This document shows, piece after piece, positions 1 to 64,000 of a stretch of DNA of 64,000 nt. The notes below the pieces were generated by a model that worked only from the letters and a program-made list of their open reading frames with translations, was not told the origin of the DNA and made no database searches. The stretch comes from Ruminococcaceae bacterium UBA3753. GTDB taxonomy: Bacteria > Bacillota > Clostridia > Oscillospirales > Acutalibacteraceae. The DNA is taken from positions 62,394 through 126,393 of the forward strand of contig DFGJ01000021.1 of NCBI GenBank assembly GCA_002372375.1. Direction: 5' to 3'. How positions within the stretch are numbered: position 1 is the first letter of the stretch; every line of letters begins with the position of its first letter. Position numbers and translations under genes: made by a program.

Positions 1-26
1 TGATGTATACTAAACCATATAAAAGT

Positions 27-758
27 TCATTTTTTTGATTCCAAAAACTTTTTGACTCCGTCAAAAATGCAATTCGCTATACTGTTTTGATATTCATCTG
101 TTAATAATTTCTTTGACTCCTCCTCGTTAGATATAAATCCGCACTCCACTATGATGGCAGGTATATCGGCGTTTCTTAGTAGATATATATCTTTACCTGC
201 TTTTTTGTTTTCTCTTTTATTGTCTGGCTGTAAAGTTTTTATGACAGATTCTTTTACAAAATTTGCTAAAAGTTCGCTGTCTTTATTATTTGAAGAATAA
301 AAAATCTGCGTTCCGCTGTACTGGGGGTCAGTGAACTTATTTTGATGTATACTTATTAGAATATTTTTGTCACTAGAATTTGCTATATTGGCCCTGCTTT
401 TTAGGTCGTCTACTTTTTTTTGTCGTAAAGTTTTATTTTTTCCAGGTTCTTGTTTATATATCGCTTTATCTTCAGTCCTTGTCATAACCGCACTGAACCC
501 TGATTTAATAAAAATATCATTTAGCTTTTTAGCTATTTTTAGATTAATGTCTTTCTCTAATATGTCATTGACTCCTACTGCTCCGCCATCTTCTCCACCG
601 TGACCTGCATCTATTACTATAGTTTTATCGCCGAATTTTGCGACAGCATTTACTCTTTTTGACATATTGCAAAAAAAGTTACCTAGTAGCAATGCTGTAA
701 GAAAAAAAAGAACTAAAGTTACAAAATAGAATAAATTATTTTTTAGTTTATTTATCAC
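27..758 (-). CDS. cwlD: N-acetylmuramoyl-L-alanine amidase, germination-specific CwlD-like
   Basis: 243-aa ORF with a single N-terminal hydrophobic anchor. It has the Amidase_3 motifs VIDAGHGGEDGGAVG, ISIHQN and ECGFISN, and is colinear with Bacillus CwlD as I remember it. It ends on TGA. Confidence 0.8.
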   Translation of the reverse strand: MINKLKNNLFYFVTLVLFFLTALLLGNFFCNMSKRVNAVAKFGDKTIVIDAGHGGEDGGAVGVNDILEKDINLKIAKKLNDIFIKSGFSAVMTRTEDKAIYKQEPGKNKTLRQKKVDDLKSRANIANSSDKNILISIHQNKFTDPQYSGTQIFYSSNNKDSELLANFVKESVIKTLQPDNKRENKKAGKDIYLLRNADIPAIIVECGFISNEEESKKLLTDEYQNSIANCIFDGVKKFLESKK

Positions 759-1464
759 AATAAAGTTTTCCGTAATCTAGTTGTATAGTTTTATATGTAT
801 GCCTTAAAATTAAAATATAGTACAAAAATAGCATTACAAAAATTAAGTGCTTAGGTTTAGATAATCGTGTAAAAAATATACAGTCTTTATGAATTATACT
901 CAAATTAATTAATTCCAATTTTACTTAAGTTCTTAAGAAATTTCGGGAATAGTTGAAGATGATTTCTAAAGTAAAATTTGTAAGGTAAAATACAAGTATA
1001 TTTATATAATATACTTAATGAAAAAAGTAAGCTATTATGTGATAGCATAGGATTTTTGAAAGAATACTTAAGAAATTGCAAATTTAAAAAGCTGTATTTG
1101 TAGTTTTAGGTCAACTGGTGTTAGTTTTAAAAAGCATGATTAGAGATTGAGGATAGGTGGAAAATTAATTAAAAATAAGAAAATTTGAAATTTTTCCGAA
1201 ATAGGACTAAAAAAATAATGGAGCAAGGCTCGTACAGATAAGAAAATTAAATATTTAAAACCATGGAAAAACGTCGTCTTACTTGGAAGTTTACTTGCAA
1301 GTATAATGGGATTAAACTTTTTTACAATTTACTTCATGCAATCATATAGAGACTTATTTTTATTGCATTAAAAATTACTAATATATAGAATCTTGATTAG
1401 TAAAAACGCTTTGTAGTATAAAATATTGAGCTGCAAGTTTTTAGGTGGAGTAACATCGTTAAGT

Positions 1465-1818
1465 ATGTTTGAGTATAAAAAGATAAGGGCACAAGAGGAT
1501 CTGAAAGCTCAAATTGCCCTTGCTATAAGGAAAGTTAAAGATTCACGGGTCAGAGACTCACTTGTAAATATAGTAAAATTAGAGTGCTCAAATAAGCTCG
1601 CTTCGATTAGGGTCTATGTAAGTACTGTACTAGGACTGAAAATAGCCAGAAGAGCAGCTGAGGGTCTAAATTCAGCAACTGGATTTATAAAGCAAGAGCT
1701 AGGCAAAAATTTGAGAATGAGATATATGCCCTGTATTACCTTTATAGCTACAGATTCAATTGAGTATGGAACAAAAATTTCTAAAAAAATAAGTGAACTT
1801 AGAGGAGTTACCGGCTGA
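1465..1818 (+). CDS. rbfA: ribosome-binding factor A
   Basis: The track ORF is 1426..1818. I prefer the ATG at 1465 (MFEYKKIRAQEDLKAQIA...), which gives a typical ~117-aa RbfA. The ASIRVYVS core is present. Its TGA stop abuts the ATG of the next gene. Confidence 0.8.
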   Translation: MFEYKKIRAQEDLKAQIALAIRKVKDSRVRDSLVNIVKLECSNKLASIRVYVSTVLGLKIARRAAEGLNSATGFIKQELGKNLRMRYMPCITFIATDSIEYGTKISKKISELRGVTG

Positions 1819-2778
1819 ATGGATGCGTCTTTAGGACAGATATCAACCCTTTTAAAGGAAAACGATAATTTTTATATCTTAACTCATCAGTATCCGGATG
1901 GAGATACTTTGGGCTCCGGGTTTGCTCTTTGTCGTGCACTGCAAAAAATTGGGAAAAAGTCAAAAGTAATTAACAATTCTGCTATACCAAGTAAATACAC
2001 TTTCTTAAGGGATGGGGTAAGGGAGGAAGGGTTTAAACCAGGTTTCGTTATATCGGTAGATGTGGCTGATGAGTCCTTGCTTGGACCAAATTTAAAAGAG
2101 TATGTCGGCAAAGTTGATGTTTGTATAGATCACCACAAGATAAACAAGGATTTTGCTAAATACAAATATGTAGACTGCACAGCTGCTGCGACAACACAGA
2201 TAATATACGATCTTTTGCAAAAGATGGAACTAAAGATAGACAAGTTAATTGCAAACAGTATATACACTGGTTTAGCGACCGACACTGGATGTTTTAAATA
2301 TCAAAATACTACGTCTAGGACCCATATAATAGCCGCTAGAATGTTGGATCTTGGAGCAGATTTTGCAGCAATAAATAAAACAATGTTTGATCTTAAAACT
2401 AAAAAACAATTTATAGCGGAGCGCTATATTGCCGATTCTATGGATTTTTACTTAGAAGGTAAGTTGGCAATAATTTACGTCACGCTCGATATACTCGAAA
2501 AGTCAGGTGTAGACGACTCTGTAATTGACGGGATAGCCGGTATGCCAAAGCAAATAGCGGGTGTACTAATAGGTGCAACTTTTAGACAAAAAAAGGAAGA
2601 AGAGTTTAAGATTTCCGTCAGAACAGAGCCAGGTGTAGACGCTTCTCTTTTGTGTAGGCACTTTGGCGGTGGAGGACACGCTAGTGCTGCTGGTTGTGTT
2701 TTAAAAGGCAGTTTAGAAAAAGTGAAGATGTCGTTTGTTGATTATGTAAAAGAATTTCTTACTAAGCTAAATCTTTGA
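1819..2778 (+). CDS. nrnA: DHH/DHHA1 phosphoesterase, NrnA-like oligoribonuclease/pAp phosphatase
   Basis: 319 aa with the DHH-family motifs HQYPDGDTLGS, DHH at CIDHHK, and GGGGHASAAG (DHHA1). rbfA-nrnA adjacency is common in Firmicutes. Confidence 0.85.
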   Translation: MDASLGQISTLLKENDNFYILTHQYPDGDTLGSGFALCRALQKIGKKSKVINNSAIPSKYTFLRDGVREEGFKPGFVISVDVADESLLGPNLKEYVGKVDVCIDHHKINKDFAKYKYVDCTAAATTQIIYDLLQKMELKIDKLIANSIYTGLATDTGCFKYQNTTSRTHIIAARMLDLGADFAAINKTMFDLKTKKQFIAERYIADSMDFYLEGKLAIIYVTLDILEKSGVDDSVIDGIAGMPKQIAGVLIGATFRQKKEEEFKISVRTEPGVDASLLCRHFGGGGHASAAGCVLKGSLEKVKMSFVDYVKEFLTKLNL

Positions 2779-3293
2779 TATATTTTTATGAGTGTAGTCA
2801 ACTTATTGAATGTTTCATGTCTTTTTAGCTTTTGTAACAAAGTACTTGAGTTTTTAAATGTGATAGTCTCCAAATTTTTAATGTTGTTGTTTTATGTCCG
2901 TTTATAAGAAGCTAGTGCTAAGAAGGTTTTGAGATTTGAAAGTTTTTAACAAATTGTATGTAAAGTTGAGGGTATGTATTTAGTTAGTTTAAAATAACAG
3001 GTAAACTAAGAATATTTAAGTAGATGTTTGGAACAACTGCCCTGATATGGCATATTTTTTAATTAGATATTTTCGCTTCAAATATAAGATGATTTGATAA
3101 CTGTGTACGTAGTTCTTGTAATTTTGTTTTTTGTGCGTTTAAGGTAAGAACTGTTTTTGAATGTTTTTTCTCTGTAAACATTCCGCGATTTTATCTTATA
3201 GCTTTTTGCCTCGTCAGTTGTTTTCTGATATTATAAAAAGTAAATAGTTTTGTGCTATTTAATAGTAATTTTTTTAGCAAATAGCTGTAAATA

Positions 3294-4331
3294 GTGCTCG
3301 GCCTTTGTGTAGTTCTAAGTACAAAAACTGATTTTAAAGGTGATGAAGTGGGTTTTTTGTCATTTAATGAAAAATATTATAATCAAAGATTAAACGAACT
3401 CGAAAATAAAGCGCTCACTTCTAGTGACATTTATGAAACAAAGCAGCTTTTGAAAGTCCTTGAAGATCTTTACGATGAAGGCTACACAAATTTAAATAAT
3501 CATATGGAAAATAAATTTTCCTGTTTAACAAGGTTACGCAACCTTCTAAAAAGGTTTGGAACTTCACCTTTCCCTATTATTCGAAGAGAGATTCCGCAAA
3601 TTAATTACTCAGCAAAAAGCTATGCACTCGATAGCGTAATAGATAAGCTTATTGCGAGTGCCAAAAAAATTGATGCCAGTTCCATAAATTCCTTTTTGGT
3701 TAGTATTTACCAATACAGTGAGTGGATTGGATACGAAGAAGGAACAGCATATATTTTCCTTCTAAGGGATACTTTGTTACCCTATATATTTTTCAGGAAT
3801 AAAAACAGAAGAAGTATTCATGCGTGGCTGATCAATCGTAACTTTCTTAAAGACATAACAAGAATCAACGAAATAGACGACAACTTTAGACTGCCCATCT
3901 ATGAAGCACTGGAGTCAGGAAAGGTATCGTTTGATACTTTTTGTAGCTTTTGCAGGGTCAGGACTCTATCTACCTTAAATACACACAAGAAATTGAAAGA
4001 TGTGCTTGCCAATTTATTGAACTCAATAAGTGAAGAACGAATCGTTGTTGTTGAATCAGGATACGCTGGCACAATTCCTATTACTCTGAAAGCCCTGGAT
4101 AATAGGGTCGATTTTAGGATGTACACAACTGCACCTTTCCTTTATGAAACTTACAAAGACCGAATTTTTTGTCAAAAATACGAAGATGTCCGAAAGTTTG
4201 AAACACTTATTTCGCAGGATGTACTACTAAAATATTCTTCGTATATTAACGGCAAATTTTATGTCAACATAACAAATAATGATGCCGTCTTCAACGAATC
4301 TTTAAAAGAAATAAAGTTATTTTTAAGCTGA
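3294..4331 (+). CDS. hypothetical protein with no family recognised
   Basis: Long open frame of 345 codons in AT-rich DNA with coding-like amino-acid composition. A likelier start is the GTG at 3348, preceded by AGGTGA. I recognise no motif. Confidence 0.5.
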   Translation: MLGLCVVLSTKTDFKGDEVGFLSFNEKYYNQRLNELENKALTSSDIYETKQLLKVLEDLYDEGYTNLNNHMENKFSCLTRLRNLLKRFGTSPFPIIRREIPQINYSAKSYALDSVIDKLIASAKKIDASSINSFLVSIYQYSEWIGYEEGTAYIFLLRDTLLPYIFFRNKNRRSIHAWLINRNFLKDITRINEIDDNFRLPIYEALESGKVSFDTFCSFCRVRTLSTLNTHKKLKDVLANLLNSISEERIVVVESGYAGTIPITLKALDNRVDFRMYTTAPFLYETYKDRIFCQKYEDVRKFETLISQDVLLKYSSYINGKFYVNITNNDAVFNESLKEIKLFLS

Positions 4332-5007
4332 AAGATTGAAATTTCGCCATTTCCTAAGTCAGATTTTCTTTATTAAAAATGAGCACTTTTTTAACTAATG
4401 TTGAAAATAAGTCTTACTGTAGAGCAATTTTAATGGTGTTTGCTAAAACAAACACGAAAGCAAAGGGGCTAAACTATAGTAGAGACCGGTTGTTTAAACT
4501 ACTCTGTGTGTTTATGTTTCTTATTTTTTCGATTATACTCAGAATGTCATAGTAGGGTGAACAACGAATTATAAGATATTTCGATAGTAATACATACTAT
4601 TATTGTGTAATACAACAAGCCAACCAGACGGAGTTAAAATCTAAGAAAAAACTGTTATTTAGGACAAGTGCATTGCTTTACCAACGAAAAACACTACTTT
4701 CCTAAAATAGATAGAATGATCCCAGTGTAATTTATTCGCTAAAAGTCTTTAATATTCTAGTTTCCAATGTCTTCTACGATATAAAAAAACTATAACAAAC
4801 GATTTTAGTACAAAAGCTCTCTAGTTATTTGGCAATAATGTTCTAAGATGTACGTTTTCGTTATTTTTATTTTTATATTTCACCTTTTTAGACATTTATT
4901 AGTTATTTTTTATGATATTATCTCATATTAAGCTTACAAAATTTATATAAATTTATTTGCAATTTAATTCTCATTGCTTGGTCCAGCCATATAAAGTTTT
5001 TTAGATG

Positions 5008-5694
5008 TTAATTCTTTTTAAATTTTCTACGCAAAATAGTGACAGCTTTCTTTTCTATGCGGGAAACATACGACCTGGATATGTCTAGCTTCTTTGCGAT
5101 CTCACGTTGAGTGTACACTTTTTCACCATTTAGTCCGTATCTTAAATTTATTATTGTCTGCTCTCTTGGTGTTAAATTTTCTTTTATATAGCCGTTTAAT
5201 TTCTCTGCTTTAATTTTTATATCTATGTTGTCTGTAATGTCTTCATTAGTAGACATTATGTCCATTAGAATTAAAGTATTGCCATTTTTATCAGTATCTA
5301 TAGGCTCATTTATAGAAACATCTTTTTCGCTTTTCTTGCTATTTCTGAAAAACATCAAAACTTCATTTTCTATGCATCGTGCTGCATAACTCGATAGTCT
5401 TATTCCCTTCTCTAAGTTAAAAGTGTCAATAGCTTTTATTAACCCTATTGTGCCAACCGATACAATGTCATCTTGGCTACTGTATGTAAAATAGTATTTT
5501 TTTGCTATGTGTGCTACCAATCTTAAATTGTGTTCTATAAGTTTATGACGCGCTGCGCTGTCGCCCGATTTCATTCTAATTAAGCAATTTTTTTCATCTT
5601 TAGCCGAAAGTGGCTGCGGAAACGCATTCGGACCATTTACATGCAATATGAAAAAAATCACATCTTTTAGTATAGAGCATAAAAAGCTTATCAT
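5008..5694 (-). CDS. sigK: RNA polymerase sporulation sigma factor SigK (pro-sigma-K), uninterrupted
   Basis: Hydrophobic pro-sequence followed by NAFPQPLS, then HNLRLVAHIAKKY, GTIGLIKAIDTF, ARCIENE and a region 4 HTH (QREIAKKLDISRSYVSRIEKKA). An AGGTG RBS lies 4 nt upstream of the ATG. Confidence 0.85.
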   Translation of the reverse strand: MISFLCSILKDVIFFILHVNGPNAFPQPLSAKDEKNCLIRMKSGDSAARHKLIEHNLRLVAHIAKKYYFTYSSQDDIVSVGTIGLIKAIDTFNLEKGIRLSSYAARCIENEVLMFFRNSKKSEKDVSINEPIDTDKNGNTLILMDIMSTNEDITDNIDIKIKAEKLNGYIKENLTPREQTIINLRYGLNGEKVYTQREIAKKLDISRSYVSRIEKKAVTILRRKFKKN

Positions 5695-6185
5695 ATAGCA
5701 CCTGTCGTCCTTTTTTTACATTGTATGAGAGTTAGAGGAACATGTTACATTTTAACTTTTTATGCAATTCGGATATTTACCTTAAGCATCAACAAATATT
5801 TAACACAAATATGTAAAATATTTATCAAAAACTTTCTGTTGATTACAAGTATTGGCAAACGTTTTTCGTCCTGCAAGACATTTATGTTGTTGCAATGTTA
5901 AAAAATATACAAATAGTTTTATTTGTGTGATGAAAATATGACACAGCATTCAACCAAGTAGGATTAGAGCTGGAAAGAAGTTTCAGAAACAAAAATTAAA
6001 AAATAGTCAAAACTTAAAAAATGGCTGTAAATTATTTAAGTTAGCGCAACATAATTTGTTAAACAAGGATAAAACTTTTTGCAGTTATCTAGATTTTTGG
6101 CACTCCAATGTGATGGTAACAAAAATCAAATTCGCACAAAGAAGCACGAAACTGATCTAAAGAATTATCAAATACAATTCTAACA

Positions 6186-6626
6186 CTAGGGCTCCGTATC
6201 AAAAGATACATTCCGCACTAAAAGGCTTGGCTGCTCTAAACGTTTATTATTTAAATCAACATGGTCTATTTTTTCTCCAGCACTACCTTCACAAAGACTG
6301 TCTCCTAGCCTTTCGTCTTTAATTTTAAAACCATTTTTCGCACTAGTCAACGTAATAGTAGTTGGAAGAATATCATTTAAAACTTTAAGTGATTTGTCAC
6401 AAAAATCTAAGAAATTCATATCTTCTTCTGAATATCACAATCTAATTAGTTCCATCTCGGAATCTGGTGAAACTTCGATCTTATTATCGTTTATATACGT
6501 AATTTTATTGAGAATTGATTCTAGCAACACTTTCAGAGTGATAGTATTAGTGTTCAATGCAATTTGCCGAAAAAACTGCTCGGGAGTTAGAGCTTTACAC
6601 TGATCTATCTTGAAAACGGAAATGTT
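6186..6626 (-). pseudogene. gene relic: open frame bounded upstream by TAG, with an internal in-frame TGA and no credible start
   Basis: The 77-aa track ORF (6186..6419) continues upstream in the same frame across a TGA at 6435..6437. That part reads ...KALTPEQFFRQIALNTNTITLKVLLESILNKITYINDNKIEVSPDSEMELIRL-stop-YSEEDMNFLDF... A TAG lies at 6627..6629 and there is no ATG near the 5' end. Confidence 0.3.
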
Positions 6627-6953
6627 CTAATTAACAATCACACCGTATATCAAGGTGATGGCTCCAAATATCTACATTAAATCCCTGGACTTTGGGACTT
6701 CTTGCCTTCCTTGATTATTTACATTTTGTTACTTAGGACTTTGCTCTTGCACCTCACTGTCCTTCCTAGTTTCAAGGAGGAAAGAATACTTTAGATATAT
6801 CGTTTTATTTGTTTAGCAAATTTAAAAGTCTTGCAGTTTACTTGAAAAATCAGGAAAAACACCTTGCATTTTTGTTGCGAAGAAAGTTATAAAGCTTGCT
6901 TGTACTCATAAAAAATATGATAGATCGGATCTTTTGTTTTTAAATTGAGTTAG

Positions 6954-6979
6954 AAAAAAGAGCGGACGAGTGCCCGCCC
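6954..6979 (-). terminator. rho-independent terminator
   Basis: On the minus strand: GGGCGGGC-ACUC-GUCCGCUC, an 8-bp stem with two G-U pairs and a 4-nt loop, followed by UUUUUU. It begins 9 nt after the TAG stop at 6988..6990. Confidence 0.7.
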
Positions 6980-6987
6980 TTTTACAA

Positions 6988-7191
6988 CTACTTTTTCTTT
7001 TTTTTAATAAATTGTGCCTCCTTGAGACCTATCTGGAGTCCTTGCTCCAGACCAAGTCGATAAAATTTATTCTTAGCTCTGTGATAAATACCGTCAGTCA
7101 TCATAGCTTCAGACTCATTAAGTCCCCCTGCTATCTCATCCCCTGAATCATCATCATAAACTTTCCAGGTGCCATCCCCCATTTGCACCAT
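6988..7191 (-). CDS. small acidic/basic protein (67 codons); possibly the downstream part of a frameshifted gene
   Basis: An open frame that ends immediately before a good terminator. Its own ATG sits inside a G5A4 run with poor RBS spacing. See the finding on 6988-7247. Confidence 0.45.
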   Translation of the reverse strand: MVQMGDGTWKVYDDDSGDEIAGGLNESEAMMTDGIYHRAKNKFYRLGLEQGLQIGLKEAQFIKKKKK

Positions 7192-7247
7192 TTTCCCCCG
7201 ACAGCATTACTTAAATCAGCTTCTGATATGCTATTAGTTAACACCAT
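7131..7247 (-). CDS. 38-codon ORF with a double-glycine-type leader (MVLTNSISEADLSNAVGG / KWCKWGMAPGKFMMMIQGMR)
   Basis: A GAGGTG RBS lies 7 nt upstream of the ATG at 7247. The leader-like ...EADLSNAVGG resembles the LSxxELxxIxGG class of leaders. The ORF overlaps the 67-codon ORF in the -1 frame. Confidence 0.3.
   Translation of the reverse strand: MVLTNSISEADLSNAVGGKWCKWGMAPGKFMMMIQGMR
7191..7197 (-). promoter_or_regulatory. candidate -1 ribosomal frameshift heptamer G_GGA_AAA
   Basis: In the leader frame the codons are GGG GGA AAA TGG, which fits the X_XXY_YYZ pattern. A -1 slip lands exactly on the ATG GTG CAA... frame of ORF 6988..7191. A GGUGC/GCACC hairpin follows, but only 1 nt downstream, which is shorter than usual. 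Confidence 0.25.
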
Positions 7248-7601
7248 AACCACACACCTCAAAAAATAATTTTCTTCAGTCTTAGACTTAAGATGTTTAA
7301 ATTGCAAATTATTTCAAGTAAAATGTTAATACTTTTATTTTTAAAAAACAAAATCATAAAAAGTCCCATACTTTAACTATTTAGCTAGCAAATAATACTT
7401 ATATGTCATTAACAATCATCCTGTATCTTTATTAAAATAAAAATTGTAGTTTTTAAAATAAATACTAAATAAATATGTCTAACTTGATATTTTAAGGCCT
7501 TACAAAAAATTAAAGACAGAAATTTTCATCATACTGTTGTACAAATTTTAAATTAGAAATTAGCACAACTTTTATTTGTGAATTGGCGAATTTTTAATTT
7601 T

Positions 7602-7982
7602 TTAAAGTATATTTTCTAAGTAAGGCTCCTCCGTTTCTTCTAAACCTTTTATTCTAACCAGAATACTTTTACAAATAGCCAGACTTTGTGAAAATTCGTT
7701 GCTCGCCAAATTGGACTTGAGTTCAGCAAAACTTACATCTATTTCTTCTAAATGACTGTGATCTATAAACCATTTTAATATTTTTTCACTTTTTTCCCAC
7801 TTATTATTGGCAGTATTTATTTCTCTATAGGCAAAGTCTGTTTTTTCTTCAGCTAAAAATTCTAATGCAGAGTCCAAATTTTTTGTAATTTCACTAGTTG
7901 TGTTTTTTAAAAAGAATAAGCTTAGAATACACAAAAAAACAGTAACAGTGAAAATAACCACGGCACATACTGTACGGAACAA
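7602..7982 (-). CDS. DUF4363-like small membrane-anchored protein
   Basis: 126 aa with an N-terminal TM helix and then a helical domain. It lies immediately downstream of a DUF421 gene, a pairing I recall as common in Clostridia. Confidence 0.55.
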   Translation of the reverse strand: MFRTVCAVVIFTVTVFLCILSLFFLKNTTSEITKNLDSALEFLAEEKTDFAYREINTANNKWEKSEKILKWFIDHSHLEEIDVSFAELKSNLASNEFSQSLAICKSILVRIKGLEETEEPYLENIL

Positions 7983-7988
7983 ATCCTT

Positions 7989-8675
7989 TTACATCTCCTT
8001 TTTTATTATGTTGAATTCTTTTTTTGCATTAGCTGTCATAATGAATATATCTTTAAGACACACTTTTTGTTGACATAATGTATCGTCTAGCCATTCTTCA
8101 CTCAATTTACAGACTTTCATACTATCCTTGGCTATTACACCGTCCCTAACAACCACTAGCTCTATTCCGGAATCTTGAGTCTGTATTTTTAACATAGAAG
8201 CATCTGGCTGCTGTTTTTCCGCTTTTTTTATTACACTCAGATTTCCACTTGTCTCGATAATTGCATATTTTACATCCTGGATGCTAGCAACTTCTAATTG
8301 TCTTAGCTGTTCTTCAAGGTCTTCAATACTTATGCGAAGTTCTTTCATCTTTTTTTGGTCTAACTTGCCATCATTTATTAAAAATGCCGGGCTTCCACAA
8401 ACAAATTTATGGAATTTAGCGCTTTTCAACATAATTAAGGATATTATAATCTCAAAGGACATAAGTATAGCAATAGGCACAAGACCGCTGAAGAGTGTAA
8501 TATTACTATTTTGCATCGGGATGGTTGCTATATTAGATATCAGTAAAGTTACAACCAGCTCAGACGTCTGCAATTCACTAATCTGTCGTTTACCCATCAA
8601 CCTTAAGGCTATGGCTACAATAATATAGAGGATCAGAGTGCGAATGACAGAGACAGTCATAAAAAATATCACCAA
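7989..8675 (-). CDS. DUF421 (YetF-like) membrane protein
   Basis: 228 aa. It has three N-terminal TM segments containing MGKRQISELQTSELVVTLLISNIA, then a soluble C-terminal domain. This is the typical DUF421 layout. Confidence 0.7.
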   Translation of the reverse strand: MVIFFMTVSVIRTLILYIIVAIALRLMGKRQISELQTSELVVTLLISNIATIPMQNSNITLFSGLVPIAILMSFEIIISLIMLKSAKFHKFVCGSPAFLINDGKLDQKKMKELRISIEDLEEQLRQLEVASIQDVKYAIIETSGNLSVIKKAEKQQPDASMLKIQTQDSGIELVVVRDGVIAKDSMKVCKLSEEWLDDTLCQQKVCLKDIFIMTANAKKEFNIIKKEM

Positions 8676-8944
8676 ATGTATTATTTCTTTAAAATCGATT
8701 TTTTATTCTCTATTTGCCTTGCTTTGTTTAGGTATCTATTCCATATATTCCTAACTGTCTTCTCGATTATCAATGTTTATTGTGAATCTAAATATTTAAA
8801 GGGTGTGATTAAAATGAGAACCGATAATTATCTTTTTTCTTTCCTTTATCTAAGAAGCAACAGTAGTTTTGTGAGACTAAAAACATAAAAGTGAGTTATA
8901 ATATGCCAGATTAAATTTGTTTTTGTGTTAAAAAGGACTTTGTT

Positions 8945-10618
8945 ATGTACAGGGCTCTTTACAGAAAATGGAGACCTAACAGGTTTTGTGACGTCATTGG
9001 GCAAGAATGCAGTACGGAAATACTGGAAAGTGAAGTCTTGTCCGATAAGATTGGTCATGCTTACCTTTTTATAGGGCCACGGGGTACAGGAAAGACTACA
9101 TGTGCAAGGATCTTTTCAAAAGCAATAAATTGTACTAATAGTGAATCTAGTGAAAAACCGTGTTTCGTTTGTAAGAACTGTACATTGGCAGAAAATGAAA
9201 CACTGCAGGATATAATTGAATTGGATGCTGCAAGTAACAACGGTGTAAATGATATTCGAGAAATATGTGAATCCACACGGTTTACGCCTGTTGTGTGCAA
9301 GTATAAGGTTTACATAATCGATGAAGTTCATATGCTCTCTACGGGTGCTTTTAATGCTCTTTTAAAGACTCTAGAAGAGCCGCCGGACCATGTAGTTTTT
9401 TTATTAGCTACTACCGAAGTAAACAAAATTCCACCTACCATATTATCTCGCTGTCAAAAATTTGAATTTAGAAAAATTTCTGTGGAAAAAATAGCAGAAA
9501 GGTTGATCTTTGTAGCAAATAATGAAAAAATAAATTTAGAAAAAAAAGCTGCCGTTAGTATAGCTGACTGTTCTGATGGTGCCATGAGGGATGCTCTTTC
9601 TATACTGGATAAATGTGCCTCAGTTAGCAATGATGTAACAGAGGAATTAGTTTGTAAAACTTTAATGATTGTTGATGAAGAATCGGTTTTTAAGCTGCTT
9701 GAGTGTATTGTGAACAAAAATTTAAAAGATGCTTTTGTGCAGTTAGCAAACGTAGAATTTTTGTCCGACAGTGTTTCCGATTTGTTTTCCAGACTGATTT
9801 TTATGTTCAGGGATCTAATGATATCAAAATCTGGGGTTGATGTTAGAAATATTACAAATTTAAGTGGAAGTTTGATCGATAAAATAAAAAAAGTATCCAA
9901 TAATATAAGCTTAAGCAGTATTCTTTCAATACTAGATAAATTGCAGGAGTATGCCCAAAAGCTGCCATATGCGCTGGATAAGGAACTTTTATTTCAATCT
10001 GCATTAATAAAAATATGTGAAGATCAGTATCCAAATTCTGGTATCAAACAGGATGTTGCTTGTGAAAGATTGCAGTTGGAGAACAGACTTAGTGTTATAG
10101 AGAATGAACTGAAAAAGGTGCAATCTAGCAAAGAAAGTTTAATTCCAATTAACGAAATGCAATCTGAAAAACGGAGTGTTTCGAATGATGATGCTGTGCA
10201 AACTCAAAAGATAACCAGTGAGAATTTAATAAAAAATGCAAAAAAAATGGAGAATTGGTCAGAGGTTCTAGAAATACTCAAAGGCACATCACGTACTGTA
10301 TACAGCGCTTTTAAAGGTTCAAGTGCGTACATAAGTGATGGTTATGTCCTTATTGATTCTCCAGCAAATTTGGCCTTTGACTTATTAAAAAAATCTGTAC
10401 AAAGAGATAAAATTCGAGATATAATAAAAAAGGTTACGGGAAGGCATTATAGACTTGGTCCTTACAAAAAGCTGGTTGGTTCAGAAGGTGTTGTAGGGAA
10501 GGTTGGGACCTCTCTTGTAGGTACTGGGAGTAATGGTAGTGAGTCAGATCCGCTCAATGTTTTTATCAATAGGGCGAGGGACTTGGGGATTGATGTGGTT
10601 TTAAAAGGCGGAGATTGA
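8945..10618 (+). CDS. dnaX: DNA polymerase III subunit gamma/tau
   Basis: MYRALYRKWRP..F.DVIGQE, Walker A GPRGTGKTT, a Cys-rich zinc module CFVCKNC, DEVHML, and SRCQKFEF. Confidence 0.92.
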   Translation: MYRALYRKWRPNRFCDVIGQECSTEILESEVLSDKIGHAYLFIGPRGTGKTTCARIFSKAINCTNSESSEKPCFVCKNCTLAENETLQDIIELDAASNNGVNDIREICESTRFTPVVCKYKVYIIDEVHMLSTGAFNALLKTLEEPPDHVVFLLATTEVNKIPPTILSRCQKFEFRKISVEKIAERLIFVANNEKINLEKKAAVSIADCSDGAMRDALSILDKCASVSNDVTEELVCKTLMIVDEESVFKLLECIVNKNLKDAFVQLANVEFLSDSVSDLFSRLIFMFRDLMISKSGVDVRNITNLSGSLIDKIKKVSNNISLSSILSILDKLQEYAQKLPYALDKELLFQSALIKICEDQYPNSGIKQDVACERLQLENRLSVIENELKKVQSSKESLIPINEMQSEKRSVSNDDAVQTQKITSENLIKNAKKMENWSEVLEILKGTSRTVYSAFKGSSAYISDGYVLIDSPANLAFDLLKKSVQRDKIRDIIKKVTGRHYRLGPYKKLVGSEGVVGKVGTSLVGTGSNGSESDPLNVFINRARDLGIDVVLKGGD

Positions 10619-10642
10619 TTTTTATTTCGGGAGAGTGTTGTC

Positions 10643-11002
10643 GTGAAAGCGAATTTGCCAAAAAAGTTTAGGGGTGGTGGGCAAAGTAACCCCCGTGAGG
10701 CCCTTCATCAAGCGCAGGTAATGCAGAAAAAGATGGAAGAATTAATTTCTGAACTTAGTAATAAGGAATATGTGGTTTCGTCTGGTGGGGGTATGATAAA
10801 GGTGACTTTGACCGGGGACATTAAGGTAAAAAGTATAGAAATTGATCCTGAGGTTGTCAACAAGGACGATATATCTATGTTAGAAGATATAGTGGTTGCA
10901 GGAGTTAATGAAGCTATATCTGTGGCGAGGTCCGAGAAAGACAAAGCCCTAGAGGAGCTTTCTGGCTCTGCTGACATTTCTGGTATGTTGGGCATGCTTT
11001 AA
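10643..11002 (+). CDS. ybaB: YbaB/EbfC nucleoid-associated protein
   Basis: 119 aa with a GTG start preceded by GGGAGAG. It has the QAQVMQKKMEE...VSSGGGMIKVTLTGD pattern typical of YbaB and lies directly after dnaX. Confidence 0.9.
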   Translation: MKANLPKKFRGGGQSNPREALHQAQVMQKKMEELISELSNKEYVVSSGGGMIKVTLTGDIKVKSIEIDPEVVNKDDISMLEDIVVAGVNEAISVARSEKDKALEELSGSADISGMLGML

Positions 11003-11049
11003 ATTTGTTTTTTATTTTCAGTTCACTTATAGGTTAGTGATTAGCGTTT

Positions 11050-12010
11050 TTGTTGACTATTTTTTTGCTAAAAGTGGAGGTTGTCCTCTTCTGGGTGTGG
11101 TTGTATCCAAACATAGAGGTTGTTTCTTGTAATGATGTGGCGTTAATGCTCTCTTTTTTGGAATTTTTCAGTTTCTTCGGTTATCTTGAGGAGTTGACAG
11201 TTTTTGTCAAAGACGGACACTGTTGTCTGCGCGGTGTTGGAGCTATTTTTTGAAATGATGCGACATTAATATTCTTGCTTGGAGAATTTTTTGGTTTCCT
11301 CAGTTGTTTTTTTGTGTTGAGGTTTTTTTGTTAAAGACGGACACTGTTGTTTGCGCGGTGCTGGTTGGAGCTGTTTTTTGAAATGATGTAGCATAAATGT
11401 TCGCGCCTGGAAAATTTTTTGGTTTCCCCAGTTGCTTTTTTGTGTTGAGGTTTTTTTGTTAGGTGTGTGCGCTGCTGGCTGCGGGCTTTTGGTTGCAGCC
11501 AAAAGTTAAAGCTATTTTTTTATAATAGTGTAGCATTGATGTTCTCTTTTTCTGAATTTTTCAGTTTCTTCGGTTATCTTGAGGCGTTGATGTTTTTTGT
11601 TAAAGATGGACACTGTTGTCTGCGCGGTGTTGGAGCTCTTTTTTGAAATGATGTGACATTAATATTCTCGCTTGGAGAATTTTTTGGTTTCCCCAGTTGT
11701 TTTTTGGCGTTGATGTTTTTTGTTAAGGATGGACACTGTTGTCTGCGCGGTGTTGGAGCTGTTTTTTGAAATGATGTGACATTAATATTCTCTCTTGGAA
11801 ATTTTTTTGGTTTCCTCAGTTGTTTTTTTGTGTTGAGGTTTTTTTGTTAGGTGTGTGCGCTACTGGCTGCGGGCTGTTGGTTGCGTCTGGCATAGAAGTC
11901 GTTTCTTGTAATAATGTGGCGTTAGCGCTCTCGTTTGAGGAATTGTTCAGTTTTTTCGGTTGCTTTGAATTGATGTCAATGTTTTTTCTATTGTTCTCAA
12001 GATATAAGAA
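11050..12010 (+). repeat. tandem array of ~123-141 bp monomers in a ~390 bp three-unit higher-order repeat (about 7.5 monomers)
   Basis: Unit boundaries fall after 11120, 11244, 11372, 11513, 11637, 11760 and 11900. Units 11121-11513 and 11514-11900 are colinear and highly similar, unit for unit. Confidence 0.9.
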
Positions 12011-12365
12011 TTCGATATATTGAGTTATATTTGCACTGAAAGGCTTTTGCGGGTTTGAATCTCGACTTAGATGCTCCGTATGCAGTCTAGTAAGCTAAGC
12101 TGTGAGTTTAGGCGAGGTTGTGCCTTGGGTTGTGCGCTAGTTCTTCGTTTATTTGTTTTCTTTTTATATAAGTTTAAGTATACTTTGTTTAGTGGTTTTT
12201 TTTTGAAATTCTACGAAACTCCGAAGATTGTTTTCTGTATAAGTGAGTTTTTTGTGTGTTTAAATTGTTGAACGAGCAGGGTTGTGGTAGCTATCTCCGT
12301 TATTTAAAGTTAAAAGTTCAGTTTAGTGGTCAAATTTCAGATTCACATAGTTTTAGGGTTGATGG

Positions 12366-12980
12366 ATGTTAAATATGGGCGAGTATGTAGTTGCATCTCT
12401 TAAAAATTTGGTTGAAAAGCTTAAAATGCTTCCAGGCATAGGCGAAAAATCGGCGCAAAGGTTAGCGTATCATATAATAGGTTTACAAAAAAATGAGATA
12501 AAGTCTTTTGTTGATGCTATTTTAGACGCAAAGACCAAGATTCATTTTTGCAGCATTTGTAAAAATTTAACAGACAGTGAAGTTTGCTCTATATGTTCTG
12601 ATGAGAACCGAGATGGTTCTACTATATGTGTTGTGGAGTCCCCTCAAGATGTTGTATCTTTTGAGAAATCCGGTGGATTTAATTTTAGGTATCATGTTTT
12701 GCATGGGGTGATTTCACCTTTGAATGGTGTAGGTCTTTCTGATATTTACATAGATGCACTTATAAAAAGACTTGAGGCTAACGGTGACGTTAAGGAAGTA
12801 ATAATGGCAACAAATCCGACTATGGAAGGTGAGGCTACGGCGCTTTACATAAAAAAATTACTTAAACGCTTTGATATAAAAGTTACGAGACTGGCCTGTG
12901 GAGTTCCCATCGGCGGTGACCTAGAATATACTGATAAGATGACTCTTATACGAGCACTCGAGGGGCGAAGTAGTATGTAA
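12366..12980 (+). CDS. recR: recombination protein RecR
   Basis: LPGIGEKSAQRLAYH (HhH), the C4 zinc finger CSICKNLTDSEVCSIC, and a Toprim region VVESPQDV...ATNPTMEGEATA. Confidence 0.92.
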   Translation: MLNMGEYVVASLKNLVEKLKMLPGIGEKSAQRLAYHIIGLQKNEIKSFVDAILDAKTKIHFCSICKNLTDSEVCSICSDENRDGSTICVVESPQDVVSFEKSGGFNFRYHVLHGVISPLNGVGLSDIYIDALIKRLEANGDVKEVIMATNPTMEGEATALYIKKLLKRFDIKVTRLACGVPIGGDLEYTDKMTLIRALEGRSSM

Positions 12981-13901
12981 GCATTTTTTGCTGTTTTTTG
13001 AGGAAAGCTGATTTTTGAGAAGTAAGTTATTAAAAATTGCATAAAACACCCCGATTGCTGTCACCCAATTACAGTAACAACCTGGGAAGAGTGGTCTACG
13101 AGTGAATTGCAAGGTGAATCTTCTTTGGCAAAGATAGTTCTAAAAAGATATGAAAAATGGATCATGTTACCATAGAAAGTATAGTGAAAGTAGATGATTA
13201 CTAATAAGGGATTATGTATCGCAGCAATATGGTTGTTTGGAGAGCTCTCAGACTATATTTTTTGTATATACTGTCTAAACGCCCAATTTTCTTGTTCTTT
13301 ACGTGTAGGCAATTCCTCGCGGAACTGTAAGGCAAAAAGATGAGGTTTTTTGTTCTAAAGTGTTCTACCCCGCAGTCTATAACCAAAGTGGTTGCAAACA
13401 TACGTTTCCTAAGATTTAGCAGATAATAATTAAATAATAAGAGGTCTTTATGAATTCTGTGACTTTCTATACCAGCATAACCTTTTTCTCTAAGTTGATC
13501 TACTTCTATTTAAATTTTGCGAAAGGTCGAAATATAAAGATTCGTTACTAGAACTTACACGGATACTTATATTTTACGTACTTCAGTTTAATTGAATATT
13601 CTTACTGTCTCTCAAATAAAAGACACTATGAACAATATATGTATTGATAAAATTGCGGATTTTTCTAATTTTGGCCACCATTAAAAGTAGCATCGAAATC
13701 TAATGAAAGCAAACGAACTATTTCAATAATTATTAGAACTTATTTTCTAAACCGTCAATATAATTAGTCTGGGTTGTTTAGAATTTAACAACTGCACCAG
13801 TATTAGTACGGAAAGTTACATAAAGCAAACAAAATCTTTAAATTTTTGTCGACCAACGTCAGTGTAGCTTAATTATATTTATAATTGAATTCCATAAGCA
13901 T

Positions 13902-15227
13902 TCATTGCTTTTTTGTAAAAAAATTCAATGTTGACGCTATCAAATTTTTGTGCAAATCTACTTTTATTTCTTTTTCAGTGACCGCTTTTATAGAAAAGGC
14001 ACCAAATGTTCCATAATGTTTTTCAGAGTCTTGACCTGTTACGTCAACAAAATCGTTACCAAGTAGTATATAAGATTGATCACTTTTTTCAGTAAAACTT
14101 AGAGCACTGTCTTTACCAACAACTTTGATACAAGGCGAAGAACAGTCTTTACGACCAGCATCTTTTTCGATGGATACTATTATGGCGCCTTTACCAGGTA
14201 AAATTTTTGCTGGAACATCAAGTTTTGCAGTAAAATACCCAGAATAAGGGACGGTACCAGAAGCCAGAGATTGCCACTTACTTTTATCGCTACTGGGCTT
14301 ATTCCCAAAAAAAGATGAGGTGTAGTATATCCTATATACACAACCTTCAGCGTTTGTACCGAGCGTAATCTCTTTTAAGGTCTCATTTTCACCAAAACTA
14401 AATACATTACAAGCCGTCAGATTGTCTTTTTGGCTAAACAGTCCCATATTTCCATATAGATCATGCTGATATATTTTTTCGCAAGGCTTATACTTTCTGA
14501 CATCAGTAAAAGCTGTACATTCATCTAGAACTGTGCTGTATGGGAGCGTTTTATAGTAGTTTTTGGAACTATCAAAGCTATCTTTAACTAGCCAAACTTT
14601 TTTGCTATCATTCCACCCGATCACTGAAACTGCGTGCCGGCCATCGTCACCTTTATAGTGAGTATATATCGCTCCGTATTTATCTATAGCACTTTTAATA
14701 GTATCGATATTGTTTTCAATCTCTGCGATGCCTTTAACTGAACACACAGGTAACATGTTCTTATCTAAGTTAGAAAATTCCTCATCGATCAAACTATAAC
14801 GTTTATCTTTTTCGTAGACAGGACCAGATCCTGAAATAAAATAACCACCAGGTACGGAAAAACTGTCTACACCTTCTTCGATTTTAACATGATATCCTTC
14901 CTCGTGATCATTGCGGTTTGCCCAATTTAACAAATGTTTTTCAGAAAGACTGCCACTTAAAATTCCATTCTTACACATTGCTGTTTCCAAAGCCGATATA
15001 GCAGCAAAAGCCCAACAACTGCCACTGATCAATTGAAATTTTTTGCGTAAACCTTTCTTCATTAATAAACCGAAACACGTTGTTGGAACAACTGATAAAT
15101 GATCTTCGAATTCTTCACGAATAGCACTGCAAAGAACAGAACCGGTTGAAGTCATAAGACTGGAAACGGAACCAAACACACAACTAGCGTAGGCAATAGA
15201 AAATAATGTTTTTTTCGTACTTCGCAT
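13902..15227 (-). CDS. secreted papain-like (C1 family) cysteine peptidase with a C-terminal extension
   Basis: Signal-peptide-like N-terminus. Catalytic Cys context SGSCWAFAAISALE, His context HAVSVIGWND, then WLVKDSF. The ATG at 15227 follows a GGGTGA RBS (the track start at 15236 is GTG). The C-terminal ~200 aa are unassigned. Confidence 0.75.
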   Translation of the reverse strand: MRSTKKTLFSIAYASCVFGSVSSLMTSTGSVLCSAIREEFEDHLSVVPTTCFGLLMKKGLRKKFQLISGSCWAFAAISALETAMCKNGILSGSLSEKHLLNWANRNDHEEGYHVKIEEGVDSFSVPGGYFISGSGPVYEKDKRYSLIDEEFSNLDKNMLPVCSVKGIAEIENNIDTIKSAIDKYGAIYTHYKGDDGRHAVSVIGWNDSKKVWLVKDSFDSSKNYYKTLPYSTVLDECTAFTDVRKYKPCEKIYQHDLYGNMGLFSQKDNLTACNVFSFGENETLKEITLGTNAEGCVYRIYYTSSFFGNKPSSDKSKWQSLASGTVPYSGYFTAKLDVPAKILPGKGAIIVSIEKDAGRKDCSSPCIKVVGKDSALSFTEKSDQSYILLGNDFVDVTGQDSEKHYGTFGAFSIKAVTEKEIKVDLHKNLIASTLNFFTKKQ

Positions 15228-15644
15228 AAAAATCACCCAGCAGTCATTTTATCATGAAAAATAAAAAAAGTAAACAACAACTTATATTTTTAAGTGATAT
15301 TAGGTATATTATACAAATCAGCTTTAAAACTACCCCCCCTAATGCTTATACATCTACCTAAAACACCGAAGTGCGCAAATAAATTTCATCATCTAACACC
15401 AAAAACGAAAACACCTCCACTTGCAATACGAAAAGTACAACACGCACCGTACTACCTGTAAAAATACTTTACCTAAAAACTTGCTTATAACTGGAAAATG
15501 TGCTACACGGAATCAGACAAATTTACGTCCTCTAAAAAGCACTGAAAACTTACATAAAACTGATATAAGTAAAGTCCAGAACAATTCAAATACAAGCAAG
15601 AAAGCTTTGGGCTCAGAATAGCCAATCGAACAAGCAAACATGAG

Positions 15645-17003
15645 CTAGCTAATCAGCCCCGGCGAATAATTTATAACACGCCCACTGCATCCAGGACAAC
15701 CGCCCACTCCGTCACTACCCTGAAAAAACCAATAGTTAGGATTATGCTTCGTACCACGGCCTCCTCTTCCGCCTTCTCCAGGAACAAAGGTACAATTTCC
15801 TTTGTTTAAAACTTTTCCGTGATCCGGTTCAACAAAAAAAACATCTGCACCGTTACCTCCCTTGCCACCATCACCTCCGCTTCCTCCCCATAGAAGAAAG
15901 CCAATGGGCGCATAAGCTATCTCGCCACCCTCACCACCGTCAGACGCCTTAGCTACCAAATTTTCTAAAGTCAAACTTCCACTTAAAACTTTAAACAAAG
16001 GTTTACTGCTAATTCCTGCATACCCTTTTCTAGAAAAAACAGGTCCACTACTACTATCGATGAAAGAAGCTTTCGAAGGGGTAAGACCAACTATTTTTCC
16101 TCGTATATCTCTACCATTACTAAAAATTTTCACTTTCACCGTATCGTCGTATTCATAATATGCTTCCTGCACTTTCTCTTCATACGCTGGCACCAAAACA
16201 TCATAATACCTTGTTTGAGAACTACGTTCATTCGAATCACCGCAAATTTCGGTACTTTTTCCACTATCTGTATAAATACTTTCACTTCTTCTCTCAAACC
16301 TTGGTTTGTGATGAACTGTTTTCTCTCTAAATCTTTTATCTTTTCTACCTACAATTATAGATGCATCTGGGAAAATAGACAAAGTGTGCCCATTTAAATC
16401 TAAGTTTGCTCCATCAGGCAATATAAGGTCATTTGTCACACATATATCATCAACCAGTCTAACATTAATTAAACCTTGTTCATCCTTTTTGCCTTTTTCA
16501 AGTGCATCAACCAAATCAGGATAAGTAGCTACCTTAACATAACTATTCTTATCACAAAAATTCCTCGAATAATCTGTGCCAATACTCTGATCAACACAAG
16601 AATCTACGTTATATACCACGTTGTTATAGTCATTTCTTTTACAAGAACCGCGAGGATAATCTGCACTACTTGACCAATCCATACATGAATTTACATTACG
16701 TACTGAATCGTTATAGTCATTTCTTCTACAAGAACCGCTAGAATAATCTACACTGCTGGACCGATCCACACATGAATTTACATTATGTACTGAATCGTTA
16801 TAGTCGCTTCTCCCACAAAAGTCGCGAGAATAAGCTGCATTGCTGCTGGACTGATTAACACAAGAACTTGCGTTACGTACTGCATCGTTATAGTTATTTC
16901 TTCTACAAGAACCGCGTGAATAATCTGCGCCAACGCCAATACATGAACTTTCCAGAGCAGCGGTAAAGAATGGTATAACAAACAATTTAAAGCCTGCCTT
17001 CAT
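15645..17003 (-). CDS. secreted repeat protein: Cys-pair repeats, a beta-helix-like middle and a Gly-rich tail with RTX-like nonamers
   Basis: Signal-peptide-like N-terminus. About 4.5 repeats of ~29 aa (DYSxGSCRRNDYNDSVRNVNSCxD). LDLNGHTLSI is typical of parallel beta-helix adhesins. GGSGGDGGK-GGNGADVFF fits the GGxGxDxUx pattern. Confidence 0.6.
   Translation of the reverse strand: MKAGFKLFVIPFFTAALESSCIGVGADYSRGSCRRNNYNDAVRNASSCVNQSSSNAAYSRDFCGRSDYNDSVHNVNSCVDRSSSVDYSSGSCRRNDYNDSVRNVNSCMDWSSSADYPRGSCKRNDYNNVVYNVDSCVDQSIGTDYSRNFCDKNSYVKVATYPDLVDALEKGKKDEQGLINVRLVDDICVTNDLILPDGANLDLNGHTLSIFPDASIIVGRKDKRFREKTVHHKPRFERRSESIYTDSGKSTEICGDSNERSSQTRYYDVLVPAYEEKVQEAYYEYDDTVKVKIFSNGRDIRGKIVGLTPSKASFIDSSSGPVFSRKGYAGISSKPLFKVLSGSLTLENLVAKASDGGEGGEIAYAPIGFLLWGGSGGDGGKGGNGADVFFVEPDHGKVLNKGNCTFVPGEGGRGGRGTKHNPNYWFFQGSDGVGGCPGCSGRVINYSPGLIS
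16541..16925 (-). repeat. intragenic tandem repeat, ~87-90 bp x ~4.5
   Basis: The block cgttatagtcatttcttctacaagaaccgc recurs at about 16622, 16709, 16796 and 16885. Confidence 0.85.
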
Positions 17004-17859
17004 AAAAACCCCCCTATTATCATAGAAACAATAATATTTGCATTATAAACCAGAATATTTAAAGAATCAAGTTGCAAATGTAAACTTATTTATGTTTTTA
17101 AGAAATAAAACAAAAATTCAAAATTTAATTCAAACTAGTTTAAAAAGTTATTTAATTCTTTTAATAAAAATAAAAGTTCTATATAGTATAGTCGGACATA
17201 AAAAAGTGGCATTTTTTGTGAGAAAGATCAATCTAACTAGTACATTTAAACAATTACTTACCTAAGAGGTAGAGTTTTTTGTAGGTATGCAAATTTTCCA
17301 TTTCAGTAAGTTTTGGCCTAGTGCCCTATTATAGAAAGTTCATAAGATGTAGATCATCGATATTTAAACAATTTTTTTCGGTACTACGTTCTTATACTAG
17401 CCAGTGGATGGTGCTGTATCCTGGTTTTCGAAACAAATAGTATTTTTATTACAAAAGTTCAGTGCGCACCAACATGTGCTTTTTAGAGCAAAGACATATC
17501 TAAGTCTGATCCTTATGAATTTATAATTTATTAAAATATGATAATAAAAAATTAATTTAAAATATCTAAAATATTAATAAATAGTTCATATTTGTGGAAA
17601 AGTACTTTAACTCGGCATTTAAATTTAAACTGAACTTAAAACGACGATATGTCTCTTAATCAATTATTTCACCGTTTTGTAACTTAATTCTATCAATTTT
17701 TTGTTTACAGATGATTTTTCCCTTATATTCCTATTTTATGTTTAATATCGACAATTATATTCTGTTTTGCTAATAATTTCTAAAAAAATAACACCATTAA
17801 CAGACAAACCTTTCGTTCTCCTAGGCGTATAATTTCGTGTATTAAACAAATTTTGGGAG

Positions 17860-20229
17860 ATGATGCCTGTGGTCAAGACCTCTGAAATGCAAATACTAAA
17901 AAAAAAGATGCAAGAAGAAAGTATACCCTGGAAGATACATATAGTCACTAATACTATATTTTTCACTATAGGTCTATTAATATCTGGTAAAAGTATTTAC
18001 GAAAAATTTTTTCCATTTGGTATAGCACTAGTCACTGGGGTACCATACAAAAACCTTATTCTGTCGTCCGTAGCTTCCTCATTAAGCTATTTAATTACTA
18101 ATGACATTAGTTATTCAATAAAGTACGTAGCAACAGTATTTGCAATATGTGCAGTAAGATGGCTCTTAAAGGACATAAAATTGTCGCACAAATGCTTGTG
18201 TAATTCTATAATGTGCAGCTTGATCAATTTTTTTATGAGCTTCCCCGTATATATGCACGGAGATTCTTCATTTTACATTTTGACAGATATATTTATAGAA
18301 TCCGCACTTGCCGGATCATGCTCATTTTTATTTGAAAAAAGTATAAATATAACTCTAAAATACTTCAAAACTAAATCTAAAACTAAATTTTTGGTAAGAA
18401 ACACTAGCGACTTGTTAATTATTTCAAGTAGTATTTTTGTCGTAACCTTTTCACTTTCTGATTTTAACTTGGGACCCATATCTTTAGGTAATGCAATTTC
18501 TACTTATATTTTATTTTTAATTTGCAGAGCCGGCGGAACTTTATGCGCAGGTGTGTCCTTTATTATTTTAAATTTCATATCAGGGTTTAAACCGTCATCA
18601 ATAAATACGTATGTCAGCAATTATTACAACTTCTCAGTACCTGCAATTTGCATGTTAGTTGTTGGTCTATTTCCAAAGCATTCCAAAATCAAAGTATCCA
18701 TACTGTATATTTTTCTTAATCTAATTTTAAAACTATATTTTTTCTCAGAGATAAACATAGGCATAATAATCTCTAGTTTATATGAATCCATTCTGTCTTG
18801 TACACTTTTACTAATAACACCGGATAACATTTTAAATAAGTTGATAAACTTTAATTGTAATGACGAATTTAAAGCAAATAATTTGTACTGTATCCAACAG
18901 CGTTTAAGCTTAAATCTTAAATATTTATCAGAGTCCTTTAAGAATATTGGAAGCGGATTAGATGTTGTGTCTATGAAAAAAGAAGCGAATAAAAATACAG
19001 ATTTACGGGAATTATTAGAAAAAACAAATGAAAAATTTTGTTCTGTTTGCTCATTAAGCACCTTTTGCTGGGGAAGCAACAAAAATAACACAATAAATTA
19101 TTTAAATAATATTCTTAAGAAAAGAGAAAACAATCTAATGCATGAAAATGAATTTAGTAGCATATGCCCTAGCGTAGAAAAAATTAGAAAGTATTACGAA
19201 TATTTAAATATGGAGAAAAGCATAAAGGACATAGCTCAAATAAAAGTTAATGAAATGAAGGACTATGTTGTAGAACAGTTTAAAGATACAGGATCAATTT
19301 TAAGTAATTTATCAGAAAAAATTAATAACTCGTTTAATTATAATCTTAATGTTTCTGATAAGATTTTAAATATCCTAAGAAAAAACAACATAAACTGCTA
19401 TTATGCTTTTTGTAAAGATTATTTCGATAAAAAGTGGAGCATAGAGATTTCAGTTGATACAAGTGATAAACAGAAATTTGAAAACCTTCGCATTGAAGAT
19501 ATTTTGAAAAATGAATACGGAAAAATATTTAATAGTCCTATATTAATAAACAACTACAAAAAAAGTTTTAAATACATAATCCTCGAAAAAACAAATTATA
19601 CAGTGCGTGTTGACGTCGCACAGCACGTATGCAAAAATGGTGATTTTTGTGGTGATAGTTACAAATATTTTTTCACAGAAGATGGTAAACTAGTTATAAT
19701 TCTAAGCGATGGAATGGGAACAGGAGTAAGAGCAGCTGTTGAAGGAACTTTAGCATGCGAAATTTTGAGTACACTAATTAAATCCCATGTAGATACTGAT
19801 ATCGCACTAAGAATAACTAATACGACCCTTCTTACAAATCCGAATGAAGAATCGCTGGCTGCCATAGATCTGGTAATTATCGACTTAAACACCGGGAATT
19901 CCAGATTTATAAAAGCAGGTGCGGCAAGCAGTATTATAAAGAGTAAAAATGAAATAAAGATTTTAGATGAAGCTTCTCTACCTATTGGCATTTTAAAAAA
20001 TATCGATTATTCCATCAATGATATCAAACTAAAAAATAAAGATAAAATTCTGATCATGTCCGATGGGGCATCTTACCCAAGCAATGACTGGATCGCTGAA
20101 AAACTGAACAGTTGGAAGGGAGAAAATGGTGATCTTGCAAAAAGTATAATAGATGATTCGTTAAAAAAAGCAGAACAAGACAAAGACGACGATATAACAG
20201 TTATAGCGGTAGAGATTTTAAATAGTTAA
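17860..20229 (+). CDS. spoIIE: stage II sporulation protein E (membrane PP2C phosphatase)
   Basis: 789 aa. The N-terminal ~330 aa are polytopic membrane. The C-terminal PP2C domain has CGDSY..., LSDGMGTG and IMSDGA. The start may be the GTG at 17869, which has better spacing from GGGAG. Confidence 0.9.
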   Translation: MMPVVKTSEMQILKKKMQEESIPWKIHIVTNTIFFTIGLLISGKSIYEKFFPFGIALVTGVPYKNLILSSVASSLSYLITNDISYSIKYVATVFAICAVRWLLKDIKLSHKCLCNSIMCSLINFFMSFPVYMHGDSSFYILTDIFIESALAGSCSFLFEKSINITLKYFKTKSKTKFLVRNTSDLLIISSSIFVVTFSLSDFNLGPISLGNAISTYILFLICRAGGTLCAGVSFIILNFISGFKPSSINTYVSNYYNFSVPAICMLVVGLFPKHSKIKVSILYIFLNLILKLYFFSEINIGIIISSLYESILSCTLLLITPDNILNKLINFNCNDEFKANNLYCIQQRLSLNLKYLSESFKNIGSGLDVVSMKKEANKNTDLRELLEKTNEKFCSVCSLSTFCWGSNKNNTINYLNNILKKRENNLMHENEFSSICPSVEKIRKYYEYLNMEKSIKDIAQIKVNEMKDYVVEQFKDTGSILSNLSEKINNSFNYNLNVSDKILNILRKNNINCYYAFCKDYFDKKWSIEISVDTSDKQKFENLRIEDILKNEYGKIFNSPILINNYKKSFKYIILEKTNYTVRVDVAQHVCKNGDFCGDSYKYFFTEDGKLVIILSDGMGTGVRAAVEGTLACEILSTLIKSHVDTDIALRITNTTLLTNPNEESLAAIDLVIIDLNTGNSRFIKAGAASSIIKSKNEIKILDEASLPIGILKNIDYSINDIKLKNKDKILIMSDGASYPSNDWIAEKLNSWKGENGDLAKSIIDDSLKKAEQDKDDDITVIAVEILNS

Positions 20230-21180
20230 AATAGAAGTAAAAACTGTTACAAAATGAGCTGTTGCCTTAGGAATACTTCAAAAAATAAAATAACACAATC
20301 TACGATAAAAGAACCGCTCCCAAAGATTAAAACCGAATATACATTTTATGCCTCTAGTATGTTTATAATTGAACCTTTAAAAAAATAACTTATCTCTATT
20401 TAAGGCGTTTTCAATCTCCAGGATAGTTTTATTACTAGTTTTTGTAAGCTTTTCACTTTTTTAATTTTTATAAGTTTTTTTAAACTTATCCATTTAAAAT
20501 CTTGTGTTTCACTTTTTTTGTAAACTGTGGTGTTGGCTTTATCCCAGTAAAAAGATGCGATTTAGTTATATTTTGTTACAGATACAATATAAGTTGGTGT
20601 ATTTGTTATACAAATATTATTTTAAATAAACACCATAAAAAAGCTTTCATTAAAAATTCACTTACACAAAGATAGATCATGCTCGACCAACTGTATTAAT
20701 GACTGGTACCTTGTTATAAACTAAAGTTTTAACTATGAAACAATATATCATCCACACTAATTTTATCTAAAAAAAATAAATACTAATAAAATATGTAAAT
20801 GGCTTGGCAGAAGCTAATGCATAAAGTAGAAACAAATCTATAACAGTAATTCCTTTTTAAGGAAAATAATTTTGGAATAACTAAATAAAAAAATTTATTT
20901 AAAGGAAAAATGTGCCTGCTGATGCAACTTCAAAATAAAAAGTAGACAGTGTGGACTGTAAGAAACGAAACGTCTGTGTTTCTGTCTGGTGCAGGAAATA
21001 AAACAAACACACTAACTGGCTTTAAGAGTACAAAGATGCTGGGCTGATCTGCTGACCATTAGTTGTTAGTCACGAACCCAAAGCAAATGAAAGACCAAAC
21101 GCTTTCAGAACATGTACTGGCACCAAAAACTCAAGTTAATGCCGCCATAACGTTGAAATTAATGTTGTGCACACAGAACT

Positions 21181-21403
21181 GGATGCACTAATCCTAGATT
21201 TTAGTCACAATCCTACCAAATTTCATCCTGTACAGACTCCTTCACGGATTATTATACATCACACTTATTGTGTAACAGTGCCGAATGGGATACGCTGTCC
21301 AGAAATATTAGCCGTTGCACTTTCCATACAAAATAAAAAGCCCCGCCAAAACAGCGAGGTCGGCTTGGTAATGGGATGCACTAACCTTCTATTTTAGTTA
21401 CAA
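21181..21403 (-). repeat. ghost copy of the tuf 3' end about 193 bp downstream of the real one
   Basis: Plus-strand ggatgcactaaccttctattttagttacaac (21374-) matches ggatgcactaatcctagattttagtcacaatc (21181-). The similarity continues into the gene: ccttcgcggattgc versus ccttcacggattat. Confidence 0.65.
21331..21364 (-). terminator. probable rho-independent terminator of tuf
   Basis: On the minus strand CCUCGC-UGUUUUG-GCGGGG forms a 6-bp stem with one G-U pair, extendable with a bulge. It is followed by CUUUUUAUUUU, about 17 nt after the tuf stop. Confidence 0.55.
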
Positions 21404-22586
21404 CACCAGAACCCACCGTACGCCCACCTTCGCGGATTGCAAACCTCAAACCCTCTTCAATCGCAATCGGAGTTATGAGCTCAACAGACATATCCACATT
21501 ATCACCAGGCATAGCCATTTCTACACCTTCCGGTAAAGTTATTACACCAGTGACATCAGTAGTTCTGAAGTAAAACTGAGGTCTGTAATTATTGAAAAAC
21601 GGAGTATGACGCCCACCCTCATCTTTAGTTAAAATATAAACTTGTCCACTAAACTTAGTATGCGGATTTATCGTCCCCGGTTTCGCTAAAACTTGACCAC
21701 GCTTAATTTCATCTCTCTGGACGCCACGTAAAAGCGCGCCAACATTATCGCCCGCTTCACAATAATCCAAAGTTTTACGGAACATCTCCATACTAGTGAC
21801 CACTACTTTACGCCTTTCGGTAGTGAGACCAACTAGCTCAACCTCATCACCGGCATTAAGTCTTCCTCTCTCTACACGGCCAGTAGCAACTGTACCGCGT
21901 CCCGTAATGGTCATAGTATCTTCAACAGGCATCAAGAAAGGCAAGTCGGACTTGCGCTCCGGCGTCGGAATGTAAGAATCCACAGCATCCATAAGTTCAA
22001 GGATCGGCTTGTACTCTTCAGCAGAAGGATCAGTGGAAGAACTTTCCAAAACCTTCAAAGCAGAACCTTTAATTATCGGCGTGTTATCACCATCAAACTC
22101 ATAGCTGCTTAGAAGCTCACGTACCTCCATTTCCACCAAGTCTAAAAGTTCCGGATCATCTACCTGGTCGACCTTATTCAAAAACACAACTATACTTGGC
22201 ACACCGACCTGCCTAGCAAGTAATATATGTTCACGAGTTTGTGGCATAGGACCGTCAGCTGCTGAAACAACTAAAATCGCTCCATCCATTTGCGCTGCAC
22301 CAGTAATCATATTCTTAACATAATCCGCGTGACCTGGGCAGTCAACGTGCGCATAGTGCCTCGCATCGGTCTGATACTCCACATGGGCAGTATTAATCGT
22401 TATACCACGTTCACGTTCTTCAGGAGCCTTATCAATATTTGCATAGTCAGTAAAATCCGCATACTTCTTAAAACTAAGAACCTTCGTAATTGCTGCAGTA
22501 AGCGTCGTTTTTCCGTGATCCACGTGTCCGATAGTCCCAATATTAACGTGCGGTTTGTTTCTCTCAAATTTCTGCTTTGCCATCAA
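21381..22586 (-). CDS. tuf: elongation factor Tu
   Basis: Unmistakable EF-Tu: [44 protein letters not shown]. The true start is probably the second ATG, at 22583. Confidence 0.97.
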
Positions 22587-22737
22587 AATCCTCCATCAGC
22601 AACAATAATTTAAAAGGCAAGGGGCACAAAACCAAAAATAACGTGAGTAATTCTAACAACTATATTTCAAAAAAGCAACAAAAAATTACGTAAAACAATA
22701 AATTGACTTTCTTGGATCAAAAAAATAAAAATAAAAT

Positions 22738-23925
22738 TCAAGATAAAACAGCATATTTATTTTTTGCACTTAAAATACGATCTAAAGATTTGTCTATCAT
22801 TTCTTCAGATATTGTATCTTTTTCAGTACTTTTAACATTCTTTACAATACTATTATAAAGGCTTTCTAGTTTGTGAAAATCTTTACGACTTTTTAGGGTA
22901 ACTGGAATACTTAAAAGATCGTTACCAGCTTTTATTGCCGTTATAGCAGCCAACTCCCTTCCAAAGTGATCTGAAACTGCTTTCATTTCTAACGCATCTG
23001 TCATTGCTACCCCTCTAAAGCCCAGCTCCTCTCTAAGAAGGCTTGTCATAATACTCTTCGATAAAGTTGCTGGAACAACTATCGCTTTCCCAGCTTTTTT
23101 TGAGTGAATTTTTGTATCGTCGATCTTTGGAAGAGATATATGCGCTGACATAACGAAGTCTACACCTGCATCTATTGCTGCCTTGAAAGGCTTTAATTCT
23201 ATTTCCCTTAGCTCTTCTAATGTTCCAGGAATAACAGGGAGCATATTGTGCGAATCAGAATCCGTATTTCCGTGGCCTGGGAAATGCTTAGCTGTGGCTG
23301 CTATGCCCATCAAATGTAAGCCGTTTATAAAGCTAACACCAAAATCTGAAACTAAATCTGCATCAGCGCCAAAAGACCTTTCCCCTATAACGGGATTCTT
23401 AGGATTATTGTTGACATCTACAACAGGTGCTAAATCACAATTTATACCTATTTCCTTAAGCTCTTTTGCTATTGTCACACCTTTTTCAAAAGCTTCCTCA
23501 GAAGATTCTATTTCTGAATTATTTTTTAACGTTTTTCTACCAAACGCAAAACGCTCTACTTTTCCACCTTCCTGGTCTGTGAATATTAAAAGAGGGGGAA
23601 AATTATATTTTTTAGTTATACTCTGTAAGTCAGAAACTAACTTTTTAGACTGATCTTTGTCTAAGAAGTTATCTTTAAATAAAACAATACTCCCAACTCC
23701 ATACTCGCCAATTAGTTTTTCTAGCAGTGGTCTAGTAACCTTATCAACTTCTGTTATTGCTCTACCATTATTTAAATACCTTATATCTAGAACCATCATT
23801 TGTCCTATCTTCTGGCGTAAAGTAAATCCGTTAGAATCAAAATTTGAGTCAAAACTTGAACCAAAAGAAGAAGGAAACAATAAAAAAAGCACACTTGCAA
23901 AAATTTTTTTAAGAGATTTAAGCAT
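22738..23925 (-). CDS. secreted glycoside hydrolase family 3 beta-N-acetylhexosaminidase (NagZ-like)
   Basis: KIGQMM, DQEGG.V.R and KHFPGHGNTDSDSH motifs with a signal-peptide-like N-terminus. I place the start at the ATG at 23925 because AGGAGGAC lies 5 nt upstream. The track ORF extends to 23982. Confidence 0.8.
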   Translation of the reverse strand: MLKSLKKIFASVLFLLFPSSFGSSFDSNFDSNGFTLRQKIGQMMVLDIRYLNNGRAITEVDKVTRPLLEKLIGEYGVGSIVLFKDNFLDKDQSKKLVSDLQSITKKYNFPPLLIFTDQEGGKVERFAFGRKTLKNNSEIESSEEAFEKGVTIAKELKEIGINCDLAPVVDVNNNPKNPVIGERSFGADADLVSDFGVSFINGLHLMGIAATAKHFPGHGNTDSDSHNMLPVIPGTLEELREIELKPFKAAIDAGVDFVMSAHISLPKIDDTKIHSKKAGKAIVVPATLSKSIMTSLLREELGFRGVAMTDALEMKAVSDHFGRELAAITAIKAGNDLLSIPVTLKSRKDFHKLESLYNSIVKNVKSTEKDTISEEMIDKSLDRILSAKNKYAVLS

Positions 23926-24029
23926 AAACAGTCCTCCTAAATAAAATGTAGTAGTATAAATAAAAAAAGACAAAAAAGGCAAAAACCACGATGATAATTG
24001 CCTTTAAAACGATTATGTACATTTAAAAA

Positions 24030-24311
24030 TTAAACAGATTTTTTCTTTAAATTCGCTATTTTCACGTCCACCCAATTCTCAAACTGCTCATCTGTCATGC
24101 GTGGATCTTTCTGTCCCATATAAGTACTGCAATCTTTTATAGAACATTCACTGCAGTCCTGCCTATTTTTCTTACTTGCACAGTCATAGATTGGGCAAAC
24201 AGCTCCACCTCTGTAAAATACCTTACCCTCGGCCTTGGAGCAACCACCACATTGTGGAAGAGAATCGCACGCAGAACAGTCGGCACCACAAGCTGCTATC
24301 ATCTTTTCCAT
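24030..24311 (-). CDS. Cys-rich DUF3795-like protein
   Basis: 93 aa with CGADCSACDSLPQCGGC...CPIYDC...CSECSIKDC, a spacing typical of DUF3795 as I recall it. Confidence 0.55.
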   Translation of the reverse strand: MEKMIAACGADCSACDSLPQCGGCSKAEGKVFYRGGAVCPIYDCASKKNRQDCSECSIKDCSTYMGQKDPRMTDEQFENWVDVKIANLKKKSV

Positions 24312-24950
24312 AAAAAACCCCCTTAAATTGTAATTATTTGTACCGAAAAAATACCGTACCGTTGAAGTTTAAATTAAAACTTTTTAAAGATCCAGTTAAA
24401 ATTTAGTTTTTATGTAGCAATAAGCGAAGTGCAAAACTTCTGCTTTTGTAAGTCAAAATTTTATCTATTTTGCAAATAGAACAAGAAGTAAAACCCTGCA
24501 GTAAAACATATATTTATAAAAACTAACTAAAGCCTCTTCTACGCTCTAAATAATCTTATATATCTAAGACGCAATTGATAATTGACCAACAAAACAAAGA
24601 CCAGACTATAAATTAAGCCCAAATCATTTATATTCTTGTTTTTTATCTTAAAGAAATTAAAACAATAAATCGAAAACGTTCACAATTTCTGAGTTATCTA
24701 TCCCTAAGAAATTCATCGTTGTTAGCTATAATAACATGTTTATATTTATTGCACTGATTAAAATGTTCAGAATGTTCCATGTATGCAGTTAACAAACTTT
24801 TTAGCCTCCCCACTATGATCTACCAATAACGTCCTCAGAGTTGTCCGGAACAAGGTTGTAACCCAAAAACGATAAATTACTCAGTGGTTGTTTTCCAAGT
24901 GCAAAAGCAAAAGACTAAAAGCAGATTATAAGCTGGAGAAGATTGAATAA

Positions 24951-25420
24951 AAGTACGGCAACTTAGAAATTTTAAAGGGGCAATTAGAATCGGTGCTATT
25001 TTACAAAGAAGCCGCATCATTATCTATCAGCTATTTGCACGCTCGATCCTTTCTCTTTCCGCCTGGGGAGGCATTATATAATTTATTTACAAACTTTGAG
25101 CGTCTAAAGTGCGGCAACTTAGAAAATTCAAAAAGACAATTAGAAGTCGGCGCTGCCTTACAAAGAAGCCACATCATTATCTATCAGCTATTTGCACGCT
25201 CAATCCTTTCTCTTTCCGCTTGAGAAGGCCCTATATAATTTATTTACAAACTTTGAGTATCTGAAGTGCGGCAACTTAGAAATTTTAAAGGGGCAATTAG
25301 AATCGGTGCTACCTTACAAGGAAGCCACATCATTGTCTATTAGCTATTTGCACGCTCGATCCTTTCTCTTTCCGCTTGAGAAGGCCTTATATAGTTTATC
25401 TGCAAACTTTGAGCATCTCC
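24951..25420 (-). repeat. tandem array, ~156 bp x 3; the innermost unit contains the last ~26 codons and stop of tsaB
   Basis: Unit starts (aagtRcggcaacttagaaa) are at 24951, 25107 and 25264. The string tatttgcacgctcRatcctttctctttccgc recurs at about 25033, 25190 and 25344, and the tsaB stop is at 25340. Confidence 0.9.
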
Positions 25421-26086
25421 AGCTTCAGTTCCGCTTTCCAAAAGAGTTTTTGCAGCAAATGCGACGCTTCTAGCTAATTGATATTTAAAACCTGAGTGCA
25501 TAATCCTGATATTTTCTGTTTCTTTTTCAAAATTTTTATTTATGAAATTATAAAAAATATCTGCACCATCGCCCAATAGAATTACATCTTTTTCTTTAAA
25601 ATCCTTTATTTTTAAAAACATATCTTGAAAACTAACAGCATTATCTACAGTTATTCTGAATATCTTCCCATCTTTTACGTGAAATAATGCAGCATAAAGC
25701 TGATCTCTTCTAGCGTCCATGCATGTACACACTACCGCATCTTTTTGATCAATAGCGTTAAAGGCCATCGCATACAAAGTAGAAACCCCTAAAGTTTTTT
25801 TATTTAGTGGTAAAGCCATCCCCTTTATCAGTGAAACACCTATGCGTACCCCAGTGAAAGATCCTGGACCATTGCTTACAGCAAATAGATCTATGTCTTT
25901 TACTGAGAATTGAGAGAGGTCCAGCAAACTCTTTACTGTTGGAGCAAGGGTAGTACTATGGACTAATCCGGAATCCAGGTAAATCTCCCCAACTAGTTTT
26001 TCGTCATCTAGTATCGCGCAGGATGCAACCTTAGCACTCGATTCTACTGCTAATATTCTCAAAACCAGATCTTCCTTTATGGGCAA
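25340..26086 (-). CDS. tsaB: tRNA t6A37 biosynthesis protein TsaB
   Basis: ILAVESS..., GPGSFTGVRIGV, and the C-terminal ...IRPSQAERE typical of TsaB. The track start is TTG at 26086. A TTG at 26062 (LRILAVESS) is an alternative. Confidence 0.85.
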   Translation of the reverse strand: MPIKEDLVLRILAVESSAKVASCAILDDEKLVGEIYLDSGLVHSTTLAPTVKSLLDLSQFSVKDIDLFAVSNGPGSFTGVRIGVSLIKGMALPLNKKTLGVSTLYAMAFNAIDQKDAVVCTCMDARRDQLYAALFHVKDGKIFRITVDNAVSFQDMFLKIKDFKEKDVILLGDGADIFYNFINKNFEKETENIRIMHSGFKYQLARSVAFAAKTLLESGTEAGDAQSLQINYIRPSQAERERIERANS

Positions 26087-26669
26087 CGCCAGTATTGTAG
26101 TAGTATATCCAATTAATTAATTTTTTTAACACACGCAAATATGACCACCACGTCATTTTACTGCTAGTTTGCATGAAATCGAAATCTTTTTTTAAAATAG
26201 AGAAATGTGTACAAGTCAATACCAAAGTATTATAACTAAAAAGTGAAAACATAACGAAAATTAGTGATCTTCAATTTTTGTGTTTATATTTACTGTGTAC
26301 TATTTTTAGAATTAATACTTGCTTATGTGCAATGAACTTATGCATGTCAAGAAGTTTTTATCAAAGTCTTGTTTATCAGTTTTTTATTTCCTGGGGTGAG
26401 TCAAAGGAACGGAGTCTACTTGTAGACATTTTGTAGAGGAGGAAAATATGTAATTTTGTAAAATGAACTGTAAAATTATAAAAACAAAGGTGTATAGCAA
26501 TAAAAAACTCGTATTTAAAAAGAAAACTAAGCTGTAACTCTTTGTACAGACTTAGTAACAACTTCTAGAACAGCACATTCACACCACATGCTATGACGTT
26601 CTTGGAGCGAGAGTTCGTTGGAGATAGGTTCACAATCTGAATTCCCTCCACTGTATATATAGCGGATAG

Positions 26670-27101
26670 CTAGAAATGTTCTATTCCAAAAAAGTCAAAA
26701 TTTCTTGTATTTTTCCCACTATAGGTGATTTTTACTTTTATTGTAGGATATTTTTTGGGGATAAAATCCTCTATATTTTCACTCCACTCTATCAATGTTA
26801 TGCCATTACCTATGTAATCAAAAAAACCAGTGTCGAATAATTCTTCTTCCGAGTTTATTCTGTACATGTCCCAATGATATATGTAAAACTTGCCTTTGTA
26901 GATGTTAATTATGTTATAAGTAGGGCTCGTAACCACTTTGGGGTCTTTCACAGAAAGCCCGTTAGCTAATCCTCTAATGAAGGTTGTTTTTCCTGCACCG
27001 AGTTCACCGTAAAACTGTATTATTTCTGTTCCTGCTAGTTTTTTCGCGAACCGTGCTCCAAGGTCTTCTGTAAATTCTTTTGAGTTACTTTTTATTAACA
27101 C
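26670..27101 (-). CDS. tsaE: tRNA t6A37 biosynthesis ATPase TsaE
   Basis: 143 aa with Walker A GELGAGKTTFIRG, SPTYNI and HWDMYR motifs. GTG start. Confidence 0.85.
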   Translation of the reverse strand: MLIKSNSKEFTEDLGARFAKKLAGTEIIQFYGELGAGKTTFIRGLANGLSVKDPKVVTSPTYNIINIYKGKFYIYHWDMYRINSEEELFDTGFFDYIGNGITLIEWSENIEDFIPKKYPTIKVKITYSGKNTRNFDFFGIEHF

Positions 27102-27461
27102 GGCATTTTTTCTCGCTGTTTCAGATTATTTGTAAAATAGCATGTATTTTTGCCTTGAATTAATCTAAGATTGCATTTTCAACTACACATTAGATTCAAA
27201 TGACTGTAATGTTCAGTTTGTTAAGCCACGATTCAGTATAAATATAAAATATGTTTTATAGTAGACAGTAATGAGGGCTAAAGTGATATTACATAATAGA
27301 GAATTTAAGATTATTCACTCTTTAATTCAAGTAAAAAGTTTAACCATTTCTTTCTCATTGTTTCACTTTGCTTATTTCGTTTTTTTGTTTATAACTACGT
27401 CAGAAAGTATATTTAAACACAGGGGATTAAACTAAAATAGTTTAGAAAAGGGCATGATAAG

Positions 27462-27983
27462 ATGGAAGTTTGGGACGCGTATGATTCGTCTTTTAAGTTA
27501 GTCGACGGCGTATATCTGATAAGAGATGAAGTTATACCTGAAGGACTGTATCACCTGGTTTGCCAGGTATTGGTGCAGCATGTGGACGGAACTTATCTTT
27601 TAATGCAAAGAGATAAGGACAAAAGCCAGGGTGGTATGTGGGAAGCGAGCGCCGGTGGCTCAGCTTTGAAAGGAGAAAACGCCAAGGTTGCAGCTAAGCG
27701 CGAACTTTTTGAGGAGACAGGTATAGTTGCTGATAATTTAAAAGAAAAACATAAATACAAATTCCGGAATAGCATATTGGTTGAATTTTTTACAACAATT
27801 TACAGGGATAAAACTAAAATTGCCTTACAAAAAGGTGAAACACAGAATTTTAAATGGGTAAATGCAAAAAAACTGATAGAAATTAAAAAACGTGGAATGC
27901 TTACAAAAACTAGCAATAAAACTATATTAGATATTGAAAACTCCTTAAGTAAAGAAAAATTATTGCCGAATGTTCAAATTTAA
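27462..27983 (+). CDS. NUDIX hydrolase
   Basis: Nudix box GGSALKGENAKVAAKRELFEETGI (GX5EX7REUXEEXGU). Confidence 0.8.
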   Translation: MEVWDAYDSSFKLVDGVYLIRDEVIPEGLYHLVCQVLVQHVDGTYLLMQRDKDKSQGGMWEASAGGSALKGENAKVAAKRELFEETGIVADNLKEKHKYKFRNSILVEFFTTIYRDKTKIALQKGETQNFKWVNAKKLIEIKKRGMLTKTSNKTILDIENSLSKEKLLPNVQI

Positions 27984-28130
27984 ACATATAGAAGTGCAAA
28001 ATGTACTTTTAGTTTCGCTCACCAGGTGCAGTCATCTGCTCTTGGTTTGTTCCTATTTTAGACGCCTTTTCTGTGTATATTTTTCCCGTCAAGACTTAAA
28101 CGGCATAATTATTTCGAATAATACCTAATT

Positions 28131-28913
28131 TTATATTTGTGATTTTATTTTATCTAGGGCTGTTTTTTCTAGCCGTGAAACTTGAGCTTGACTTATTCCT
28201 ATTTCTGATGCCACTTCCATTTGCGTTTTGCCCTCAAAAAATCTGAGTTGCATAATCTTTTTTTCGCGCTCCGTGAGTTTTTTGATGGACTCTTTTAAGG
28301 CTATTTCTTCAAGCCAGTTACTGTCTTCATTTTTGCTCCCTATTTGATCCATTACATATATCGTGTCTGTACCGTCCGAAAACACCGGCTCATATAGAGA
28401 GATAGGTTCCACTACGGCCTCAAGCGCCAGTATTAAATAATCTTTTGGAATTTGTAAATTTTTAGCTAATTCGTCTACTGTAGGTTCTTTGTTGTTTTTA
28501 GCCATCAAGGTGTGCTTTGCTTGCATCGCCTTGTAAGCAATATCTCTTAGTGAGCGACTCACTCTGACTGAGTTATTATCCCTTAAGTGACGCCTGATTT
28601 CACCTATAATCATAGGCACACCATATGTTGAAAATCTAACATCCAGCGTAACATCAAAATTATCTATGGCCTTAATAAGGCCTATGCAGCCCACTTGAAA
28701 TAGATCATCCAAGTTTTCGCCTCTGTTGTTAAACTTTTGTATGACGCTAAGAACTAACTTTAGGTTTCCATTAATGAGTTTTTCTCTTGCTAGTTTTTTT
28801 TCTTTCTCATTTCCATTTTTCATTTTCTTTAGGAGTTCAATTTTTTCAGACTCGCTTAAAACTTTTAGTTTTCCGGTATTTATTCCACATATTTCAACTT
28901 TCCGATAGTTCAT
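28131..28913 (-). CDS. sigG: RNA polymerase sporulation sigma factor SigG
   Basis: KVEICGINTGKLKVL, NGNLKLVLSVIQKFNNRGENLDDLFQVGCIGLIKAIDNFD, MIIGEIRRHLRDNNSVRVSRSLRDIAYKA. These match SigG rather than SigF signatures. Confidence 0.9.
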   Translation of the reverse strand: MNYRKVEICGINTGKLKVLSESEKIELLKKMKNGNEKEKKLAREKLINGNLKLVLSVIQKFNNRGENLDDLFQVGCIGLIKAIDNFDVTLDVRFSTYGVPMIIGEIRRHLRDNNSVRVSRSLRDIAYKAMQAKHTLMAKNNKEPTVDELAKNLQIPKDYLILALEAVVEPISLYEPVFSDGTDTIYVMDQIGSKNEDSNWLEEIALKESIKKLTEREKKIMQLRFFEGKTQMEVASEIGISQAQVSRLEKTALDKIKSQI

Positions 28914-29458
28914 AAATATTACCTTCTATCGTTTTGTTTCCACAATATTGATTATTCTCAAAACGAAGAGTTTTAATTCATATATTTTTTAGCAAAATAA
29001 AGTCAATATTCTACAACTTTTGTTAAATTAAGATATAGCTTGGGTTTAAAATACAAGTAACCTTACTCTTTTAGGAAGCCAAATCTTAGGTTTATATCTG
29101 AAGGAAATTCGCTAAGGGGATCAAATATTAAAGAGAGTACTTTGAATCTGGATTAAGAGGGAAAATAAATAATATTTTTATGAAGCTTTCGTAATAATAA
29201 CAAAATATGGTCGAAGTCATTTTTAAAATAAACTTCACAGCTTATGTAGTATTAAATGTTCCTGCTAAAGCGGTGTGTGCATATCGGATAAATTTATGAT
29301 TAATAAATAACTAACTAGATCTGTAGCTCTAATAATTCAAACAAATTTGTGCTATCAAGCCCATTTCGTGGCCAGTTTTTATATTTAAGTGTTGACATAA
29401 TGATTTATATATGCTAGCATGTTGTAGTTATATTTTTTGATGGTGTGGAGGGATGTTT

Positions 29459-29551
29459 ATGGTAGCTATTTTCGATGCTGGTGTTTTCTTAGGGGTATTG
29501 CGTCATCATCATTGCTTCCATAGACGTTGCCATTTCGCACTTGGAAGTTGA
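29459..29551 (+). CDS. speculative 30-codon His/Cys-rich small ORF (MVAIFDAGVFLGVLRHHHCFHRRCHFALGS)
   Basis: A GGAGGG RBS at 29447-29452 lies 6 nt before the ATG, and the stop is TGA at 29549. There is no other support. Confidence 0.2.
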   Translation: MVAIFDAGVFLGVLRHHHCFHRRCHFALGS

Positions 29552-29734
29552 TTTATTCTGATTTTTGAGTATTTTCCGTGGCCGTGGTTTCGTCTTATTC
29601 TGGGAAGCTTCTGCCGCGGTGTTTTTCTGGTATAAAAACAAGATTAACGCATGTATATTTTATTTTGAAGTTAAATACATTAGAACTGAGTCTGTGATAG
29701 GTTGTTTGCAGTTTTTAGAGCTTTTAGGTACGTT

Positions 29735-30320
29735 TAGAAGAAGCAAAGGTTGTGTTCTTTAAAAGGATTTGTTAAATAGGTTTTAGCCTTGACTTGTTAT
29801 AGCAGTAAAGAAACCGATTTATATTTTGGCGCGAATAATGATGTTTTCAATTAGATTCCTTCAGCTTTAATATCTAGTACTTATGAATTCAATACAAATG
29901 TACATCTAACGAATAACAAGGGGGGCGGACCGACTAAAAGAAGCAAAAGTTGTACTCCTTAAAAAGGTTTGTTAAATAGGTTTTAGCCTTGACTTGTTAT
30001 AGCAGTACAAGATCCGATTTATTTTTGGCGCGAATAATGGTGTTTTCAATTAGATTCCTTCAGCTTTAATATCTAGTATTTATGAATTCAATACAAATGT
30101 ACATCTAACGAATGACAATTGGCAGATCGACTAAAAGAAGCAAAAGTTGTACTCCTTAAAAGGGTTTGTTAAATAGGTTTTAGCTTTGACTTGTTATAGC
30201 AGCAAAAAAGCTGATTTGTGTTTTGGTGTAAATAGTGACGGGCTTTTGTTTGGATTTCTTCCGCTTTAATATCTAGTATTTAAATATACGTCTAACGAAT
30301 AACGAGGGGACGGATCGACT
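29735..30320 (+). repeat. tandem array, ~197 bp x 3, upstream of the ABC transporter gene
   Basis: The unit-start motif ctaaaagaagcaaaagttgt is at 29934 and 30131, with a diverged form at 29735. The internal block ggttttagccttgacttgttatagcag recurs in each unit. Confidence 0.9.
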
Positions 30321-30453
30321 TTGGGCTAGATTCTGTGTCTTTCAACAATAGAGTTTTGTAAAAAAATGAATTAGTAATCTTTTGAGGTAACTTTTTTAGA
30401 ACTGTAAGAAAAGGAGATAGTTTTTTTTACGATTAAAAAGAGTGGGGTAGATT

Positions 30454-31917
30454 ATGAAGAATGTTGTTATAATTTTAATATCTTTGTTGTTTATGAATTT
30501 TAATAATAATAATGTTTGTTTAGCAAAAAATAAAGAAACAATAATTATCGGTTTAGATGCCGATTTTCCTCCAATGGGGTTTTACAACGAAAAAAATGAG
30601 ATAGTTGGGTTTGATATTGATCTTGCAAAAGCTGTTGGTAAAGAAATGGGATTTAAAATAGAAGCTCAGCCCATAAATTGGGATGCAAAAGAAATGGAAT
30701 TAAAAACAGGGAAAATAGATGCTATTTGGAATGGGTTAACCTACTCTGAAGAGCGAAATGCAAACATGTTATTAACGAAGCCATATATGAAGACCAAACC
30801 TGTTGTCGTGACAAAAAATGACGCCAATATAAACAAAATAGAAGACCTAGAGGGCAAAACAGTATGTTTGCAAAAAGGCGCGTTAGCGCAAGCATCTTTG
30901 ATTTCGAGCGAAGTTTGTAAAAACGCGAAAGATATCTTCTACCTAGAAACCATGCTGGATTGCCTTAACGAAGTAAAGCTTGGTAAAGTAGAGGCAGCGG
31001 TCGTGGATGAAGTAATTGCCAGATATTATTTAAATATAAATAGCAAAGAAAACTGCTTCAAGATTCTGGAAAAGAATATTCCTGCAGAAGATTATGTTAT
31101 AGCCGTCGCAAGAGGTAATGAAAAACTTAAAAATACTATAGAAGAAGGTTTAAATAAAATAGTAAAGTCCGGTGAGGCTGCTAGGATATCTGAGAAATGG
31201 TTTGGAAAAAATTTAGTCTGCTTTAATGAAGAAGATCAGTCAGCAAAAAAGATCACTGCAGAATCAACTAAAGAAAATAGTGACGTATTTAATGGAATTT
31301 TTAGTGGATTATTAGTAACTTTAAAGTTATTCTTCGCTTGTGTTCTTTTTTCCATACCTCTTGGATTACTGATTTGCTTAATAAGAAGACGCAATATAAA
31401 AATTTTAAACGCTATTATTGATCTTTATACTCTAGTAATTAGAGGCACTCCACTTCTTTTACAAATATTTTTTATATTTTATGGTTTGCCCCTGCTATTG
31501 CCAGCTATGAAAATAAGTAATCGATTTTTAGCAGGATCGGTGGCATTTATTATAAATTACACAGCTTACTTTAGTGAAGTATTCAGAGGCGGAATTAATA
31601 GCATACCGATTGGGCAATGGGAAGCAATAAAAGTACTTAGAATCCCTAAATTTAAAGCCATAGAGAAAATAATAGTTCCACAAAGTTTAAAAGCATGTTT
31701 GCCGTCTATATGTAATGAGGTCATAACTTTAGTAAAAGATACAGCACTTATTTTTACAATTGGCATTGTCGACCTTCTGAGTGCAACAAAAAATGCCGTG
31801 AATATAAGTGCTAATGTCTCTATTTATGGAGTAACAGCTGCAATTTATTTATTTATGTGCTGCATATTAAATATCATATTTAAGTTATTAGAAAAAAGAT
31901 TTAACTATAAAAGCTGA
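30454..31917 (+). CDS. amino-acid ABC transporter, fused substrate-binding protein and permease
   Basis: The N-terminal half is SBP family 3-like (IIIGLDADFPPMGF..., GFDIDLAKAVGKEMG, IDAIWNGLT). The C-terminal half is a polar amino-acid permease (...TPLLLQIFFIFYGLP..., EAIKVLR). Confidence 0.85.
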   Translation: MKNVVIILISLLFMNFNNNNVCLAKNKETIIIGLDADFPPMGFYNEKNEIVGFDIDLAKAVGKEMGFKIEAQPINWDAKEMELKTGKIDAIWNGLTYSEERNANMLLTKPYMKTKPVVVTKNDANINKIEDLEGKTVCLQKGALAQASLISSEVCKNAKDIFYLETMLDCLNEVKLGKVEAAVVDEVIARYYLNINSKENCFKILEKNIPAEDYVIAVARGNEKLKNTIEEGLNKIVKSGEAARISEKWFGKNLVCFNEEDQSAKKITAESTKENSDVFNGIFSGLLVTLKLFFACVLFSIPLGLLICLIRRRNIKILNAIIDLYTLVIRGTPLLLQIFFIFYGLPLLLPAMKISNRFLAGSVAFIINYTAYFSEVFRGGINSIPIGQWEAIKVLRIPKFKAIEKIIVPQSLKACLPSICNEVITLVKDTALIFTIGIVDLLSATKNAVNISANVSIYGVTAAIYLFMCCILNIIFKLLEKRFNYKS

Positions 31918-32123
31918 AGCGATAGAGATACCGCCATTTTGTTTTCACATCGTTTTTCTGAAGTGCAAGGAATCTACAGTAAGATGTTCATATTAGCAAG
32001 AGTGTCGTCGTAGAGTATGAATTAATAGGGAGCATCATCGTGCAAAGATTATTAAGTAAGGGGCAAGTTATGTCAAAAGTAAGAAAATTAAATGTAAAAA
32101 ATTTAGATCCATTAAAAAGATAG
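31918..32123 (+). pseudogene. possible relic of the C-terminal end of an ABC ATPase
   Basis: Directly after the permease stop the frame reads SDRDTAILFSHRFSEVQGIYSKMFILARVSS-stop. With a one-base shift it reads VVVEYELIGSIIVQRLLSKG... This resembles the ...ILFSSH.(L/M)SEV...DR..IL..G.IV..G end of ABC ATPases. Judged by eye only. Confidence 0.25.
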
Positions 32124-32194
32124 AAACATGGCACTTACAAAACATTTTTTAATAAAAAATCTTTAATTATAAATATAAAGGATACAAAGCAGAT

Positions 32195-32824
32195 ATGAAC
32201 ATTATTGAAGTTAAGAATCTAAGTAAACAATTTTTAAATAAGAACATATTTCGCGACTTTAATTTTAGTGCTAAAAAAGGTGAAATAACTGCAATAGTAG
32301 GGCCGTCAGGGCAAGGAAAATCAACGTTTCTGCGAATCTTGGTTGGTCTTGAAAAGGCAGATAACGGCACCATACAGATAAATGGCAAGAATTTATTGAA
32401 GGATGGCGTGTACAACAATGATCGAAAAGAAATTAGTGATATTTTTAAAGACATTTCTATGGTCTTTCAAGAACACAATCTGTTTTTTAATTTAACGGTC
32501 ATTGACAATCTAAAAATAGTAAAGGAAGATATGAGAAAAATAAACAATTTACTAGAGGATTTCGGCCTTGCAGGCAAGGAAAACTTGTTTCCAGCAGAAC
32601 TTTCTGGTGGACAAAAGCAAAGGCTTTCTATAATTCGTTCATTGCTACTGGATCCAAAAATTATATTATTTGACGAACCCACATCTTCTTTGGACAGTGA
32701 AAATCGTGTAAAAATTGCAAATATTTTAAATAAGTTAAAAGAAGACTCTTACACAGTGGTTGTCGTCACTCACGACGAAAGGCTACTGAATTTGGTTGAC
32801 CCAATTATATATCGCATAAAATAA
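32195..32824 (+). CDS. amino-acid ABC transporter ATP-binding protein (short, 209 aa)
   Basis: Walker A GPSGQGKST, signature LSGGQKQRLSI, Walker B ILFDEPTSSLD, and H-loop VTHDE. It is about 30 aa shorter at the C-terminus than typical GlnQ-type proteins. Confidence 0.85.
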   Translation: MNIIEVKNLSKQFLNKNIFRDFNFSAKKGEITAIVGPSGQGKSTFLRILVGLEKADNGTIQINGKNLLKDGVYNNDRKEISDIFKDISMVFQEHNLFFNLTVIDNLKIVKEDMRKINNLLEDFGLAGKENLFPAELSGGQKQRLSIIRSLLLDPKIILFDEPTSSLDSENRVKIANILNKLKEDSYTVVVVTHDERLLNLVDPIIYRIK

Positions 32825-33499
32825 GAGATAAATTAACGGCTTTAAATCGTCATTTTCCCAGGCATATCACTGTGGCAGTATTAAAAAGATAAGTCACAGC
32901 ATCCTGGACTTTAATTCCAAAAAAGCTTACAAAAAACGATACTATTTTTGAACTATCCTCTTTGAATCTTATAGCACTTCAACTTTTAATATTTAGCAAT
33001 TTTAAACGCTACGTTCGCCGTTTTATCTGTAGTACCTAGCCGTACTCGCTTTACTAATTACAGTCCTTGACGGTTGAATTTTCTCGAATTTTTCTTGAAC
33101 AACTTCAAGATGTTCTTTAGATAGTCTATATCTTCAAATTCTTTGTAACCGACATAGTGGATACCGGCCTCATTTATACAGGTAACAAATCCGAATGTCA
33201 CACAGGCTAATCACATAGGAACAGAAAGGAGCGAAGTCATGTAGAGTAAAGTAGGACAAACGCGATACAGTAAAAATTACCTTAAGCAAAACAGCACAAA
33301 CAGCCAAACATGGTAACCACGGACTAAATCCGTCGATTATTTAAGGCTCAGCAACTATTGAAGTGTTACCAAAAAAAGACATCAAACACTCGAAGCGATG
33401 CTCACCTCAAAGCTTCAAAAAATCAAAAAACCAACGGACACTTGTAATCAAATACTAAAATGCCTTTCCACCCAAATGCTCGTATCGCGGCTTTACCTA

Positions 33500-34537
33500 C
33501 TAAACAACACGTGCCCTCTCCTTTCTTACTTTGCTTACCTTTATGCTTCCCACTTCTAGCCTTTTGCCAGTACCTACGGCTACACAATCTAAAGGATTTT
33601 TTGCTATAGTAACATTTATACCAGTATTCTCATTAATTAGACGATCCAAACCAGGGAGGAGTGCACCGCCTCCGCTTAAGGTTATACCACTGTTTATTAT
33701 ATCTCCGGCAAGCTCCGGTGGAGTTAGCTCCAGAGCAGAGCGTATGGCATCTATTATGGTTTCCAAACTGTCTTTCAGGGCGCCCCTAACCTCACCAGAG
33801 TAAATATCTATGCTTTTGGGCAAGCCATCTAACATATTACGTCCTTTTATAGTTATACTCTTTTCTTCGTCTCCTAAATCGTAAGCTGAACCGATCGTCA
33901 TCTTAATGTTTTCTGCCGTTTTTTCACCTACCAACAAGCTGTATTTACGTTTTATATAACTGGCTATAGCTTCATCAAATTTATTTCCTGCTACTTTCAC
34001 AGAACAAGAAGTCACTATGTCTCCCAAAGATATAACAGCTATTTCAGATGTTCCACCACCAATATCTACTATTATGCTTCCAACAGGCTCGGCCACCGGG
34101 AGCCCAGCACCCAAAGCAGCCGCCATAGGTTCGCACATAAGCTCAACGTCCCTCGCACCGGCTTGCCTAGCAGCATCTTCAACAGCCCTCTTTTCAACTT
34201 CTGTAACTCCAGACGGCACGCATATAACAATCTTTGGTCTCCAGCCAAAAAAACCTATCCTGACTATTTTTTTTACAAAATACTTCAACATAGCCGCCGT
34301 CACTTCAAAGTTAGCTATAACACCGTCCCTGAGGGGTCTTACAGCGACTATTGAACCAGGAGTCTTACCTATCATCTTTTTTGCCTCAGACCCAACCGCT
34401 ATAACAGCATCCTTGCTTACATCAACAGCAACGACCGAAGGTTCCCTTAAAACTATTCCTTTGTTTCTTAAATATACCAAGGTATTTGCTGTGCCAAGAT
34501 CTATACCGACATCTTTCGTTTTAAACAATTTAACCAA
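33500..34537 (-). CDS. mreB: rod shape-determining protein MreB/Mbl family
   Basis: GIDLGTANTLVY, REPSVVA, RPLRDGVIA, DIGGGTSE, and GGGALL.GLD..I. No mreC or mreD lies downstream. Confidence 0.9.
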   Translation of the reverse strand: MVKLFKTKDVGIDLGTANTLVYLRNKGIVLREPSVVAVDVSKDAVIAVGSEAKKMIGKTPGSIVAVRPLRDGVIANFEVTAAMLKYFVKKIVRIGFFGWRPKIVICVPSGVTEVEKRAVEDAARQAGARDVELMCEPMAAALGAGLPVAEPVGSIIVDIGGGTSEIAVISLGDIVTSCSVKVAGNKFDEAIASYIKRKYSLLVGEKTAENIKMTIGSAYDLGDEEKSITIKGRNMLDGLPKSIDIYSGEVRGALKDSLETIIDAIRSALELTPPELAGDIINSGITLSGGGALLPGLDRLINENTGINVTIAKNPLDCVAVGTGKRLEVGSIKVSKVRKERARVV

Positions 34538-34962
34538 CTGAGTTCCTTCCTTACTGTCACAAACATTTTATTCTGAGGCAACAATACCAGGGAGAGTATA
34601 GCACAACAATCGAAACTGTGTAAATATATATTGTTGCTTTTCGAAAACATTAAATCCAAGATGACTAAAAAGCACAAGGCAAAAAAGTATTTACTTTAAA
34701 ACCTAAAAAATTAAACGGTCGCCGCAAAGTAAGCTTAAGTGGACAGGGAAGTAATTTAGATTTAACGCTTCTAACTCTTTACTATGATTTAGATCTAACA
34801 ACTCACTCAAGTTTTATCTATAAAGCTGTTTTTACTTCTGCTAGCACTGTGACGAGATTTCTTAAATTTATTGAAGAAATGATCAGTAACCTGCTTAACA
34901 GCCAAAACAGCTGCAGTAGCCCAGCCGGTTACCAGTACTACTATGCTCTTCCGGTTGCTTTC

Positions 34963-35568
34963 TCATTTTGGAATACAGTTACTCTTTGGAATGAAGTGTT
35001 TCTTAAATTCTGGATTATCAGCCAGATGCTTTTTAAAACCTGTAGCCGCGGGTAGTTCTATATGATCCTGGCGTAACAGCTTTTCAACAAAATCTGCAAC
35101 CTCTTTCTCTGCTTTGTCCATCATAGAAATCAGAGAGCCGGTACTCACATCAGGCTTATTTAATCTTTTAAATAAGTTAATAAACTCTTGCGTATTATCG
35201 TCAGGGTCATCAAAAGTATTTACACCAAAAAATCCCAACTGGTTTAAAGTAGAGTAAAACTCTGGAAATGTCCTCTTCTGTTTAGGGCAAAAAGTACGTC
35301 GCAAAAAAGCCAACTCTTCTTCAGTGAAGACAGCACTCTCTGAATCGAGCTTTTTCTTTAATACTTTCCCACAAAGCTTACCAGCAAAACTTTTGTTTCC
35401 TTTTTTTATTTTTTTCAAATCTTCTTTTAATACAGAAGTTAGTAGCCTGTCGCCATTAGAAATATGGTCAAAAATATAGTCAGAGTCAAGCTGATACCGT
35501 ACGTTACGAAGCAAATCAGAATCATCACTTTTAAATATATCGAATTCCGATGTGAAATAAATTAGCAA
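34963..35568 (-). CDS. hypothetical protein, possibly the C-terminal part of a frameshifted gene
   Basis: 201 codons with a TTG start inside a T6 run. It overlaps the stop of the upstream ORF by 7 nt in the -1 frame, and its frame opens only 3 codons upstream of that start. Confidence 0.4.
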   Translation of the reverse strand: MLIYFTSEFDIFKSDDSDLLRNVRYQLDSDYIFDHISNGDRLLTSVLKEDLKKIKKGNKSFAGKLCGKVLKKKLDSESAVFTEEELAFLRRTFCPKQKRTFPEFYSTLNQLGFFGVNTFDDPDDNTQEFINLFKRLNKPDVSTGSLISMMDKAEKEVADFVEKLLRQDHIELPAATGFKKHLADNPEFKKHFIPKSNCIPK

Positions 35569-35960
35569 AAAAGCGCCTCATTAGCGCTTACGTGGTAATT
35601 AGCATATCCCAACTTTTTCTTAGCGAATTCACTCAAGTATTTATCTAACTCTTTTAGGTAAGAAAAATCCTTAATGCTTCCACCCTTGGATTCAACATAA
35701 GAACCTCTAAAGTAAATTCTAGGCTTTTTTTCGCCATCCATCAATCTACAAACAAACGCTGGAGCTTCGATTTTAACTTCTGAACCACTCAAATAAAAAT
35801 TTCCCACCTTGTCGCAAGGTTCGTCGAGACAGTATCTTTCATCTTCCAGCCGAATGTCTTCAAACTTAGGATACTTACCGTCCTCGGCCTGCACAACTGA
35901 ACTTGCAGCGAGGCTTCCAAACACTCCAAGACAACAAGTGGACGACAAAAACTTTTTCAC
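35562..35960 (-). CDS. hypothetical secreted protein
   Basis: GTG start with a GAGG RBS. The signal peptide MKKFLSSTCCLGVFGSLAASSVVQA resembles those of ORFs 55481..56287 and 56504..57292. Confidence 0.5.
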   Translation of the reverse strand: MKKFLSSTCCLGVFGSLAASSVVQAEDGKYPKFEDIRLEDERYCLDEPCDKVGNFYLSGSEVKIEAPAFVCRLMDGEKKPRIYFRGSYVESKGGSIKDFSYLKELDKYLSEFAKKKLGYANYHVSANEALFC

Positions 35961-36352
35961 AAAACAACCTCAGATCACTTTAGAGCTGAGATTGTTATAC
36001 AGTATTGCAAAAAATTATGCAAGCTTAACTCAACCAAGCCAAATGTATTTAGCTGAACGTGTATTTTGTGGAGTTAGAAGAGCAGCATTTATTAGTCTTA
36101 TTTTCATTAAGTGTAGTTACTTTTTATATATATAACTAAATTTGTAAAATTTTAAACAAAAGTATTGATTGTTTTTTCTATCTTTTAGTCTGAGACCTCA
36201 CTCGGCTATTACATATGCGCTACTTTTTTGTAGATTGCATTTTATTATAATTTTAGTGAAATCTTTTGAAACAGGTCTTTTATTTTGTTGTTGCAACTTA
36301 GTTAAGGATATTTTAAAATATAGATAATACTTTTGGATAGTGGTACATAGAG

Positions 36353-37414
36353 ATGGATATTTTAAAAAGAGTTTTTGGATTGTTTTTAATTTTTCTTATA
36401 GCTTTCGTTTTTTCTGCGTGCAAAAGCAAAGTTGATACATCTTGGTTAATTAAGTACGACGGTAAGGTTATGCCGATTGGGATTTTTAAGTATTACCTGA
36501 AGGAATCATACAATAAAGCTGTAGATATTTTGACGGCAGCGGGGGCTTACTCTCAGGAAAGCACAAATGACAGTATAGCAGGTAAAAGTTTCGACTCCTG
36601 GATTAGGGATGATGCCGTAAATTCATGCAAGGATCTGATTGCCTTGGAGTCGCTATTCAATAGTGAGGGGCTATCCTTCAATGAGATGGAAAACAGTGAA
36701 ATGAAAGCGAATGCAGAAAATATTCTAGCAACTATATCGCAAAATTTAGAAAAAAATTATTTAAGCTTAGAAGATGTGAAGAGGGCGTATTCTGAGTGTA
36801 AAGCAATGTACAAAAAACTTTTTGATCACTACTATAAAAAAGGTGGTTCAAAATTTGTAACAGATGATGCCTTACTTGAATACTATAAGCAGAATTATGT
36901 TTCTTATTCCATGGTGACAGTTTATCCGTTCGTGTTTTCAGAATCTTCCGGTGTTGAAAGTGGTAGTAATATTAGTTTGGACCAACTGAATAAGACAAAA
37001 TCTATTGCAGAGGACTATGTTAATCAAATCAATGCTGGTGAGAAGACACTTTCCGATGTTTCTAATACCATCAACGAAAGGAGCGGAAAAGAGTTGGGGC
37101 CCCCTAATGTCGAAACTGTAAACCTCGATAGTGCTAATGTCCCAGAGAACATTTTAATTAAGTTGAAAGCACTAGATGTAGGAAAAGCTGACTATGTGCA
37201 GGTAGATGATTTTTTTGTAATTTTGTATAAGCTGAACATTAACGACAGTTTGCCTGATCTTGGTAAGGAAGATGTAAGAGACGATGTACTGAACTGTATG
37301 AAGCAGAATGAGTTTTACGATATTTTGGCAGAGACGAAAAGAAATATTAGATTTGAAGTAAATGCAGAGTTTTTAAATAGCTTCGTTCCCAAAAATATTT
37401 TTAAAGATTCTTAG
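36353..37414 (+). CDS. putative lipoprotein; a PrsA/SurA-N-like chaperone fold is suspected only
   Basis: Signal peptide ending in the lipobox-like FVFSAC. The rest is hydrophilic and helical. I could find no rotamase motif. Confidence 0.55.
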   Translation: MDILKRVFGLFLIFLIAFVFSACKSKVDTSWLIKYDGKVMPIGIFKYYLKESYNKAVDILTAAGAYSQESTNDSIAGKSFDSWIRDDAVNSCKDLIALESLFNSEGLSFNEMENSEMKANAENILATISQNLEKNYLSLEDVKRAYSECKAMYKKLFDHYYKKGGSKFVTDDALLEYYKQNYVSYSMVTVYPFVFSESSGVESGSNISLDQLNKTKSIAEDYVNQINAGEKTLSDVSNTINERSGKELGPPNVETVNLDSANVPENILIKLKALDVGKADYVQVDDFFVILYKLNINDSLPDLGKEDVRDDVLNCMKQNEFYDILAETKRNIRFEVNAEFLNSFVPKNIFKDS

Positions 37415-38338
37415 ATTTGAGTGATAATGCACTAAAATGCAGAAATTCTGGTTAGCTTGTTTGTAGCTTTAGTGGCCACGCATGATAGTGGCGGGACTTA
37501 AAACGTTTTGGCTACATTGCTGATTTACTTATTTTTGGGGTTGTCCATAGATGTTCCAGGTTGAGATATATTTTTGGGGCACGTTTTTTGAATTATTCTC
37601 TTAAAGCATAACTATATAGTGGAACATTGAATTTTGCTACCCTTTGGCTGTAGTATTTTATTAATAATATATACTGTGCCTGAATTTAGCGCCTTTGTAT
37701 GTTAATTTTTGTAGTTATACTTATGTTATTTGTTGTATTTCGTTAAAAAAATTTATATAGAACTTTTCTTAAAGAGCATACATGCTACAAATTTTTTAAT
37801 ATATTATCAAAATATAATACCATGTTTATATTACAATATACTTCTCGAGAGTCCCTCTGTTTTTCACTTTCTCAACTCTGCGAAACGAGTTTTTAAATCA
37901 ATTTTTACTATCTTATAAGATCTTACTTTTGAGCAAAACTGTATTAAATTGTTCTGGTTTTATTTTTATATATTTAATTCTAATATAAATTGTTAATGTG
38001 ATTATTTTTAAGCATTTTAGGGAAAATATATATATCATTTTTATGGTAAAGATGTACTTGGTTTGATGTTTTAGGTTAGGATTTTTTATGAATATTTTCA
38101 GTACTTCAGTTTCGACATTATAACGAATGTTTGGGATTTTTAACATCGCTGATATAAACAATAACGACTTAATTATATGGAAATAAAGGATGATTTTATA
38201 TTTAAAATTGATTTATTTTATATTAATGGTTATAATGCAGTGCGATGTTTTATGTAGAAAGCTGGAGAATTATTTTCTATATAGTTTTTTTCTATCAGCA
38301 AATTTAAAGTGTAATGGCTAAGAAAGGATTGGTTTTTT

Positions 38339-40420
38339 ATGAAAAGACAGGTATCTTTGGAGAAAACAAGAAATATAGGTATTATGGCTCACATAGATGC
38401 CGGAAAAACTACGACGACAGAAAGAATTTTATTTTATACAGGAGTTAACCACAAAATAGGTGAAACCCATGATGGCGCTGCCACCATGGATTGGATGGAG
38501 CAAGAGCAAGAAAGGGGTATAACTATAACTTCAGCGGCGACAACGTGCTTTTGGAAGCAGCATAGAATTAATATCATAGATACACCAGGTCACGTGGATT
38601 TTACCGTTGAGGTTGAAAGGTCTTTGAGAGTTCTGGATGGGTCTGTTACAGTCCTGTGTGCTAAAGGGGGAGTAGAGCCACAGTCGGAGACTGTCTGGCG
38701 TCAAGCTGACCGCTATAAAGTGCCTAGAATGGTCTATGTGAACAAAATGGATGCTGTGGGAGCTGATTTCTATAATGTTATCCAAATGATGAAGGACCGT
38801 CTACGCTGCAACGCTGTTCCGATTCAATTGCCAATAGGTTCGGATGAAACTTTTAGAGGGATCATAGATCTTGTTGAGATGAAGGCATATATATATAATG
38901 ACGATCTAGGTAAGGACATAACTGTTGAGGAGATACCGCAAGAGCTTGAGGACCGATCGGCTGAATATAGGCGAGAACTTTTAGAGCATGTTGCCGAAAT
39001 GGACGATGCTTTGTTCGAGAAATACTTGAATGATGAAGAAATAACACAGGATGAAATAAAGTCAGCTATTAGAAAAGCGACACTTGCCAATAAGATGGTG
39101 CCTGTAACTTGCGGGAGTTCTTACAAAAATAAAGGTGTTCAAAAGCTTTTAGATGCAATAGTCGATTATATGCCTGCACCAACAGATGTTCCGGCTATAA
39201 AAGGGATAAACCCTGAAACTAACGAGGAATGCGAGCGTCACTCTTCGGACTCTGAGCCGTTTTCAGCTCTGGCTTTTAAAATTGCTACTGACCCTTACGT
39301 AGGTAAGCTATGCTTCTTCAGGGTGTACTCTGGATCTATCAGTGCTGGTACTACTGTTTATAACTCAACTAAAAACAGTAAAGAAAGACTTGGCAGAATT
39401 CTTCAAATGCACGCAAATCATCGGCAAGACATAGATACTGTTTACGCTGGTGACATTGCTGCTGCAGTTGGTTTAAAGAATACTACAACTGGCGATACTC
39501 TTTGTGTGGAATCCAATCCAGTAATTTTAGAGTCTATGGAATTTCCTGAGCCTGTTATTAGGGTGGCCATTGAGCCAAAAACAAAGGCTGGCCAAGAAAA
39601 GATGGGCTTGGCACTTGCCAAGCTTGCCGAGGAGGATCCTACGTTTAAGGCTTACACGGATAAAGAGACCGGGCAGACGATAATTGCTGGAATGGGTGAG
39701 TTGCACCTTGAAATTATCGTGGACAGATTACTGAGAGAATTTAAGGTTGAGGCTAATATTGGTGACCCTCAGGTTGCGTACAAAGAGACCATAAGAGAGA
39801 ATGCTGATGTTGAAAGTAAATATGTCCGTCAGTCTGGCGGTAGAGGGCAGTACGGTCATGTGAAAATAAAAATTTCGCCTAACCCGGCCAAAGGCTATGA
39901 GTTCGTTAATTCTATTGTTGGTGGTGCTATTCCTAAAGAATACATTCCTGCTGTGGATGAAGGTATAAAAAGTGCTATGCAGGCTGGTATTTTAGCAGGA
40001 TATCCGGTTGTGGATGTTAAGGTTGAGTTATACTATGGTTCTTTCCACGAAGTCGACTCATCTGAAATGGCGTTTAAAATAGCGGGATCAATGGCTTTTA
40101 AAGATGCGATGAGCAAAGCTGATCCCGTATTGTTGGAGCCCATAATGAAAGTTAGTGTTACCGTTCCGGAAGAATATATGGGGGATGTTATAGGTGACCT
40201 TAATTCTCGCCGTGGCATGATTCAGGGAATGGAAGCCCTTGCTGGTGCACAAAGAATAAATGCAAATGTTCCTCTGTCTGAAATGTTCGGATATGCTACT
40301 GACATGCGTTCTAAAACTCAAGGTAGGGGACAATACACAATGGAGCCAAGTCATTATGCTGAGGTACCGAAATCTGTTTCGGAAGGAATTATATCCTCAA
40401 GAGTTAAGCCGGCGGGATAG
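38339..40420 (+). CDS. fusA: elongation factor G
   Basis: [38 protein letters not shown] and NKMD, with full-length colinearity to EF-G and the end ...SRVKPAG. Confidence 0.97.
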
Positions 40421-41350
40421 GTTGGCCATACCGCTGGCATGCGTTCTAAAATTTAAGATAAGGCGGAAATACGCAACGTAACCGCGTCACTATGTTAGGG
40501 TACTAAATTCTGTTTTGAAAGAATTGTGTCCTTTAAGAGTGGAGTTGACGGGAAATCGGCCGCCAGTTTGTGCTTTCTTTCCAAGACTTAAGATTTGAAG
40601 TATTATGCTATGAAACTGGGTCAATGTGCTGGGGTACCGAGATCTGTTTCGAGAGTAATTTTGTCCTCAAGAGTTAAATCGACGGTAGCGGTTGTCGGCA
40701 TGTGTACTTCCAGTGTTCGTTCTAAAATTTAGGACTGGGGACAATGCGCAATTTAATTGAGTTACTGTGTTGAGGTACTGGGATATGTTTCGGAAGGAAT
40801 TATATTCTCGAGGGTTAAGCCGGCGGAATAGGTTGCCATACCGCTGGCATGCGTTCTAAAATTTAAGATAGGGCGGAAATACGCAACGTAACCGCGTCAC
40901 TATGTTAGGGTACTGAATTTTGTTTTGAGCGAATTGTGTCCTTAAGAGTGGAGTTGACGGGAAATCGGCCGTCAGTTTGTGCTTTCTTTCCAAGACTTAG
41001 GATTTGGAGTATTATGCTATGGAACTGGGTCACTGTGCTGGAGTACCAAAGTCTGTTTCGAGGGGGATTGTGTCCTCAAGAGTTAAGTTGTTGGTAGCAG
41101 TTGCCGACTTGTGTGCCTTCAGCATGCGTTCCAAAACTTAGGACTAGTACGCAATTTAGTTGAGTTACTATGCTGGGGTACCGAAATCTGTTTCGGAATG
41201 AATTATATCTTCAAGAGTTAAATCGACGGTAGCGGTTGTCGGCATGTGTACTTCCAGTGTTCGTTCTAAAATTTAGGACTGGGGACAATACGCAATTTAA
41301 TTGAGTTACTGTGTTGAGGTACTGGGATCTGTTTCGGAAGGAATAACTTG
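40304..41350 (+). repeat. tandem array of ~132-143 bp units (about 8) seeded by the last ~117 nt of fusA, with higher-order re-duplication
   Basis: Unit starts (atgcgttctaaaa and diverged forms) are at 40304, 40439, 40571, 40713, 40848, 40980, 41123 and 41257. Units 2 and 5 are near identical, as are units 4 and 8. Confidence 0.92.
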
Positions 41351-41536
41351 CTAATTTGTATGTGCCTCCAACAGGCGTTTTTGTTAGTCACGGTTATGTT
41401 AATAGTGCACGTTTTTAATTTGAATACAATGTTTTATTTTTGCTCTTTTCGTAGAGCGCTGGGAGATTTATAAATATTTGGGAATTCTTTGCATCATTGT
41501 TTTGCTTTAGTTTTTGTTTTGCTGTAAGGTGTTTTT

Positions 41537-42142
41537 ATGAGAAAACAGATAAAATTATTAATTTTTAGTTCATTAATTTTTGCATTTCTTGGTGGATTTC
41601 TCTTTTTTTTGATTTACTTTTGTCCCAAGGAGAAAGTAAGCGACGTCTCATTCGCAAATAAAACAACTAATATAAGCGATGAAAAACTCATAAATAAAAA
41701 TTTCAAAAACTTGGAGTGTATTACACTAAAGAATAGAGGAGATTCATTTACGGTAAATTTGGAGAAAAATGAAAAAGGTGAAGATGTTTACCATTTAATA
41801 AAGGCAGATTGTTCCGAAGTTTCACAAGATTTAATAGAAAAATCGATAATGAAGAATTTTATTAATGAGATTGAAGAAATGACATCGTTAAAGCTCGTTA
41901 GCGAAGGAAGTGACGATTTTCCAAAATATGGATTAGAAAATAAGAATATTTCCATCACACTTAATTTTAAAGGAAGTGATTCCGTAGTTCTGTTTTTGGG
42001 GAATGAAGCTCCATTTTCGTCTGGTTACTATCTTAGTGGCAGTTCGCCTGAACTGAATAACATTTACCTTATTTCGGAAACAGCTGCAGAAGTATTTTTC
42101 TTAAATGTGGAATCTTTTATGACAGAGGCTAAAGTAGCTTAA
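41537..42142 (+). CDS. membrane-anchored protein, DUF4340-like (tentative)
   Basis: N-terminal TM helix. LFLGNEAPFSSGYYL resembles the G..tP....YY motif I associate with DUF4340. It is shorter than typical family members. Confidence 0.45.
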   Translation: MRKQIKLLIFSSLIFAFLGGFLFFLIYFCPKEKVSDVSFANKTTNISDEKLINKNFKNLECITLKNRGDSFTVNLEKNEKGEDVYHLIKADCSEVSQDLIEKSIMKNFINEIEEMTSLKLVSEGSDDFPKYGLENKNISITLNFKGSDSVVLFLGNEAPFSSGYYLSGSSPELNNIYLISETAAEVFFLNVESFMTEAKVA

Positions 42143-42781
42143 AAGAGCGGGACTTATCCTGAAGTGTGTAGACTTTTTTTGATAATACGTTTTAATCGCA
42201 TTAGATATCTTATATTTATTGTATGAACTTTACACTACGTCATATTTTTAAACTTTTGCTCCGAATGTTAGATTTTAGGAACACTTGCTTTTGTTGTAAA
42301 TTCTGATGAGTACTGTATTATTTCTTTTTACTTTAACTTTATCAGTGATAAAGATAGGTAAATGGGTTAAAAATTTGGTAATTTAACCTATAAGCAAAAA
42401 ATTAAAACATAACTAGAGAGTAAAAATTAACTAGAAATCAGGTTTTTAATACATAAAAGACTAAAATTTTCCCCATGGTTGAGACAAAAATAAACAAACA
42501 CGTCGGGACAATGGAAAAACACAGCAGCAATGAATCCTTCCCAAACCTAGTCAAGAACAAAAGACTCAAGCATATACACAAAACATCGAAGAACGTCCAA
42601 ATTGCTACTCGCCTGTGATATGTTGCATTAAAATAAAAAAACTTAAACAATCTATTAATCTAACCACATATTTTAACATCTGCATCAGCACGTCAACCGG
42701 CACGTTTCAGCAGCATGACTATTTTTTAACAATTTCAAACATGTATTTTATTCAAAACAAACAAAGAAAAATAAAAACCGC

Positions 42782-43549
42782 TTATTCCAATTTTTGCTGT
42801 ATTAAAATCCTTTTTATCGCGTTTATAGCAACTTTAACTGCACGATTTATGTCAAAGCACTGATTCTGTGAAACACCTACTTTTCCAATTTCTTGATTCC
42901 AAATTGCAAGCAATATAGTGCCTGCATGAAGGCCTAAATTACTTGAAACAACAAACAAAGCAGCAGATTCCATTTCACTACACAAGGCTCCCCCTTTGAT
43001 CCATGCCGACCACTTGTCACAAAGTTCATATGAAACTCCCATTCTTTTTGGTGAATGCTGACCATAAAAACTATCTTTGCAATGGACTACACCCACATGA
43101 TATGGAAAATTCAATTCCTCAGCAGAACTTTTTAAGGCAAATGTTATATCAAAATCTGCAACAGCAGGAAACTCTATAGGCAAATATTCCTTACTCGTAC
43201 CTTCTTGCCTTATGGCCGACGTAGCAATCACAAGATCTCCCGCGTTTACTCGCAAACTCATGCCGCCACTTGTTCCCACACGCACAAGGTGAGATATCCC
43301 TATTTGCGCAAGTTCCTCCACACAAATAGCTGTAGAAGGCCCACCTATTCCAGTCGATATTACTAAAATTTTCTTACCTTCAATTTCACCCAAGAAAGAA
43401 ATATACTCTCGGTTTTCTCCTATTTTTCTTGGATTTTCTAAAAACATTGCAATTTTCTCAACTCGCCCAGGGTCGCCAGTAAGAATAGCAAAACGCGCGC
43501 CGGATATATCGTTTCTTGAAAGACCTATATGGTACATAACTTCACTCAT
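42782..43549 (-). CDS. udp: uridine phosphorylase
   Basis: HIGLSRNDISGARFAILTGDPGRVEKIA, STGIGGPSTAICVEELAQIG, and RVGTSGG. It is closely colinear with E. coli Udp as I recall it. Confidence 0.85.
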   Translation of the reverse strand: MSEVMYHIGLSRNDISGARFAILTGDPGRVEKIAMFLENPRKIGENREYISFLGEIEGKKILVISTGIGGPSTAICVEELAQIGISHLVRVGTSGGMSLRVNAGDLVIATSAIRQEGTSKEYLPIEFPAVADFDITFALKSSAEELNFPYHVGVVHCKDSFYGQHSPKRMGVSYELCDKWSAWIKGGALCSEMESAALFVVSSNLGLHAGTILLAIWNQEIGKVGVSQNQCFDINRAVKVAINAIKRILIQQKLE

Positions 43550-44155
43550 TCCCTAGACCACCCCGTGCGCAGTACGATAAACTATAACCCTAGTGTTATA
43601 ACATAAATGAAATATTTTTTGCAAGCATATTGGAGGCTTTAAAATAAAAAACCTATTAGGTTTATTGCGTAATTACAAACAAAAACTTACTTTCACAAAA
43701 AGTGAAAATTTAGAGTCAAAAGTTTTAATTTTTATATCCTATTTCTGGTACGACGCTTAAATTTTCCTTTTTACATAACAAAAAACTTGTTTTAATTTTT
43801 ACATTTTATTTTTTTCAGAAAAACGAATTTTGAAACTCTGCTGATGCCACTCGAATTAAACAAAATAATTAAGTCTTGCTACTTTTTGCCCTCAAACCGT
43901 TTTTTCAATACTTATTTTTTACAACCTACAATTTTACTTATTTCTAGTTCAACGTATTTTCACCATACTGTACAGTCAATGTAACCAAAAAACGTTTTAA
44001 AACAAAATCATTAAGGATAAGCTAAAAAACACACCAAAAATGGACAAAAATATAAAAAGCTACACAAAAAACAATACTACTGATTAAGAATACACATTAC
44101 CCTAAATTTCTTTATACCAAAACCTAAAAATGCACCTTAAACAAAAAAGGTAAAG

Positions 44156-44971
44156 TTACGAAACAGTGCAAAATAGTCTCTTTAAAGTAGCAATTTGATC
44201 TTCACTCATGCCGCCATACTTCAAATAATTGACCGCCACCGCGTGGAAATCGCCCTGAGTTCGAACTGCACTACCCTTTTCAGCATAACTATATAACAGA
44301 TAATCAACAAAATCGTCAAATTTTGTGTCTTTTATAGCATTATACTTATCTGGATCACTTTCTTTTGTGATACTGTAGTAATTTTCATATGTTTTCATAT
44401 AATCGTCCAAAACCTCATTATAAGAAGCACCACACAGCATAAAAAGTAACGCACAAACAAATCCTGTTCTATCCTTGCCCTCGCGGCAGTGTATTAGCAA
44501 CTTGACGGGTTCACTGTTATTATTACGCACACAATATTCGACATAGGATTTCAATCCACTAACAATCTTTTGTGCATGGCTCTTAGAACGATAATTACAC
44601 GCCACGCCAAGACAAACACACTTTCCTTTTTTGTATAAATTAACTGCAAAACAGTTTTTGTCAGCACTATCTACAGTGCTTCGTAACGTTTCATCCTTGC
44701 CTGCTAAATTTATCAAAAACGCTATATCATTATTTTTTATGCATTTATTTACACAATTCACTCTATTGTACTTATTGACAAACGGCGAAGCGGACCTATC
44801 AATTGAGTCATTTCCTAATTCATCACTGCGACATTTCCTATAGTTAGCAAATGACTCATCGCTAGTGTAGTCCGAACGATTATTGCTGCATAGCGTAGCA
44901 TGCACTTTCTTTATATTTAGATACTTAAACTTTTCTTTAAGCGTAATCGTAACACTATCACCATCTTTCAA
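44156..44971 (-). CDS. protein tyrosine phosphatase-like domain (CX5R), 3' part of a disrupted gene
   Basis: The active-site loop is IHCREGKDRTGF. The TTG start in the track is simply the first start-like codon after an in-frame TGA. Confidence 0.6.
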   Translation of the reverse strand: MKDGDSVTITLKEKFKYLNIKKVHATLCSNNRSDYTSDESFANYRKCRSDELGNDSIDRSASPFVNKYNRVNCVNKCIKNNDIAFLINLAGKDETLRSTVDSADKNCFAVNLYKKGKCVCLGVACNYRSKSHAQKIVSGLKSYVEYCVRNNNSEPVKLLIHCREGKDRTGFVCALLFMLCGASYNEVLDDYMKTYENYYSITKESDPDKYNAIKDTKFDDFVDYLLYSYAEKGSAVRTQGDFHAVAVNYLKYGGMSEDQIATLKRLFCTVS

Positions 44972-44983
44972 ATTAACTTCTGT

Positions 44984-45555
44984 TCACAACGAATCCCAGT
45001 TATTACGACAAATAGTAGAGCGACTAGTCCCATGATAATTCACAATCAATGGAGCTCTTGTCCGAGTAGAATATGTCCTAGAATAGGGTATATCTAACAG
45101 CTCAAAACCATTGCTAAAGCAAACATTCACACTATCACCATACTCAAATCCTTCTTCTTGCAATCTATTAGCCGATATACAAAGTAAAATTTGTCCAAAC
45201 ACAGGGTCATGAGCTACTTTACATTTTACGGCTTTACTAATTCTTTGATTTAAATCTTTTGAAACTTTTACATTATCAGAAAAATCTATACTAACTGCAT
45301 CATTTTCCCTGATTTGAACGTTGTTAAGACCATCAGTCTCACATACCGACCCGGAGTTGCTATCTTGGAAAATAACTTTGTTGTTAGGCTGCGTGGAAAC
45401 ATCCGAACCGGAAAGTTTTTTTGTACCAATTTCAGTTAAAGAATGCAAACTCAATTGACTAAACTCTCCACTTTGCAGTGAATAAATAACAGAACTTGTA
45501 TTACACAGATTAGCTAAAAACAAAAAATTAAAAAAACAGAAACCAGCTTCTTCAC
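44984..45555 (-). pseudogene. 5' part of the same phosphatase gene: signal peptide in another frame, then a 179-codon frame ending at an in-frame TGA
   Basis: A GTG at 45555 (GAGG RBS 8 nt upstream) encodes MKKLVSVFLIFCF-stop. The 44984..45523 frame continues ...LANLCNTSSVIYS across T7/T6/T5 runs. A TGA at 44984..44986 is in frame with 44156..44971. Confidence 0.5.
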
Positions 45556-46097
45556 AAGTAAAACCTCATACAAACCATTATCCATCAAGATAATAACACA
45601 ATAATTCTTATCAAGGCAATAAAAAAATACTAAAAAATCGAAATTAAAATATTTAATTTATATTGTATAAAAATCGTTATAAACATATGTTCCTTATATC
45701 AATAATAACATTATTATTTCCTACAATTTATCAACTTATATTAACTTTAATATACGGCTTTTACTCCTCCCAGCAAAGAATTCTCATTTCTGAAATAATA
45801 CCAAAAGGTGCTTATATTTTCTTAAATTTTGGACTCGTTAAGCGTCAATGCAAATGAGCAATTAACGTCGTATTTATAATGTTTCTTTAATAAAGCTCCT
45901 ATCTAATTTTTATTGATAAAATTTATTTTGTGCAAGCTAGAATGTCAACTTTATTACATATAAAACTTTACTTTGTATTTTATTATGCTTCTAAATAAAA
46001 TACAAAACATTGACAATTTATACAATCTATAGTACCATTGTACAGGTGGCTAGGTTGATAGCGTTAATTCATACCATTTTTTAGGAGGAAAAAATTT

Positions 46098-46256
46098 ATG
46101 CAAACAAGGGAAACCTAAGGCAAAAATATTGATAATGAAAACGAGTTAAAAAAGGTAGCTGGGGGTAATATTGCCCCAACCCCTGAAGAAATTGAATACG
46201 TCAACAAACGTTTGTCTGAAAACTTAAAGAAAACTATAGATAACAAAAATCGATAA
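46098..46256 (+). pseudogene. double-glycine-leader peptide gene interrupted by an in-frame TAA
   Basis: An AGGAGG RBS lies 9 nt before the ATG. The frame reads MQTRET-TAA-GKNIDNENELKKVAGG NIAPTPEEIEYVNKRLSENLKKTIDNKNR-stop, all in one frame. Confidence 0.35.
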
Positions 46257-46372
46257 CATTTTTAACAATTTCCCCTACTCTTTATTTCGGACCTAGTACT
46301 GGCTTTTGGAGGCTGCCTGTATTTAGTGCACCGTGCACAAAGAATGCGGACGACAGAAGAAACCAGGGCAAG

Positions 46373-48307
46373 TCAACTTAACTTATCTACTTTTTCGTTA
46401 TCAAAATCTATTTCGTATAAACGATACTGTTGCCCATCCAGATTTACAATCAATGTTTTTTTCCCATTGCTGCCTTTAACCGTGACGGTATAAGTTCCCG
46501 TATAAGCCGGTATTACAGTTTTAGAAGAATCTAAAACACCATCTATATATGTCTTTAAGGAAACTTCTTTGGTAACATCTTTTGGCAGGTCTACATAAAC
46601 CGCTACGCTCTTTTGGATCGCTTCACCTGAACTAACTGTTACTTTAACACTAGTACCCTCTTTCACTTCTGTCCCCGGCAAAGGACTAATTTTCAAAACT
46701 ACATCTTTGGCTTTTTCGCTTTTTTCTTTAATTATTTCGGAGTCCACCTTGAGATTCTTACGCGATATCTCATTTACTGCTTCATTGAGAGATTTGCCTA
46801 CAACGTTCGGAACAACTACAGTTTTCGCTGCTGGACCTTTGCTGACAAACAGTTTTACCGTGCTATTAACAGCAATTTCCTTCCCGGCATCTGGGTCCGT
46901 ACCAATCACTACTCCTTTTGCCGTCTCGCCGTCCTCTACATACAGAACCTCGTATTGAAAACCCGCATCTTTTAGCGTTGATTTAGCAACATCTTCAGTT
47001 TTGCCCTTTAAATTAGGTAGAGCAACACTCGCGCCCGAACTATTAACAAAAAGTGTAATCTCCGAATTCTCTTTAACCTTTTTGATTCCAGCTTTTGGGT
47101 CTTGATCTATAACGATACCTTCCGGCTTCAAAGAATCGTAAGCATACTTTAGATTCCACTTAAATTTGTACTCTTTTCCATCTACTATATCAGATGCTCT
47201 GAGACCAATAAAATTAGGCACAGCAACATCTTTACCAGTTAATCCAAACCATCCTGTTAAAAGGCCGGATACCAAAACAGCCGTAAAAATTAAAACAGAT
47301 ATTCCAACACCTATAGCGATACTTAAAGCTTTCGACGATCTCGATTGCTCTTTACTGATTACAGCACTTTCATCATCAAGATCAAAATTCCTTTTAGAAG
47401 CTTTTACACTATCGATAACATCTATGTATTTTGTTGGAGCACTATCAACAAAATAATTATAATCGAACTTTATACTGGGATTTTTTTTAAACTCATTAAT
47501 AGCCTCCATCATGTCATCAATAGAGCTGTACCTAAACCGAGAATTTTTTTGCATAGCCTTTAAAGTTATTTCCTCTAAACCCTCAGGTATATTGGCATCC
47601 AACTCCCTTAAAGGCTTTGGGTCGCTTTGAAGTTGCATTATCGCAACGGAGACCGCATTATCCGCATTAAATGGAAGTGTACCAGTCAACATCTCGTATA
47701 GTAACACGCCCACAGAGTAGATATCTGTTCGTTCATCGGTGGTACCACCTTTTGCTTGCTCCGGAGCTATATAATGAACCGAACCTATAGTTTTGTCAGT
47801 TAGTGTGTAAGTTTCATATCCCAAATACTTAGATATACCAAAATCTGTAACCTTTATGGTTCCATCCCTTAAAAGCATTATGTTCTGTGGCTTAATATCC
47901 CTGTGAATTATCCCTCTTTTGTGAGCATGCGAAAGAGCATCCAATATTTGTCCTGTAAAAAATATGGCATCCTTCCACTTAACTTTTTCTTTCTTAGATA
48001 TAAATTCCTTGAGTGTTATACCATCTACGTACTCCATTACAATATACTGGATCTTGTCGCCTAAGCTCACATCGAATACCTTAACTATATTCGGATGAGA
48101 CAGCATAGCTATAGTTCTAGACTCATTTTTAAACCGGCGCATAAAATCCTGATTGTTCAAAAATTCATCTTTTAAAATCTTTATGGCTACCAAACGCTTT
48201 TCTAGTATATCGAAGGCACTGTAAACGACAGACATGCCCCCTGTTCCAATTAGCTCTCTTATTTCATAACGCTTATCTAGTCTTTTTCCAGCATACTTAT
48301 CTATCAA
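46373..48307 (-). CDS. prkC: Ser/Thr protein kinase PrkC with PASTA repeats
   Basis: Hanks kinase motifs GTGGMSVVY, VAIK, HRDIKPQN, DFG and APE. These are followed by a TM helix and three PASTA-like repeats (VPN..G). The TTG start overlaps the stp stop. Confidence 0.9.
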   Translation of the reverse strand: MIDKYAGKRLDKRYEIRELIGTGGMSVVYSAFDILEKRLVAIKILKDEFLNNQDFMRRFKNESRTIAMLSHPNIVKVFDVSLGDKIQYIVMEYVDGITLKEFISKKEKVKWKDAIFFTGQILDALSHAHKRGIIHRDIKPQNIMLLRDGTIKVTDFGISKYLGYETYTLTDKTIGSVHYIAPEQAKGGTTDERTDIYSVGVLLYEMLTGTLPFNADNAVSVAIMQLQSDPKPLRELDANIPEGLEEITLKAMQKNSRFRYSSIDDMMEAINEFKKNPSIKFDYNYFVDSAPTKYIDVIDSVKASKRNFDLDDESAVISKEQSRSSKALSIAIGVGISVLIFTAVLVSGLLTGWFGLTGKDVAVPNFIGLRASDIVDGKEYKFKWNLKYAYDSLKPEGIVIDQDPKAGIKKVKENSEITLFVNSSGASVALPNLKGKTEDVAKSTLKDAGFQYEVLYVEDGETAKGVVIGTDPDAGKEIAVNSTVKLFVSKGPAAKTVVVPNVVGKSLNEAVNEISRKNLKVDSEIIKEKSEKAKDVVLKISPLPGTEVKEGTSVKVTVSSGEAIQKSVAVYVDLPKDVTKEVSLKTYIDGVLDSSKTVIPAYTGTYTVTVKGSNGKKTLIVNLDGQQYRLYEIDFDNEKVDKLS

Positions 48308-49092
48308 TTACTTGAACCCCCTGATTCCGTGCTAATCTTATTCCCTTTGATGTCGCTAATTAAAATAGCTGTTATATTATCGCTTCCACCCTTACTGTTG
48401 GCATCATTTACTAATGCACAAACCAAATCTTGTTTTTTTGTTTTGTAATTTCTGAAATAATCTAGCAAAGCTTTCTCGTCAAAGTAATTGGTCAAACCAT
48501 CTGTACACAGCAAAACATCTTCACCCAAGCTCAGCAGTATTTTTGAATAATCAACCTCAACGCTCGACTCTATTCCAAGAGCCCTTGTTAGTATATTTTT
48601 TTGCAAAGAGGACCTGGCTTGGCTAGATGTGATTTTACCATATTTTAACATTTCTTGTACAACAGAATGGTCTTCTGTTATTTGCTTTATGTAATTTTCT
48701 GAAACAACATACGCGCGGCTATCACCTATATGGGCTACGTGCAAAACACTCCCAACAACGACTCCAGCTACAACAGTTGTCCCCATTTTACCAATTTGCT
48801 TTTCACAAGATCTGTCGAAAATCTTCTTATTTGCATTTACTAAAGCACCGACTATAGCATCCTTTATGTATTCATCGTTGAAATTAAACGAATTATTACT
48901 AAATTCTTTAACAAAACTATCCGTAATTATTTCTTTCGCCATAGAACTCGCTAGGCCACCAAATTTAGTGCCTCCCATCCCGTCGCAAACTACGACCCAA
49001 GCAAACTCATCATCTAAAACTTTGAAACTGTAACAGTCCTGGTTACTTGAGCGTACCCTACCAACATCAGATTTAGCATAAATATCTAGCAC
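48304..49092 (-). CDS. stp: PP2C-family Ser/Thr phosphatase
   Basis: RSSNQD, VCDGMGG, GDSR, CTDGL and GGSDNIT motifs. It is translationally coupled to prkC. Confidence 0.9.
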   Translation of the reverse strand: MLDIYAKSDVGRVRSSNQDCYSFKVLDDEFAWVVVCDGMGGTKFGGLASSMAKEIITDSFVKEFSNNSFNFNDEYIKDAIVGALVNANKKIFDRSCEKQIGKMGTTVVAGVVVGSVLHVAHIGDSRAYVVSENYIKQITEDHSVVQEMLKYGKITSSQARSSLQKNILTRALGIESSVEVDYSKILLSLGEDVLLCTDGLTNYFDEKALLDYFRNYKTKKQDLVCALVNDANSKGGSDNITAILISDIKGNKISTESGGSSN

Positions 49093-49292
49093 TTACTTTG
49101 CTTCCTTATATCTAACATCTTGCGGCAAATTATCAATCATATAGACTGATACTTAAATTACAACAACTAACCCACTTGCTCAACGTGATTGAGACGCAGC
49201 AAACCAAATTGGTGATCCAGACACTTTAAAATCAGACACAGAACGTCCCTGCGTAAAGACTTTCTTAGCCACCTTTTAAGTGAGTAGTAAAA

Positions 49293-50330
49293 CTATACAC
49301 CGCTAGCTCTAAGTTGCCCACAGGAGGCTCTTATATCTGAACCTAGGTTTCTCCTGATTGTAACGTTTATTCCCTTTCTTAGTAAAGTATTTTTAAATTT
49401 ATTTGCAGAAACGATAGTAGACGGTAATAAAGAAGAAGCTTTGCAGGTTTTATTAAGATTAATTAGGTTAACATGACAAAGCATCCCTTTGATTTTACTA
49501 GCAAGTTCCAGTGCACATTCGACGGAATCATTCACGCCAGAAATAAGAGTATACTCAAAAGAGATTCTTCTCTTTACTTTTTTGACATAATGCTTGCAAG
49601 CTTTAAGTAAATCATCGAAAGAAAATTTTTTGCCCACAGGCATTAAATTTTTCCTTATTTTGTCGTTACTGGCATGAAGCGAGACAGAGAGAGTAAGCGC
49701 CAGATTCTCGTTAGATAAATCATAAATTTTGTTTACAATACCACAGGTAGAAAGAGATACATTGCGCTTGCTAATATTTAGACCATTGGCATCTGTTAGT
49801 ATATTTAAAAATTTGATAACATTTTCATAGTTGTCTAACGGTTCACCCATACCCATAAGGACAACATGGGATATTTTAATTTTGTTAATACTATTCATTT
49901 TTTGTATTTGCTCCAACATTTCTCCAGGCGTAAGATTTCTTATAAATCCACTCATTCCGGTAGCGCAAAATTTGCATCCCATCCTACACCCCACCTGTGT
50001 AGATATGCAAGCAGTGTACCCATATTTATATTTCAGCAGAACCGATTCTATGTAATTATCATCACTTAACTTAAATAAATATTTTCTTGTTTCATCTTTT
50101 TTGTCACTAATTAACGCTTTTTTAACTACTAAATTTTCCAAAAAGAAATTTCTATCTAACAATTTTCTTTCGGTTAGCGGTACATTGGACATATCACTAA
50201 AACTATTTATACCCGCCATCGCCCAACCGTACACCTGCGAGGCTCTGTATTTAACAAGCCCAAGTTCCAAAAGCTTTTCTTCTAGTTCACTTTTAAACAT
50301 GGACTTTACATCCAACAACTGCGCACTCAT
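49293..50330 (-). CDS. rlmN: 23S rRNA/tRNA A2503/A37 C2-methyltransferase RlmN (radical SAM)
   Basis: YRASQVYGW, the radical SAM CxxxCxxC as GCRMGCKFCATG, MGMGEPL, and the C-terminal ACGQL. The order rlmN-stp-prkC is conserved in Firmicutes. Confidence 0.9.
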   Translation of the reverse strand: MSAQLLDVKSMFKSELEEKLLELGLVKYRASQVYGWAMAGINSFSDMSNVPLTERKLLDRNFFLENLVVKKALISDKKDETRKYLFKLSDDNYIESVLLKYKYGYTACISTQVGCRMGCKFCATGMSGFIRNLTPGEMLEQIQKMNSINKIKISHVVLMGMGEPLDNYENVIKFLNILTDANGLNISKRNVSLSTCGIVNKIYDLSNENLALTLSVSLHASNDKIRKNLMPVGKKFSFDDLLKACKHYVKKVKRRISFEYTLISGVNDSVECALELASKIKGMLCHVNLINLNKTCKASSLLPSTIVSANKFKNTLLRKGINVTIRRNLGSDIRASCGQLRASGV

Positions 50331-51555
50331 AAGTCCCTAACACTTCACTAAAACATTATTTTTAGATAAACTATAAAATTTCAAAAAACACCCGGAAAAA
50401 TCTCAATGGAAACTGAAAAATTTGCACTACAAAAGGGAACTTACGCAGCCCCACAAGAAACGGGATACTACTCCGCAAGAACATCCCAACCTGTATTTTC
50501 AGACATTACCATCCAAAAAGGAAGAAAAAATCGTCAAAAAACGATCGTGATTTACTTTATAAATGTGCAAAAGATCACGCTGAAAACCTCGCCACGAAAG
50601 TCACCCAAAAATTCCGACAGCGTTCAGCACAAAACCTAACCACAGGTACTCCCCTGAAATAATACTACAAATCTAAAAATTAAGTAAACTTCAGAATCCT
50701 AAAAAACTCCAATCTTACTCGCAACTGCTAAATGTCATCACGAACGCTATTTCTTTAAAGGCTACCCCATGCCTAGTAACAAAACTGAAGCAAGCACAAA
50801 ACACGCACGAAATCTAGGTATACTACTAGAAAAAACACACAACCGTTAAAGCCGCCAAAAAACTATTCACGCTAGCTTTAAAAGAGGTAAAAACGCTAAA
50901 TTACTCGACGTATAACATAAAAATGGTCAAAGGTAATAATGAAAATTTTGGCTTTAAAATAGACGGAACAGAAAACTTAGATGCCGCCCGTATTTCGTGC
51001 AAAAGTAACTCACAAGACACGAATTATCTTTTTCAAAAAAGTTTAGATGATATTACACCTCTGAGCGCCAGAAATCTTTATTCGGTTAGAATTACAGCGC
51101 TACCAGTTTTCCCAAAAAATACAATGCGCCAAAAAGCGGCAACCCAACAATTTTACAAGAAACGCTGTACCAAACCGAACAACCAACAAAAATCGCTATT
51201 CCACTGCTAAGAGCACAAAACTAAAAAACATCGAAATTTAATCCTAACAAATACGCCACAACATGAACGTGCAAACAAACAGAACAACCAATTCACCCTC
51301 AGCTAAACGCTTAATGCTGCTCAGTTCCCTGCCTGACATACTTCACGCCGCTGAACCGAAATGCGCCAATTTATCTACATACCCATGTGTGACTTCTGCA
51401 TGGTACCACAGATATAAGGTGTATGTCAACCAAATAAAGAAGTTTTTGATTAATGCATAAAGGTCAAGCTTTATGGAACGTATTCAGTTTTGCTTGAACT
51501 TGTGTAGTATTTAAAATATAATACATATGTTCGGGAAATGCTTGAGGAATACTCC

Positions 51556-52125
51556 ATGTTAGTTTTAGTTTTGATTTTTGTTTCCCTGCTGTTTTTTCTT
51601 TTTTGTCCAATACGATTTCATATTTTTTTGCGTGGAAATAAATTGAAGGCGAACTGCAAAGTGCTTTGTTTTAGTTTTAACTTTATAGGGGAAAAAAATG
51701 TTTTTGAAGGAAGCATAAAAAAAGATTCTGAAGGGGAATGTCCTAATAAGTATTGTAAAAAGCAAAAAAAAATTGTAATGGACAATAGAAAGGTTATTAT
51801 TGTGTTGTTGAACGGACTAAAGGATTTTATTAGATCTTTAAAATGCTTTCAGTTATTTCTAGAGGTGGGGGCTATCGACAGTGCAACTGTAGCCCTGAGG
51901 TATGGATATTTGTGTGCCATAATGGCGATGTTGGAAAAATATGTTTTTGGCAATACCCGCGGTAATAGAATTGAGGTTGCTCCAAATTTTTCCTGTGAAT
52001 GTAATTTTGTCAGTTTTTTTTCTTGTAAGTTTAGGTTGAATTTATTTATTATACTTAAAAATGTTGTTTCTACAATTTCTAAAATTATGAAAGCGGGTGT
52101 TTTTTGTGGAAGAAAGGCCACTTAA
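51556..52125 (+). CDS. ytfI: DUF2953 (YtfI-like) sporulation protein
   Basis: N-terminal TM helix, an alternating Cys/Phe-rich body, and a position directly upstream of ytfJ. The ATG at 51556 follows GAGGAA by 6 nt. The track start is 51538. Confidence 0.55.
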   Translation: MLVLVLIFVSLLFFLFCPIRFHIFLRGNKLKANCKVLCFSFNFIGEKNVFEGSIKKDSEGECPNKYCKKQKKIVMDNRKVIIVLLNGLKDFIRSLKCFQLFLEVGAIDSATVALRYGYLCAIMAMLEKYVFGNTRGNRIEVAPNFSCECNFVSFFSCKFRLNLFIILKNVVSTISKIMKAGVFCGRKAT

Positions 52126-52528
52126 TTCATTGATTGATAGTACTCTATTAAAAATAAAAGAAATGGTGGACGTAAATACATCTATTGGTAAGCCAGTAGT
52201 TATAGATGAAGGTATCACAGTGATACCGATTTCAAAATTAACATATGGATTTGCTTCCGGCGGCTCGGAATTCTCCGATAAAAATGACAATAAGGATAAT
52301 TTGTTTGGTGGCGGCACCGGAGCAGGAGTAACAGTTTCGCCGATTGCGTTTATTGTGATAAATGATGGAAACGTGAGTATGCTCCGAATAGAGAGTAGCT
52401 CGTCTACGGTTGATAAAGCGCTGGATGTTTTACCCGAAGTCCTTGAAAAAATAAAGTCTTTTTTTAACAAAAAGGGTAAGAGTAAAGGAGATGTAGATAA
52501 AGAAAGTAACCAAAAGTCCAATGCCTAG
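52097..52528 (+). CDS. ytfJ: GerW/YtfJ family sporulation protein
   Basis: IKEMVDVNTSIGKPV...ITVIPISKLTYGFASGGSEF...FGGGTGAGVTVSPIAFIVI is the characteristic YtfJ pattern. The start is GTG at 52097 or 52106. Confidence 0.8.
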   Translation: MFFVEERPLNSLIDSTLLKIKEMVDVNTSIGKPVVIDEGITVIPISKLTYGFASGGSEFSDKNDNKDNLFGGGTGAGVTVSPIAFIVINDGNVSMLRIESSSSTVDKALDVLPEVLEKIKSFFNKKGKSKGDVDKESNQKSNA

Positions 52529-53200
52529 TACTGCAGGTTAGCAGGTAAATTGTGTTGTTTCGACGGGTGTAGAGGTTTATTCCGTTTCAGTTGAAAGTGT
52601 ATTGATGCGGTTGCGGGCCTCTTGTGCTGTGGGGATATAAAAAGGGGTTGAGTTTCTGAAAAATGTCTTGCTGACTGTATAATTTTGGATTGATATTTAT
52701 CTGCTTATAATTAGTTACGACTAAAACTTGTGTGTTTGCAAAATTATTTAACAAGATAAGCAACATCGTCGGTACAGTAGAAAAAATATTTAGGCTACTC
52801 CTTTAATTATATCAAAGTGATATGTTGACTTATAGTATTTGGGTTACTTTAAGTTAAATGTATGTAAATTAAAAATTGACAAACTACAAGGGTGAGTGTT
52901 CGAAAGAACTGTGATCTGAAATTTAAAATCTATCTAAATTAATAGCTCTAATATTCATCAAAAGTTACAAAAATTTGTATCATGTACAAACATTCTAAGT
53001 TCGCGGCCACGTAGTTTGTACAGCAATAAATGTAGCACAACGTCGAATGCATCTTCATTAGCGGAACATGTAGAAAATTGAGAGCTTGAGCGGACTTAGT
53101 AAATTAGTACGTAGAACAGCGCGAAAACAGCTTAAAAAATAAACAAAACTTTCAGATCTTGTACAAAAATCAATTCAAAGCATAAGAAACACCCAAGATA

Positions 53201-53953
53201 TCAAATAACAAGACCTCCATCAACTTGCAAAATCTGGCCTGTTATGAAATTTGCTTCTTCAGAAGATAAAAACAATACAGCATTTGCAACATCTTGCACA
53301 GTACCTATTCTGCATAATGAAGTTCTGCCCCGAAGTAATTCAAGGTCATGTTCGTTTAAATTTTTGTTCATTTCAGTATCTATCAATCCTGGAGCAACGC
53401 AATTAATATTTATATTGCATGGTCCTACCTCTTTTGCCAAAGCTTTCGTAAAGCCTACTATTGCCGCTTTGCTGGCAGAATACGCAACCTCACAGGACCC
53501 TCCGACTATACCCAAAATCGAAGAGACGTTTACTATCTTCCCTTTTTTTCTCTCTATCATTTCTGGCAACACTGACTTACAACAATTAAAAGTTCCTTTA
53601 ACATTAACATCAAAAATTTTGTTCCAGTCTTCTTCAGATGTATCTCCAAAAACTCTACCAATGCTTATACCAGCATTGTTAACTAGAGTGTCTATTCGCC
53701 CTAAAAAAGAAATAGCCTTTTTTACCATATTTTGAACTTCTAAGTAATTTACAACATTCGCACAAACGGCTAGAGCATCACAACCACTATCCCTGAGTTC
53801 TTTCTCTAAGTTCTCTGCTTCTTTTTCAGATTTAAAATAATTCAGAACTACTCTATAACGATTTTTTGAGAAAACCTTAGCAATCTCTCTGCCGATGCCT
53901 CTTGAAGCTCCAGTTATCAACACTGTCCTGTTCTGCATTGTTAGCTTTTGCAC
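53201..53953 (-). CDS. SDR-family oxidoreductase, FabG-like 3-oxoacyl-ACP reductase
   Basis: TGASRGIG, NNAG, and the catalytic YSASKAA. There are no neighbouring fab genes, so the substrate is uncertain. Confidence 0.75.
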   Translation of the reverse strand: MQKLTMQNRTVLITGASRGIGREIAKVFSKNRYRVVLNYFKSEKEAENLEKELRDSGCDALAVCANVVNYLEVQNMVKKAISFLGRIDTLVNNAGISIGRVFGDTSEEDWNKIFDVNVKGTFNCCKSVLPEMIERKKGKIVNVSSILGIVGGSCEVAYSASKAAIVGFTKALAKEVGPCNININCVAPGLIDTEMNKNLNEHDLELLRGRTSLCRIGTVQDVANAVLFLSSEEANFITGQILQVDGGLVI

Positions 53954-54207
53954 CCCAATAAAAATAAATTCACTAAGCCAAACACAGCTAACAAGTTAAC
54001 ATGCACAAAAAGTACATCCTACAACCAAACCCAAACTGCATGTTAAAACTATTGGCCATTAGACAAAAAGTTTAAAAAATTACGCAATAAAGAAAGAACA
54101 TCTTAGCAAACTCCAACTCGCATTTGTATCAGTCTCCCACACTTTAAAAATACAACAAACTTTCTGATAAATACACTTATATGACTAGCTCTTTACATAA
54201 AACGTTG

Positions 54208-55284
54208 TTAAATAAAGCCCCTTGCACAGAGTAGTTCAGCCAAAAGCACGGCGCCCCCGGCGGCACCGCGGATGGTATTGTGTGAGACGCTAACAAATTT
54301 TACACTATTTTCAGAATCAACATTTAATCGGCCAACAGATATCCCCATACCTTTTTCTAAATTTTTATCTAATTTGACCTGTGGCCTATCGTTATTCTCG
54401 AAATACTTTAAAAACTCGTTTGGCGCAGATGGAAGTCTTAGATCTTTTATTGGATTTATATAATTCCTCCATTTGTCAATTATATCATTCTTTTTAACTT
54501 TATTTCTGAATTTTGCAAAAACCCCCGCAGTATGACCATCGGAGACTGGCACTCTAAAACATTGCGCACTTATCCTTGGACTTTTGGCACTTACTATTTT
54601 ATTTGATATTATACTGCCAAAAATCTTTAAAGGTTCTGTCTCAGACTTTTCCTCTTCTCCAGCAATGTAAGGAATAACGTTATCTACAATTTCCGGAAAA
54701 GTTCCGAAGGTTTTTCCCGCACCCGATATTGCCTGATACGTACAAATTTTAACTTCTTCTAAACCAAAATTTAGCAGTGGGAAAAGAGCAGGAACATAAC
54801 ATTGCAAAGAGCAATTAGGTTTAACGGCTATAAAACCACGACTTGTCCCCAACCTTTTTTTCTGAGATTCTATAATATCTATATGATTTGGATTTATCTC
54901 TGGTAAAATCATGGGGACATCTGGAATCACTCTATTTGCACTATTATTTGAGATTACAGGACATTCACATTTTGCATATGATTCTTCTAGTCGACGTGTT
55001 TCTTCTTTAGGAAGGTTTATTGCACAGAAAACAAAATCAACACTTTCAGAAATTTGTTTGAATTCTATTAAAGCATCATTAATAATTAAGGGCTTTACAT
55101 CTTTAGGTATAGGTGTAGACATAAGCCACTTATTCTTAACAACATCTTCATAAACTTTTCCCGCCGATCTTGTACTTGCAGCTACCTTTGTAACAACAAA
55201 CCACGGATGGTTCTCCAGCAAAGTTAAAAACCTCTGCCCTACCATACCTGTCGCGCCCAAAACACCAATTTTGTATTTTTTCAT
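54208..55284 (-). CDS. asd: aspartate-semialdehyde dehydrogenase
   Basis: GVLGATGMVGQRF, the active-site Cys context KPNCS, QAISGAG, and RVPVSDGH. An AAGGGG RBS is present. Confidence 0.85.
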   Translation of the reverse strand: MKKYKIGVLGATGMVGQRFLTLLENHPWFVVTKVAASTRSAGKVYEDVVKNKWLMSTPIPKDVKPLIINDALIEFKQISESVDFVFCAINLPKEETRRLEESYAKCECPVISNNSANRVIPDVPMILPEINPNHIDIIESQKKRLGTSRGFIAVKPNCSLQCYVPALFPLLNFGLEEVKICTYQAISGAGKTFGTFPEIVDNVIPYIAGEEEKSETEPLKIFGSIISNKIVSAKSPRISAQCFRVPVSDGHTAGVFAKFRNKVKKNDIIDKWRNYINPIKDLRLPSAPNEFLKYFENNDRPQVKLDKNLEKGMGISVGRLNVDSENSVKFVSVSHNTIRGAAGGAVLLAELLCARGFI

Positions 55285-55480
55285 AGAGAACCCCTTAGCT
55301 ACTTGGCACTTAAACTATATAATATTCTATGAAGCAACTGAAAAAAGGTACAGAGAAATCTACCTAAATCCCATCTAATTTAGCCTGTCACAAAAAGTTA
55401 AAAGTTAAAATGCATTTCGTTTTTTACTAAAAACATTCTAGAATATATAAGCCTGCCGCACTAGAAAGTTTTGAGGGAAT

Positions 55481-56287
55481 TTAGTAAAGCTCATAAGGAT
55501 GACGGTCAAACGATTTATATTCATCAAAAAAACGGAGTAAGTCTTTAGCATCGTCAGAGTTAGGTTTTTCATTTTTATAAAAATTTTCAAACTCGCTAAC
55601 CACATTTTTATACGACTTCTTGTTAGATTTCGACAAACGCAATTCTTCACGATATTTCTCCCAAAACATAGCATGTTTCGATTCAAGATGTTTCGTAATC
55701 AAGCGAAGAACAGGTCTTAATGCAGGGTTAGTATAAAAGAGCTTGAAACGTTTTCGTTTGCTAAAAGGAAACAAAGGAAACAACAACATACTCCAATCTT
55801 GTTCTATGCGACCATTCAGTATATAACATTGCATTAAATTATCATTCGCACTACGCCAAAGAGTTAAAATACTTCCCGCTCTTTTAATAATGTCTGGACA
55901 AATAGCTATAGAGTGTAGCTCCAAAAAGTTACACTCTGTTAGAATATCTTCATGAGCTTCTACGATCATATCCATAACGTGGAGAAGTCGATTTAACGCA
56001 TCTGAATCTTTCTCAAAACGATCAATAAGTACTTTTAAAAACAAATTAAAGTTACGTTCCTTTAAATACCACTTTGCTAAAACAGAGATGGACAATACCA
56101 TTAGTGTGTGAATCATCAGCGATGCAAAATCATTATCAGGAATCTTCATGAGATTTTGCTTATTATGAGCGTCCATACTTGTCTCTTGTTTTTCATTCTC
56201 CCAAGTTGGATTCCTGCACTCGTGCGCGCTTGCCGCTAAATTTCCAGTAAGCCCTAGCAAAATCGTCGTACCTATGAATTTTTTCAT
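55481..56287 (-). CDS. hypothetical exported/membrane protein (family shared with 56504..57292)
   Basis: GGGGAGG RBS. The signal peptide is MKKFIGTTILLGLTGNLAASA, followed by a second hydrophobic segment at about aa 60-75 and then a helical domain. Confidence 0.5.
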   Translation of the reverse strand: MKKFIGTTILLGLTGNLAASAHECRNPTWENEKQETSMDAHNKQNLMKIPDNDFASLMIHTLMVLSISVLAKWYLKERNFNLFLKVLIDRFEKDSDALNRLLHVMDMIVEAHEDILTECNFLELHSIAICPDIIKRAGSILTLWRSANDNLMQCYILNGRIEQDWSMLLFPLFPFSKRKRFKLFYTNPALRPVLRLITKHLESKHAMFWEKYREELRLSKSNKKSYKNVVSEFENFYKNEKPNSDDAKDLLRFFDEYKSFDRHPYELY

Positions 56288-56503
56288 AAAACCTCCCCTT
56301 AATTGCAGAATAAATTACTCTCACAAAACAAATACCTAACTATGTTAAAACCTACCTAAAATAAGTTCAATACGCCAGAAACTCCCTGAAAATAAAATTC
56401 GCAAAAGACCAATACGAATAGTAAATATTTACATTATTTTTGTCAATTAACATTGTTCTTCACCTGCGACAAAATTGTTTATAGCAAAAAAATTTTCTTT
56501 TAT

Positions 56504-57292
56504 TTAATGATCTGTAAAAATTTCGCTAATTGAACGAGAAAGTATAAAAGCGGGAGCTTCCTTGATTTGCTTTTCTAGCTCGCCCCGTATCTTGCTCGCT
56601 CCTATACGTAATATTGTTGCTTTTTTACCAACCTTATTTATACTATTGGAGATTACCCTATCAAACAAACGATAAAATATTCTCGATACAAATAACTTAT
56701 TTTTTAACCACCGAAACTTATTTTCGTCAAGAAAAACGAAGCGATCAAAAATAGCATTAATTTCTTCTATTCTTTTATTTAAATAGTTTAAACTATTTTT
56801 CATACCAACGAGAAGCTCTTTCTCACTGCGCACATTGCTTTTATAACAGTGTCTAAACAAAAAACTTCCATACGGTGCATGATGCTCCATTAACTCACGG
56901 CTTAACCCTCTCTTCTCTATAAGGCTACACCAAACTGCATCAAATTCCGGGAAGATAACCTCAAAAGGGCGCATATTATTTTTTAAACGTGAAAGCTGAA
57001 ACTGAATGTCTTTTAGATCTTTATCTATTTTTACATTTTGCTCTCTAATATTGCGCACAACCTGCCGCAACCAAATACTGATTAAAAAACTTGCAACCAG
57101 ACAAGTAGAAACAACCAGATCATTAGAACGCTCTTTTAAACTAAATTTGTTAACTATAGTTGTATCGGATTCATTATTACAATTGAAAATCAACTTACTC
57201 CCCACTTTTCCTCGTGTATCCGCCATATTTGCACCCAACGCCAAGTTCTCTGAAAGCCCTAACAACATTACTGTACTCAATATCTTTTTCAT
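56504..57292 (-). CDS. hypothetical exported/membrane protein (family shared with 55481..56287)
   Basis: The ATG at 57292 has a GGAGGG RBS 4 nt upstream. The signal peptide is MKKILSTVMLLGLSENLALGA, and the architecture matches the neighbour. Confidence 0.5.
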   Translation of the reverse strand: MKKILSTVMLLGLSENLALGANMADTRGKVGSKLIFNCNNESDTTIVNKFSLKERSNDLVVSTCLVASFLISIWLRQVVRNIREQNVKIDKDLKDIQFQLSRLKNNMRPFEVIFPEFDAVWCSLIEKRGLSRELMEHHAPYGSFLFRHCYKSNVRSEKELLVGMKNSLNYLNKRIEEINAIFDRFVFLDENKFRWLKNKLFVSRIFYRLFDRVISNSINKVGKKATILRIGASKIRGELEKQIKEAPAFILSRSISEIFTDH

Positions 57293-57509
57293 GAAACCCT
57301 CCATATTTGATTTGAATGTAATATACATTATAATATATAGATTTTATGATGTATATATTTTACTAGTTATTTTTTAAAAATCTATTTTTTACATAAATTT
57401 TCGTTTCAAATTACACTAAATTTCGTTATATAAAACACTTCCTTTTTTTGATTTTTATATTAAAATTGAATCTGAGAGGTTCATGCCTGAACGAATAGGA
57501 GGACGAGAC

Positions 57510-58796
57510 GTGCTAGACTTGAAAAAACTTAGAAATGATCCGGATACTATTATCCATTCGCTAAACAGAAGAGGACACGATTATTCTTCTGCCGTTAATG
57601 GTTTGTTGAGAATCGATAAAAAGAGGCGCGAGTTGATGGCAAAAATGGAAAGCCTCCGTTTTGAACAAAATGAAGCGAATAAAAGGATTGCCAAATTAGT
57701 CAAAGACAAAGAAGACACAACGGAGCTGTTTGCAAAGTTTAGATCGATTTCATCCCTTGCATCTGATTATAAGTCGCAAATTTCTGATCTTGAAAAAGAA
57801 CAAGAAGAAATTTTGTTGAGTTTGCCTAATACGCCTCACTGCGATGTGCCCACTGGCCTTTCAGATAGGGAGAATAAGGAAGTGAGACGAGTTGATGCTC
57901 CAAAAATAAACAATTTCAGAAATAAACCACATTGGCAGATTGGTGCGGATTTGGACATCCTGGATTTCTCGCGGGCGAGCAAAATAACAGGGTCTAGGTT
58001 TGTTGTTTATAAGGGTTTGGGGGCTAAACTGGAGCGCGCTATAATTAGTTTTTTCCTAGATGTTCACACTAAAAATGGTTTCAAAGAGATTTTGCCGCCG
58101 TATATTGTAAATTCTAAAAGCATGACTGGCACGGGTCAGCTCCCTAAATTCAGTGAAGATACTTTTAAATTAGAGCGTTCTGATTATTATCTAATACCTA
58201 CGGCCGAGGTACCTGTAACTAATTTGCATTCTGGTGAGATATTGAAAGAGTCAGAACTGCCGGTAAAGTACTGTTCGTACTCTGCATGCTTCAGGGCAGA
58301 GGCCGGTTCTGCGGGAAAAGATACAAAAGGCATTATACGACAGCACCAGTTTAATAAAGTTGAGCTTGTAAAATTTTCACTACCAGAAAATTCTAATGAT
58401 GAATTAGAGTCGTTGCTAGAAGAAGCTGAATTAATTTTAAAAATTTTAGAGCTCCCGTACAGAGTGGTGTGCTTATGCACGGGGGATTTAGGTTTTAGTT
58501 CCGCCAAGACCTATGACATTGAGGTTTGGATGCCCTCGTATGATAGGTACGTTGAAATATCGTCTTGTTCAAATTTTCTGGATTTTCAAAGTAGGCGTGC
58601 AAATATAAAGTACAAAAATAGTAGAACCGGTACGAATGAGTTTGTGCATACTTTAAATGGATCAGGTCTCGCTGTCGGGAGAACTTTTGCCGCTATCTTA
58701 GAGAATTATCAAAATGAGGATGGTTCTGTGAGCATCCCCGAGGCACTGAGGGAGTATATGGGAGTAAACGAAATATCTGTCGATAACTCGTTCTAG
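57510..58796 (+). CDS. serS: seryl-tRNA synthetase
   Basis: The GTG at 57510 is preceded by AGGAGG (6 nt) and gives the canonical (M)[11 protein letters not shown]-terminus. Class II motifs [18 protein letters not shown] and ...[14 protein letters not shown] are present. Confidence 0.93.
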
Positions 58797-59280
58797 ATTC
58801 TTACTTGATATTTCTAAGGTGAAGCGTTCATATTTCCATTTTGCTTTTTTAGCAAGCCGCTCTTTTGTTGATAATAACTAAGTTGTTGCAGTTACTTTTC
58901 TGGCAGGAAAGTGTTTGTCGCTACTTTAGAAAATCATAGTAACGAGGGTAATTTTGTGAGCATACACGAAACGCTACAGGAGTATAGTATGTGGGATCAA
59001 ATGGGGTATTTGTCGATGGCTCACTCTAGGTTTTTCGTTTGTTATTTTTCAGAAAAAGTGATTCATACCTTTCTTATATTTTTAGGTAATGCGCTCTTTT
59101 ATTGATGATAATGGAATTACGGTTTCCTCGTCTAAGGTGGTTGTGCTGAATTTTTTGACCGCAGTGAATGTTTTTGTCTAGTGCGTCGCATACTTGTTAT
59201 CGGTTTTAGGTAATTTCTGGTTCTATTTTGTGACTATGTAGTACAATTTACTTCTACCGTTTTGGAGTTTTCATTTTTAA
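58685..59280 (+). repeat. tandem ~226 bp units: the serS 3' end plus downstream spacer, then one clear and one decayed ghost copy
   Basis: gccgctatcttagagaattatcaaaatgaggatggttctgtgagcatcc (58689-) matches gtcgctactttagaaaatcatagtaacgagggtaattttgtgagcatac (58917-). The spacer blocks ...gccgctcttttgttgataata and ...gcgctcttttattgatgataat also correspond. Confidence 0.8.
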
Positions 59281-59289
59281 AATTTCTCC

Positions 59290-60156
59290 TTGTTTTTATT
59301 GAATATGCTTATGGATAAATCCGATATGCAGTTTAATTTGAATCATGTGACGTTTTCCTACAGATTGGGAAGTAGGAAAATTTTAGATGATGTTTCTTTA
59401 AAAATAAAGAAGGGTGAATTCGTTTTTTTGTTAGGAAAAAATGGATCCGGAAAATCTACATTTTTAAAGCATCTTAATGCCATGCTTATACCTACTTCAG
59501 GAGAAATTTATGTTGATGGAAAGGATACAAAACTTGAAAAAAATATTTATAAAATTCGCAAAACAGTAGGGATGATTTTGCAAAATCCTGAAAGTCAAAT
59601 TGTAAACAGTATCGTTGAAGAGGATGTCGCTTTTGGATTAGAAAACATTGCAGAGGATCCTAAAATTATTCAGAAAAGAGTAGACAGCGCTTTACAGGCT
59701 ATTGGTATGCAAACTTATAAAAAGCGGATGATTAATGAGCTATCTGGTGGACAAAGACAGAAGATCGTTATTGCCGGCGTTTTGGCTATGCAACCTGATT
59801 GTATACTCTTAGACGAACCTACTTCTATGCTTGATACTAAAAGCAGGTCAGAAATTTTGCGTATAATATATGATTTAAATAAAAAATTGGGAATCACCGT
59901 CGTTTGGATTACACATAACCTAGAGGAAGTGCAATGCGGGCACAGAATCTTGTTAATGAAGGAAGGTAAAATAGCACTTGATACAACCCCTTCTGAACTT
60001 TTTTATAACGACGAAATACTTAGCAAGTTCGACTTAAAAAGAACAGAATTGGTAGAATTTGTGTGTAATTTAAAAAAGAAAGGTCTCAAAATAAAAGATA
60101 CAACTAATAAAGAAGCGGTAATCGATTTTATATTTAATCAGCTGAGAAAAAACTAA
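59290..60156 (+). CDS. ecfA: energy-coupling factor (ECF) transporter ATPase EcfA
   Basis: GKNGSGKST, QNPESQ, LSGGQRQKIVIAGVLAM, LLDEPTSMLD and ITHNLEE. The start is uncertain, and the ATG at 59326 (MQFNLNHVTFSY) is plausible. No ecfA2 or ecfT follows. Confidence 0.85.
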   Translation: MFLLNMLMDKSDMQFNLNHVTFSYRLGSRKILDDVSLKIKKGEFVFLLGKNGSGKSTFLKHLNAMLIPTSGEIYVDGKDTKLEKNIYKIRKTVGMILQNPESQIVNSIVEEDVAFGLENIAEDPKIIQKRVDSALQAIGMQTYKKRMINELSGGQRQKIVIAGVLAMQPDCILLDEPTSMLDTKSRSEILRIIYDLNKKLGITVVWITHNLEEVQCGHRILLMKEGKIALDTTPSELFYNDEILSKFDLKRTELVEFVCNLKKKGLKIKDTTNKEAVIDFIFNQLRKN

Positions 60157-60204
60157 AGTTATTTTAAAATTAAAATTTGCAAAATTTTTATTACTATGCG
60201 AATT

Positions 60205-60900
60205 ACAAAGTTGTAGACACAAGACATAAGTCCGCACAAAATAAATCAAGCAAATCGAAATATAGTATAAGGGCACACAATTTTTATTTTTGGTGTCCGT
60301 ATAGTTAGCTCCCCCCAAAAAAATTTTGAAAAGTATCGCTGATTAAAACCGCTTTTGACTTTTTAATTGACCAAATTGAGGGTACTTCTTCATTTCTGAT
60401 GTTTTAATCTACAAATCGAATTTTTGAATTATCAAATTATAAATACAAGACATAAGTTCACACAAAATAAGTCAAACAAATCAAAACATAGTACAAAAGT
60501 GCTCTATTTTTATTTTCAGTATCTGTATAGTCAGCCCCCCAAAAAAAATTTTTGAAAAGTATCGCTGTTTCTGACCATTAAAATCGCTTTTGACTTTTTA
60601 ATTGACCAAATTAAGGGTACTTCTTCATTTCCGATGTTTTAATCTACAAATCGAATTTTTGAATTACCAAATTATAAACACAAGACATAAGTCCGCACAA
60701 AATAAATCAAGCAAATCAAAATATAGTATAAAGGCACACCATTTTTATTTTTAGTGCTTGTATAGTTAGCTCCTGAATTTTTGTATAAGTACCACTATTT
60801 TGGCTTATGAAGATAACTTTTAAATTGACCAAAGTTTGGGCACTTTTTTAATTTTTTATATTTTAATCTACATATCTAATTTTTGGATAATTAAACTACA
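60205..60900. repeat. tandem array, ~226-235 bp x 3, between ecfA and the DUF1653 gene
   Basis: acaagacataagt recurs at 60219, 60445 and 60680. The long colinear block ...gcttttgactttttaattgaccaaattRagggtacttcttcatttc appears in each unit. Confidence 0.9.
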
Positions 60901-61822
60901 AACATAGTATATAAATTTGCAGATAGTAAACTAAAAAGATTAGGGGCATACTAAATAAAGAGAGACTACTAATTAACTGCAAAAATGTTTAATAAGCCTG
61001 CTAAACGTTATAATCGCAAGACAGCCCATAAACCCGACTATTCACCACAAATATACAAATATAGCAGATATAATTCTAACGAATACAACATGTATCAGGC
61101 TGCATATTTATCTATTTTTGGGACGAAGCAGTCGTACTTTTGTTAAAATTTTATTAACCAAATATGTTTCTATAACGCACTTTCAAATGAACAATACTGA
61201 TAAAAATCGGTTTGCAGCTTGTCACAAACGTTTTACTAATGTAAAGTACACAAAAGGCCGGTCGATAAAAATACAATGTACTATAAGCAATTTTTAATAA
61301 TGAGCCAACATTTCTCTACACAAATTCTACATATATATTCAAAAGCCATTTGTCTTAAAGCTAAACTTTTTGAACGGCTTTCGTCATTCGACTTAGTTTT
61401 GCTAAATAGCAAAAAACCACAACTTAGCTTTCAACACGATAAAATCTGCAGAAAACGAGAATTCACACGAACCAAATGCGAAAAGTGTCCCTGTGCACAA
61501 ATTCTGAAAACCGTTAGGAGAACCAACACTTCCCGCGAGTGCTATTAGGCACAGAAAGTAACGATTCCACAGCCACTCTTAAACATCAAGATGCAAAATC
61601 AAAACAGTGCAAAACACTTTTCAGAAGGATTTTTAATTAAACATCACGAATTAAATCCGTGTTCCAACCGAAACTGAGTAAAAACATGAGGAAGACGATT
61701 ACCACTCTCTCACCGTAACCAATTGGCAAAATCAGCTTAAATCAAACTCAAGAATCAGCTTTAACTAGGCGAAGGGACTTACACAAACAATACTATACAG
61801 CCATAATTAATAAAAAAGAGTG

Positions 61823-62044
61823 TCAAACTTTGCTTTCTATGTTTTGCAGCTCAAACCTGTATTTTTGTCCATTTTTATTAACTTCATCTAAAAACATATC
61901 GTAAGGGCGACACCAAAGCCTATTATCTCCGTACAAAGCCCTATACACTATCATTTTCTCACAAGTCTCGCTGTGGTAAGCAATATCCACTGTTAGATAC
62001 AAATTGCCTTTGTAATGCTTGTAAATTCTATTAAGTTCTATCAT
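61823..62044 (-). CDS. DUF1653 domain protein
   Basis: YKHYKGNLY...HSETCEKMIVYRALYGDNRLWCRPYDMF is the DUF1653 pattern. The ATG at 62044 has a GGGAG RBS. The track ORF extends to 62146. Confidence 0.7.
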   Translation of the reverse strand: MIELNRIYKHYKGNLYLTVDIAYHSETCEKMIVYRALYGDNRLWCRPYDMFLDEVNKNGQKYRFELQNIESKV

Positions 62045-62653
62045 AAAAGCTCTCCCTGAATTAAAAACTAGTGTTACGATTCTAGTAAGGTATTTGCGGC
62101 GAATTACACCACCTAACAGAACGCCACCTTCCTTTCCACTTCCCACACATTCATTTTAACACAGTCTAACTAAAAGAGCCAACGTAATTTAGAATTTGGG
62201 TTAGCCAGAATTGAATATTTAAATATAAAAATTTTTGAAATGTGCTTTTCTATAATTTCAATGTAGTTTTATTGGATTTATTTTTCTTTGGTTTTTACAT
62301 GTATTTTTTAATTAACTAAAAGTTAAGAAAATAACGCCATATTTGTAGATAAATGTCACTTTACAGATTTGTGCCACAAAAAAACTTGCTAGAAATTAAA
62401 AATCACTAAAAGTAATAATATTCAAGCCGAGCTTGATAATGAAGATTTGTTTTTCTTTTATTTTTCACATCGACATTTTGATTGGCTATAAAATTCCTAG
62501 TTTTCTCCTTAATTTCCTGTATTTCTGAAATTTACTTGGCAAGAACTTTTTCCTATCTGAAAAATATTCCCACTAAAAAGTAAAAGCAAGTAGTTAAGCG
62601 CAAATTGTAACGCCAATCGGCGCTGATAGGGTACATAATTTCTAAGTTATAAC

Positions 62654-63868
62654 TCAAAGTTTAGATCTCATTTTTTCAATTGTTTCGTAAAGGTTGCCCT
62701 TCAGGTGCGTTTTGTCTAAGTACGGTAACAAATTTACTCCATATTTTTTTGCTACAGCCAAAAGCAATCTTTTTTTTGCTCCTTCTGATTTTACTTTGTT
62801 ATCAGCTAAAGTATCAAAAAAACTAAGTTGTTCCATGTATTTTTCAGACAAGTTATATAGCCCAACTCCCAGCAGTCTTACAGGACCTCTTTTTATTTTC
62901 AGCAACATTTTTTTTGCTTCAACATAAATTTTCAAATAATCGTTACTTGATGGAATATTTTTTGAGCGTGTTATGCTTTTCATATCTGCGTACGTTACCT
63001 TAAGAATAACTCCGTTGCCATAGAGACCTAGTCTTTTTGCTCTTTTTTCAACGCAAATTGAAAGCAAAAATAATACATCCTTAAGAAAAGTAACATTATC
63101 CACATCCTGCTGGAAAGTTATTTCTCTGCTGATCGATTTTGCATCTTTAGGTTCATGTGGAATAACTTTTCTTTCGTCTATACCTGACGATAAATTCACA
63201 ATAAATCTACCACTTTTTCCGAGTATATCGATAACTTTCTCACTGTTTTTTCTTACATCACGCACAGTTTTTATTCCATATTTTTTTAATTTTTCAGCTG
63301 TCATTTTTCCAACAGAATAAAGAGTGCGTACATCGCGGTCTATAATCAAATTAACAAAATCTTTTTCCGATGTTATCTCGAAATAACCATCAGGTTTCTT
63401 TTCTTCGCTTGCAATTTTAGCTGCTGACTTCGAATACGCCAATCCCACAGAGCAACTTAAGTTCAGCTCCTGCTTAATTCTTTTTTTTATTTCGAAAGCG
63501 ATTTTGCGTGCTTCATTAAAATCTTTGAAATTATTGGTGATATCCAAAAAAGCCTCGTCTAAGGCAATAGATTCCAAACAATCAGTATATGTACACCAAA
63601 TACTATGCAGTTTATTCGATATTTCTTTGTATTTTTCATAATTAGGGTGCATGTAAATGCCACTTGGACATAACTGGTAGGCCTTTTTTATATTCATTGC
63701 AGAGTGAACGCCGTATTTTCTGGCCTCGTAGCTACAAGTTGAAACAACTCCCCTTTCGCCAGGCAACGCGCCAATTATAAGAGGTTTGCCAGACAAACTC
63801 GGGTTATCCATAACTTCAACGGAGGCGAAAAAAGCATCCATATCTACATGTAGTATTATTCGTTGCAT
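62654..63868 (-). CDS. dinB: DNA polymerase IV (Y-family)
   Basis: ILHVDMDAFFASVE, SLDEAFLD, and the SCSVGLAYSKSAAKIAS motifs of DinB. Confidence 0.9.
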   Translation of the reverse strand: MQRIILHVDMDAFFASVEVMDNPSLSGKPLIIGALPGERGVVSTCSYEARKYGVHSAMNIKKAYQLCPSGIYMHPNYEKYKEISNKLHSIWCTYTDCLESIALDEAFLDITNNFKDFNEARKIAFEIKKRIKQELNLSCSVGLAYSKSAAKIASEEKKPDGYFEITSEKDFVNLIIDRDVRTLYSVGKMTAEKLKKYGIKTVRDVRKNSEKVIDILGKSGRFIVNLSSGIDERKVIPHEPKDAKSISREITFQQDVDNVTFLKDVLFLLSICVEKRAKRLGLYGNGVILKVTYADMKSITRSKNIPSSNDYLKIYVEAKKMLLKIKRGPVRLLGVGLYNLSEKYMEQLSFFDTLADNKVKSEGAKKRLLLAVAKKYGVNLLPYLDKTHLKGNLYETIEKMRSKL

Positions 63869-64000
63869 AAAAAAAACTATAAAAAATAAATTTACCTAGA
63901 AATAATCAATTGATTTATGTCTAATTTATAAAAATCTTCACACAAATAGTTGAAAAACTTGATATTATATATTTACTTGATTAAAAATTATTATTTTCCA

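Follow-up and report, generated by a model that had tools for sequence, protein, structure and literature searches.

The window, which is the whole 64,000-nt stretch of DNA analyzed here, has a loose and gene-poor architecture. This architecture is real, and low coding density is a trait of the sublineage to which the window belongs. The explanation we favor, with a probability of roughly 0.6, is neutral erosion and padding under relaxed selection in a host-dependent sublineage, with part of the growth due to local tandem duplication.

Coding density of the window and its relatives

The original prediction placed about one third of the window outside credible genes. Measured as coverage by non-overlapping open reading frames (ORFs) of at least 80 amino acids, 40,016 of the 64,000 bases lie in 45 accepted ORFs, leaving 37.5% non-coding compared with ~10% in unrelated control loci (43 unrelated recR loci, identical ORF measure; mean coverage 0.896, minimum 0.746). 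Gene calls from a public pipeline gave ~62% coding for positions 2366-22980 and ~59% for the 10 kb past the window end. CDS density is 0.70 per kb, and GC content is 34.3% for the window and ranges from 0.24 to 0.42 among spacers. The layout and the spacers discussed below are as follows.

1-64000, no strand: loose architecture, 62.5% coding, with 18 strand switches among 47 ORFs and canonical operons separated
11003-12365, plus strand: ybaB/recR spacer of 1363 bp, of which 865 bp is a tandem array
26087-26669, minus strand: tsaE/tsaB spacer of 583 bp, without internal repeat or Pfam match
51275-51372, minus strand: SRP RNA gene (Rfam), within the 1207-bp spacer upstream of rlmN

The distance between ybaB and recR is ~805 bp and ~190 bp in two relatives and has a median of ~40 bp in 37 control loci from other bacteria. 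The permease and ATPase genes are separated by 277 bp, and the gap 3' of fusA measures 1116 bp, ~910 bp of which consists of fusA tail copies. Measurement matched the predicted sizes of these gaps and of those at tsaE/tsaB and upstream of rlmN. The rlmN spacer had been described as gene-free, but the SRP RNA gene inside it, the only RNA that Rfam found in the window, had been overlooked. The similarity behind a proposed ATPase relic at 31918-32194 is not significant.

Reassignment of a stop codon (codes 4 or 25, or similar) was rejected. Confident genes end in TAA (20 genes), TGA (15), and TAG (10), and the gaps stay open after recoding: with TGA or TAG read as sense, stop-to-stop frames of 100 amino acids or longer cover 0.73-0.74 instead of 0.67, largely through overlapping frames.

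The scaffold was assembled from short metagenomic reads, but mis-assembly, raised in the original prediction as a possible cause, is largely refuted. Over more than 30 kb, many spacers included, Logan contigs assembled from two other runs match the window at 100% identity; all three independent assemblies represent one strain. These contigs end inside arrays, at window positions 11832, 30132, 40454, and 60688. Array units differ from each other by 2-35%, so the arrays cannot be assembly duplicates. Moreover, several related species, recovered from other samples and with other assemblers, are loose as well.

Comparison with the nearest relatives, as the original prediction proposed, delimited this trait. 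Relatives whose EF-G is 90-94% identical to that of the window have ORF coverage of 61-70%; around rpsG-fusA their gaps measure 0.4-3.1 kb, and fusA and tuf are unlinked. In contrast, relatives with 86-87% EF-G identity, including GCA_017480265.1, retain a tight rpoB-rpoC-rpsL-rpsG-fusA-tuf arrangement and have coverage of 91-94%. Looseness is thus common to relatives with at least 90% EF-G identity and absent at 86-87%. Spacers are unalignable between relatives, save ~165 nt directly upstream of fusA, and the relatives are heavily rearranged.

Tandem arrays, gene tails, and strand skew

Seven spacer arrays with unrelated units had been predicted. The units are indeed unrelated across loci; the census comprises six clear non-coding arrays plus one coding repeat.

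11123-11987, plus strand: seven units of ~123 nt each, 69-92% identical and very T/G-rich, in the ybaB/recR spacer
16587-16928: coding repeat, in addition to the six non-coding arrays
20340-20551, minus strand: dispersed and inverted copy of a Nudix gene 3' end, 78% identical to 27799-28005
24951-25418, minus strand: tsaB tail array, three 156-nt units, ~90% identical (z = 47)
29735-30319, no strand: three units of 200 nt each, 83-91% identical, in the divergent sigG/ABC-transporter spacer and overlapping no gene
40299-41344, plus strand: fusA tail array, eight tandem units of ~135 nt (z = 40)
41362-41378, plus strand: terminator-like hairpin and T-run right after the last (partial) fusA unit, as called by a consensus scan
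58686-59111, plus strand: serS tail array, two units of ~228 and 198 nt, 72% identical (z = 17)
60200-60930, plus strand: ~3.2 units of 231 nt each, 84-88% identical, beginning 44 nt past the stop codon of an ABC ATPase gene (59290-60156)

In a self-BLAST of the window, the Nudix tail copy was the sole match between different loci, and nhmmer searches with profiles of five of the six arrays (fusA excepted) found no copies beyond their own locus. These results bear out the predicted local duplication and reject a dispersed repeat family (REP, MITE, or IS remnants), as no element is common to several loci. Folding of the array units is no stronger than that of shuffled sequences (z from -1.1 to +1.7), and a terminator-like site follows only the array at fusA. 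Of the 24 spacers that reach 400 bp, six contain tandem arrays and 16 lack any internal repeat signal.

The arrays had been described as gene-tail copies. This holds for three of the six, each of which starts within the 3'-terminal stretch of an essential gene (fusA, tsaB, and serS); the other three contain no gene-tail sequence. At fusA, unit 1 is the functional final 122 nt of the gene plus 13 nt, and units 2-8 are 70-83% identical to it. Units 2 and 5 are 96% identical and units 4 and 8 are 98% identical, while the remaining units are 64-85% identical; therefore, several rounds of duplication occurred, some of them recent. The fusA tail also contains a perfect hairpin (CCGAAA-TCTG-TTTCGG) that can be read off the sequence. 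The position of the terminator-like site suggests that the array follows the stop codon but precedes the terminator, and from this apparent placement the array is probably transcribed. In the tsaB array, the unit at 25263-25418 comprises the final 79 nt of tsaB and 77 nt downstream, and the first serS unit includes the final 111 nt of serS (57483-58796).

A single fusA tail copy is present in one relative, 80% identical to its own fusA tail and 61-74% identical to the window units, and tail duplication at fusA apparently recurred in two lineages. In other relatives, a tail copy of recR and a single gene-head copy occur. The window contains no gene-head copies, and no tail copies of tuf, dnaX, or other expressed genes were found in it. 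Tail copies thus outnumber head copies by 3:0 in the window and 5:1 when the relatives are included, an excess that is suggestive of the proposed enrichment of arrays at CDS 3' ends but statistically not significant (p ~0.1).

Together, the arrays account for ~15% of the non-coding DNA, and recognizable tail copies for ~6% (~1.4 of 24 kb), which argues against the more general proposal that spacers are built from eroded same-strand tail copies. The non-array spacers and three of the six arrays have no similarity to flanking genes at the DNA, protein, or profile level; the array at 11123-11987, for example, does not detectably resemble ybaB or recR. Duplication has driven growth at places where an ancestral gene is not expected, in the ybaB/recR array (865 bp) and in the tail copies that follow fusA (~910 bp).

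Base composition agrees with the stretches named as T/G-rich (G+T of 0.695 at 11050-12300 and 0.597 at 40420-41500) and A/C-rich (0.443 at 20900-21380, 0.441 at 24312-24950, and 0.360 at 50331-51480) in the original prediction. The bias also follows gene orientation on average, as had been proposed: G+T predominates on the strand of the genes in 16 of 20 co-directional spacers (pooled 0.57; sign test p ~0.004). However, this skew is not a sign of tail copies. Third codon positions have an equal skew in plus- and minus-strand genes alike (G+T 0.54-0.55), which indicates a general gene-strand-linked mutation bias. In addition, copied tails would not be T-rich, because coding sequence averages G+T of ~0.52 across codon positions and its first positions are A-rich.

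Lineage and origin of the spacer DNA

The window comes from an uncultured clostridium of the ruminant gut, apparently the sheep rumen. As judged from the identity of one protein and from metadata, its lineage is probably the "small genome clade" of Acutalibacteraceae, which bears the ATP/ADP translocase. The best named match of its EF-G, at 87% identity, is GCA_017480265.1, which is included in Table S11 of the small genome clade paper together with a sheep/Oceania MAG (GCA_002372375.1; 1.44 Mb, 34.5% GC) that fits the apparent origin of the sample and is possibly the source of the window (Takahashi 2023, PMC10579323). TLC genes adjoin rpsL in the two nearest relatives (EF-G 94% and 90% identical). 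No TLC gene occurs within the 64-kb window, and a candidate for the genome of the window was rejected, as it belongs to another, compact organism. A scan of genome contigs for close relatives of the window found none.

Genomes of this clade measure 0.86-1.4 Mb with 30-39% GC, and its members are putative energy parasites, with 94-248 annotated pseudogenes in three termite endosymbiont genomes; losses among clade members include replication and repair genes, for example rnhA, recG, and polA (PMC10579323). Since the clade is already known as reduced and pseudogene-bearing, an eroding genome is expected here. Coding density, repeats, operon break-up, and sporulation are not discussed in the paper on this clade. 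Looseness is a feature of the sublineage and not clade-defining, given that the listed members include at least one with a compact fusA locus. The window contains intact cwlD, sigK, spoIIE, sigG, and ytfJ, sporulation genes that make an obligately intracellular lifestyle a poor fit.

Under the erosion and padding reading, neither useless DNA nor rearrangement would be strongly selected against in this sublineage, the likely cause being a small effective population size in a host-dependent lifestyle. As a proposed consequence of weak selection, non-coding DNA would persist and expand. Part of this growth would be local tandem duplication through slippage or unequal recombination, with an existing duplication seeding more rounds at its own locus. 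A duplication that starts in the 3'-terminal part of an essential gene and extends into downstream sequence would leave the gene intact, add a silent tail fragment, and survive, as may have happened at fusA, tsaB, and serS. Intragenic duplications would be purged by selection, and those across 5' ends would probably be purged more often. The units would decay under the same AT-biased, gene-strand-asymmetric mutation pressure as third codon positions, and frequent inversions and translocations would separate ancestral operons. About 85% of the non-coding DNA has neither repeat nor gene similarity; this part may be older material of a similar sort, or the remains of pseudogenes and rearrangements that have decayed past recognition. 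The spacers would have no sequence-specific function.

Alternatively, the spacers could be mainly inactivated ancestral genes that were left undeleted after host restriction, with tandem duplication playing a minor part. We regard this as unlikely, although the pseudogenes of the termite endosymbionts, the large non-repetitive fraction of the spacers, and the dispersed Nudix fragment favor it, and the range of spacer GC is compatible with fragments of differing age decaying towards AT. Stop-to-stop frames of at least 40 amino acids in the gaps (8,809 residues, drawn from all but the final ~3 kb and the two arrays of greatest length) had zero Pfam matches at E ≤ 0.01. Similarly, tblastn of the window's own proteins against the window recovered no relics besides gene tails and the Nudix fragment. 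The predicted decay of accessory genes is thus unsubstantiated, the Nudix tail copy being the sole demonstrable dispersed relic. Big spacers also lie where no ancestral gene is expected (ybaB/recR, tsaE/tsaB, and after fusA), two of them with demonstrably duplicated units, and the compact clade member has tight junctions at the homologous operon.

It is improbable that the tail arrays reflect a mutational hotspot acting without a selective filter, in which gene 3' ends are intrinsically prone to duplication, for instance where forks stall or R-loops form at the ends of strongly transcribed genes and the genome is depleted in repair functions. The apparently independent fusA tail duplications, the occurrence of all three tail arrays on housekeeping genes, the hairpin in the fusA tail, and the loss of rnhA, recG, and polA in clade members are consistent with such a hotspot. 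However, gene tails are absent from three arrays, no tail copies accompany tuf, dnaX, and other expressed genes, and the sample is too small to tell mutation bias from selection.

Functional non-coding DNA, with spacers and arrays serving as long untranslated regions (UTRs), sRNA genes, or arrays of protein-binding sites, such as regulatory 3'-UTR repeats, is likewise improbable. The probable transcription of the fusA array, the ~165 nt conserved upstream of fusA in a relative, and the gene-strand skew of co-directional spacers, which is compatible with read-through transcription, would accord with function. Conversely, the units are unrelated from locus to locus, drift freely to 64-85% identity, and lack excess folding; Rfam yields SRP RNA alone, and spacers are conserved in neither sequence nor length, as the unalignable ybaB/recR spacers of 1363, ~805, and ~190 bp illustrate. 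Finally, an artefact or unrecognized coding capacity (a chimeric or otherwise mis-assembled scaffold, a non-standard genetic code, or numerous novel small genes) is very improbable and largely refuted already by the concordant assemblies, diverged units, loose related species, and use of all three stop codons, even though the scaffold is built from short reads and some accepted and gap ORFs have no known family.

Comparison with known low-density genomes

Sodalis glossinidius, Serratia symbiotica, and Mycobacterium leprae have coding densities of 51-61%, and their non-coding DNA consists largely of recognizable pseudogenes. The window shares low coding density and pervasive rearrangement with these bacteria. 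Unlike genomes of the Sodalis and M. leprae type, it has no recognizable pseudogene in the gap frames scanned. To our knowledge, gene-tail tandem arrays have not been reported in Candidatus Endolissoclinum faulkneri, an alphaproteobacterial tunicate endosymbiont that resembles the window in several respects, although the window is from a clostridium. Ca. Endolissoclinum faulkneri has a coding density of 57% (62.5% in the window) and very few recognizable pseudogenes, with intergenic DNA degraded past recognition, implying slow deletion; its gene inventories are stable between strains, whereas the relatives of the window are heavily rearranged (PMC3851785).

The window also resembles the small genome clade in its GC content (34%, inside the 30-39% of the clade), its ruminant-gut source, and its low number of CDS per kb (0.70, compared with 0.66-0.80 in the termite endosymbionts, by division from Table 1), and RsTa-C01, a member of this clade, likewise lacks a clean GC-skew pattern (PMC10579323). 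EF-G identity to GCA_017480265.1 and the ATP/ADP translocase borne by the nearest relatives add to this likeness. The difference is that GCA_017480265.1 is compact at fusA and the window is loose.

Ehrlichia ruminantium, cited as a precedent in the original prediction, is an apt one. In this species, truncated gene fragments are reportedly associated with repeats, and the window has fusA, tsaB, and serS tail fragments inside its arrays. Long intergenic regions account for the low coding ratio of E. ruminantium, ~63-64%, and its non-coding DNA contains locus-specific tandem repeats (Collins 2005 and Frutos 2006, summarized in PMC10710844). The window matches it in coding share (62.5%, or 59-62% by public gene calls) and in its six locus-specific arrays of unrelated units, although these amount to just ~15% of the non-coding DNA. 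Copy number varies actively in E. ruminantium, while the arrays of the window are mostly old (64-92% identity), with two pairs at 96-98% that hint at recent events. E. ruminantium belongs to the Rickettsiales and the window to a clostridium with intact sporulation genes; the likeness probably extends to an otherwise small genome and a host-dependent bacterium.

Coding density and gene order in the window and its relatives

Efficient selection and an excess of deletions over insertions normally keep bacterial genomes about 90% coding. To our knowledge, well-documented exceptions to dense coding are few, and each is informative about genome erosion. Our accepted gene set, 45 non-overlapping ORFs of at least 80 aa, occupies 40,016 bases, or 62.5% of the window (34.3% GC). 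By a uniform greedy ORF measure, coverage is 0.634, compared with a mean of 0.896 at 43 unrelated bacterial recR loci, whose minimum of 0.746 comes from a Gracilibacteria locus with another genetic code. Public gene calls for the same scaffold agree, with ~62% coding at window positions 2366-22980 and ~59% in the 10 kb past the window end. The original prediction that one third of this DNA is non-coding is therefore upheld, and the gap sizes given with it were exact on re-measurement. Between ybaB and recR, for example, lie 1363 bp, compared with a median of ~40 bp in 37 control loci.

Gene identities were taken from NCBIfam, Pfam and public gene calls. The window carries cwlD, rbfA, nrnA, sigK, DUF4363/DUF421, dnaX, ybaB, recR, a papain-like peptidase with a lectin-like domain, spoIIE and tuf. 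It also carries a GH3 hexosaminidase, tsaB, tsaE, a Nudix hydrolase, sigG, a fused SBP-permease with its ABC ATPase, mreB and fusA. Further genes are those for a DUF4340 protein, a PNP-family phosphorylase, a tyrosine phosphatase, prkC, a PP2C phosphatase, rlmN, ytfJ, fabG, asd, serS, a second ABC ATPase, DUF1653 and dinB. No tRNA genes were found within the window.

Selected genes and RNA matches in the window
27-758, cwlD, intact, just below the NCBIfam equivalog cut-off
5008-5694, sigK, intact, just below the NCBIfam equivalog cut-off
6948-7080, minus strand, L20 leader-like match (RF00558) in the 1.9-kb sigK|DUF4363 spacer, 30.8 bits against a gathering score of 58.7, E = 0.045
13902-15236, minus strand, papain-family cysteine peptidase (Peptidase_C1) with lectin-like domain
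15645-17003, minus strand, 452-aa protein without assigned function; ~3.9 in-frame 87-nt (29-aa) tandem repeats, 77-82% identical, at 16587-16928
17860-20229, spoIIE, intact, well below the NCBIfam cut-off
28131-28913, sigG, intact, above the NCBIfam cut-off
51275-51372, minus strand, SRP RNA gene (Rfam), sole gene in the 1.2-kb spacer preceding rlmN
52097-52528, ytfJ, intact
62654-63868, minus strand, dinB (Y-family DNA polymerase IV, IMS family), intact

Some 42 kb separate the SRP RNA gene from dnaX. The two are direct neighbors in Bacillus subtilis, with the RNA gene upstream, so this arrangement would be another break in synteny. One possibility for the peptidase with the lectin-like domain is a role as secreted effector, another is that it belongs to the eukaryote-like proteins reported for the small genome clade of Acutalibacteraceae; its gene also adjoins recR in one relative (contig L048). 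RecO and an RNase H are encoded past the window end, on contig L093, and their retention together with dinB bears on any repair-deficiency hypothesis.

Relatives were chosen as EF-G homologs with their contigs, and they differ in the organization of the fusA region.

Relatives grouped by EF-G identity to the window
86-87%, contigs L090 and L089 (the latter GCA_017480265.1, 87%): compact rpoB-rpoC-rpsL-rpsG-fusA-tuf, gaps ~90 bp, ORF coverage 0.91-0.94
90-94%, contigs L043, L045/L046 and L088 and the GCA_016648615.1 locus: 0.4-3.1 kb from rpsG to fusA, no tuf after fusA, coverage 0.61-0.70

Within the 90-94% group, the neighboring genes differ in each lineage, and the GCA_016648615.1 locus is ~45% coding by its own gene calls. 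The dnaX-ybaB-recR cluster is conserved but its spacer length is not, with ~805 and ~190 bp between ybaB and recR in two relatives. Spacers could not be aligned between relatives beyond ~165 nt directly upstream of fusA.

Tandem arrays and copies of gene ends

Repeats were detected by self-BLAST, TRF and a shuffle-controlled internal-repeat test. Among the 24 spacers of at least 400 bp, five contain strong tandem repeats and a sixth moderate ones; in 16 there was no internal-repeat signal, including older degenerate periodicity.

Tandem arrays in the window
11123-11987, seven ~123-nt units, 69-92% identical, ybaB|recR spacer
24951-25418, three 156-nt units, ~90% identical, tail (3' end) of tsaB
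29735-30319, three 200-nt units, 83-91% identical
40299-41344, eight ~135-nt units, tail of fusA
58686-59111, two units, 72% identical, tail of serS
60200-60930, ~3.2 units of 231 nt, 84-88% identical

Profiles of all arrays except that of fusA matched no copy elsewhere in the window, which indicates that the array families are strictly local and mutually unrelated. Self-BLAST and the profile searches thus exclude a dispersed REP or MITE family within the window and bear out the proposal of local duplication. Of the 24 kb of non-coding DNA, the arrays jointly make up ~3.6 kb (roughly 15%).

Each gene was then compared with its flanking spacers, the last 150 nt with the downstream one and the first 150 nt with the upstream one, using shuffles as the null. 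Only three genes stood out, all by their tails: tsaB (z = 47), fusA (z = 40) and serS (z = 17). No gene in the window has a copy of its head (5' end) by the upstream comparison. The fusA unit consists of the last 122 nt of the coding sequence plus 13 nt and is followed by seven further back-to-back copies, in several of which tblastn still recognizes the EF-G C-terminus. Two pairs of units are nearly identical (u2/u5, 96%; u4/u8, 98%) and the others share 64-85%, indicating several rounds of duplication or gene conversion, the latest quite recent. A tail copy also occurs away from its source gene.

Further features of the gene tails
20340-20551, minus strand, inverted copy of the Nudix gene 3' end, 212 nt, 78% identical, 7 kb from its source at 27799-28005 (plus strand)
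41362-41378, terminator-like hairpin after the last, partial fusA unit

The Nudix copy spans the last ~185 nt of the gene and 22 nt downstream. Facing its source across tuf, GH3, tsaB and tsaE, it makes up an inverted repeat that could be either the substrate or the trace of an inversion.

The original prediction that spacers are built from eroded gene tails holds at fusA, tsaB and serS. It is not supported beyond them: tail copies total ~1.4 kb, or ~6% of non-coding DNA, and the other three arrays show no similarity to flanking genes at the DNA, protein or profile level.

Duplicated gene ends recur in the relatives. A single fusA tail copy in one of them is 80% identical to its own fusA tail, compared with 61-74% to the window units, which points to independent recurrence or concerted evolution. 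A recR tail is duplicated in another relative and the head of a Mur-ligase-family gene in one; neither type of copy is present in the compact relatives. In the 3.1-kb rpsG-fusA gap of L045 (EF-G 91%), positions 7044-8764 hold a separate 1.7-kb array (period ~430 nt, 68-82% identical) that is unrelated to every window array.

Across the window and relatives, tails outnumber heads five to one. This count is suggestive of the predicted array bias toward 3' ends of coding sequences but is not statistically significant. In the favored reading, a filter that keeps essential genes intact would leave silent tail fragments beside fusA, tsaB and serS, with heads absent; an intrinsic hotspot, in which 3' ends are especially prone to duplication, is an unlikely rival.

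Composition and content of the spacers

In 20 co-directional spacers, the G+T fraction on the gene strand is 0.57 (16 above 0.5, three below; sign test, P ~ 0.004). The T/G- or A/C-rich bias reported by eye for five regions was likewise found. Third codon positions are equally skewed, with G+T of 0.54 in plus-strand and 0.55 in minus-strand genes, and the match with the spacers indicates a general mutation bias tied to gene strand. Averaged over codon positions, coding sequence reaches only ~0.52, and its first positions are A-rich. Contrary to what had been argued, the skew is therefore not evidence for copied gene tails. It could arise from transcription or from a former leading-strand orientation. 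Divergent spacers, a small and heterogeneous sample, are nearly unskewed (0.49/0.51), which favors the link to transcription. Spacer GC ranges from 0.24 to 0.42 in 13 spacers and is highest in the fusA (0.42) and ybaB (0.37) arrays; many anonymous spacers lie at 0.24-0.28. Under AT-biased decay, GC may serve as a rough age marker.

A rival reading, a plain pseudogene graveyard, would explain the spacers mainly as remnants of gene death. A Pfam search of stop-to-stop frames of at least 40 aa located in gaps (8,809 residues) found no match at E ≤ 0.01; it covered frames up to ~60,600, outside the ybaB and fusA arrays, the two largest. Hidden pseudogenes were thus rejected for the frames covered. 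An ATPase relic proposed between the permease and its ATPase (31918-32194) did not withstand testing, as the similarity is not significant.

A less likely rival reading is that the spacers are functional untranslated regions or RNAs. The hairpin after the fusA array suggests that this array probably lies within the fusA 3' UTR; a simple scan found no terminator-like site after the tsaB or serS array. Eight array units fold no better than shuffled sequences, arguing against structured RNA. Hidden RNA genes were likewise rejected: with Rfam, neither the gathering score nor a cut-off of E ≤ 0.1 yielded more than the SRP RNA and the sub-threshold L20 leader-like match. The latter is probably due to chance, although it may be left over from an operon leader that was displaced; no infC-rpmI-rplT genes lie near it.

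An alternative genetic code is rejected, because all three stops terminate confident genes (TAA 20, TGA 15, TAG 10) and the gaps stay open when TGA or TAG is translated. Mis-assembly is ruled out by identical independent assemblies, by array units that differ from one another by 2-35%, which is not expected of assembly duplicates, and by the same architecture in relatives. Wherever the Logan assemblies of SRR5322920 and SRR873605 or an AUXO01 contig overlap the window, many spacers included, the match is 100%. The contigs from these three runs represent one strain and end inside arrays; all Logan contig ends within the window (11832, 30132, 40454 and 60688) do so, and at 60688 two different runs stop at exactly the same base. 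Such breaks are the behavior of real repeats in short-read graphs.

Origin of the architecture and comparison with known systems

The observation of a loose, repeat-bearing architecture is largely confirmed. Its best reading is neutral genome erosion and padding under weak selection. Local tandem duplication would generate part of the non-coding DNA, filtered so that essential genes stay intact. The spacer DNA would then decay under AT-biased mutation pressure that is asymmetric by gene strand, while rearrangements would split operons. Spacer made by duplication is shown at two sites that cannot have held an ancestral gene, the ybaB-recR junction and the stretch following fusA; the remaining 85% of spacer DNA is inferred to be older duplicated material, or debris from pseudogenes and rearrangements now past recognition.

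Non-coding DNA made in this way is not solely a remnant of gene death, and the fusA, tsaB and serS tail arrays would be the footprint of a rule that surviving duplications spare an intact essential gene. Firmicutes that are 61-70% coding beside compact close relatives offer a natural comparison for population size, repair genes and lifestyle. Low coding density, a warning sign in gene callers and MAG quality tools, will lead these to misjudge the clade, and short-read assemblies of the organism fragment at the arrays.

The lineage probably belongs to the small genome clade of GTDB Acutalibacteraceae, which comprises termite-protist endosymbionts and 23 gut MAGs, some from ruminants (Takahashi et al. 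2023, PMC10579323). Nothing supports the alternative idea that the organism is the giant rumen bacterium Oscillospira guilliermondii. Clade genomes span 0.86-1.4 Mb at 30-39% GC, and Table S11 of that study includes both GCA_017480265.1 and GCA_002372375.1 (sheep, Oceania, 1.44 Mb, 34.5% GC). Three termite endosymbiont genomes hold 94-248 pseudogenes. An ATP/ADP translocase was gained in the clade's common ancestor, and the authors read the clade as energy parasites (PMC10579323). In the two nearest relatives of the window, a translocase gene (TLC, PF03219) lies just upstream of rpsL (L043, 2621-4132; GCA_016648615.1 locus, 6120-7715). TLC homologs are very widespread on gut Clostridia contigs (1053 proteins at E ≤ 1e-60). 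One candidate for the window's genome, P0127, was rejected because it belongs to a different, compact organism. The intact sporulation genes bear on transmission in this clade, whose members have been proposed to be obligate intracellular energy parasites. The text and supplement of PMC10579323 contain nothing on coding density, tandem repeats, synteny or sporulation.

At 63% of 1.44 Mb, coding sequence would total ~0.9 Mb, close to the 0.88-Mb whole genome of a compact clade member, which raises the possibility of re-inflation by non-coding gain. The sublineage would then have reversed reduction, growing from ~0.9 to ~1.44 Mb almost entirely in non-coding DNA by recurrent tandem duplication favoring the 3' ends of essential genes, with full sporulation kept. 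We consider this scenario unlikely; if true, the sublineage would join the few bacteria that escape the general deletion bias, and genomes of the Ehrlichia ruminantium type would have arisen independently a second time.

Architecture of this loose kind is already known. From Table 1 of PMC10579323 we computed 0.66-0.80 CDS per kb for small genome clade endosymbionts, compared with 0.70 in the window. Ehrlichia ruminantium is ~64% coding, with expanding and contracting tandem repeats in non-coding regions (PMC10710844), and Ca. Endolissoclinum faulkneri is 57% coding with very few recognizable pseudogenes (PMC3851785). The reduced, probably parasitic nature of the clade has likewise been published; to these systems, the window adds a Firmicute case.

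Follow-up and report, generated by a model that had tools for sequence, protein, structure and literature searches.

Two overlapping open reading frames (ORFs), offset by one base, lie on the minus strand between positions 6988 and 7247 of the window, by which we mean the whole 64,000-nucleotide stretch of DNA that was analysed. The first is a 38-codon ORF (7131..7247) with the 38-aa product MVLTNSISEADLSNAVGGKWCKWGMAPGKFMMMIQGMR, and its start codon, ATG 7247, is preceded at a spacer of 7 nt by a Shine-Dalgarno-like GAGGTG (7255..7260), as read from the sequence. Its 18 initial codons (7194..7247) specify a putative double-glycine leader, MVLTNSISEADLSNAVGG, and are followed by a 20-residue out-of-frame tail, KWCKWGMAPGKFMMMIQGMR. 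At the junction of leader and tail there is a G5A4 run (7191..7199; G5 at 7199-7195 and A4 at 7194-7191) that is read as the codons GGG GGA AAA, and inside this run is the heptamer G_GGA_AAA (7197-7191), which has the form X_XXY_YYZ in the zero frame. The second is a 67-codon ORF (6988..7191), which overlaps the first in the -1 frame, starts with ATG 7191 and encodes the core (cargo) domain of the protein family described below; it includes a hypervariable tract at 7007..7116. Beyond its stop codon lies an intrinsic terminator (6953..6983) with a GC-rich stem, a 4-nt loop and a T run, the hairpin of which folds at -18.4 kcal/mol (z = -5.5; 0 of 200 shuffled sequences equalled it), and a terminator scan concurs. 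An earlier note on this DNA had drawn the same picture from the letters alone, and it holds throughout: rereading of the minus strand returns the GAGGTG, its 7-nt spacer, the ATG and the 38-aa ORF, the ORF listing confirms the slippery codons at 7199-7191 and the 67-codon ORF in the -1 frame, the spacing of ATG 7191 from a ribosome binding sequence is indeed poor (GGGGG is only 3 nt away), and the terminator is as strong as was claimed.

The genes flanking the locus encode a DUF4363 protein, YetF and a sporulation-type sigma factor, and no membrane-protein gene adjoins the split gene. A promoter scan picked up no promoter on its strand; an intact paralogue elsewhere in the genome, at C7, has the promoter TTGACT-17-TGnTAGAAT with a strong extended -10. 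The Rfam model L20_leader matches 6948-7080 on the minus strand with 30.8 bits against a gathering threshold of 58.7 (E = 2e-4 to 7e-4). This match is below threshold and is probably spurious, its score being carried mostly by the terminator and an A-rich spacer.

The leader has the features expected of a substrate for a peptidase-containing ABC exporter (PCAT). The consensus for such leaders is L(-12)xxxE(-8)L(-7)xxxxG(-2)G(-1) (PMC6959990), and the predicted leader, I(-12)SEAD(-8)L(-7)SNAVG(-2)G(-1), agrees with it, with conservative substitutions at -12 and -8; the leader also aligns with the leader columns of the family, and the earlier identification of a double-glycine leader is correct. 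The 67-codon ORF contains the core motifs WKVYDDDSG (xVxDNDTG in the family) and YHRAK (YHxGK in the family), together with G-x3-G-x3-G on a long helix, and residues D13, A29, Y36 and H37 of the core are conserved in the family.

On the sequence evidence the 38-codon and 67-codon ORFs belong together as the halves of a single gene, the product of which is a small, presumably exported protein of an undescribed family. A family HMM was built without the target gene and used to score the -1 fusion, the core and the leader. The fusion scores 59.6 bits and aligns without a gap from leader to core (hmm positions 6-80 to residues 5-79), which argues that the two ORFs form one gene and that their pairing is not due to chance; taken separately, the 67-aa core scores 41.7 bits and the leader 8.5 bits. 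Fusion at the next G5 run gives 54.6 bits, 5 bits below the fusion at G5A4, so that the shift site proposed in the earlier note is the right one, with the correction that the -1 product has 86 aa (19 + 67) and not the 85 aa stated there. Nothing corresponding to the tail KWCKWGMAPGKFMMMIQGMR is present in the other members of the family.

When 1.84 billion representative proteins were searched with a paralogue profile at E <= 0.001, 25 clusters matched. The 19 sequences retrieved that are at most 121 aa in length carry leader and core in one frame, apart from a few that were gene-called without the leader, and five other matches are partial and lie within long proteins of 587-2081 aa. The comparison with relatives that had been proposed as a check on the locus therefore finds the two frames fused into one in the other family members. 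The family consists of rare, unannotated proteins of 65-121 aa with a double-glycine leader (consensus MAxxKNxSLSDKxLxxAxGG) and a core that includes the DNDTG and YHxGK motifs (consensus xVxx..DGxWxVxDNDTGxxV....A...D..YHxGKxxG...G...G). Neither the fused product nor either ORF nor the paralogues had a significant match in Pfam, NCBIfam or PHROGs; the kind of gene, a PCAT cargo with a double-glycine leader, is already known, and the family itself is unannotated. A search of 400 other genomes of the order did not find it, one of 200 genomes belonging to the taxonomic family gave a single weak match, and a JGI metagenome scan came back without a relative; the family is expanded to about 10 copies in the one rumen lineage studied here.

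An AlphaFold2 model of the 67-aa ORF, made with the family alignment, has a pLDDT of 87 and predicts strands at residues 2-4, 9-12 and 19-24 followed by a helix at 26-66. The first of these strands (VQM) begins immediately past the shift site, and from this and the HMM alignment together we conclude that one base is missing between the glycine codons and this strand, the G5A4 run itself being the most probable place. A Foldseek search of the core model against the PDB and BFVD gave no match at E <= 0.001, and a PDB sequence search with the family profile found no PCAT substrate chain and no significant match. Colicin S4 (PDB 3few) has a duplicated domain, both copies of which resemble the family core weakly and without significance (E = 0.1), in the pattern DG.Y.V..ND.G....A..........H.

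The break is shared well beyond the assembly from which the window was taken. The junction GTCGGGGGAAAATGG is identical in six assemblies, which represent four strains and two core alleles and were deposited under several different sample accessions; by their record names they appear to derive from sheep and cattle rumen metagenomes. Two of the six match the window at 100% identity across 3-6 kb and are therefore the same strain assembled by others, and three further assemblies are distinct strains, 96.5-98.6% identical to the window. In all six, leader and cargo are not in one polypeptide frame, being offset by one base at 7191-7199. In addition, 5.8 billion protein clusters contain no in-frame 86-aa form, a query with the fused sequence finding only core products of 64 and 67 aa. 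With the junction shared by six assemblies and the in-frame form absent from those clusters, an assembly artefact is very unlikely. An intact gene with a double-glycine leader at C46:95240-95512 has GAT GGG GGA AAA ACT (G5A5) at its cleavage junction, and probably shows what the unbroken run looked like here.

The genome itself (1.44 Mb in 48 contigs, 34.5% GC, 93% complete) is well supplied with both exporters and leaders. The earlier note saw no C39-peptidase exporter nearby, which is true of this contig and does not extend to the genome: there are two full-length C39-ABC exporters, at C24:15451-17640 and C46:87671-89839, neither of which adjoins the split gene. They are 722 and 729 aa long, score 120 and 114 bits against Peptidase_C39 (PF03412), both over the cut-off, and each has the cysteine context ALECGAASL and Walker A motifs. 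The C46 exporter is accompanied by an HlyD-like gene and a second ABC gene, and several Nif11-type leader peptides lie beside one of the exporters. In paralogues from the same genome a leader of this type and a core of this kind share one frame, the clearest intact copy being C7:35234-35530, MSLQSRRGLSSERLGDIAGG-KVVYDDHWKEWEVRDNDDD...YHTGK... More generally, over 20 small ORFs with double-glycine leaders are scattered over the genome, and in another rumen organism an intact member of the family also stands alone among housekeeping genes; an orphan position is therefore normal for the family.

Several further features of these ORFs may be recorded. Examples of ORFs with double-glycine leaders are found at C5:4648-4899, C18:19349-19636, C22:37389-37697, C24:13904-14722, C29:19313-25036, C37:28778-29077, C38:19635-19946, C42:26326-26670 and C46:92557-96250, a PCAT 'secretome' that is unusually large for a genome this small. 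At C12:41400-44330 five or six family paralogues lie beside a phage terminase large-subunit gene (C12:39219-40481), and about 420 bp are duplicated in tandem. An ORF in this array (C12, 41780-42298) encodes leader-like GG motifs and core-like domains, two of each and all in one frame, and a protein from another metagenome (P0005) has the same double-GG layout.

The two core alleles differ in an uneven way. The window and the other allele (L009-type) differ at 29 of 2068 positions, and 15 of the differences are concentrated within 7007-7116. This 110-nt tract has a divergence of 13.6%, about 10-fold above that of its flanks (about 1%), and its changes comprise 13 non-synonymous and 2 synonymous ones. 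The 12 amino-acid replacements avoid all of the family-conserved columns A29, D33, Y36, H37, K40, G47, G51 and G55 (permutation p = 0.001), which argues that the alleles diverged under protein-level constraint. For the divergence of the tract the best explanation is either diversifying selection or recombination with a diverged allele, and neutral decay in place does not account for it. Should the tract have been imported, the constraint could be older than the frameshift or could have operated elsewhere, and would then have no bearing on present function. In the other allele the terminator carries two one-sided changes, each of which preserves its pair. Over 7117-7738 there are about 570-620 nt without any difference among the four strains; this invariant stretch runs from the 3' end of the DUF4363 gene through 350 nt of intergenic spacer into the 5' half of the split gene, and it abuts the divergent tract. 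The juxtaposition of the two suggests a recombination mosaic or a sweep.

Three specific sources for the clustered substitutions were considered and set aside. The first is gene conversion from the C12 pseudogene copy, which agrees with the window allele at 9 of 17 differing sites, with the other allele at 4 and with neither at 4; taken as an outgroup, it indicates that both lineages have changed, and simple conversion from C12 is therefore not the answer. The second is a diversity-generating retroelement, and here the changes are not adenine-specific. The third is conservation of an RNA structure, of which 1 of 56 predicted pairs is changed on both sides and several are broken.

We consider the best explanation, at a probability of roughly 0.55, to be a fixed frameshift that uncoupled the leader from its cargo and left a pseudogene, with at most trace rescue by spontaneous slippage. 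The ancestral gene would have encoded a single 86-aa precursor with an 18-residue double-glycine leader, to be recognised and then cut after the two glycines by a PCAT, and about 68 residues of cargo following the leader, modelled as a three-stranded sheet and a long Gly-x3-Gly helix. The homopolymer encoding Gly-Gly-Lys would have lost one base, from G5A5 or G6A4 to G5A4, and the lesion would have become fixed in all sampled strains of this rumen species. Ribosomes starting at ATG 7247 would now make the leader and 20 out-of-frame residues before they stop, and the cargo frame would be left without an export signal and with poor start signals of its own. Rare spontaneous -1 slippage on G_GGA_AAA may still give traces of the full precursor, since the lesion falls on a shift-permissive heptamer. 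The direction of the mutation, the loss of function and the export by PCATs are steps that we infer. A lesion on a 'slippery' site is to be expected under plain mutation, because one-base indels arise in homopolymer runs, and the heptamer at the lesion would in this explanation be a side-effect of where indels arise and not a designed signal. An indel in the G5A4 run was among the three possibilities listed in the earlier note, where it was allowed to be either a true mutation or a sequencing error; as a true mutation it is the best supported of the three, and as an error it fails, since six assemblies share the junction.

There are several indications that decay of this kind is common in the genome and in this subfamily. 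First, the paralogue at C47:9225-9448 has suffered an independent 1-nt loss at a non-slippery site, being split as LYDIID/YDDGSIV in comparison with an intact homologue found elsewhere (P0007, 85 aa), LYSIIDDDDGSVV. Second, three paralogues on C12 carry other lesions: TAA and a 3' frameshift in C12:43889-44329, TGA within the leader at C12:42424, and ACG in place of ATG at C12:43519. The TGA raised the question of an alternative code, and the neighbouring genes, dnaX and both PCATs are long open frames under table 11. Third, the genome is gene-poor, with ORFs of at least 100 aa covering only 64% of it. Against loss of function stand a number of points. Both alleles have an open 67-codon core frame and retain the terminator stem; four strains all carry the break as a fixed feature; the lesion coincides exactly with a shift-permissive heptamer, and the spacing in the -1 product is precisely that of the family; and the approximately 10-fold faster divergence of the tract is not explained by simple neutral decay. 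The protein-level constraint between the alleles points the same way, in that the core is still used if they diverged after the frameshift.

The foremost alternative, though an unlikely one, is that the core is translated alone from ATG 7191, GTG 7188 or ATG 7182 behind the SD-like GGGGG, yielding a leaderless protein of 64-67 aa that would be intracellular or otherwise exported, with the leader ORF as a relic. The constraint between the alleles and the retained terminator would fit such a product, public gene calls annotate products of 64 and 67 aa, and the internal ATG 7191 nearly coincides with the mature N-terminus, from which it lacks just Lys1. The GGGGG may pair with the anti-SD sequence at a distance of 6 nt from GTG 7188, but at 3 nt it lies too close to ATG 7191, and its distance from ATG 7182, 12 nt, is long. 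Moreover, the Met codon is ancestral in the family (GGKMV, GGRMV, GGMVV) and did not, therefore, evolve as a start, ribosomes translating the 38-codon ORF would occlude an internal start, and a cargo built for export has no known cytoplasmic role.

Selected -1 frameshifting, whether programmed or of the 'saviour' type, we also judge to be improbable and place after translation of the core alone. Most ribosomes would then produce the 38-aa peptide, and a set fraction would slip, the tRNA-Gly re-pairing from GGA to GGG and the tRNA-Lys from AAA to AAA, to yield an exportable 86-aa precursor and so to dose secretion. Much at the locus agrees with this: G_GGA_AAA is a canonical X_XXY_YYZ in the correct zero frame, the -1 product matches the family without gaps, the core frame is open with its conserved residues kept, and the layout is a fixed one, shared by all four strains and both alleles. 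Phage lambda G/GT likewise uses G_GGA_AAG without an RNA structure. In E. coli, G_GG.A_AA.G is among the best heptamers, and heptamers without stimulators shift at 2-10 times a background of about 0.05%, i.e. about 0.1-0.5% (PMC4066793). However, there is neither a stimulatory structure nor an upstream SD element at the locus. The 61 nt downstream fold with z = -0.23, and the only hairpin there has 5 bp and begins 1 nt past the heptamer, a stimulatory structure being expected at 5-9 nt; no SD-like element is present in the sequence 10-14 nt upstream.

The comparative evidence is also against selected frameshifting. The two-frame layout is not conserved among diverged homologues, no other family member being split and all being single ORFs, and the sister copies are broken at non-slippery sites. 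Conservation of the layout is confined to one species, whose strains are about 99% identical, and the junction lies in a region that shows no variation among them and hence its conservation carries no information. The heptamer follows automatically from Gly-Gly-Lys coding combined with homopolymer indels; it occurs in frame in 76 long ORFs of the genome, and C46:95240-95512 also has it at its GG-K junction, where the -1 frame closes after 7 codons. Of programmed frameshifting as the earlier note presented it, the heptamer was the sole point in favour, and as a by-product of Gly-Gly-Lys, with no stimulator and with a species-limited layout, it supports that proposal poorly. It is still less likely, in our estimation, that selection has kept the one-base offset as such, with a heptamer at the leader/cargo boundary setting the coupling of the two, either as a dosing switch for a PCAT-secreted protein or so that one leader serves two exported products.

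We doubt strongly that the 38-aa ORF is a functional gene in its own right, cleavage after GG releasing a new 20-residue cationic, Trp/Met-rich exported peptide, KWCKWGMAPGKFMMMIQGMR. Its RBS and ATG are good, its leader is complete, and its sequence is identical in all strains; PCATs do not bind cargo specifically (PMC6959990), and such a peptide could therefore be exported. The identity among strains, however, reflects zero nucleotide variation over about 600 nt and not selection on this frame, and 20 codons to a stop is ordinary for an off-frame reading at 34.5% GC. The tail is the conserved domain, specifically the first strands of the core, read out of frame and without a homologue, which leaves the Trp-rich cationic peptide suggested earlier unsupported as a product of its own. 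Least probable of all is that the homopolymer was misread or misassembled and that the true gene is in frame, for while such runs are classic error sites, the same G5A4 is present in six assemblies of four strains made by pipelines that differ, to judge by the style of their record names (k87, k127, scaffold, Logan), and the protein collection is without any in-frame version.

Regarded as a frameshift, then, the finding is an ordinary one, a homopolymer indel in a decaying, gene-poor genome, and its practical lesson is that recoding should not be deduced from a 'slippery heptamer' at a Gly-Gly-Lys junction alone. It also exposes a rare and unannotated family of small proteins with double-glycine leaders, the predicted fold of which is confident (pLDDT 87) and is unmatched in the PDB or in viral structure sets. 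The presence of two PCATs and more than 20 leader-bearing ORFs suggests that bacteria of this kind have a major and unexplored route of secretion, in which PCATs export small folded proteins like CtA.

The closest comparison is with CtA, the substrate of PCAT1 in Clostridium (Acetivibrio) thermocellum (PMC6959990). CtA, like the protein encoded here, is small and clostridial, and each has a double-glycine leader (24 aa in CtA and 18 aa here) that is hydrophobic at -12 and -7 and acidic at -8, and the cargo in CtA, at about 66 residues, is likewise far larger than a typical bacteriocin peptide. CtA is exported by a C39-ABC transporter that is blind to its cargo, and the same route probably applied here. 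In contrast, CtA is encoded with its exporter and the split gene is an orphan far from both PCATs, no similarity between the cargo sequences was found in the PDB search with the family profile, and only here are leader and cargo in different frames. The precursors of class II (unmodified) bacteriocins and pheromones (ComC, BlpC, lactococcin G-type) share the leader consensus and presumably the processing and export route, and the G-x3-G motifs on the helix recall the two-peptide bacteriocins. They differ in that their cargo is a short hydrophobic peptide, where the model here predicts a charged, soluble-looking sheet-plus-helix domain, and in that no immunity gene, regulator or known activity is associated with the present locus.

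Programmed -1 sites (dnaX A_AAA_AAG, lambda G/GT G_GGA_AAG and those of IS3/IS911) resemble the junction in having X_XXY_YYZ in the zero frame and a -1 frame that enters a meaningful domain. The junction departs from them in the lack of a stimulator, in a layout restricted to one species with single-frame relatives, and in a heptamer that Gly-Gly-Lys coding explains. A last parallel is offered by 'problem or saviour indels' that are corrected by low-level frameshifting, a concept reviewed in PMC5009743. As in those cases, an indel in a shift-prone run could permit traces of the full-length product through unprogrammed slippage, with the difference that at this locus such leakage, and any importance it might have, is hypothetical.

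Follow-up and report, generated by a model that had tools for sequence, protein, structure and literature searches.

A non-coding tandem array with a higher-order repeat in the enlarged ybaB–recR spacer of an uncultured rumen Clostridia

Gene context and anatomy of the array

The window, i.e., the whole stretch of 64,000 nucleotides that was analysed, carries dnaX, ybaB, and recR on the plus strand. According to the ORF call, dnaX extends from 8945 to 10618, and ybaB, encoding the YbaB/EbfC nucleoid-associated protein (Pfam PF02575 YbaB_DNA_bd, 1.4e-25), begins 24 nt 3′ of it and occupies positions 10643–11002. The recR ORF, with the domains Toprim_4, RecR_HhH, and RecR_C, was called at 12366–12980; the second ATG, at 12375, is probably its true start, since the homologues comprise 201 aa. 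As proposed in the earlier note, ybaB and recR are 1363 bp apart when measured from the gene calls (11003–12365), a distance that rises to 1372 bp with the recR start at 12375. This gap is indeed unusual by bacterial standards: in 21 genomes of distant phyla, obtained from a RecR search of genome contigs (RecR identity of at most 51%), the median separation was approximately 37 nt and the maximum 204. Three segments make up the gap, namely a unique T-rich stretch from the ybaB stop codon to the array (11003–11046), in which a plus-strand terminator scan found no terminator-like hairpin; the array itself (11047–12013); and a non-repeated spacer 5′ of recR (12014–12365).

The array takes up approximately 965 bp of the gap and consists of units of 123–142 bp arranged head-to-tail on the plus strand, with no spacers between them. 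Tandem Repeats Finder reported a repeat at 11201–11849 with a period of 123, 5.1 copies, and a score of 617, and a repeat search located seven in-register copies starting at 11112, 11235, 11363, 11505, 11628, 11751, and 11891, i.e., spaced by 123, 128, 142, 123, 123, and 140 in that order. The copies follow the subtype order X-Y-Z-X-Y-Z-X′. Pairwise alignment showed that u1 (subtype X, 11112–11234, 123 nt, with the tail ...GGACACTGTTGTCTGCGCGG) is 82% identical to u4 (X, 11505–11627, 123 nt), that u2 (subtype Y, 11235–11362, 128 nt) is 88% identical to u5 (Y, 11628–11750, 123 nt), and that u3 (subtype Z, 11363–11504, 142 nt, with the long tail GGTGTGTGCGCTGCTGGCTGCGGGC...) is 86% identical to u6 (Z, 11751–11890, 140 nt). 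Neighbouring units are 53–76% identical, below the 82–88% of these higher-order copies, and a self-match at offset 393, which extends over 374 nt at 88.5% identity, confirms the higher-order period; the second higher-order copy, opening with u4, spans 11505–11890. The locus thus has the fixed three-monomer period of a higher-order-repeat satellite, with copies at offset 393 more similar than adjacent monomers, and it shares with intergenic minisatellites or VNTRs its non-coding direct repeats of at least 10 bp (here 123–142 nt), situated between two CDSs. At the 3′ edge lies u7 (11891–12013), a degenerate X-type unit that matches u1 at 79% identity over 94 nt when aligned without gaps and has a diverged tail. 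The 5′ edge (11047–11111) aligns, at marginal significance, with the latter half of both Z-type units, u3 and u6, and may represent the second half only of such a unit (tail z of approximately 2.4; TTTTGTTGAC-TATTTTTTTGCTAAA match 20/24). The tail of u3 also contains a 9-bp hairpin that was found in no other copy.

The earlier note had described a two-level tandem array filling most of the gap, and Tandem Repeats Finder, the repeat search, and the self-match all confirmed it. Its unit ends (11244, 11372, 11513, 11637, 11760, and 11900) are real, lie approximately 9 nt out of phase with the repeat-search units, and each carry the ggagct-type boundary motif; the two tail types are correctly ordered as A-A-B, A-A-B; the higher-order repeat of about 390 bp corresponds to the period of 393 with copies 82–88% identical; and the monomers do align with one another, at 53–88% identity. 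The proposal of two subtypes holds for the tails only, because the two “A” units have different heads and the subtypes are accordingly three (X, Y, and Z). As for the flanks, the diverged unit proposed after the array is the degenerate X-type unit at 11891–12013, and the partial B before it corresponds to the weakly supported Z-type unit. The likeness in size to the higher-order block downstream of fusA (409 bp) was found to be a coincidence of length, the two sequences being unrelated.

In composition, the array (T 45%, G 26%, A 17%, C 13%) is the most T+G-rich kilobase of the window (70.6%). The T/G richness noted earlier is therefore true and extreme, but it is not specific to the array, as it is general to the co-directional spacers of the window: on their sense strand, G exceeds C in 17 of 18 and T exceeds A in 16 of 18. 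This asymmetry tracks the direction of transcription and not a single replication direction.

Spacers in relatives and variation between strains

When compared to five related lineages (RecR 70–76% identical), the enlarged spacer proved not to be particular to the window. The ybaB–recR gaps of these relatives measure 187, 300, 496, and 801–803 nt, and none of them contains a tandem repeat; the gap of the window without its array, approximately 400 nt, falls within their range. The comparison of spacer lengths suggested in the earlier note thus contradicts its view that the array splits the pair, since the relatives are already split (187–803 nt) without one. Because their gaps are enlarged in the absence of any array, the split is clade-wide and older, and the array a later, lineage-specific filling.

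Nor is the ybaB–recR gap special in the context of this genome: only about 60% of the window falls within ORFs of 100 aa or more, approximately 40% being non-coding, and eight other spacers exceed 1 kb. The coding fraction in relatives is approximately 65–71%, and in one of them rpsG and fusA are split by 2.4 kb. The window contains six repeat loci with periods of 87–409 bp and unit sequences unrelated to one another; in relatives, approximately 59 kb of sequence, counted without redundancy, yielded no long-period arrays. Of the five intergenic arrays of the window, four begin inside a gene 3′ end or less than 50 nt past it. The lineage keeps sporulation genes (spoIIE, sigma factors), and a TLC-type ATP/ADP translocase is encoded by a close relative. 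Named protein matches are assigned at most to “Clostridia bacterium” or “Oscillospiraceae bacterium”, at 84–87% identity for EF-G and about 60% for RecR. Literature searches found no work on a low-coding-density clade of rumen Clostridia and no genome of Oscillospira guilliermondii.

Additional assemblies provided a view of the array in other samples. Two Logan contigs (SRR5322920) are 100% identical to the array flanks and break at 11190 and 11832, while two contigs of sample ERZ1029114, L049 and L094, enter the array from opposite sides. L049 carries u2-u3-u4 and u6-u7 at 99.2–99.7% identity to the window and is devoid of u5; in its place is a clean in-register u5/u6 chimera with its junction within a shared 31-nt stretch, which could be a real allele or may instead be a collapse in multi-k assembly. 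At the left end, the X-Y of the window is replaced in L094 by X-X, the first unit being approximately 76–85% identical to u1. The variability between strains is thus drawn from one variant sample, in which no short-read assembly spans the array.

Divergence between the window and L049 is distributed unevenly along the locus. Units u2–u7 and the initial 180 nt of the unique spacer show a divergence of approximately 0.4%, with positions 12014–12195 nearly identical between strains; the figure is 14% for the recR-proximal segment at 12196–12330, 10% for the downstream spacer, and 3% for the third codon positions of recR. The low divergence of this block is significant (Fisher p = 0.007 and 7e-6). 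Taken alone, it could be read as a sign that the array is under purifying selection. At least as likely, however, is a mosaic produced by recombination or a chimeric metagenome contig, because the edges of the low-divergence block do not match those of the array and, in L094, u1 diverges by 15%.

Formation and possible roles of the array

Taken together, we consider the array to be a non-coding minisatellite of the VNTR type with a higher-order repeat, formed in place in an already enlarged spacer and tolerated under weak selection, a reading to which we assign a probability of roughly 0.6. A segment of approximately 125 bp would have been triplicated, its copies would have diverged into X, Y, and Z, and the resulting 393-bp trimer would then have been duplicated; single units may still be gained, lost, or replaced, presumably by replication slippage or by unequal homologous recombination between in-register units. 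The array would persist because selection against intergenic DNA is weak in the lineage. Physically, it matters mainly in that it adds approximately 1 kb between ybaB and recR. It most likely has no sequence-specific function; its neutrality is inferred, two strains being too few to show it. Sense-direction transcription is probable, with the array as a trailer of dnaX–ybaB or a leader of recR, given that no terminator is predicted and that the array has a strand bias of a type associated with the direction of transcription.

Such transcription leads to the alternative that fares best, although we regard it as unlikely: a regulatory spacer, in which the array forms part of a long untranslated RNA whose length or copy number tunes the transcription reaching recR, possibly via polarity, since the RNA would be long, G/U-rich, and untranslated, or via an RNA-binding protein. 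No intrinsic terminator was predicted on the plus strand between ybaB and recR, and the sense-strand excess of G over C and of T over A described above follows the direction of transcription. Furthermore, the extended −10 box of the relatives (TGTTAGAAT / TGTTATAAT), located 50–65 nt 5′ of recR, has only the degenerate counterpart TAGGGT in the window (12354–12359), where approximately 35 nt of the recR leader are missing in comparison with relatives; because of this degenerate box and partly missing leader, recR may depend on transcription from further upstream. The near identity of the array in two strains also speaks for a regulatory role. Nevertheless, relatives dispense with the array and the order of units at its left end differs between strains. 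No conserved secondary structure, covariation, or Rfam family was detected: a search of 10900–12400 against Rfam 15 gave no family at the gathering threshold (the best sub-threshold matches, with E = 0.64 and 1.9, being to eukaryotic or archaeal families), the folding of single units on both strands was unremarkable (z −1.05 to +1.58), as was that of 12014–12160 and 11003–11111, and the consensus fold of nine units reached −1.17 kcal/mol. RNA poor in C is a poor substrate for Rho, as known from rut sites, and the sense RNA here contains 13% C. GGA motifs, counted by eye, number about 16 against roughly 11 expected from composition and are not clearly enriched. The eight promoter-like sites represent no excess over the 6.2 +/− 2.7 expected from shuffles.

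A role at the level of DNA appears considerably less probable. The array would then offer a series of binding sites to a nucleoid-associated or chromosome-organising protein, an idea compatible with the regular spacing of the units, with the position of the array beside the gene for the nucleoid protein YbaB, and with the high identity between the two strains; protein-bound repeat blocks have been speculated for giant polyploid bacteria (Sannino et al. 2023, PMC10756260). However, the six arrays of the window share no sequence and hence no common binding site, the units contain neither palindromes nor inverted repeats, relatives lack the array, and nothing points to large or polyploid cells. 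Intrinsic DNA curvature was rejected as well, as AA/TT showed no power at 10–11 bp and there was no A-tract phasing.

With respect to the source of the units, the earlier note had proposed that the array was seeded by a duplication of the ybaB 3′ end, which we now consider very improbable. The short motifs ggagct, tgacatt, and ttcagtt do stand in both the ybaB tail and the units. The alignment of monomers against ybaB that it called for showed no similarity beyond shuffles: in local alignments with dinucleotide shuffles, 10900–11002 scored no better than chance against each of the seven units (z −1.1 to 0.0). The array also begins approximately 45 nt past the stop codon, and a competing, likewise weak lead exists on the recR side. 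There, the recR-proximal upstream region of two relatives, L042 and L044, gives the X-type units their best match, at 64% identity over approximately 110 nt; its score of 28 compares with 23 for the locus ranked next among 1024 windows. The spacer of L095 ranks near the top of pairwise scans with the Z units. An nhmmer profile of the units found nothing at E < 10 in the spacers of relatives, and any homology to those of L042/L044 and L095 would be a lead, not a result. In favour of seeding by ybaB, the same window offers precedents: the fusA tail is the first unit of the array downstream of that gene, and a 156-bp array overlaps the 3′ end of the gene at 25340–26086. In the fusA-downstream array, the units are visibly copies of the 3′ end of fusA in a state of decay (75% column identity), evidence of local tandem duplication. 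A gene-tail-derived array of this kind is not supported for ybaB, whose tail gives z ≤ 0 against the units; judging from these alignments, gene-tail seeding happens in this genome, at ybaB not detectably.

An assembly artefact, in which a metagenome assembler stitched together strain variants or collapsed or expanded repeats, is hardly credible: the source is a short-read metagenome scaffold, other assemblies break within the array, and the exact copy number rests on the window assembly, but the units differ by 12–47%, far beyond the variants of one locus between strains, and three independent assemblies agree on identical units and order wherever they overlap, with Logan flanks at 100%.

Other classes of elements were considered and rejected. 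Small proteins are not indicated, as the three ORFs of 59–67 aa have no ribosome-binding sites, tblastx finds nothing, and one of the three is disrupted in L094 by the loss of 1 nt at 11175; their products are F-rich, as translated from T-rich DNA. A CRISPR array is excluded by units that abut without unique spacers and by the lack of cas-like genes among the called neighbours. A dispersed or mobile element (REP, BIME, MITE, or insertion-sequence remnant) does not fit either, as the core motif occurs only in the array within the 64-kb window and inverted repeats are lacking. The core motif was also absent from JGI metagenome contigs, and the array had no match in phage or plasmid collections.

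Wider meaning and comparison with known repeat systems

By itself, the minisatellite described here is another bacterial VNTR, and the surrounding genome architecture is the more unusual feature. This context shows that both genes of a pair that is among the tightest in bacteria can be retained while lying 1.4 kb apart; in practical terms, the array would be usable as a strain marker, and it is a warning that short-read assemblies break at such loci. The context also points to an uncultured clade of rumen Clostridia whose coding density is no higher than in obligate intracellular bacteria. Tentatively, a genome-wide process may have given rise to the array, a process marked by a coding fraction of approximately 60%, which equals or undercuts the roughly 64% of Ehrlichia ruminantium, by kilobase spacers that split conserved operons (ybaB–recR, and rpsG–fusA in a relative), and by higher-order satellites of 87–409 bp that arise from local sequence, including gene 3′ ends, in one sub-lineage. 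If so, a spore-forming Firmicute would display eukaryote-like satellite dynamics, which might be tied to a host-dependent lifestyle (considering the TLC translocase of a close relative) or to extreme polyploidy, and the arrays could be transcribed and thereby affect downstream genes such as recR. Should the picture of the clade hold genome-wide, it would provide a free-living or gut-associated Firmicute model for why bacterial genomes stay compact, and a test case for the organisation of operons once the constraint of compactness relaxes.

Among known systems, eukaryotic higher-order-repeat satellites such as alpha satellite follow the same logic as the array of the window: distinct kinds of monomer return at a fixed multi-monomer period, and the higher-order copies are more similar than adjacent monomers. 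They differ in scale, with megabases against approximately 1 kb, and the array lies in a bacterial chromosome with no evidence of a centromere-like role. The giant bacteria share with the window many intergenic blocks of imperfect direct repeats whose unit sequence differs from block to block, such as the 18/21-bp repeat blocks of Ca. Epulopiscium viviparus (PMC10756260) and the TAACTGA repeats of Beggiatoaceae (PMC10756260, PMC4679880). Their units, however, are of 7–21 bp against 87–409 bp here, and the Epulopiscium genome is 92% coding (PMC10756260), compared to approximately 60% for the window.

Closer in unit size are the VNTR-141 and VNTR-105 loci of Wolbachia, which are intergenic, with periods of 141 and 105 bp and a copy number that ranges from 0.8 to 7.3 among strains (Riegler et al. 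2012, PMC3287509). Their periods are 98–99% identical within and between strains, with variation in copy number and internal deletions, and the loci have been ascribed to slipped-strand mispairing (PMC3287509). Likewise, u2–u7 of the window are approximately 99.5% identical between strains that differ in unit content, as seen in one variant sample. In contrast, the periods of a Wolbachia array hardly differ from one another, and each carries hairpins of 23 bp as well as short direct repeats of its own, whereas the units of the window are 53–88% identical, form a higher-order repeat, and share no conserved hairpin.

Ehrlichia ruminantium offers a further parallel, as units of approximately 150 bp are reportedly gained and lost in its genome, close to the 123–142 bp of the window. 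Its coding ratio of approximately 64% is quoted as the bacterial record and attributed to long intergenic regions (Collins et al. 2005 and Frutos et al. 2006, as summarised in PMC10710844), and its non-coding tandem repeats are described as expanding and contracting between strains (PMC10710844). E. ruminantium is an obligate intracellular alphaproteobacterium of 1.3–1.5 Mb, whereas the window belongs to an uncultured, Oscillospiraceae-like member of the rumen Clostridia with sporulation genes, whose array has a three-subtype higher-order repeat and whose strain variability comes from one variant sample. Both, nevertheless, combine non-coding tandem repeats with a low coding ratio, approximately 64% in E. 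ruminantium and 60% in the window.

Architecture and strain variation of the ybaB–recR array

The dnaX open reading frame (8945–10618, + strand) is followed after 24 nt by ybaB (10643–11002, +), and recR (12366–12980, +) begins 1363 bp further on, or 1372 bp further on if its start is the second ATG (12375), as homologues of 201 aa suggest; YbaB and RecR were both recognized by Pfam. The tandem array that an earlier note had placed in this gap was borne out by Tandem Repeats Finder and by a second repeat search. Seven units, a copy number as given in the short-read assembly, follow one another in register: u1 (start 11112, 123 nt), u2 (11235, 128 nt), u3 (11363, 142 nt), u4 (11505, 123 nt), u5 (11628, 123 nt), u6 (11751, 140 nt), and u7 (11891, about 123 nt). 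The MAFFT alignment resolved three subtypes, namely X (u1, u4, u7), with a distinct head, and Y (u2, u5) and Z (u3, u6), which have the same head and differ in their tails. The unit ends listed in the earlier note all match the sequence and delimit the same units with a phase shift of about 9 nt, while its two unit types correspond to real tail types but do not capture the three subtypes. Identity is 82%, 88%, and 86% between units separated by one higher-order period and 53–76% between adjacent units, and a self-match of 374 nt (88.5% identity, offset 393) confirmed the higher-order period of 393 bp. Since half a unit of the Z type lies 5′ of u1, from about 11047, the array extends over about 11047–12013 and starts 45 nt past the ybaB stop codon.

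A 136.9-kb scaffold of a rumen-type metagenome (ENA ERZ28612953) matches the window at 100% identity. In the dataset SRR5322920, two Logan contigs match the flanks at 100% and end at 11190 and 11832, as expected for a repeat. Strain contigs from sample ERZ1029114 also enter the array, L049 from the recR side and L094 from the ybaB side. The possibility that the array consists of stitched-together strain variants was ruled out by the difference of 12–47% between units.

Contig L049, whose RecR is 99% identical, carries u2, u3, u4, a u5/u6 chimera, and u7, that is, the arrangement of the window minus one unit, with the chimeric junction located within a 31-nt stretch common to u5 and u6. Contig L094, from the same sample, has dnaX and ybaB about 98.5% identical to those of the window, and at its left end the X–Y pair of the window is replaced by two X-type units, one of 139 nt (76% identity with u1) and one of 136 nt (72%). 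Judging from these contigs, unit content varies between strains, and the loss of u5 could be an assembly collapse. Divergence between L049 and the window was about 0.4% over 11241–12195 (u2–u7 and the first 180 nt of unique spacer), 14% in a recR-proximal patch of 135 nt (12196–12330), 10% in the downstream spacer (13000–13870), and 3% at the third codon positions of recR; the patch is flanked by 950 nt on the left (array and unique spacer) and 334 nt on the right that are 0–0.4% divergent. The low divergence of 11241–12195 could reflect selection on the array; however, the conserved block continues past the edge of the array, and L094 has a strongly diverged u1, so that a mosaic produced by recombination, or a chimeric contig, is no less likely an explanation. 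Besides recombination and contig chimerism, uneven constraint is a possible cause of the sharp mosaic around 12196–12330.

Age of the gap and origin of the units

The ybaB–recR gap had a median of about 37 nt and a maximum of 204 nt in 21 distant bacteria, and measured 187, 300, 496, and 801–803 nt in rumen relatives with 70–76% identical RecR, in whose gaps no tandem repeat was detected. Subtracting the array leaves about 400 nt in the window, which is within the range of the relatives, so the uncoupling of ybaB and recR in this clade preceded the array. The gap is thus, by this comparison, the older feature and the array a later gain in one sub-lineage.

The suggestion that the array was seeded by the ybaB tail was not supported, as the last 103 nt of the gene aligned to each unit no better than dinucleotide shuffles (z −1.1 to 0.0). 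An amplification of the units from ancestral spacer sequence is plausible, though the lead is weak. Over 20 kb searched on both strands in the relative L042 and the near-identical L044, the top match to an X unit was the 160 nt directly upstream of recR (score 28, with 23 for the runner-up locus, 1024 windows; 64% identity over about 110 nt), and the ybaB–recR spacer of a third relative, L095, was among the top-ranked matches for Z-type units. An nhmmer profile of the units yielded no match in any relative.

A sparse genome with further arrays

By RecR (about 60% identity) and EF-G (84–87%), the organism is placed among uncultured Clostridia, the closest named proteins being those of 'Oscillospiraceae bacterium', 'Clostridia bacterium', and Caproicibacterium; the neighbourhood includes spoIIE and sigma factors of the sporulation type. 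Open reading frames of at least 100 aa cover 60.5% of the window, the stored gene calls of the same scaffold (ERZ28612953) give a coding share of about 62%, and relatives have about 65–71%. The ybaB–recR gap is unexceptional within its own genome: with eight more, it makes up nine spacers longer than 1 kb in the window, and rpsG and fusA are 2.4 kb apart (7526–10001) in L101, a relative with 94% identical EF-G. The same contig encodes a TLC-family ATP/ADP translocase (PF03219, 2621–4132), a protein typical of energy-parasitic intracellular bacteria, and a homologue is absent from the 64-kb window. In L044, phage-type genes (ERF recombinase, Sipho_Gp157, BetR-like; 9272–10520) lie directly downstream of recR, at the position of a peptidase C1 gene in the window and L042, an arrangement that resembles a prophage insertion point. 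A small SRP RNA of the bacterial type (Rfam RF00169, 46.1 bits; 51275–51372, − strand) is located in a 1.2-kb spacer in which the + strand reaches its highest A+C content, a long way from dnaX, in contrast to the order scRNA–dnaX–yaaK–recR of Bacillus subtilis.

Five further long-period arrays, with periods of 87, 156, 200, 135/409, and 235 bp and no sequence relationship among them, were identified in the window, and none in about 59 kb of non-redundant sequence of relatives. Downstream of fusA (40307–41385), units of 135 bp form a 409-bp higher-order period; unit 1 corresponds to the last 130 nt or so of the fusA reading frame, and the five units farther downstream can be aligned with it (mean column identity 75%, 6 copies). 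On this alignment, the array is a set of decaying tandem copies of the fusA 3′ end. It is absent from L101, whose similarity to the window ends at the fusA stop codon. The 156-bp × 3 array (24950–25418) covers the last 79 nt of a TsaD-family gene (25340–26086, −). The intergenic 200-bp × 2.7 array (29724–30282) has a divergent sigma-factor gene on one side and an ABC transporter gene on the other, and the intergenic 235-bp × 2.5 array (60200–60805) lies 44 nt past an ABC ATPase gene (59290–60156); neither has a unit sequence related to that of the other or of the ybaB–recR array. The 87-bp (29-codon) repeat × 3.5 (16623–16928) falls within a 452-aa open reading frame (15645–17003, −) that had no Pfam match and adjoins a papain-like peptidase with a lectin-like domain (13902–15236). 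Four of the five intergenic arrays start in or just after the 3′ end of a gene, including those that begin 45 nt past ybaB and 44 nt past the ABC ATPase gene. The fusA and 156-bp arrays, both of which take in gene tails, thus demonstrate that this lineage undergoes local tandem duplication with subsequent decay of the copies.

Transcription, function, and interpretation

With 45% T, 26% G, 17% A, and 13% C, the array is the most T+G-rich kilobase of the window. The T/G richness of the coding strand reported in the earlier note was therefore confirmed, but the direction of the bias is general to co-directional spacers, in which the sense strand had G>C in 17 of 18 cases (p = 1.4e-4) and T>A in 16 of 18 (p = 1.3e-3). 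Spacers of + genes are intermingled with those of − genes over the window, from which it follows that the bias tracks transcription and not one replication direction. Transcription causes excess C-to-T deamination on the non-template strand; the bias would fit transcribed, weakly constrained DNA and suggests long transcribed untranslated regions, and we infer sense transcription of the array.

The array matched no Rfam family, single units on both strands did not fold above shuffles (z −1.05 to +1.58), and the consensus fold of nine units reached −1.17 kcal/mol, with meaningful covariation absent. Within the array there was no enrichment of promoter-like sites, no predicted + strand terminator, no inverted repeat, and no AA/TT periodicity at 10–11 bp. 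Its open reading frames are only 59–67 aa long and lack ribosome-binding sites, and one has a 1-nt deletion in a strain variant. The core motif was found neither elsewhere in the window nor in JGI metagenome contigs, and phage and plasmid collections gave no match to the array.

We consider the array, with a probability of about 0.6, to be a non-coding minisatellite with a higher-order repeat, formed in place and tolerated, without sequence-specific function. It would have arisen by slippage or unequal recombination and would be tolerated in a lineage under weak selection against intergenic DNA. The main rival, which we regard as improbable, is a transcribed spacer modulating recR expression, and its chief argument is the degenerate −10 site of recR together with the loss of part of its leader. 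Relatives keep an extended −10 box 50–65 nt upstream of recR, TGTTAGAAT in L092 (~271–279) and L095 (~10806–10814) and TGTTATAAT in L042 (~9943–9951), and L047 has the −10 box TATAAT; the counterpart in the window is TAGGGT (12354–12359), and about 35 nt of leader are absent. The ancestral recR promoter may thus be defunct in the window, and recR may depend on transcription from farther upstream, possibly across the array.

Taken alone, the locus is of modest interest, and the more noteworthy lead is the genome architecture in this clade of rumen Clostridia, which is sparse and forms satellites. At about 60% coding, the window does not exceed the ratio of about 64% in Ehrlichia ruminantium, which PMC10710844 quotes as the bacterial minimum, yet the organism has sporulation genes. 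The non-coding repeats of E. ruminantium, described in that article as expanding and contracting, and VNTR-141 and VNTR-105 of Wolbachia (PMC3287509) are among the closest known cases to this array.

Follow-up and report, generated by a model that had tools for sequence, protein, structure and literature searches.

The highest tandem-repeat content reported for bacteria is that of Ehrlichia ruminantium, in which such repeats make up 6.3% of the genome, with a mean period of 138.7 bp and 4.8 copies (PMC3287509, Table 4), the corresponding figure for E. coli being 0.38% (PMC3287509). According to the summaries of Collins et al. 2005 and Frutos et al. 2006 in PMC10710844 and PMC3287509, this species has a coding ratio of approximately 64% and shows 'genome size plasticity'. 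Slipped-strand mispairing has been proposed as the mechanism behind its repeats. In the host-restricted Wolbachia, intergenic arrays (VNTR-141 and VNTR-105) have periods of 105-141 bp; strains with a single period are taken to represent the ancestral state, and hairpins and inverted repeats have been proposed as the triggers of slippage (PMC3287509). Promoterless partial copies beside an expressed gene are known as silent cassettes in Neisseria pilS, the Anaplasma msp2 pseudogenes and Borrelia vls, where many divergent cassettes serve variable surface antigens. Truncated gene fragments were reportedly associated with the E. ruminantium repeats by Collins in 2005, and tandem duplications in most bacteria are unstable and quickly lost.

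Here we analyze an array of three tandem units at the 3′ end of tsaB in a 64-kb stretch of DNA (64,000 nucleotides, henceforth the window). Our results confirm that the tsaB 3′ end has indeed been triplicated in place, and the array belongs to a genome-wide pattern of such repeats comparable to that of E. ruminantium. We put at roughly 80% the probability that it arose by neutral tandem duplication, through slippage or unequal crossing-over, and was tolerated because of its position at a gene end. The features of the locus are as follows, L002 being a related contig described below:

24030-24311: DUF3795 gene, downstream of tsaB
24312-24950, minus strand: spacer between the array and the DUF3795 gene, non-repetitive and A-rich, homologous to the L002 spacer (BLAST, 90.6% identity)
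24929-24939: distal arm of an inverted repeat, 12 nt beyond the array
24951-25106, minus strand: unit 1 (distal ghost), pseudo-tail DAQSL-stop-INYIMPPQAERERIERANS-stop-stop, then the downstream part
25107-25263, minus strand: unit 2 (middle ghost), pseudo-tail DTQSL-stop-INYIGPSQAERERIERANS-stop-stop, then the downstream part
25264-25420, minus strand: unit 3 (proximal), with the real last 26 tsaB codons and stop at 25340-25420
25264-25339, minus strand: downstream part of unit 3, 76 nt of non-coding DNA
25340-26086, minus strand: tsaB, intact, dimerisation subunit of the t6A tRNA complex (TIGR03725, E 3e-42)
25416-25426: proximal arm of the inverted repeat, gene strand GAAGCTGGAGA, inside the tsaB codons EAGD (repeat search, L002 comparison)
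26670-27101: tsaE, upstream of tsaB
Junction of units 3 and 2 (slash at the joint): ...GCCGCACTT / CAGATACTC...
Junction of units 2 and 1 (slash at the joint): ...GCCGCACTT / TAGACGCTC...

A preliminary description of this DNA had proposed a 3 x 156 bp array with the real tsaB tail in its innermost unit, and Tandem Repeats Finder (TRF), sequence alignment and TIGR03725 agree on this point. TRF detects the array at 24950-25418 (period 156, 3.0 copies, 87% matches, score 747), and the stretch 24951-25420 resolves into three head-to-tail units of 156-157 bp each, contiguous and without spacers between copies; a repeat search places the beginnings of the copies at 24951, 25108 and 25264. When the units are aligned to each other with MAFFT, mean column identity is 93% and pairwise identity is 86.6-89.2%. 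The sequence said to recur in all three units does so as a 31-mer (exact at 25032 and 25345, with one mismatch at 25189), each occurrence lying one base from the approximate position first given. The adjoining spacer (24312-24950), originally called A/C-rich, contains 39% A, 17% C and 13% G, so that its A-richness is borne out and a marked C-richness is not. Two plus-strand ORFs that overlie the array (24993-25223 and 25192-25473) had been regarded as artefacts of the periodicity. Neither has a Pfam match, and the antisense ORF reaches only 46 aa in the single-copy relative, which indicates that these two ORFs owe their length to the periodicity.

The TsaB C-terminus reads ...GDAQSLQINYIRPSQAERERIERANS, followed by TAA TAG, with the TAA stop at 25340-25342. 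The double stop (25337-25342) is TAA TAG in the window and TGA TAG in L002; the first stop codon has thus been switched between the two, the tail being otherwise conserved.

The closest other TsaB (P0001, 98% identical) is encoded on L002, a contig from a different metagenome assembly and the one close relative that covers the tsaB locus; a further homologue, P0002, is 80% identical to the window TsaB. L002 is colinear with the window (tsaE-tsaB-DUF3795), with approximately 94% nucleotide identity through tsaE-tsaB and 91% downstream. It holds exactly one unit (2055-2211), contiguous with tsaB and with colinear flanks on both sides, and all three units of the window align to it. The single unit at the corresponding locus of L002 identifies the array as a local triplication, not an inserted element; half of the unit, moreover, is conserved coding sequence that is single in L002, and hence it is ordinary local sequence that was triplicated in place, from an ancestral single-copy state. 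In L003 (GCA_978018045.1), whose TsaB is 80% identical, the tail GDAQSLQINYLRPSQAERERIERLSS is followed by unrelated DNA without a repeat, and the comparison shows that the duplicated unit starts within conserved TsaB sequence. No unit copies were found in the 64-kb window beyond the three tandem ones. A search of JGI metagenome contigs with the 34-nt core of the unit returned 0 matches, plasmid and phage BLAST of the array region returned none, and a TsaB scan of GTDB representative genomes gave only an unrelated Bacteroidales match. The proposal of a local tandem duplication of the tsaB tail with its downstream DNA is therefore upheld by the single unit of L002 and by the lack of copies in the window, JGI contigs, plasmids and phages, and no sign of a dispersed element inserted at the tsaB end was encountered.

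The copies were compared site by site using the single copy of L002 as reference. In the real tail, two of the 79 sites are changed, one synonymously and the other through the TGA to TAA switch of the stop codon. The coding-derived parts of units 2 and 1 differ at 5 and 7 of 79 sites, respectively, and the downstream parts at 6-11 of 77 (11 of 77 for unit 2). Small as these counts are, they suggest that the ghost tails diverge about as fast as non-coding DNA. Read on the minus strand, both ghosts keep the frame of the tail, and both carry an in-frame TAA replacing Gln, through a two-base CAG to TAA change. Non-synonymous changes are R to G and A to T in unit 2, and R to M and S to P in unit 1; the unit 2 ghost still matches the TsaB tail in tblastn (88% aa, E 3e-9). 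The variable sites form a mosaic: the 5′ half links unit 1 to unit 2 through the CAG to TAA change and T88, and the 3′ half links it to unit 3 through A116, a 1-nt deletion and C134, states that neither unit 2 nor L002 has. Unequal exchange or gene conversion among misaligned units would leave such a mosaic. Divergence between units (11-13%) equals that of each unit from L002, which means either that the array is not young or that L002 has lost copies; the copy numbers of 3 in the window and 1 in L002 belong to different lineages, not to strains, and the units are old. The locus thus displays the contiguous copies, the single copy in a relative and the one intact gene that identify a local duplication over a gene 3′ end.

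The arms of the inverted repeat match at 10 of 10 positions in the window and 11 of 11 in L002. They bracket the ancestral 156-nt unit almost exactly and form the closing stem of the MFE fold. By our rough estimate, the chance of finding such a pair within 15 nt of both unit borders is ~1e-3 or less. No convincing bracket of this kind was seen at the other arrays of the window, where there are just AT-rich pairs at the ecfA array, and sequence comparison with L002 reveals no clear microhomology at the junctions of the tsaB array. A search for functional signals in the array, based on Rfam, a terminator scan, folding and shared motifs, detected none. Rfam returned no match at E ≤ 1 over 24200-25600, a consensus scan found 0 terminator-like sites in 23900-26400, and promoter-like sites near the array occur at shuffle expectation. 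The downstream parts of the units show no more structure than shuffled sequence (z = -0.07 to +0.52), and the array as a whole shows even less than its shuffles (z = +2.4). A structured RNA or intrinsic terminator was rejected on these grounds (no Rfam model, no GC hairpin with a T-run, z close to 0), and so was a CRISPR array, which would have 24-48 nt repeats with unique spacers in place of contiguous 156-nt units.

The window contains further arrays, listed here together with one tandem repeat that lies in frame within an ORF:

11047-11987, plus strand: ybaB array, ~7 x 123 bp, intergenic, 45 nt after the ybaB stop
16546-16928: in-frame 87-nt (29-aa) tandem repeat inside ORF 15645-17003 (minus strand)
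29735-30320, no strand: sigG array, ~3 x 200 bp, intergenic, between the divergent sigG and an ABC-transporter gene
40299-41379, plus strand: fusA array, ~8 units of ~135 bp, with a higher-order period of 409-411 bp
58672-59111, plus strand: serS array, the last ~125 nt of serS (57483-58796) and downstream DNA, duplicated once
60200-60940, plus strand: ecfA array, ~3 x 226-235 bp, intergenic, 44 nt after the ecfA stop

The fusA array had been described as of the same design as that of tsaB, and this proves accurate: it begins inside the gene end, ~120 nt before the fusA stop (fusA, 38339-40420), and at least five ghost tails are recognizable in it at the protein level (tblastn). Its higher-order period corresponds to 3 units, and unit identity is 63-95% for the fusA and ybaB arrays. 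The serS ghost, absent from the preliminary description, lies at an offset of 228 and retains 67% nucleotide and 54% aa identity over the last ~40 codons; it is an older ghost tail. Each flanking protein was run against its own spacer by tblastn, which recovered two ghosts of the tsaB tail, at least five of the fusA tail and one of the serS tail, and no gene fragments in the ybaB, ecfA and sigG arrays. The different arrays have no sequence or k-mer of 10 nt or more in common, and no shared motif. Of the six intergenic arrays, five begin between -125 and +45 nt relative to a stop codon, and for 6 of 7 arrays the closest gene end is a 3′ one, which hints at a bias (p ~0.06). The ybaB array splits the dnaX-ybaB-recR cluster, separating ybaB from recR, which are normally adjacent. 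The ABC-transporter gene beside the sigG array encodes fused solute-binding and permease domains, and the 452-aa product of ORF 15645-17003 (minus strand) has no Pfam or NCBIfam match. The six intergenic-type arrays account for 5.5% (TRF score ≥ 50) to 6.7% of the 64-kb window. Its coding fraction is ~61-63% and its median spacer 493 nt, as estimated from a hand-curated ORF list that is an approximate gene call. The genome sample behind the repeat and coding figures is 64-76 kb, and the next 10 kb of scaffold beyond the window hold no array.

Relatives show the same duplication process, to a lesser extent. A species whose EF-G is 91% identical carries one fusA ghost tail (offset 153) in L013, L014 and L015, which are three separate assemblies from different pipelines; in L014 the ghost tail occupies 11990-12242, and a decayed array of ~5 x 432 bp (7036-9194, 60-63% identity) fills the 3-kb spacer between rpsG (S7) and fusA. 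L011, with an EF-G 94% identical, has no fusA ghost. The first ~35 codons of its folC-like gene (Mur ligase family) are duplicated just upstream of the start (18846-19169), and duplications therefore also hit gene 5′ ends. The fusA copies thus number ~8 in the window, with 0 ghosts in L011 and 1 in L014, these being separate lineages.

That the window is a short-read metagenome scaffold, that the only other contig crossing the tsaB locus (L002) has one unit and that the other assemblies break off at the array would all fit an assembly artefact, in which co-occurring strain variants were chained in tandem by the assembler or scaffolder. We regard this as very unlikely in view of the Logan contigs, which are k=31 assemblies of individual runs. 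Those of the same strain are 100% identical to the window, and every one of them breaks off within one of the arrays:

L026: ends at 11190
L017: spans 29797-25346
L022: spans 24985-20030
L010: spans 30132-40454
L025: ends at 60688

The breaks at 25346 and 24985 are the exact positions at which 30-mers become common to units 3 and 1, which share a 31-mer (25345 = 25032) and a 43-mer (24956 = 25269); further breaks (11190, 29797, 30132, 40454 and 60688) fall inside the ybaB, sigG, fusA and ecfA arrays. Since k=31 contigs break exactly at the shared 30-mers, precisely as predicted if units 1 and 3 are both in the reads, the repeats are present in the raw reads with their respective flanks. No unit is near-identical to the variant seen in L002, all being ~90% identical to it, and the ghosts share derived changes that include a nonsense codon not expected in a live strain allele. 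The fusA and ybaB arrays, with 7-8 units at 63-95% identity, cannot be strain bubbles, and a fusA ghost tail is seen in another species in each of three assemblies from different pipelines. Together, the shared nonsense codon, the lack of an L002-like unit and the 7-8-unit arrays elsewhere make the chaining of strain variants unlikely, the exact tsaB copy number being that of one short-read scaffold. Because all Logan contigs end in arrays, these arrays must also fragment routine short-read assemblies of the organism.

Granted that the units exist, they could still be there for a reason. Selection might have kept the array as a 3′ untranslated or regulatory element with a function in the tsaB transcript, made up of repeated modules for stabilization, termination or protein binding, or as a small RNA: it has persisted to 11-13% divergence without deletion, a long-range inverted repeat closes the tsaB region and most intergenic arrays (five of six) begin in the same narrow interval around a stop codon. 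The lack of any Rfam match at E ≤ 1 or terminator-like hairpin, unit folds at the level of shuffled sequence in an array that is itself less structured than shuffles, the fact that L002 manages with one copy, the lack of a motif common to arrays and the even spread of substitutions over coding-derived and downstream parts argue otherwise, and a functional role appears decidedly improbable. The adjacency of the ghosts to the real tail, their 88% protein identity to it and the mosaic patterns that indicate exchange between units also recall silent cassettes yielding C-terminal variants or a truncated TsaB, in the manner of a phase-variation switch. Yet the ghosts differ from the real tail by just 2-3 residues and a stop, the real tail is the most conserved copy, and the same design is found at fusA and serS, where variation would be harmful; TsaB, a cytoplasmic housekeeping protein of the t6A pathway, is not known to need variation, and we give such a switch hardly any credence. 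The 10-11-nt inverted repeat flanking the unit would, finally, suit a MITE- or REP-like element, mobile or dispersed, that landed at the end of tsaB and was amplified there. Half of the unit, however, is the bona fide TsaB C-terminus, present in homologues at 80% identity; the codons that contain the proximal inverted-repeat arm are conserved in L003, where the distal arm is missing; and the window, JGI metagenomes, plasmids and phages yielded no further copies. Being neither dispersed nor foreign to the flanking gene, a MITE- or REP-like element is refuted within the present data, and its probability is close to negligible.

Under neutral tandem duplication, the reading that we favor, a 156-nt segment over the tsaB stop (81 nt of coding tail and 76 nt of downstream DNA) would have been duplicated in tandem and later expanded to three copies via slipped mispairing or unequal crossing-over, after which the two untranslated copies would have decayed neutrally as pseudo-tails. 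TsaB is left unchanged because the body of the gene continues into the first copy, and the downstream copies go untranslated because they lie beyond the stop codon. The array would need no function, and is probably neutral, as one product of a lineage-wide tendency to make and keep tandem duplications of 120-430 bp, in a genome whose spacers are very long. Its location could then reflect survivorship: duplications over gene ends or between genes leave one intact copy and would be tolerated, and those inside genes would be removed unless in frame. With frequent generation and slow deletion, arrays would be expected to pile up in spacers, some of them overlapping gene ends. Neutrality accounts for a 3′ bias only if duplications at 5′ ends are also assumed to do more harm; the bias could stem from selection against extra copies of promoters or of N-terminal fragments, or else from a termination-coupled mechanism.

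Set against the described systems, the window most resembles E. ruminantium in its periods above 100 bp in non-coding DNA (123-235 bp here), in the share of repeats (5.5-6.7%, vs 6.3%) and in coding density (~61-63%, vs ~64%). Periods of 100-300 bp at several percent of the sequence and a coding fraction of 60-65%, both characteristic of that genome type, are thus found together in the window. The hosts differ, E. ruminantium being an alphaproteobacterium and obligate intracellular pathogen and the window belonging to a Clostridia lineage that keeps sporulation genes. The repeats of E. ruminantium have an average internal match of ~92%, and their copy number varied within the sequenced isolate, whereas the units of the window are 63-90% alike and the copy numbers (3 vs 1) are those of lineages 6-10% apart. 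Wolbachia shares the intergenic setting and the range of periods with the window but its periods are 98-99% identical within and between strains, by concerted evolution, and do not include gene ends, its repeats making up just ~1-1.6% of its genomes (PMC3287509). With generic bacterial tandem duplications, the arrays have in common the head-to-tail arrangement without spacers, the single-copy relative, the mosaic units and the higher-order periods; they differ in their persistence, with divergence beyond 10% at tsaB and beyond 30% at serS and in the L014 spacer. Silent cassettes are matched only in the promoterless partial copies beside an expressed gene, for the genes here are housekeeping ones and the copies are nearly identical, decaying and interrupted by stop codons.

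The host belongs to the class Clostridia, is uncultured and apparently lives in the rumen. The best named matches of its EF-G are Clostridia and Oscillospiraceae MAGs, and the window contains the sporulation genes for SpoIIE (17860-20229) and SigG (28131-28913). In L011, a TLC-family ATP/ADP translocase (2621-4132) adjoins rpsL upstream, which suggests kinship with the 'small genome clade' of Acutalibacteraceae. The members of this clade, which includes ruminant MAGs, are putative energy parasites (PMC10579323), and the paper describing them makes no mention of tandem repeats. One may speculate, though we consider it doubtful, that the lineage belongs to this clade of putative intracellular energy parasites and has convergently acquired an E. 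ruminantium-type genome in which units of 120-240 bp are added preferentially at 3′ ends. The start of five of the six intergenic arrays close to a stop codon would then point to duplication coupled to transcription termination, or to replication-transcription encounters where genes end, and not to random slippage filtered by selection.

Taken alone, the tsaB array is a harmless pseudo-tail, and its main interest lies in the genome-level parallel. Together with the fusA, serS and intergenic arrays, it points to a second, phylogenetically independent bacterial genome with ~60% coding sequence and ~6% long-period repeats, a state earlier considered exceptional to Ehrlichia ruminantium. A Gram-positive parallel would help decide between weak selection in host-restricted populations and a specific mutational mechanism. 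On the practical side of annotation and assembly, the array creates spurious ORFs, breaks short-read assemblies and could mislead gene-end calls.

The preliminary description had also remarked that tsaB is not followed by rimI. The absence is real, and among window ORFs of at least 90 aa judged to be real genes (shadow ORFs excluded) none matches the acetyltransferase/RimI family. A link to the array does not hold: relatives without the array have a DUF3795 gene (L003) or the gene of an AAA protein (L006) after tsaB, and because they also lack rimI there, its absence is a lineage trait unrelated to the array.

Gene order around fusA also departs from that of relatives. In the window, fusA has no rpsL-rpsG upstream, an unknown 353-aa ORF and mreB being found there, and in L011 and L014 rpsL (S12) and rpsG (S7) are retained, with 2.5-3 kb of spacer DNA between them and the downstream fusA; the window lineage has a broken or stretched-out str operon. 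No tRNA genes were found in the 64-kb window, in which the sole Rfam match at the gathering threshold is a small bacterial SRP RNA (51275-51372, minus strand).

Follow-up and report, generated by a model that had tools for sequence, protein, structure and literature searches.

The fusA gene and its downstream array

Within the 64,000-nt stretch of DNA analysed here (the window), the fusA gene encodes an intact EF-G (TIGR00484, 1209 bits) and is the parent of an array of copies of its own 3' end, which continues on the same strand into the downstream spacer. The array extends from 40304 to 41344 and comprises 7.7 units of 131-144 nt each, a copy number derived from one short-read metagenome scaffold. 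TRF reported a period of 409 nt with 2.1 copies at 40355-41221 (85% matches, score 1316) and a period of 135 nt with 5.2 copies at 40625-41344 (65% matches), and self-BLAST placed the internal matches at offsets of 135, 270, 411, 545, 679, 820 and 955 nt. Local alignment of the ghost units to the gene tail gave scores of 58-127, whereas 1000 dinucleotide shuffles averaged about 15 and did not exceed 31 (z = 21-52). The objection foreseen in the preliminary description of the locus, that the units might align with the gene tail no better than shuffled sequence, therefore fails. The units lie head to tail on one strand, at a regular period and with a similarity above chance, in line with the earlier claim of a fusA 3' end reiterated about eight times in tandem; the unit starts proposed at that time were correct to within a few nucleotides, unit 1 consisting of 117 nt of fusA and 18 nt of spacer.

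Positions, strands and properties of the fusA array units and of further repeat features in the window (position 1 is the first letter of the window).
Feature	Position	Strand	Description
fusA	38339..40420	+	EF-G, 693 aa
Unit 1	40304..40438	+	final 39 fusA codons with the TAG stop (40418-40420), followed by 18 nt of spacer
Ghost unit 2, type 2/5	40439..40573	+	stops in frame at codon 6 and further on
Ghost unit 3, type 3/6	40574..40717	+	144 nt, longer spacer portion
Ghost unit 4, mosaic	40718..40848	+	type 4/8 head, gene-like tail
Ghost unit 5, type 2/5	40849..40982	+	terminator-like hairpin at 40951-40978, then T-rich run
Ghost unit 6, type 3/6	40983..41123	+	
Ghost unit 7, mosaic	41124..41261	+	gene-like middle, type 3 tail
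Ghost unit 8	41262..41344	+	truncated at ...ggaaggaat; right end of the array
Weak terminator-like hairpin and T-run	41362..41388	+	directly after the array; pattern scan
Hierarchical intergenic array, ybaB/recR spacer	11098..11961	+	period 123, higher-order 392
Inverted dispersed ghost of the 3' end of a NUDIX gene (27799-28005)	20340..20551	-	78% identical
tsaB tail array	24950..25418	-	last 26 codons plus 78 nt of spacer, three times
Intergenic array in divergent spacer	29735..30320	+	period 200
Intergenic array	60200..60930	+	starts 44 nt past ecfA; period 226-235

Unit 1 (u1) contains a palindrome, CCGAAATCTGTTTCGG, at 40367-40382 (read directly from the sequence), and a hairpin across the stop codon, GCCGGCGG...CCGCTGGC, at 40408-40438, the 3' end of which is the unit junction. 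Identity is highest between u2 and u5 (95.4%) and between u4 and u8 (94.7%), as anticipated by the preliminary description, which had counted about seven differences within the first pair and called the second similarly close. The identity of u3 to u6 and to u7 is about 84%, with identical tails in u3 and u7, while u1 shares 83% with u7 and 79% with u4. In u4 the tail shares 86-96% with the gene tail and the head only 60-73%; within the u4 tail, positions 40785-40830 translate as SEGIIFSRVKPAE followed by a stop, indeed the near-perfect ghost of the EF-G C-terminus that had been recognised before. The middle of u7 is 90-93% identical to positions 40349-40395 of fusA. The position of the terminator-like hairpin behind the array is kept in a sister lineage, and this hairpin is likely to be the end of a fusA read-through transcript.

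Decay of the extra copies

All seven ghosts carry a change of CAA to TAA or TAG at codon 6 in addition to indels, and ghost differences are spread evenly over the three codon positions (72/70/69). Transitions and transversions occur in a ratio of 54:15 in the fusA ghosts and of 24:2 in the ghosts of the tsaB array. On the sense strand, decay per site amounts to 0.59 for C>T vs 0.32 for G>A and to 0.35 for A>G vs 0.16 for T>C, an asymmetry that would fit read-through transcription from fusA or a leading-strand bias. The parent gene is intact with an orthodox C-terminus, collinear with that of orthologues, and the extra copies are non-coding; the array is without evident function, annotation as a gene, RNA or regulatory element is therefore unwarranted, and ORFs inside the ghosts are to be ignored. 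At 40-46% GC, the units lie well above typical spacer (23-35%); a fairly young age, replenishment by the gene or some form of maintenance would each account for this.

The locus in related genomes

Comparison of the same locus in relatives, proposed in the preliminary description, revealed a homologous array of 3.7 units vs 7.7 in the window on a sister contig (L091) from a different sample and an independent assembly. Window and sister are 96% identical in fusA and 98% in the downstream gene, and the fusA tail is 91.9% identical vs 96% for the whole gene. Sister unit sD ends at the base homologous to the end of u8; the truncated right junction is shared. The orthologous ghosts sC-u2 (84.3%) and sD-u8 are 84% identical between the lineages and the unique spacer behind the array 83%. 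A further sister ghost, sB, is young, with a frame still open and an identity of 89.6% to the sister's own gene tail; the window contains no orthologous copy of it. Relatives with EF-G identities of 94% and 90% lack the array, the one at 94% having T-rich sequence and an apparent hairpin, judged by eye to be a terminator, directly after the stop. A relative with an EF-G identity of 91% carries a separate ghost derived from its own fusA tail, found in three independent assemblies. Two distinct branches of the clade are affected at their fusA tails, which hints at a local hotspot or, conceivably, at a selected benefit. A scan of metagenome contigs with the 201-aa protein encoded downstream of fusA returned only the same sequence; a uridine phosphorylase gene lies further downstream of this ORF.

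Patchy homogenisation and origin of the array

Near-identity within the array is limited to two patches, approximately 40360-40630 vs 40770-41040, and 40665-40800 vs 41210-41344. These tracts are 86-100% identical, whereas outside them the array is 60-80% identical at the same offsets; over its full extent the offset of 410 nt shows 78-85% identity vs 65% at the offset of 135 nt, and 86-100% is attained only in the patches. The preliminary description had proposed a recent re-duplication of a block of 410-545 bp. Recent events did take place, but they concern patches of 135-270 nt and not whole blocks. Within one higher-order period, u2 and u5 are 95% identical but u3 and u6 only 84%, and extra conversion events must therefore be assumed.

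We consider the array probably a dead minisatellite of fusA pseudogene fragments, generated by tandem segmental duplication, patchy conversion and neutral decay. Among the readings suggested earlier, neutral slippage or unequal recombination is the one in accordance with the stops and indels of the ghosts, the even distribution of differences over codon positions, the spacer-like divergence and the different number of units in the sister lineage. From the anatomy of the units, the founding duplication of about 135 bp would have linked codon 655 (ATG CGT TCT...) to a position 18 nt beyond the fusA stop, which is the 3' foot of the hairpin that spans the stop codon. Because the first copy retains the stop, the essential gene would have been left intact and the event tolerated. 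Copy number would then have shifted by slippage or unequal exchange between units, shifts such as those seen between the sister lineages, and tracts of conversion or unequal exchange of 135-270 nt would have produced the homogenised patches. The real gene tail may have acted as an occasional donor, giving rise to the higher-order periods of 410 and 545 nt. Between these events the ghosts would decay without constraint, in the transition-dominated and strand-asymmetric manner described above, for which the cause may be transcriptional or replicative. That arrays adjoin gene ends follows from the survival of those duplications that spare one intact copy of the gene.

Alternative explanations

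A functional 3' UTR or regulatory RNA, with the units serving as a stability element, a series of terminators or insulators, or a sponge for a protein or sRNA, appears improbable. The terminator-like hairpin of u5 and the weak, position-conserved terminator after the array could be taken as signs of such a role, as could the unit GC above the spacer background and the strand-asymmetric substitutions, which suggest that the array is transcribed; yet the RNAalifold consensus of the units reached only -4.85 kcal/mol with a covariation term of -0.75, and Rfam searches at the gathering threshold and with E<=1 gave no match. Between the sisters, orthologous units have diverged at the pace of unique spacer, unit number differs two-fold and unit content differs as well, and the relatives at 94% and 90% EF-G identity do without the array. 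The structured 3' UTR suggested in the preliminary description is thus disfavoured; the long 3' region could conceivably influence fusA mRNA stability or termination.

We find it very unlikely that the array serves as a store of silent cassettes converting the EF-G C-terminus, comparable to pilS, vls, msp2 or the ntrX duplicate of Ehrlichia ruminantium. EF-G is essential and conserved and resides in the cytoplasm; it is not a variable surface protein, and its tail is identical to that of the nearest orthologue through ...EVPKSVSE without any ghost-specific change. In favour of such a reservoir, the gene tail is somewhat less identical (91.9%) than whole fusA between sisters, it does exchange with ghosts, as the u4 tail, the u7 middle and sister ghost sB indicate, and a partial ntrX duplicate can convert its parent (PMC9937504), but the transfer at fusA, in the cases that allow its direction to be judged, would have run from gene to ghost. 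Moreover, the window ghosts all have the stop at codon 6 and frameshifts, and the cassettes are unreadable in frame; conversion across that point would therefore truncate domain V. The suggestion of a C-terminal conversion reservoir was not sustained.

Slightly less credible still is an assembly or scaffolding artefact, that is, an array that is spurious or of the wrong length owing to mis-joined short reads. The window does come from a short-read metagenome scaffold and other assemblies break at the fusA array: Logan contigs (SRR5322920) end at window position 40454 and restart at 41299. However, non-unique 31-mers have their first start at 40425 and their last at 41298, so that the edges match the Logan breaks exactly, and breaks at these predicted positions arise only if reads with both variants of every junction exist. 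The region contains no Ns, and its longest exact internal repeat is 79 nt and therefore bridgeable by reads of at least 100 nt. In addition, the homologous array with the same right junction was recovered in a diverged sister lineage from another sample by another assembler, and three further arrays in the window behave likewise. Such arrays fragment short-read assemblies of the clade.

A mobile or templated element, such as a DGR, a MITE or a CRISPR-like array, is practically negligible as an explanation. The superficial resemblance of a gene-3'-end repeat just downstream of its gene to the variable-repeat/template-repeat pair of a DGR is offset by transition-dominated mismatches that are not adenine-specific (gene bases at mismatches A 87, C 77, G 71, T 31) and by flanking ORFs of 353 aa upstream and 201 aa downstream without family match, therefore no reverse transcriptase detected beside fusA; a DGR is rejected on these grounds. 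The unit, moreover, is the gene's own sequence and was found by self-BLAST nowhere else in the window, and the repeats lack unique spacers between them.

Comparison with known systems

The preliminary description knew of no feature class for such an array, a view that does not hold, as intergenic tandem repeats of variable copy number are the hallmark of E. ruminantium (PMC3287509, PMC10710844). The closest precedent for the fusA array is a variable-number tandem duplication of the E. ruminantium type, here in an unexpected host. In both cases non-coding DNA carries long-period repeats whose units measure about 90-240 bp; their share is 5.5% in the window, and in E. ruminantium tandem repeats occupy 6.3% of the genome at a mean period of 139 bp (PMC3287509). 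The coding ratio is very low in both, about 64% in E. ruminantium, where expansion and contraction occur at non-coding repeats (PMC10710844), vs about 61% in the window. Copy number varies between close relatives in both cases, and slipped-strand mispairing is the mechanism invoked; here the variation is between sister lineages or strains (fusA 7.7 vs 3.7 units; tsaB 3 vs 1). The host is an obligate intracellular alphaproteobacterium in one case and a spore-forming rumen Firmicute (Oscillospirales) in the other, and the units have a mean internal match of about 92% in E. ruminantium vs 65-95% identity here. The E. ruminantium tandem repeats reportedly include truncated gene fragments, as Collins 2005 is said to have described.

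The VNTR-141 and VNTR-105 loci of Wolbachia are likewise intergenic tandem arrays with periods of 105-141 bp, contain internal hairpins thought to promote slippage and range from 0.8 to 7.3 copies among close strains (PMC3287509), but their units are 98-99% identical and do not derive from a neighbouring gene, whereas the units here are old, diverged and seeded inside a CDS. The ntrX duplicate of E. ruminantium is a non-expressed partial copy near its parent with exchange by segmental gene conversion; it is, however, a single inverted copy near the 5' end, with conversion documented from duplicate to parent (PMC9937504), whereas the fusA copies are direct tandem repeats of the 3' end, for which transfer from gene to ghost alone is suggested. 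Higher-order satellites and mitochondrial tandem-duplication/random-loss arrays share with the fusA array the hierarchical periods (monomers of about 135 nt under periods of 410 and 545 nt here), the patchy homogenisation through unequal exchange or conversion and the pseudogene fragments beside an intact gene. They are eukaryotic or organellar, in contrast to the present array of 1 kb, in which the higher-order copies are about 78-85% identical overall.

Other arrays and a possible lineage-wide tendency

The fusA array is best explained as one product of a propensity, shared across the lineage, for making and remodelling short tandem segmental duplications. The window holds six long-period arrays that make up 5.5% of its 64 kb vs 0.17% across 907 kb of related Firmicute loci, and its coding density is about 61% vs a median of 88% in related loci; this genome-wide habit was judged from the 64-kb window and about 10 kb more of the same genome, the latter containing no array. 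The tsaB array repeats the tail-plus-spacer architecture of the fusA array; both of its ghost copies have in-frame stops, and the segment is single-copy in sister strain L092. A Logan contig breaks inside the array of the ybaB/recR spacer, and Logan contigs of two runs break inside the array behind ecfA.

We tentatively raise the possibility, at present the less probable one, of a genome syndrome with a raised rate of short tandem duplication across a spore-forming rumen Oscillospirales clade. Besides the coding density of about 61% and a load of variable arrays comparable to that of E. ruminantium, features of the clade include a str operon that is broken, the recurrent gene-tail ghosts (of tsaB, of the NUDIX gene and, in two branches, of fusA) and, in relatives, genes for TLC-type nucleotide transporters. 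Under such a syndrome, the duplication process itself would build the long spacers of the clade and the hairpin-bearing 3' ends of highly expressed genes would be its hotspots, and the raised rate could be due to polyploidy, to some peculiarity of replication or repair, or to a lifestyle in association with host cells. A classic reduced endosymbiont is ruled out by the presence of sporulation genes, MreB and a PASTA kinase. A Rickettsiales origin, which the architecture might suggest, was likewise rejected, as EF-G assigns the window to Oscillospirales. In the literature we found no described rumen Clostridia lineage of low coding density. If true, the syndrome would represent a convergent Firmicute counterpart of the "genome size plasticity" of E. 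ruminantium. As a marker, the fusA array shows that a spacious, repeat-rich and plastic architecture, so far deemed peculiar to that species, can occur in a gut or rumen Firmicute lineage. Sister comparisons date the births, losses and conversions of units and make the clade a natural system for the study of gene-end duplication and intergenic growth, and the arrays are good candidate loci for strain typing (VNTR). Long spacers could in principle be remnants of decayed arrays, an idea neither favoured nor refuted by an ungapped periodicity scan of 24 spacers, in which strong signals (88-149) were confined to the five spacers already known to contain arrays and one further spacer, at 43550-44155, gave a marginal signal (15.5 vs a shuffle maximum of 11.5).

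Detection and assembly of the fusA array

Tandem Repeats Finder and self-BLAST agree with the preliminary description that the 3' end of fusA is reiterated about eight times in tandem. As assembled, the array holds 7.7 units: the real gene tail with 18 nt of spacer (u1), six full downstream copies, here called ghosts, and one truncated ghost (u8). Tandem Repeats Finder reported a period of 409 (40355-41221, 2.1 copies, 85% matches, score 1316) and a period of 135 (40625-41344, 5.2 copies, 65% matches), and self-BLAST gave a complete ladder of offsets at 135, 270, 411, 545, 679, 820 and 955. Cut at the boundaries proposed earlier, the units are 131-144 nt long, with identities of 95.4% for u2/u5, 94.7% for u4/u8, ~84% for u3/u6 and u3/u7, 83% for u1/u7 and 79% for u1/u4. 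Alignment scores of the ghosts against the gene tail were 58-127 throughout (z = 21-52 against dinucleotide shuffles), whereas the top score among 1000 such shuffles was 31, therefore the objection that the units resemble the gene tail no better than shuffled sequence fails.

The array is real, and an assembly artefact is an unlikely source of it. Short reads can resolve the region, which is free of Ns and whose longest exact repeat measures 79 nt. An ENA scaffold (ERZ28612953, SHIW14-1_SAMN02144231 scaffold_93) matches the window identically; its source, judging from the names, would be a sheep-rumen metagenome. In a separate k=31 assembly, the Logan contigs of SRR5322920 end at 40454 and resume at 41299; these breaks match the edges predicted from the computed non-unique 31-mers (starts from 40425, last at 41298), thus both junction variants are present in the reads. 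Logan contigs also break within the 60.2-kb array (two runs, ~60688) and the 11.1-kb array (~11190). Furthermore, a homologous array in a diverged sister lineage was assembled independently from another sample.

Coordinates of the features discussed (window positions unless a contig is named)
Feature	Position	Strand	Description
fusA (EF-G)	38339-40420	+	Full-length ORF; TIGR00484, 1209 bits
fusA array	40304-41344		Real tail and ghosts
Terminator-like hairpin	41362-41388		Weak, directly past the fusA array
tsaB array	24950-25418	-	Last 26 codons + 78 nt spacer, three times; ghosts with stops
NUDIX hydrolase 3'-end ghost	20340-20551 vs 27799-28005	inverted	Dispersed, 78%, 7.4 kb apart, spacer
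ybaB-recR spacer array	11098-11961		Hierarchical, period 123, higher-order 392 at 83%
Long-period array	29735-30320		Period 200, divergent spacer
Long-period array	60200-60930		Period 226-235, 44 nt past ecfA
29-aa (87-nt) in-frame tandem repeats	16587-16928		Near N-terminus of ORF 15645..17003 (-), 452 aa
tuf	21381-22586	-	Downstream of GH3 gene
Y-family (IMS/DinB-type) DNA polymerase	62654-63868	-
recR	12366-12980	+
recO	L088 3083-3850
Small SRP RNA, bacterial	51275-51372	-	RF00169, 46 bits

Decay and internal history of the units

The units past the gene are dead tail copies. Codon 6 (CAA) is replaced by TAA or TAG in all seven ghosts, which carry additional stops and frameshifts, and the even spread of ghost-versus-gene differences over the codon positions (72/70/69) indicates no coding constraint. 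Transitions outnumber transversions 54:15 at biallelic columns of the fusA ghosts and 24:2 in the ghosts of tsaB. With the gene taken as ancestor, sense-strand changes per site in the fusA ghosts were 0.59 for C>T vs 0.32 for G>A, and 0.35 for A>G vs 0.16 for T>C. Such asymmetry would fit, though only suggestively, ghosts whose sense strand decays as the non-template strand in read-through transcription or as a leading strand. In both arrays decay is strongly transition-biased and about two-fold strand-asymmetric, with C>T and A>G over-represented in the sense strand, for which transcription, replication-strand bias or a peculiarity of mismatch repair are possible causes.

The suggestion that a block of 410-545 bp was recently re-duplicated holds for near-identical patches but not for whole blocks. 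At offset 410 the identity reaches 86-100% only at ~40360-40630, falling to 56-73% leftward and to ~65-83% over most of the rightward region, and at offset 545 it reaches 96-100% only at 40665-40800. Moreover, u1 and u7 have a 50-nt patch of 90-93% identity in common, and homogenisation is patchy. Unit u4 is a mosaic whose head is of type 4 and whose tail resembles the gene. Such a mosaic is expected if the gene tail and the truncated last unit underwent unequal exchange at their common ...tctgtttcggaaggaat, an event that would also create the 410-nt higher-order period. Since u2/u5 (95%) and u3/u6 (84%) cannot be equally old, further short conversion tracts are needed.

Comparison with relatives

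The lineage-specific downstream protein has a 97% homologue, by way of which we reached a sister contig (L091, ENA ERZ1029116) that covers fusA, its array and the gene that follows. Window and sister are 96% identical in fusA (98.6% in the protein), 98% in the downstream gene and 83% in the unique spacer past the array. The sister keeps the array with 3.7 units against the 7.7 of the window, in a post-fusA spacer of 574 nt vs 1116 nt: its gene tail (sA), sB, sC and a truncated sD. Orthology links sC to the u2/u5 type (84%) and sD to the u4/u7/u8 type (82-85%), with sD cut off at precisely the base where u8 is. Unit sB, which lacks an orthologue in the window, is a young copy of the sister's own gene tail (89.6%), and its frame is still open. 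Orthologous ghosts thus diverged at the neutral rate of the spacer, and unit content as well as copy number differ between the sister lineages. By this comparison the array is older than the split, its copy number has shifted about two-fold since, and new ghosts still arise from, or are overwritten by, the gene tail.

No ghost was found after fusA in the relatives with 94% and 90% EF-G identity; in the former, T-rich sequence and an apparent hairpin, taken by eye for a terminator, directly follow the stop. In the 91% relative, a single degenerate copy of that species' fusA tail directly follows the stop in three independent assemblies (L098, 8143-8242; also L099 and L100). It bears lineage-specific states of its own gene, and so either had a separate origin or was kept alike by gene-to-ghost conversion. 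Given this distribution, the fusA tail appears to be a recurrent target of duplication.

Mechanism and precedents

Among the three explanations offered in the preliminary description, the neutral ghosts and the change of copy number between sisters support neutral slippage or unequal recombination. Under another, a reservoir for C-terminal gene conversion, the ghosts would donate to the gene. The EF-G C-terminus matches the closest orthologue at every residue through ...EVPKSVSE, then ends in a typical basic tail without ghost-specific changes, hence the real gene is untouched. The remaining one, a structured 3' UTR, found no support: terminator-like hairpins occur within u5 and past the array, but folding the unit alignment gave no convincing consensus (-4.85 kcal/mol, covariation -0.75) and Rfam no match on the array at the gathering threshold or E<=1. 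Readings of the array as a DGR, silent cassettes or CRISPR were likewise tested and rejected.

We therefore assign the array to a known kind, the variable intergenic tandem duplications that carry pseudogene fragments of gene ends; it has no evident function. Slippage or template-switch duplication may have founded it, with a putative right breakpoint at the 3' foot of the hairpin that spans the stop codon (40408-40438), and later changes would reflect unequal exchange as well as short conversion tracts, the gene at times acting as donor. Arrays may abut gene ends because duplications survive only where one gene copy stays intact. Transcription of the array by read-through is probable.

Ehrlichia ruminantium offers the nearest precedent. 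Most of its pseudogenes are repeat-associated truncated gene fragments, as Collins reportedly described in 2005. Tandem repeats (mean period 139 bp) take up 6.3% of its genome, a share called the bacterial maximum reported as of 2012, vs 0.38% in E. coli (PMC3287509, Table 4), and its ntrX is a parent gene converted by a partial duplicate (PMC9937504). A further parallel exists in Wolbachia, with VNTR-141 and VNTR-105. Unexpected are the host, a spore-forming rumen Oscillospirales clade with an E. ruminantium-like architecture, and the repeated duplication of the fusA tail in this clade.

Genomic context

The genome is enriched for long-period arrays: six in the window occupy 3533 nt (5.5%), whereas the fusA loci of 80 related Firmicutes, 907 kb in all, held four (0.17%). 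The tsaB array has the same architecture as that of fusA, and its repeated segment occurs once in a sister strain at 98% identity (L092). The ybaB-recR array is strongly T-rich on the + strand. In-frame repeats also occur in an ORF without a family match.

Coding density in the window is 61% and spacers have a median length of ~515 nt, extraordinary for a Firmicute: by the same method, 40 related Firmicute loci gave a median density of 88%, the lowest being 77%. Low density and synteny are lineage-wide, as GCA_978018045.1 (80%-TsaB relative) shares synteny, GC content and the 61% density. A reduced endosymbiont is ruled out by SpoIIE, sporulation-type sigma factors, MreB and a PASTA kinase. 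The 64 kb contain no tRNA genes, and the small SRP RNA is the sole Rfam match in the window. Genes for a Y-family polymerase, RecR and RecO show that the recombination and translesion machinery is present at least in part.

The str operon is broken in the window, where fusA adjoins neither rpsL-rpsG nor tuf, the latter lying 16 kb away. In relatives (L096, L098, L101) rpsL-rpsG precede fusA with spacers of 0.4-3.1 kb between. Genes of the TLC family (PF03219, ATP/ADP translocase) adjoin rpsL in two relatives (L096, 1-132, and a contig of GCA_016648615.1); this family is known mainly from obligate intracellular bacteria and plastids, and is therefore odd in a spore-forming Clostridia clade.
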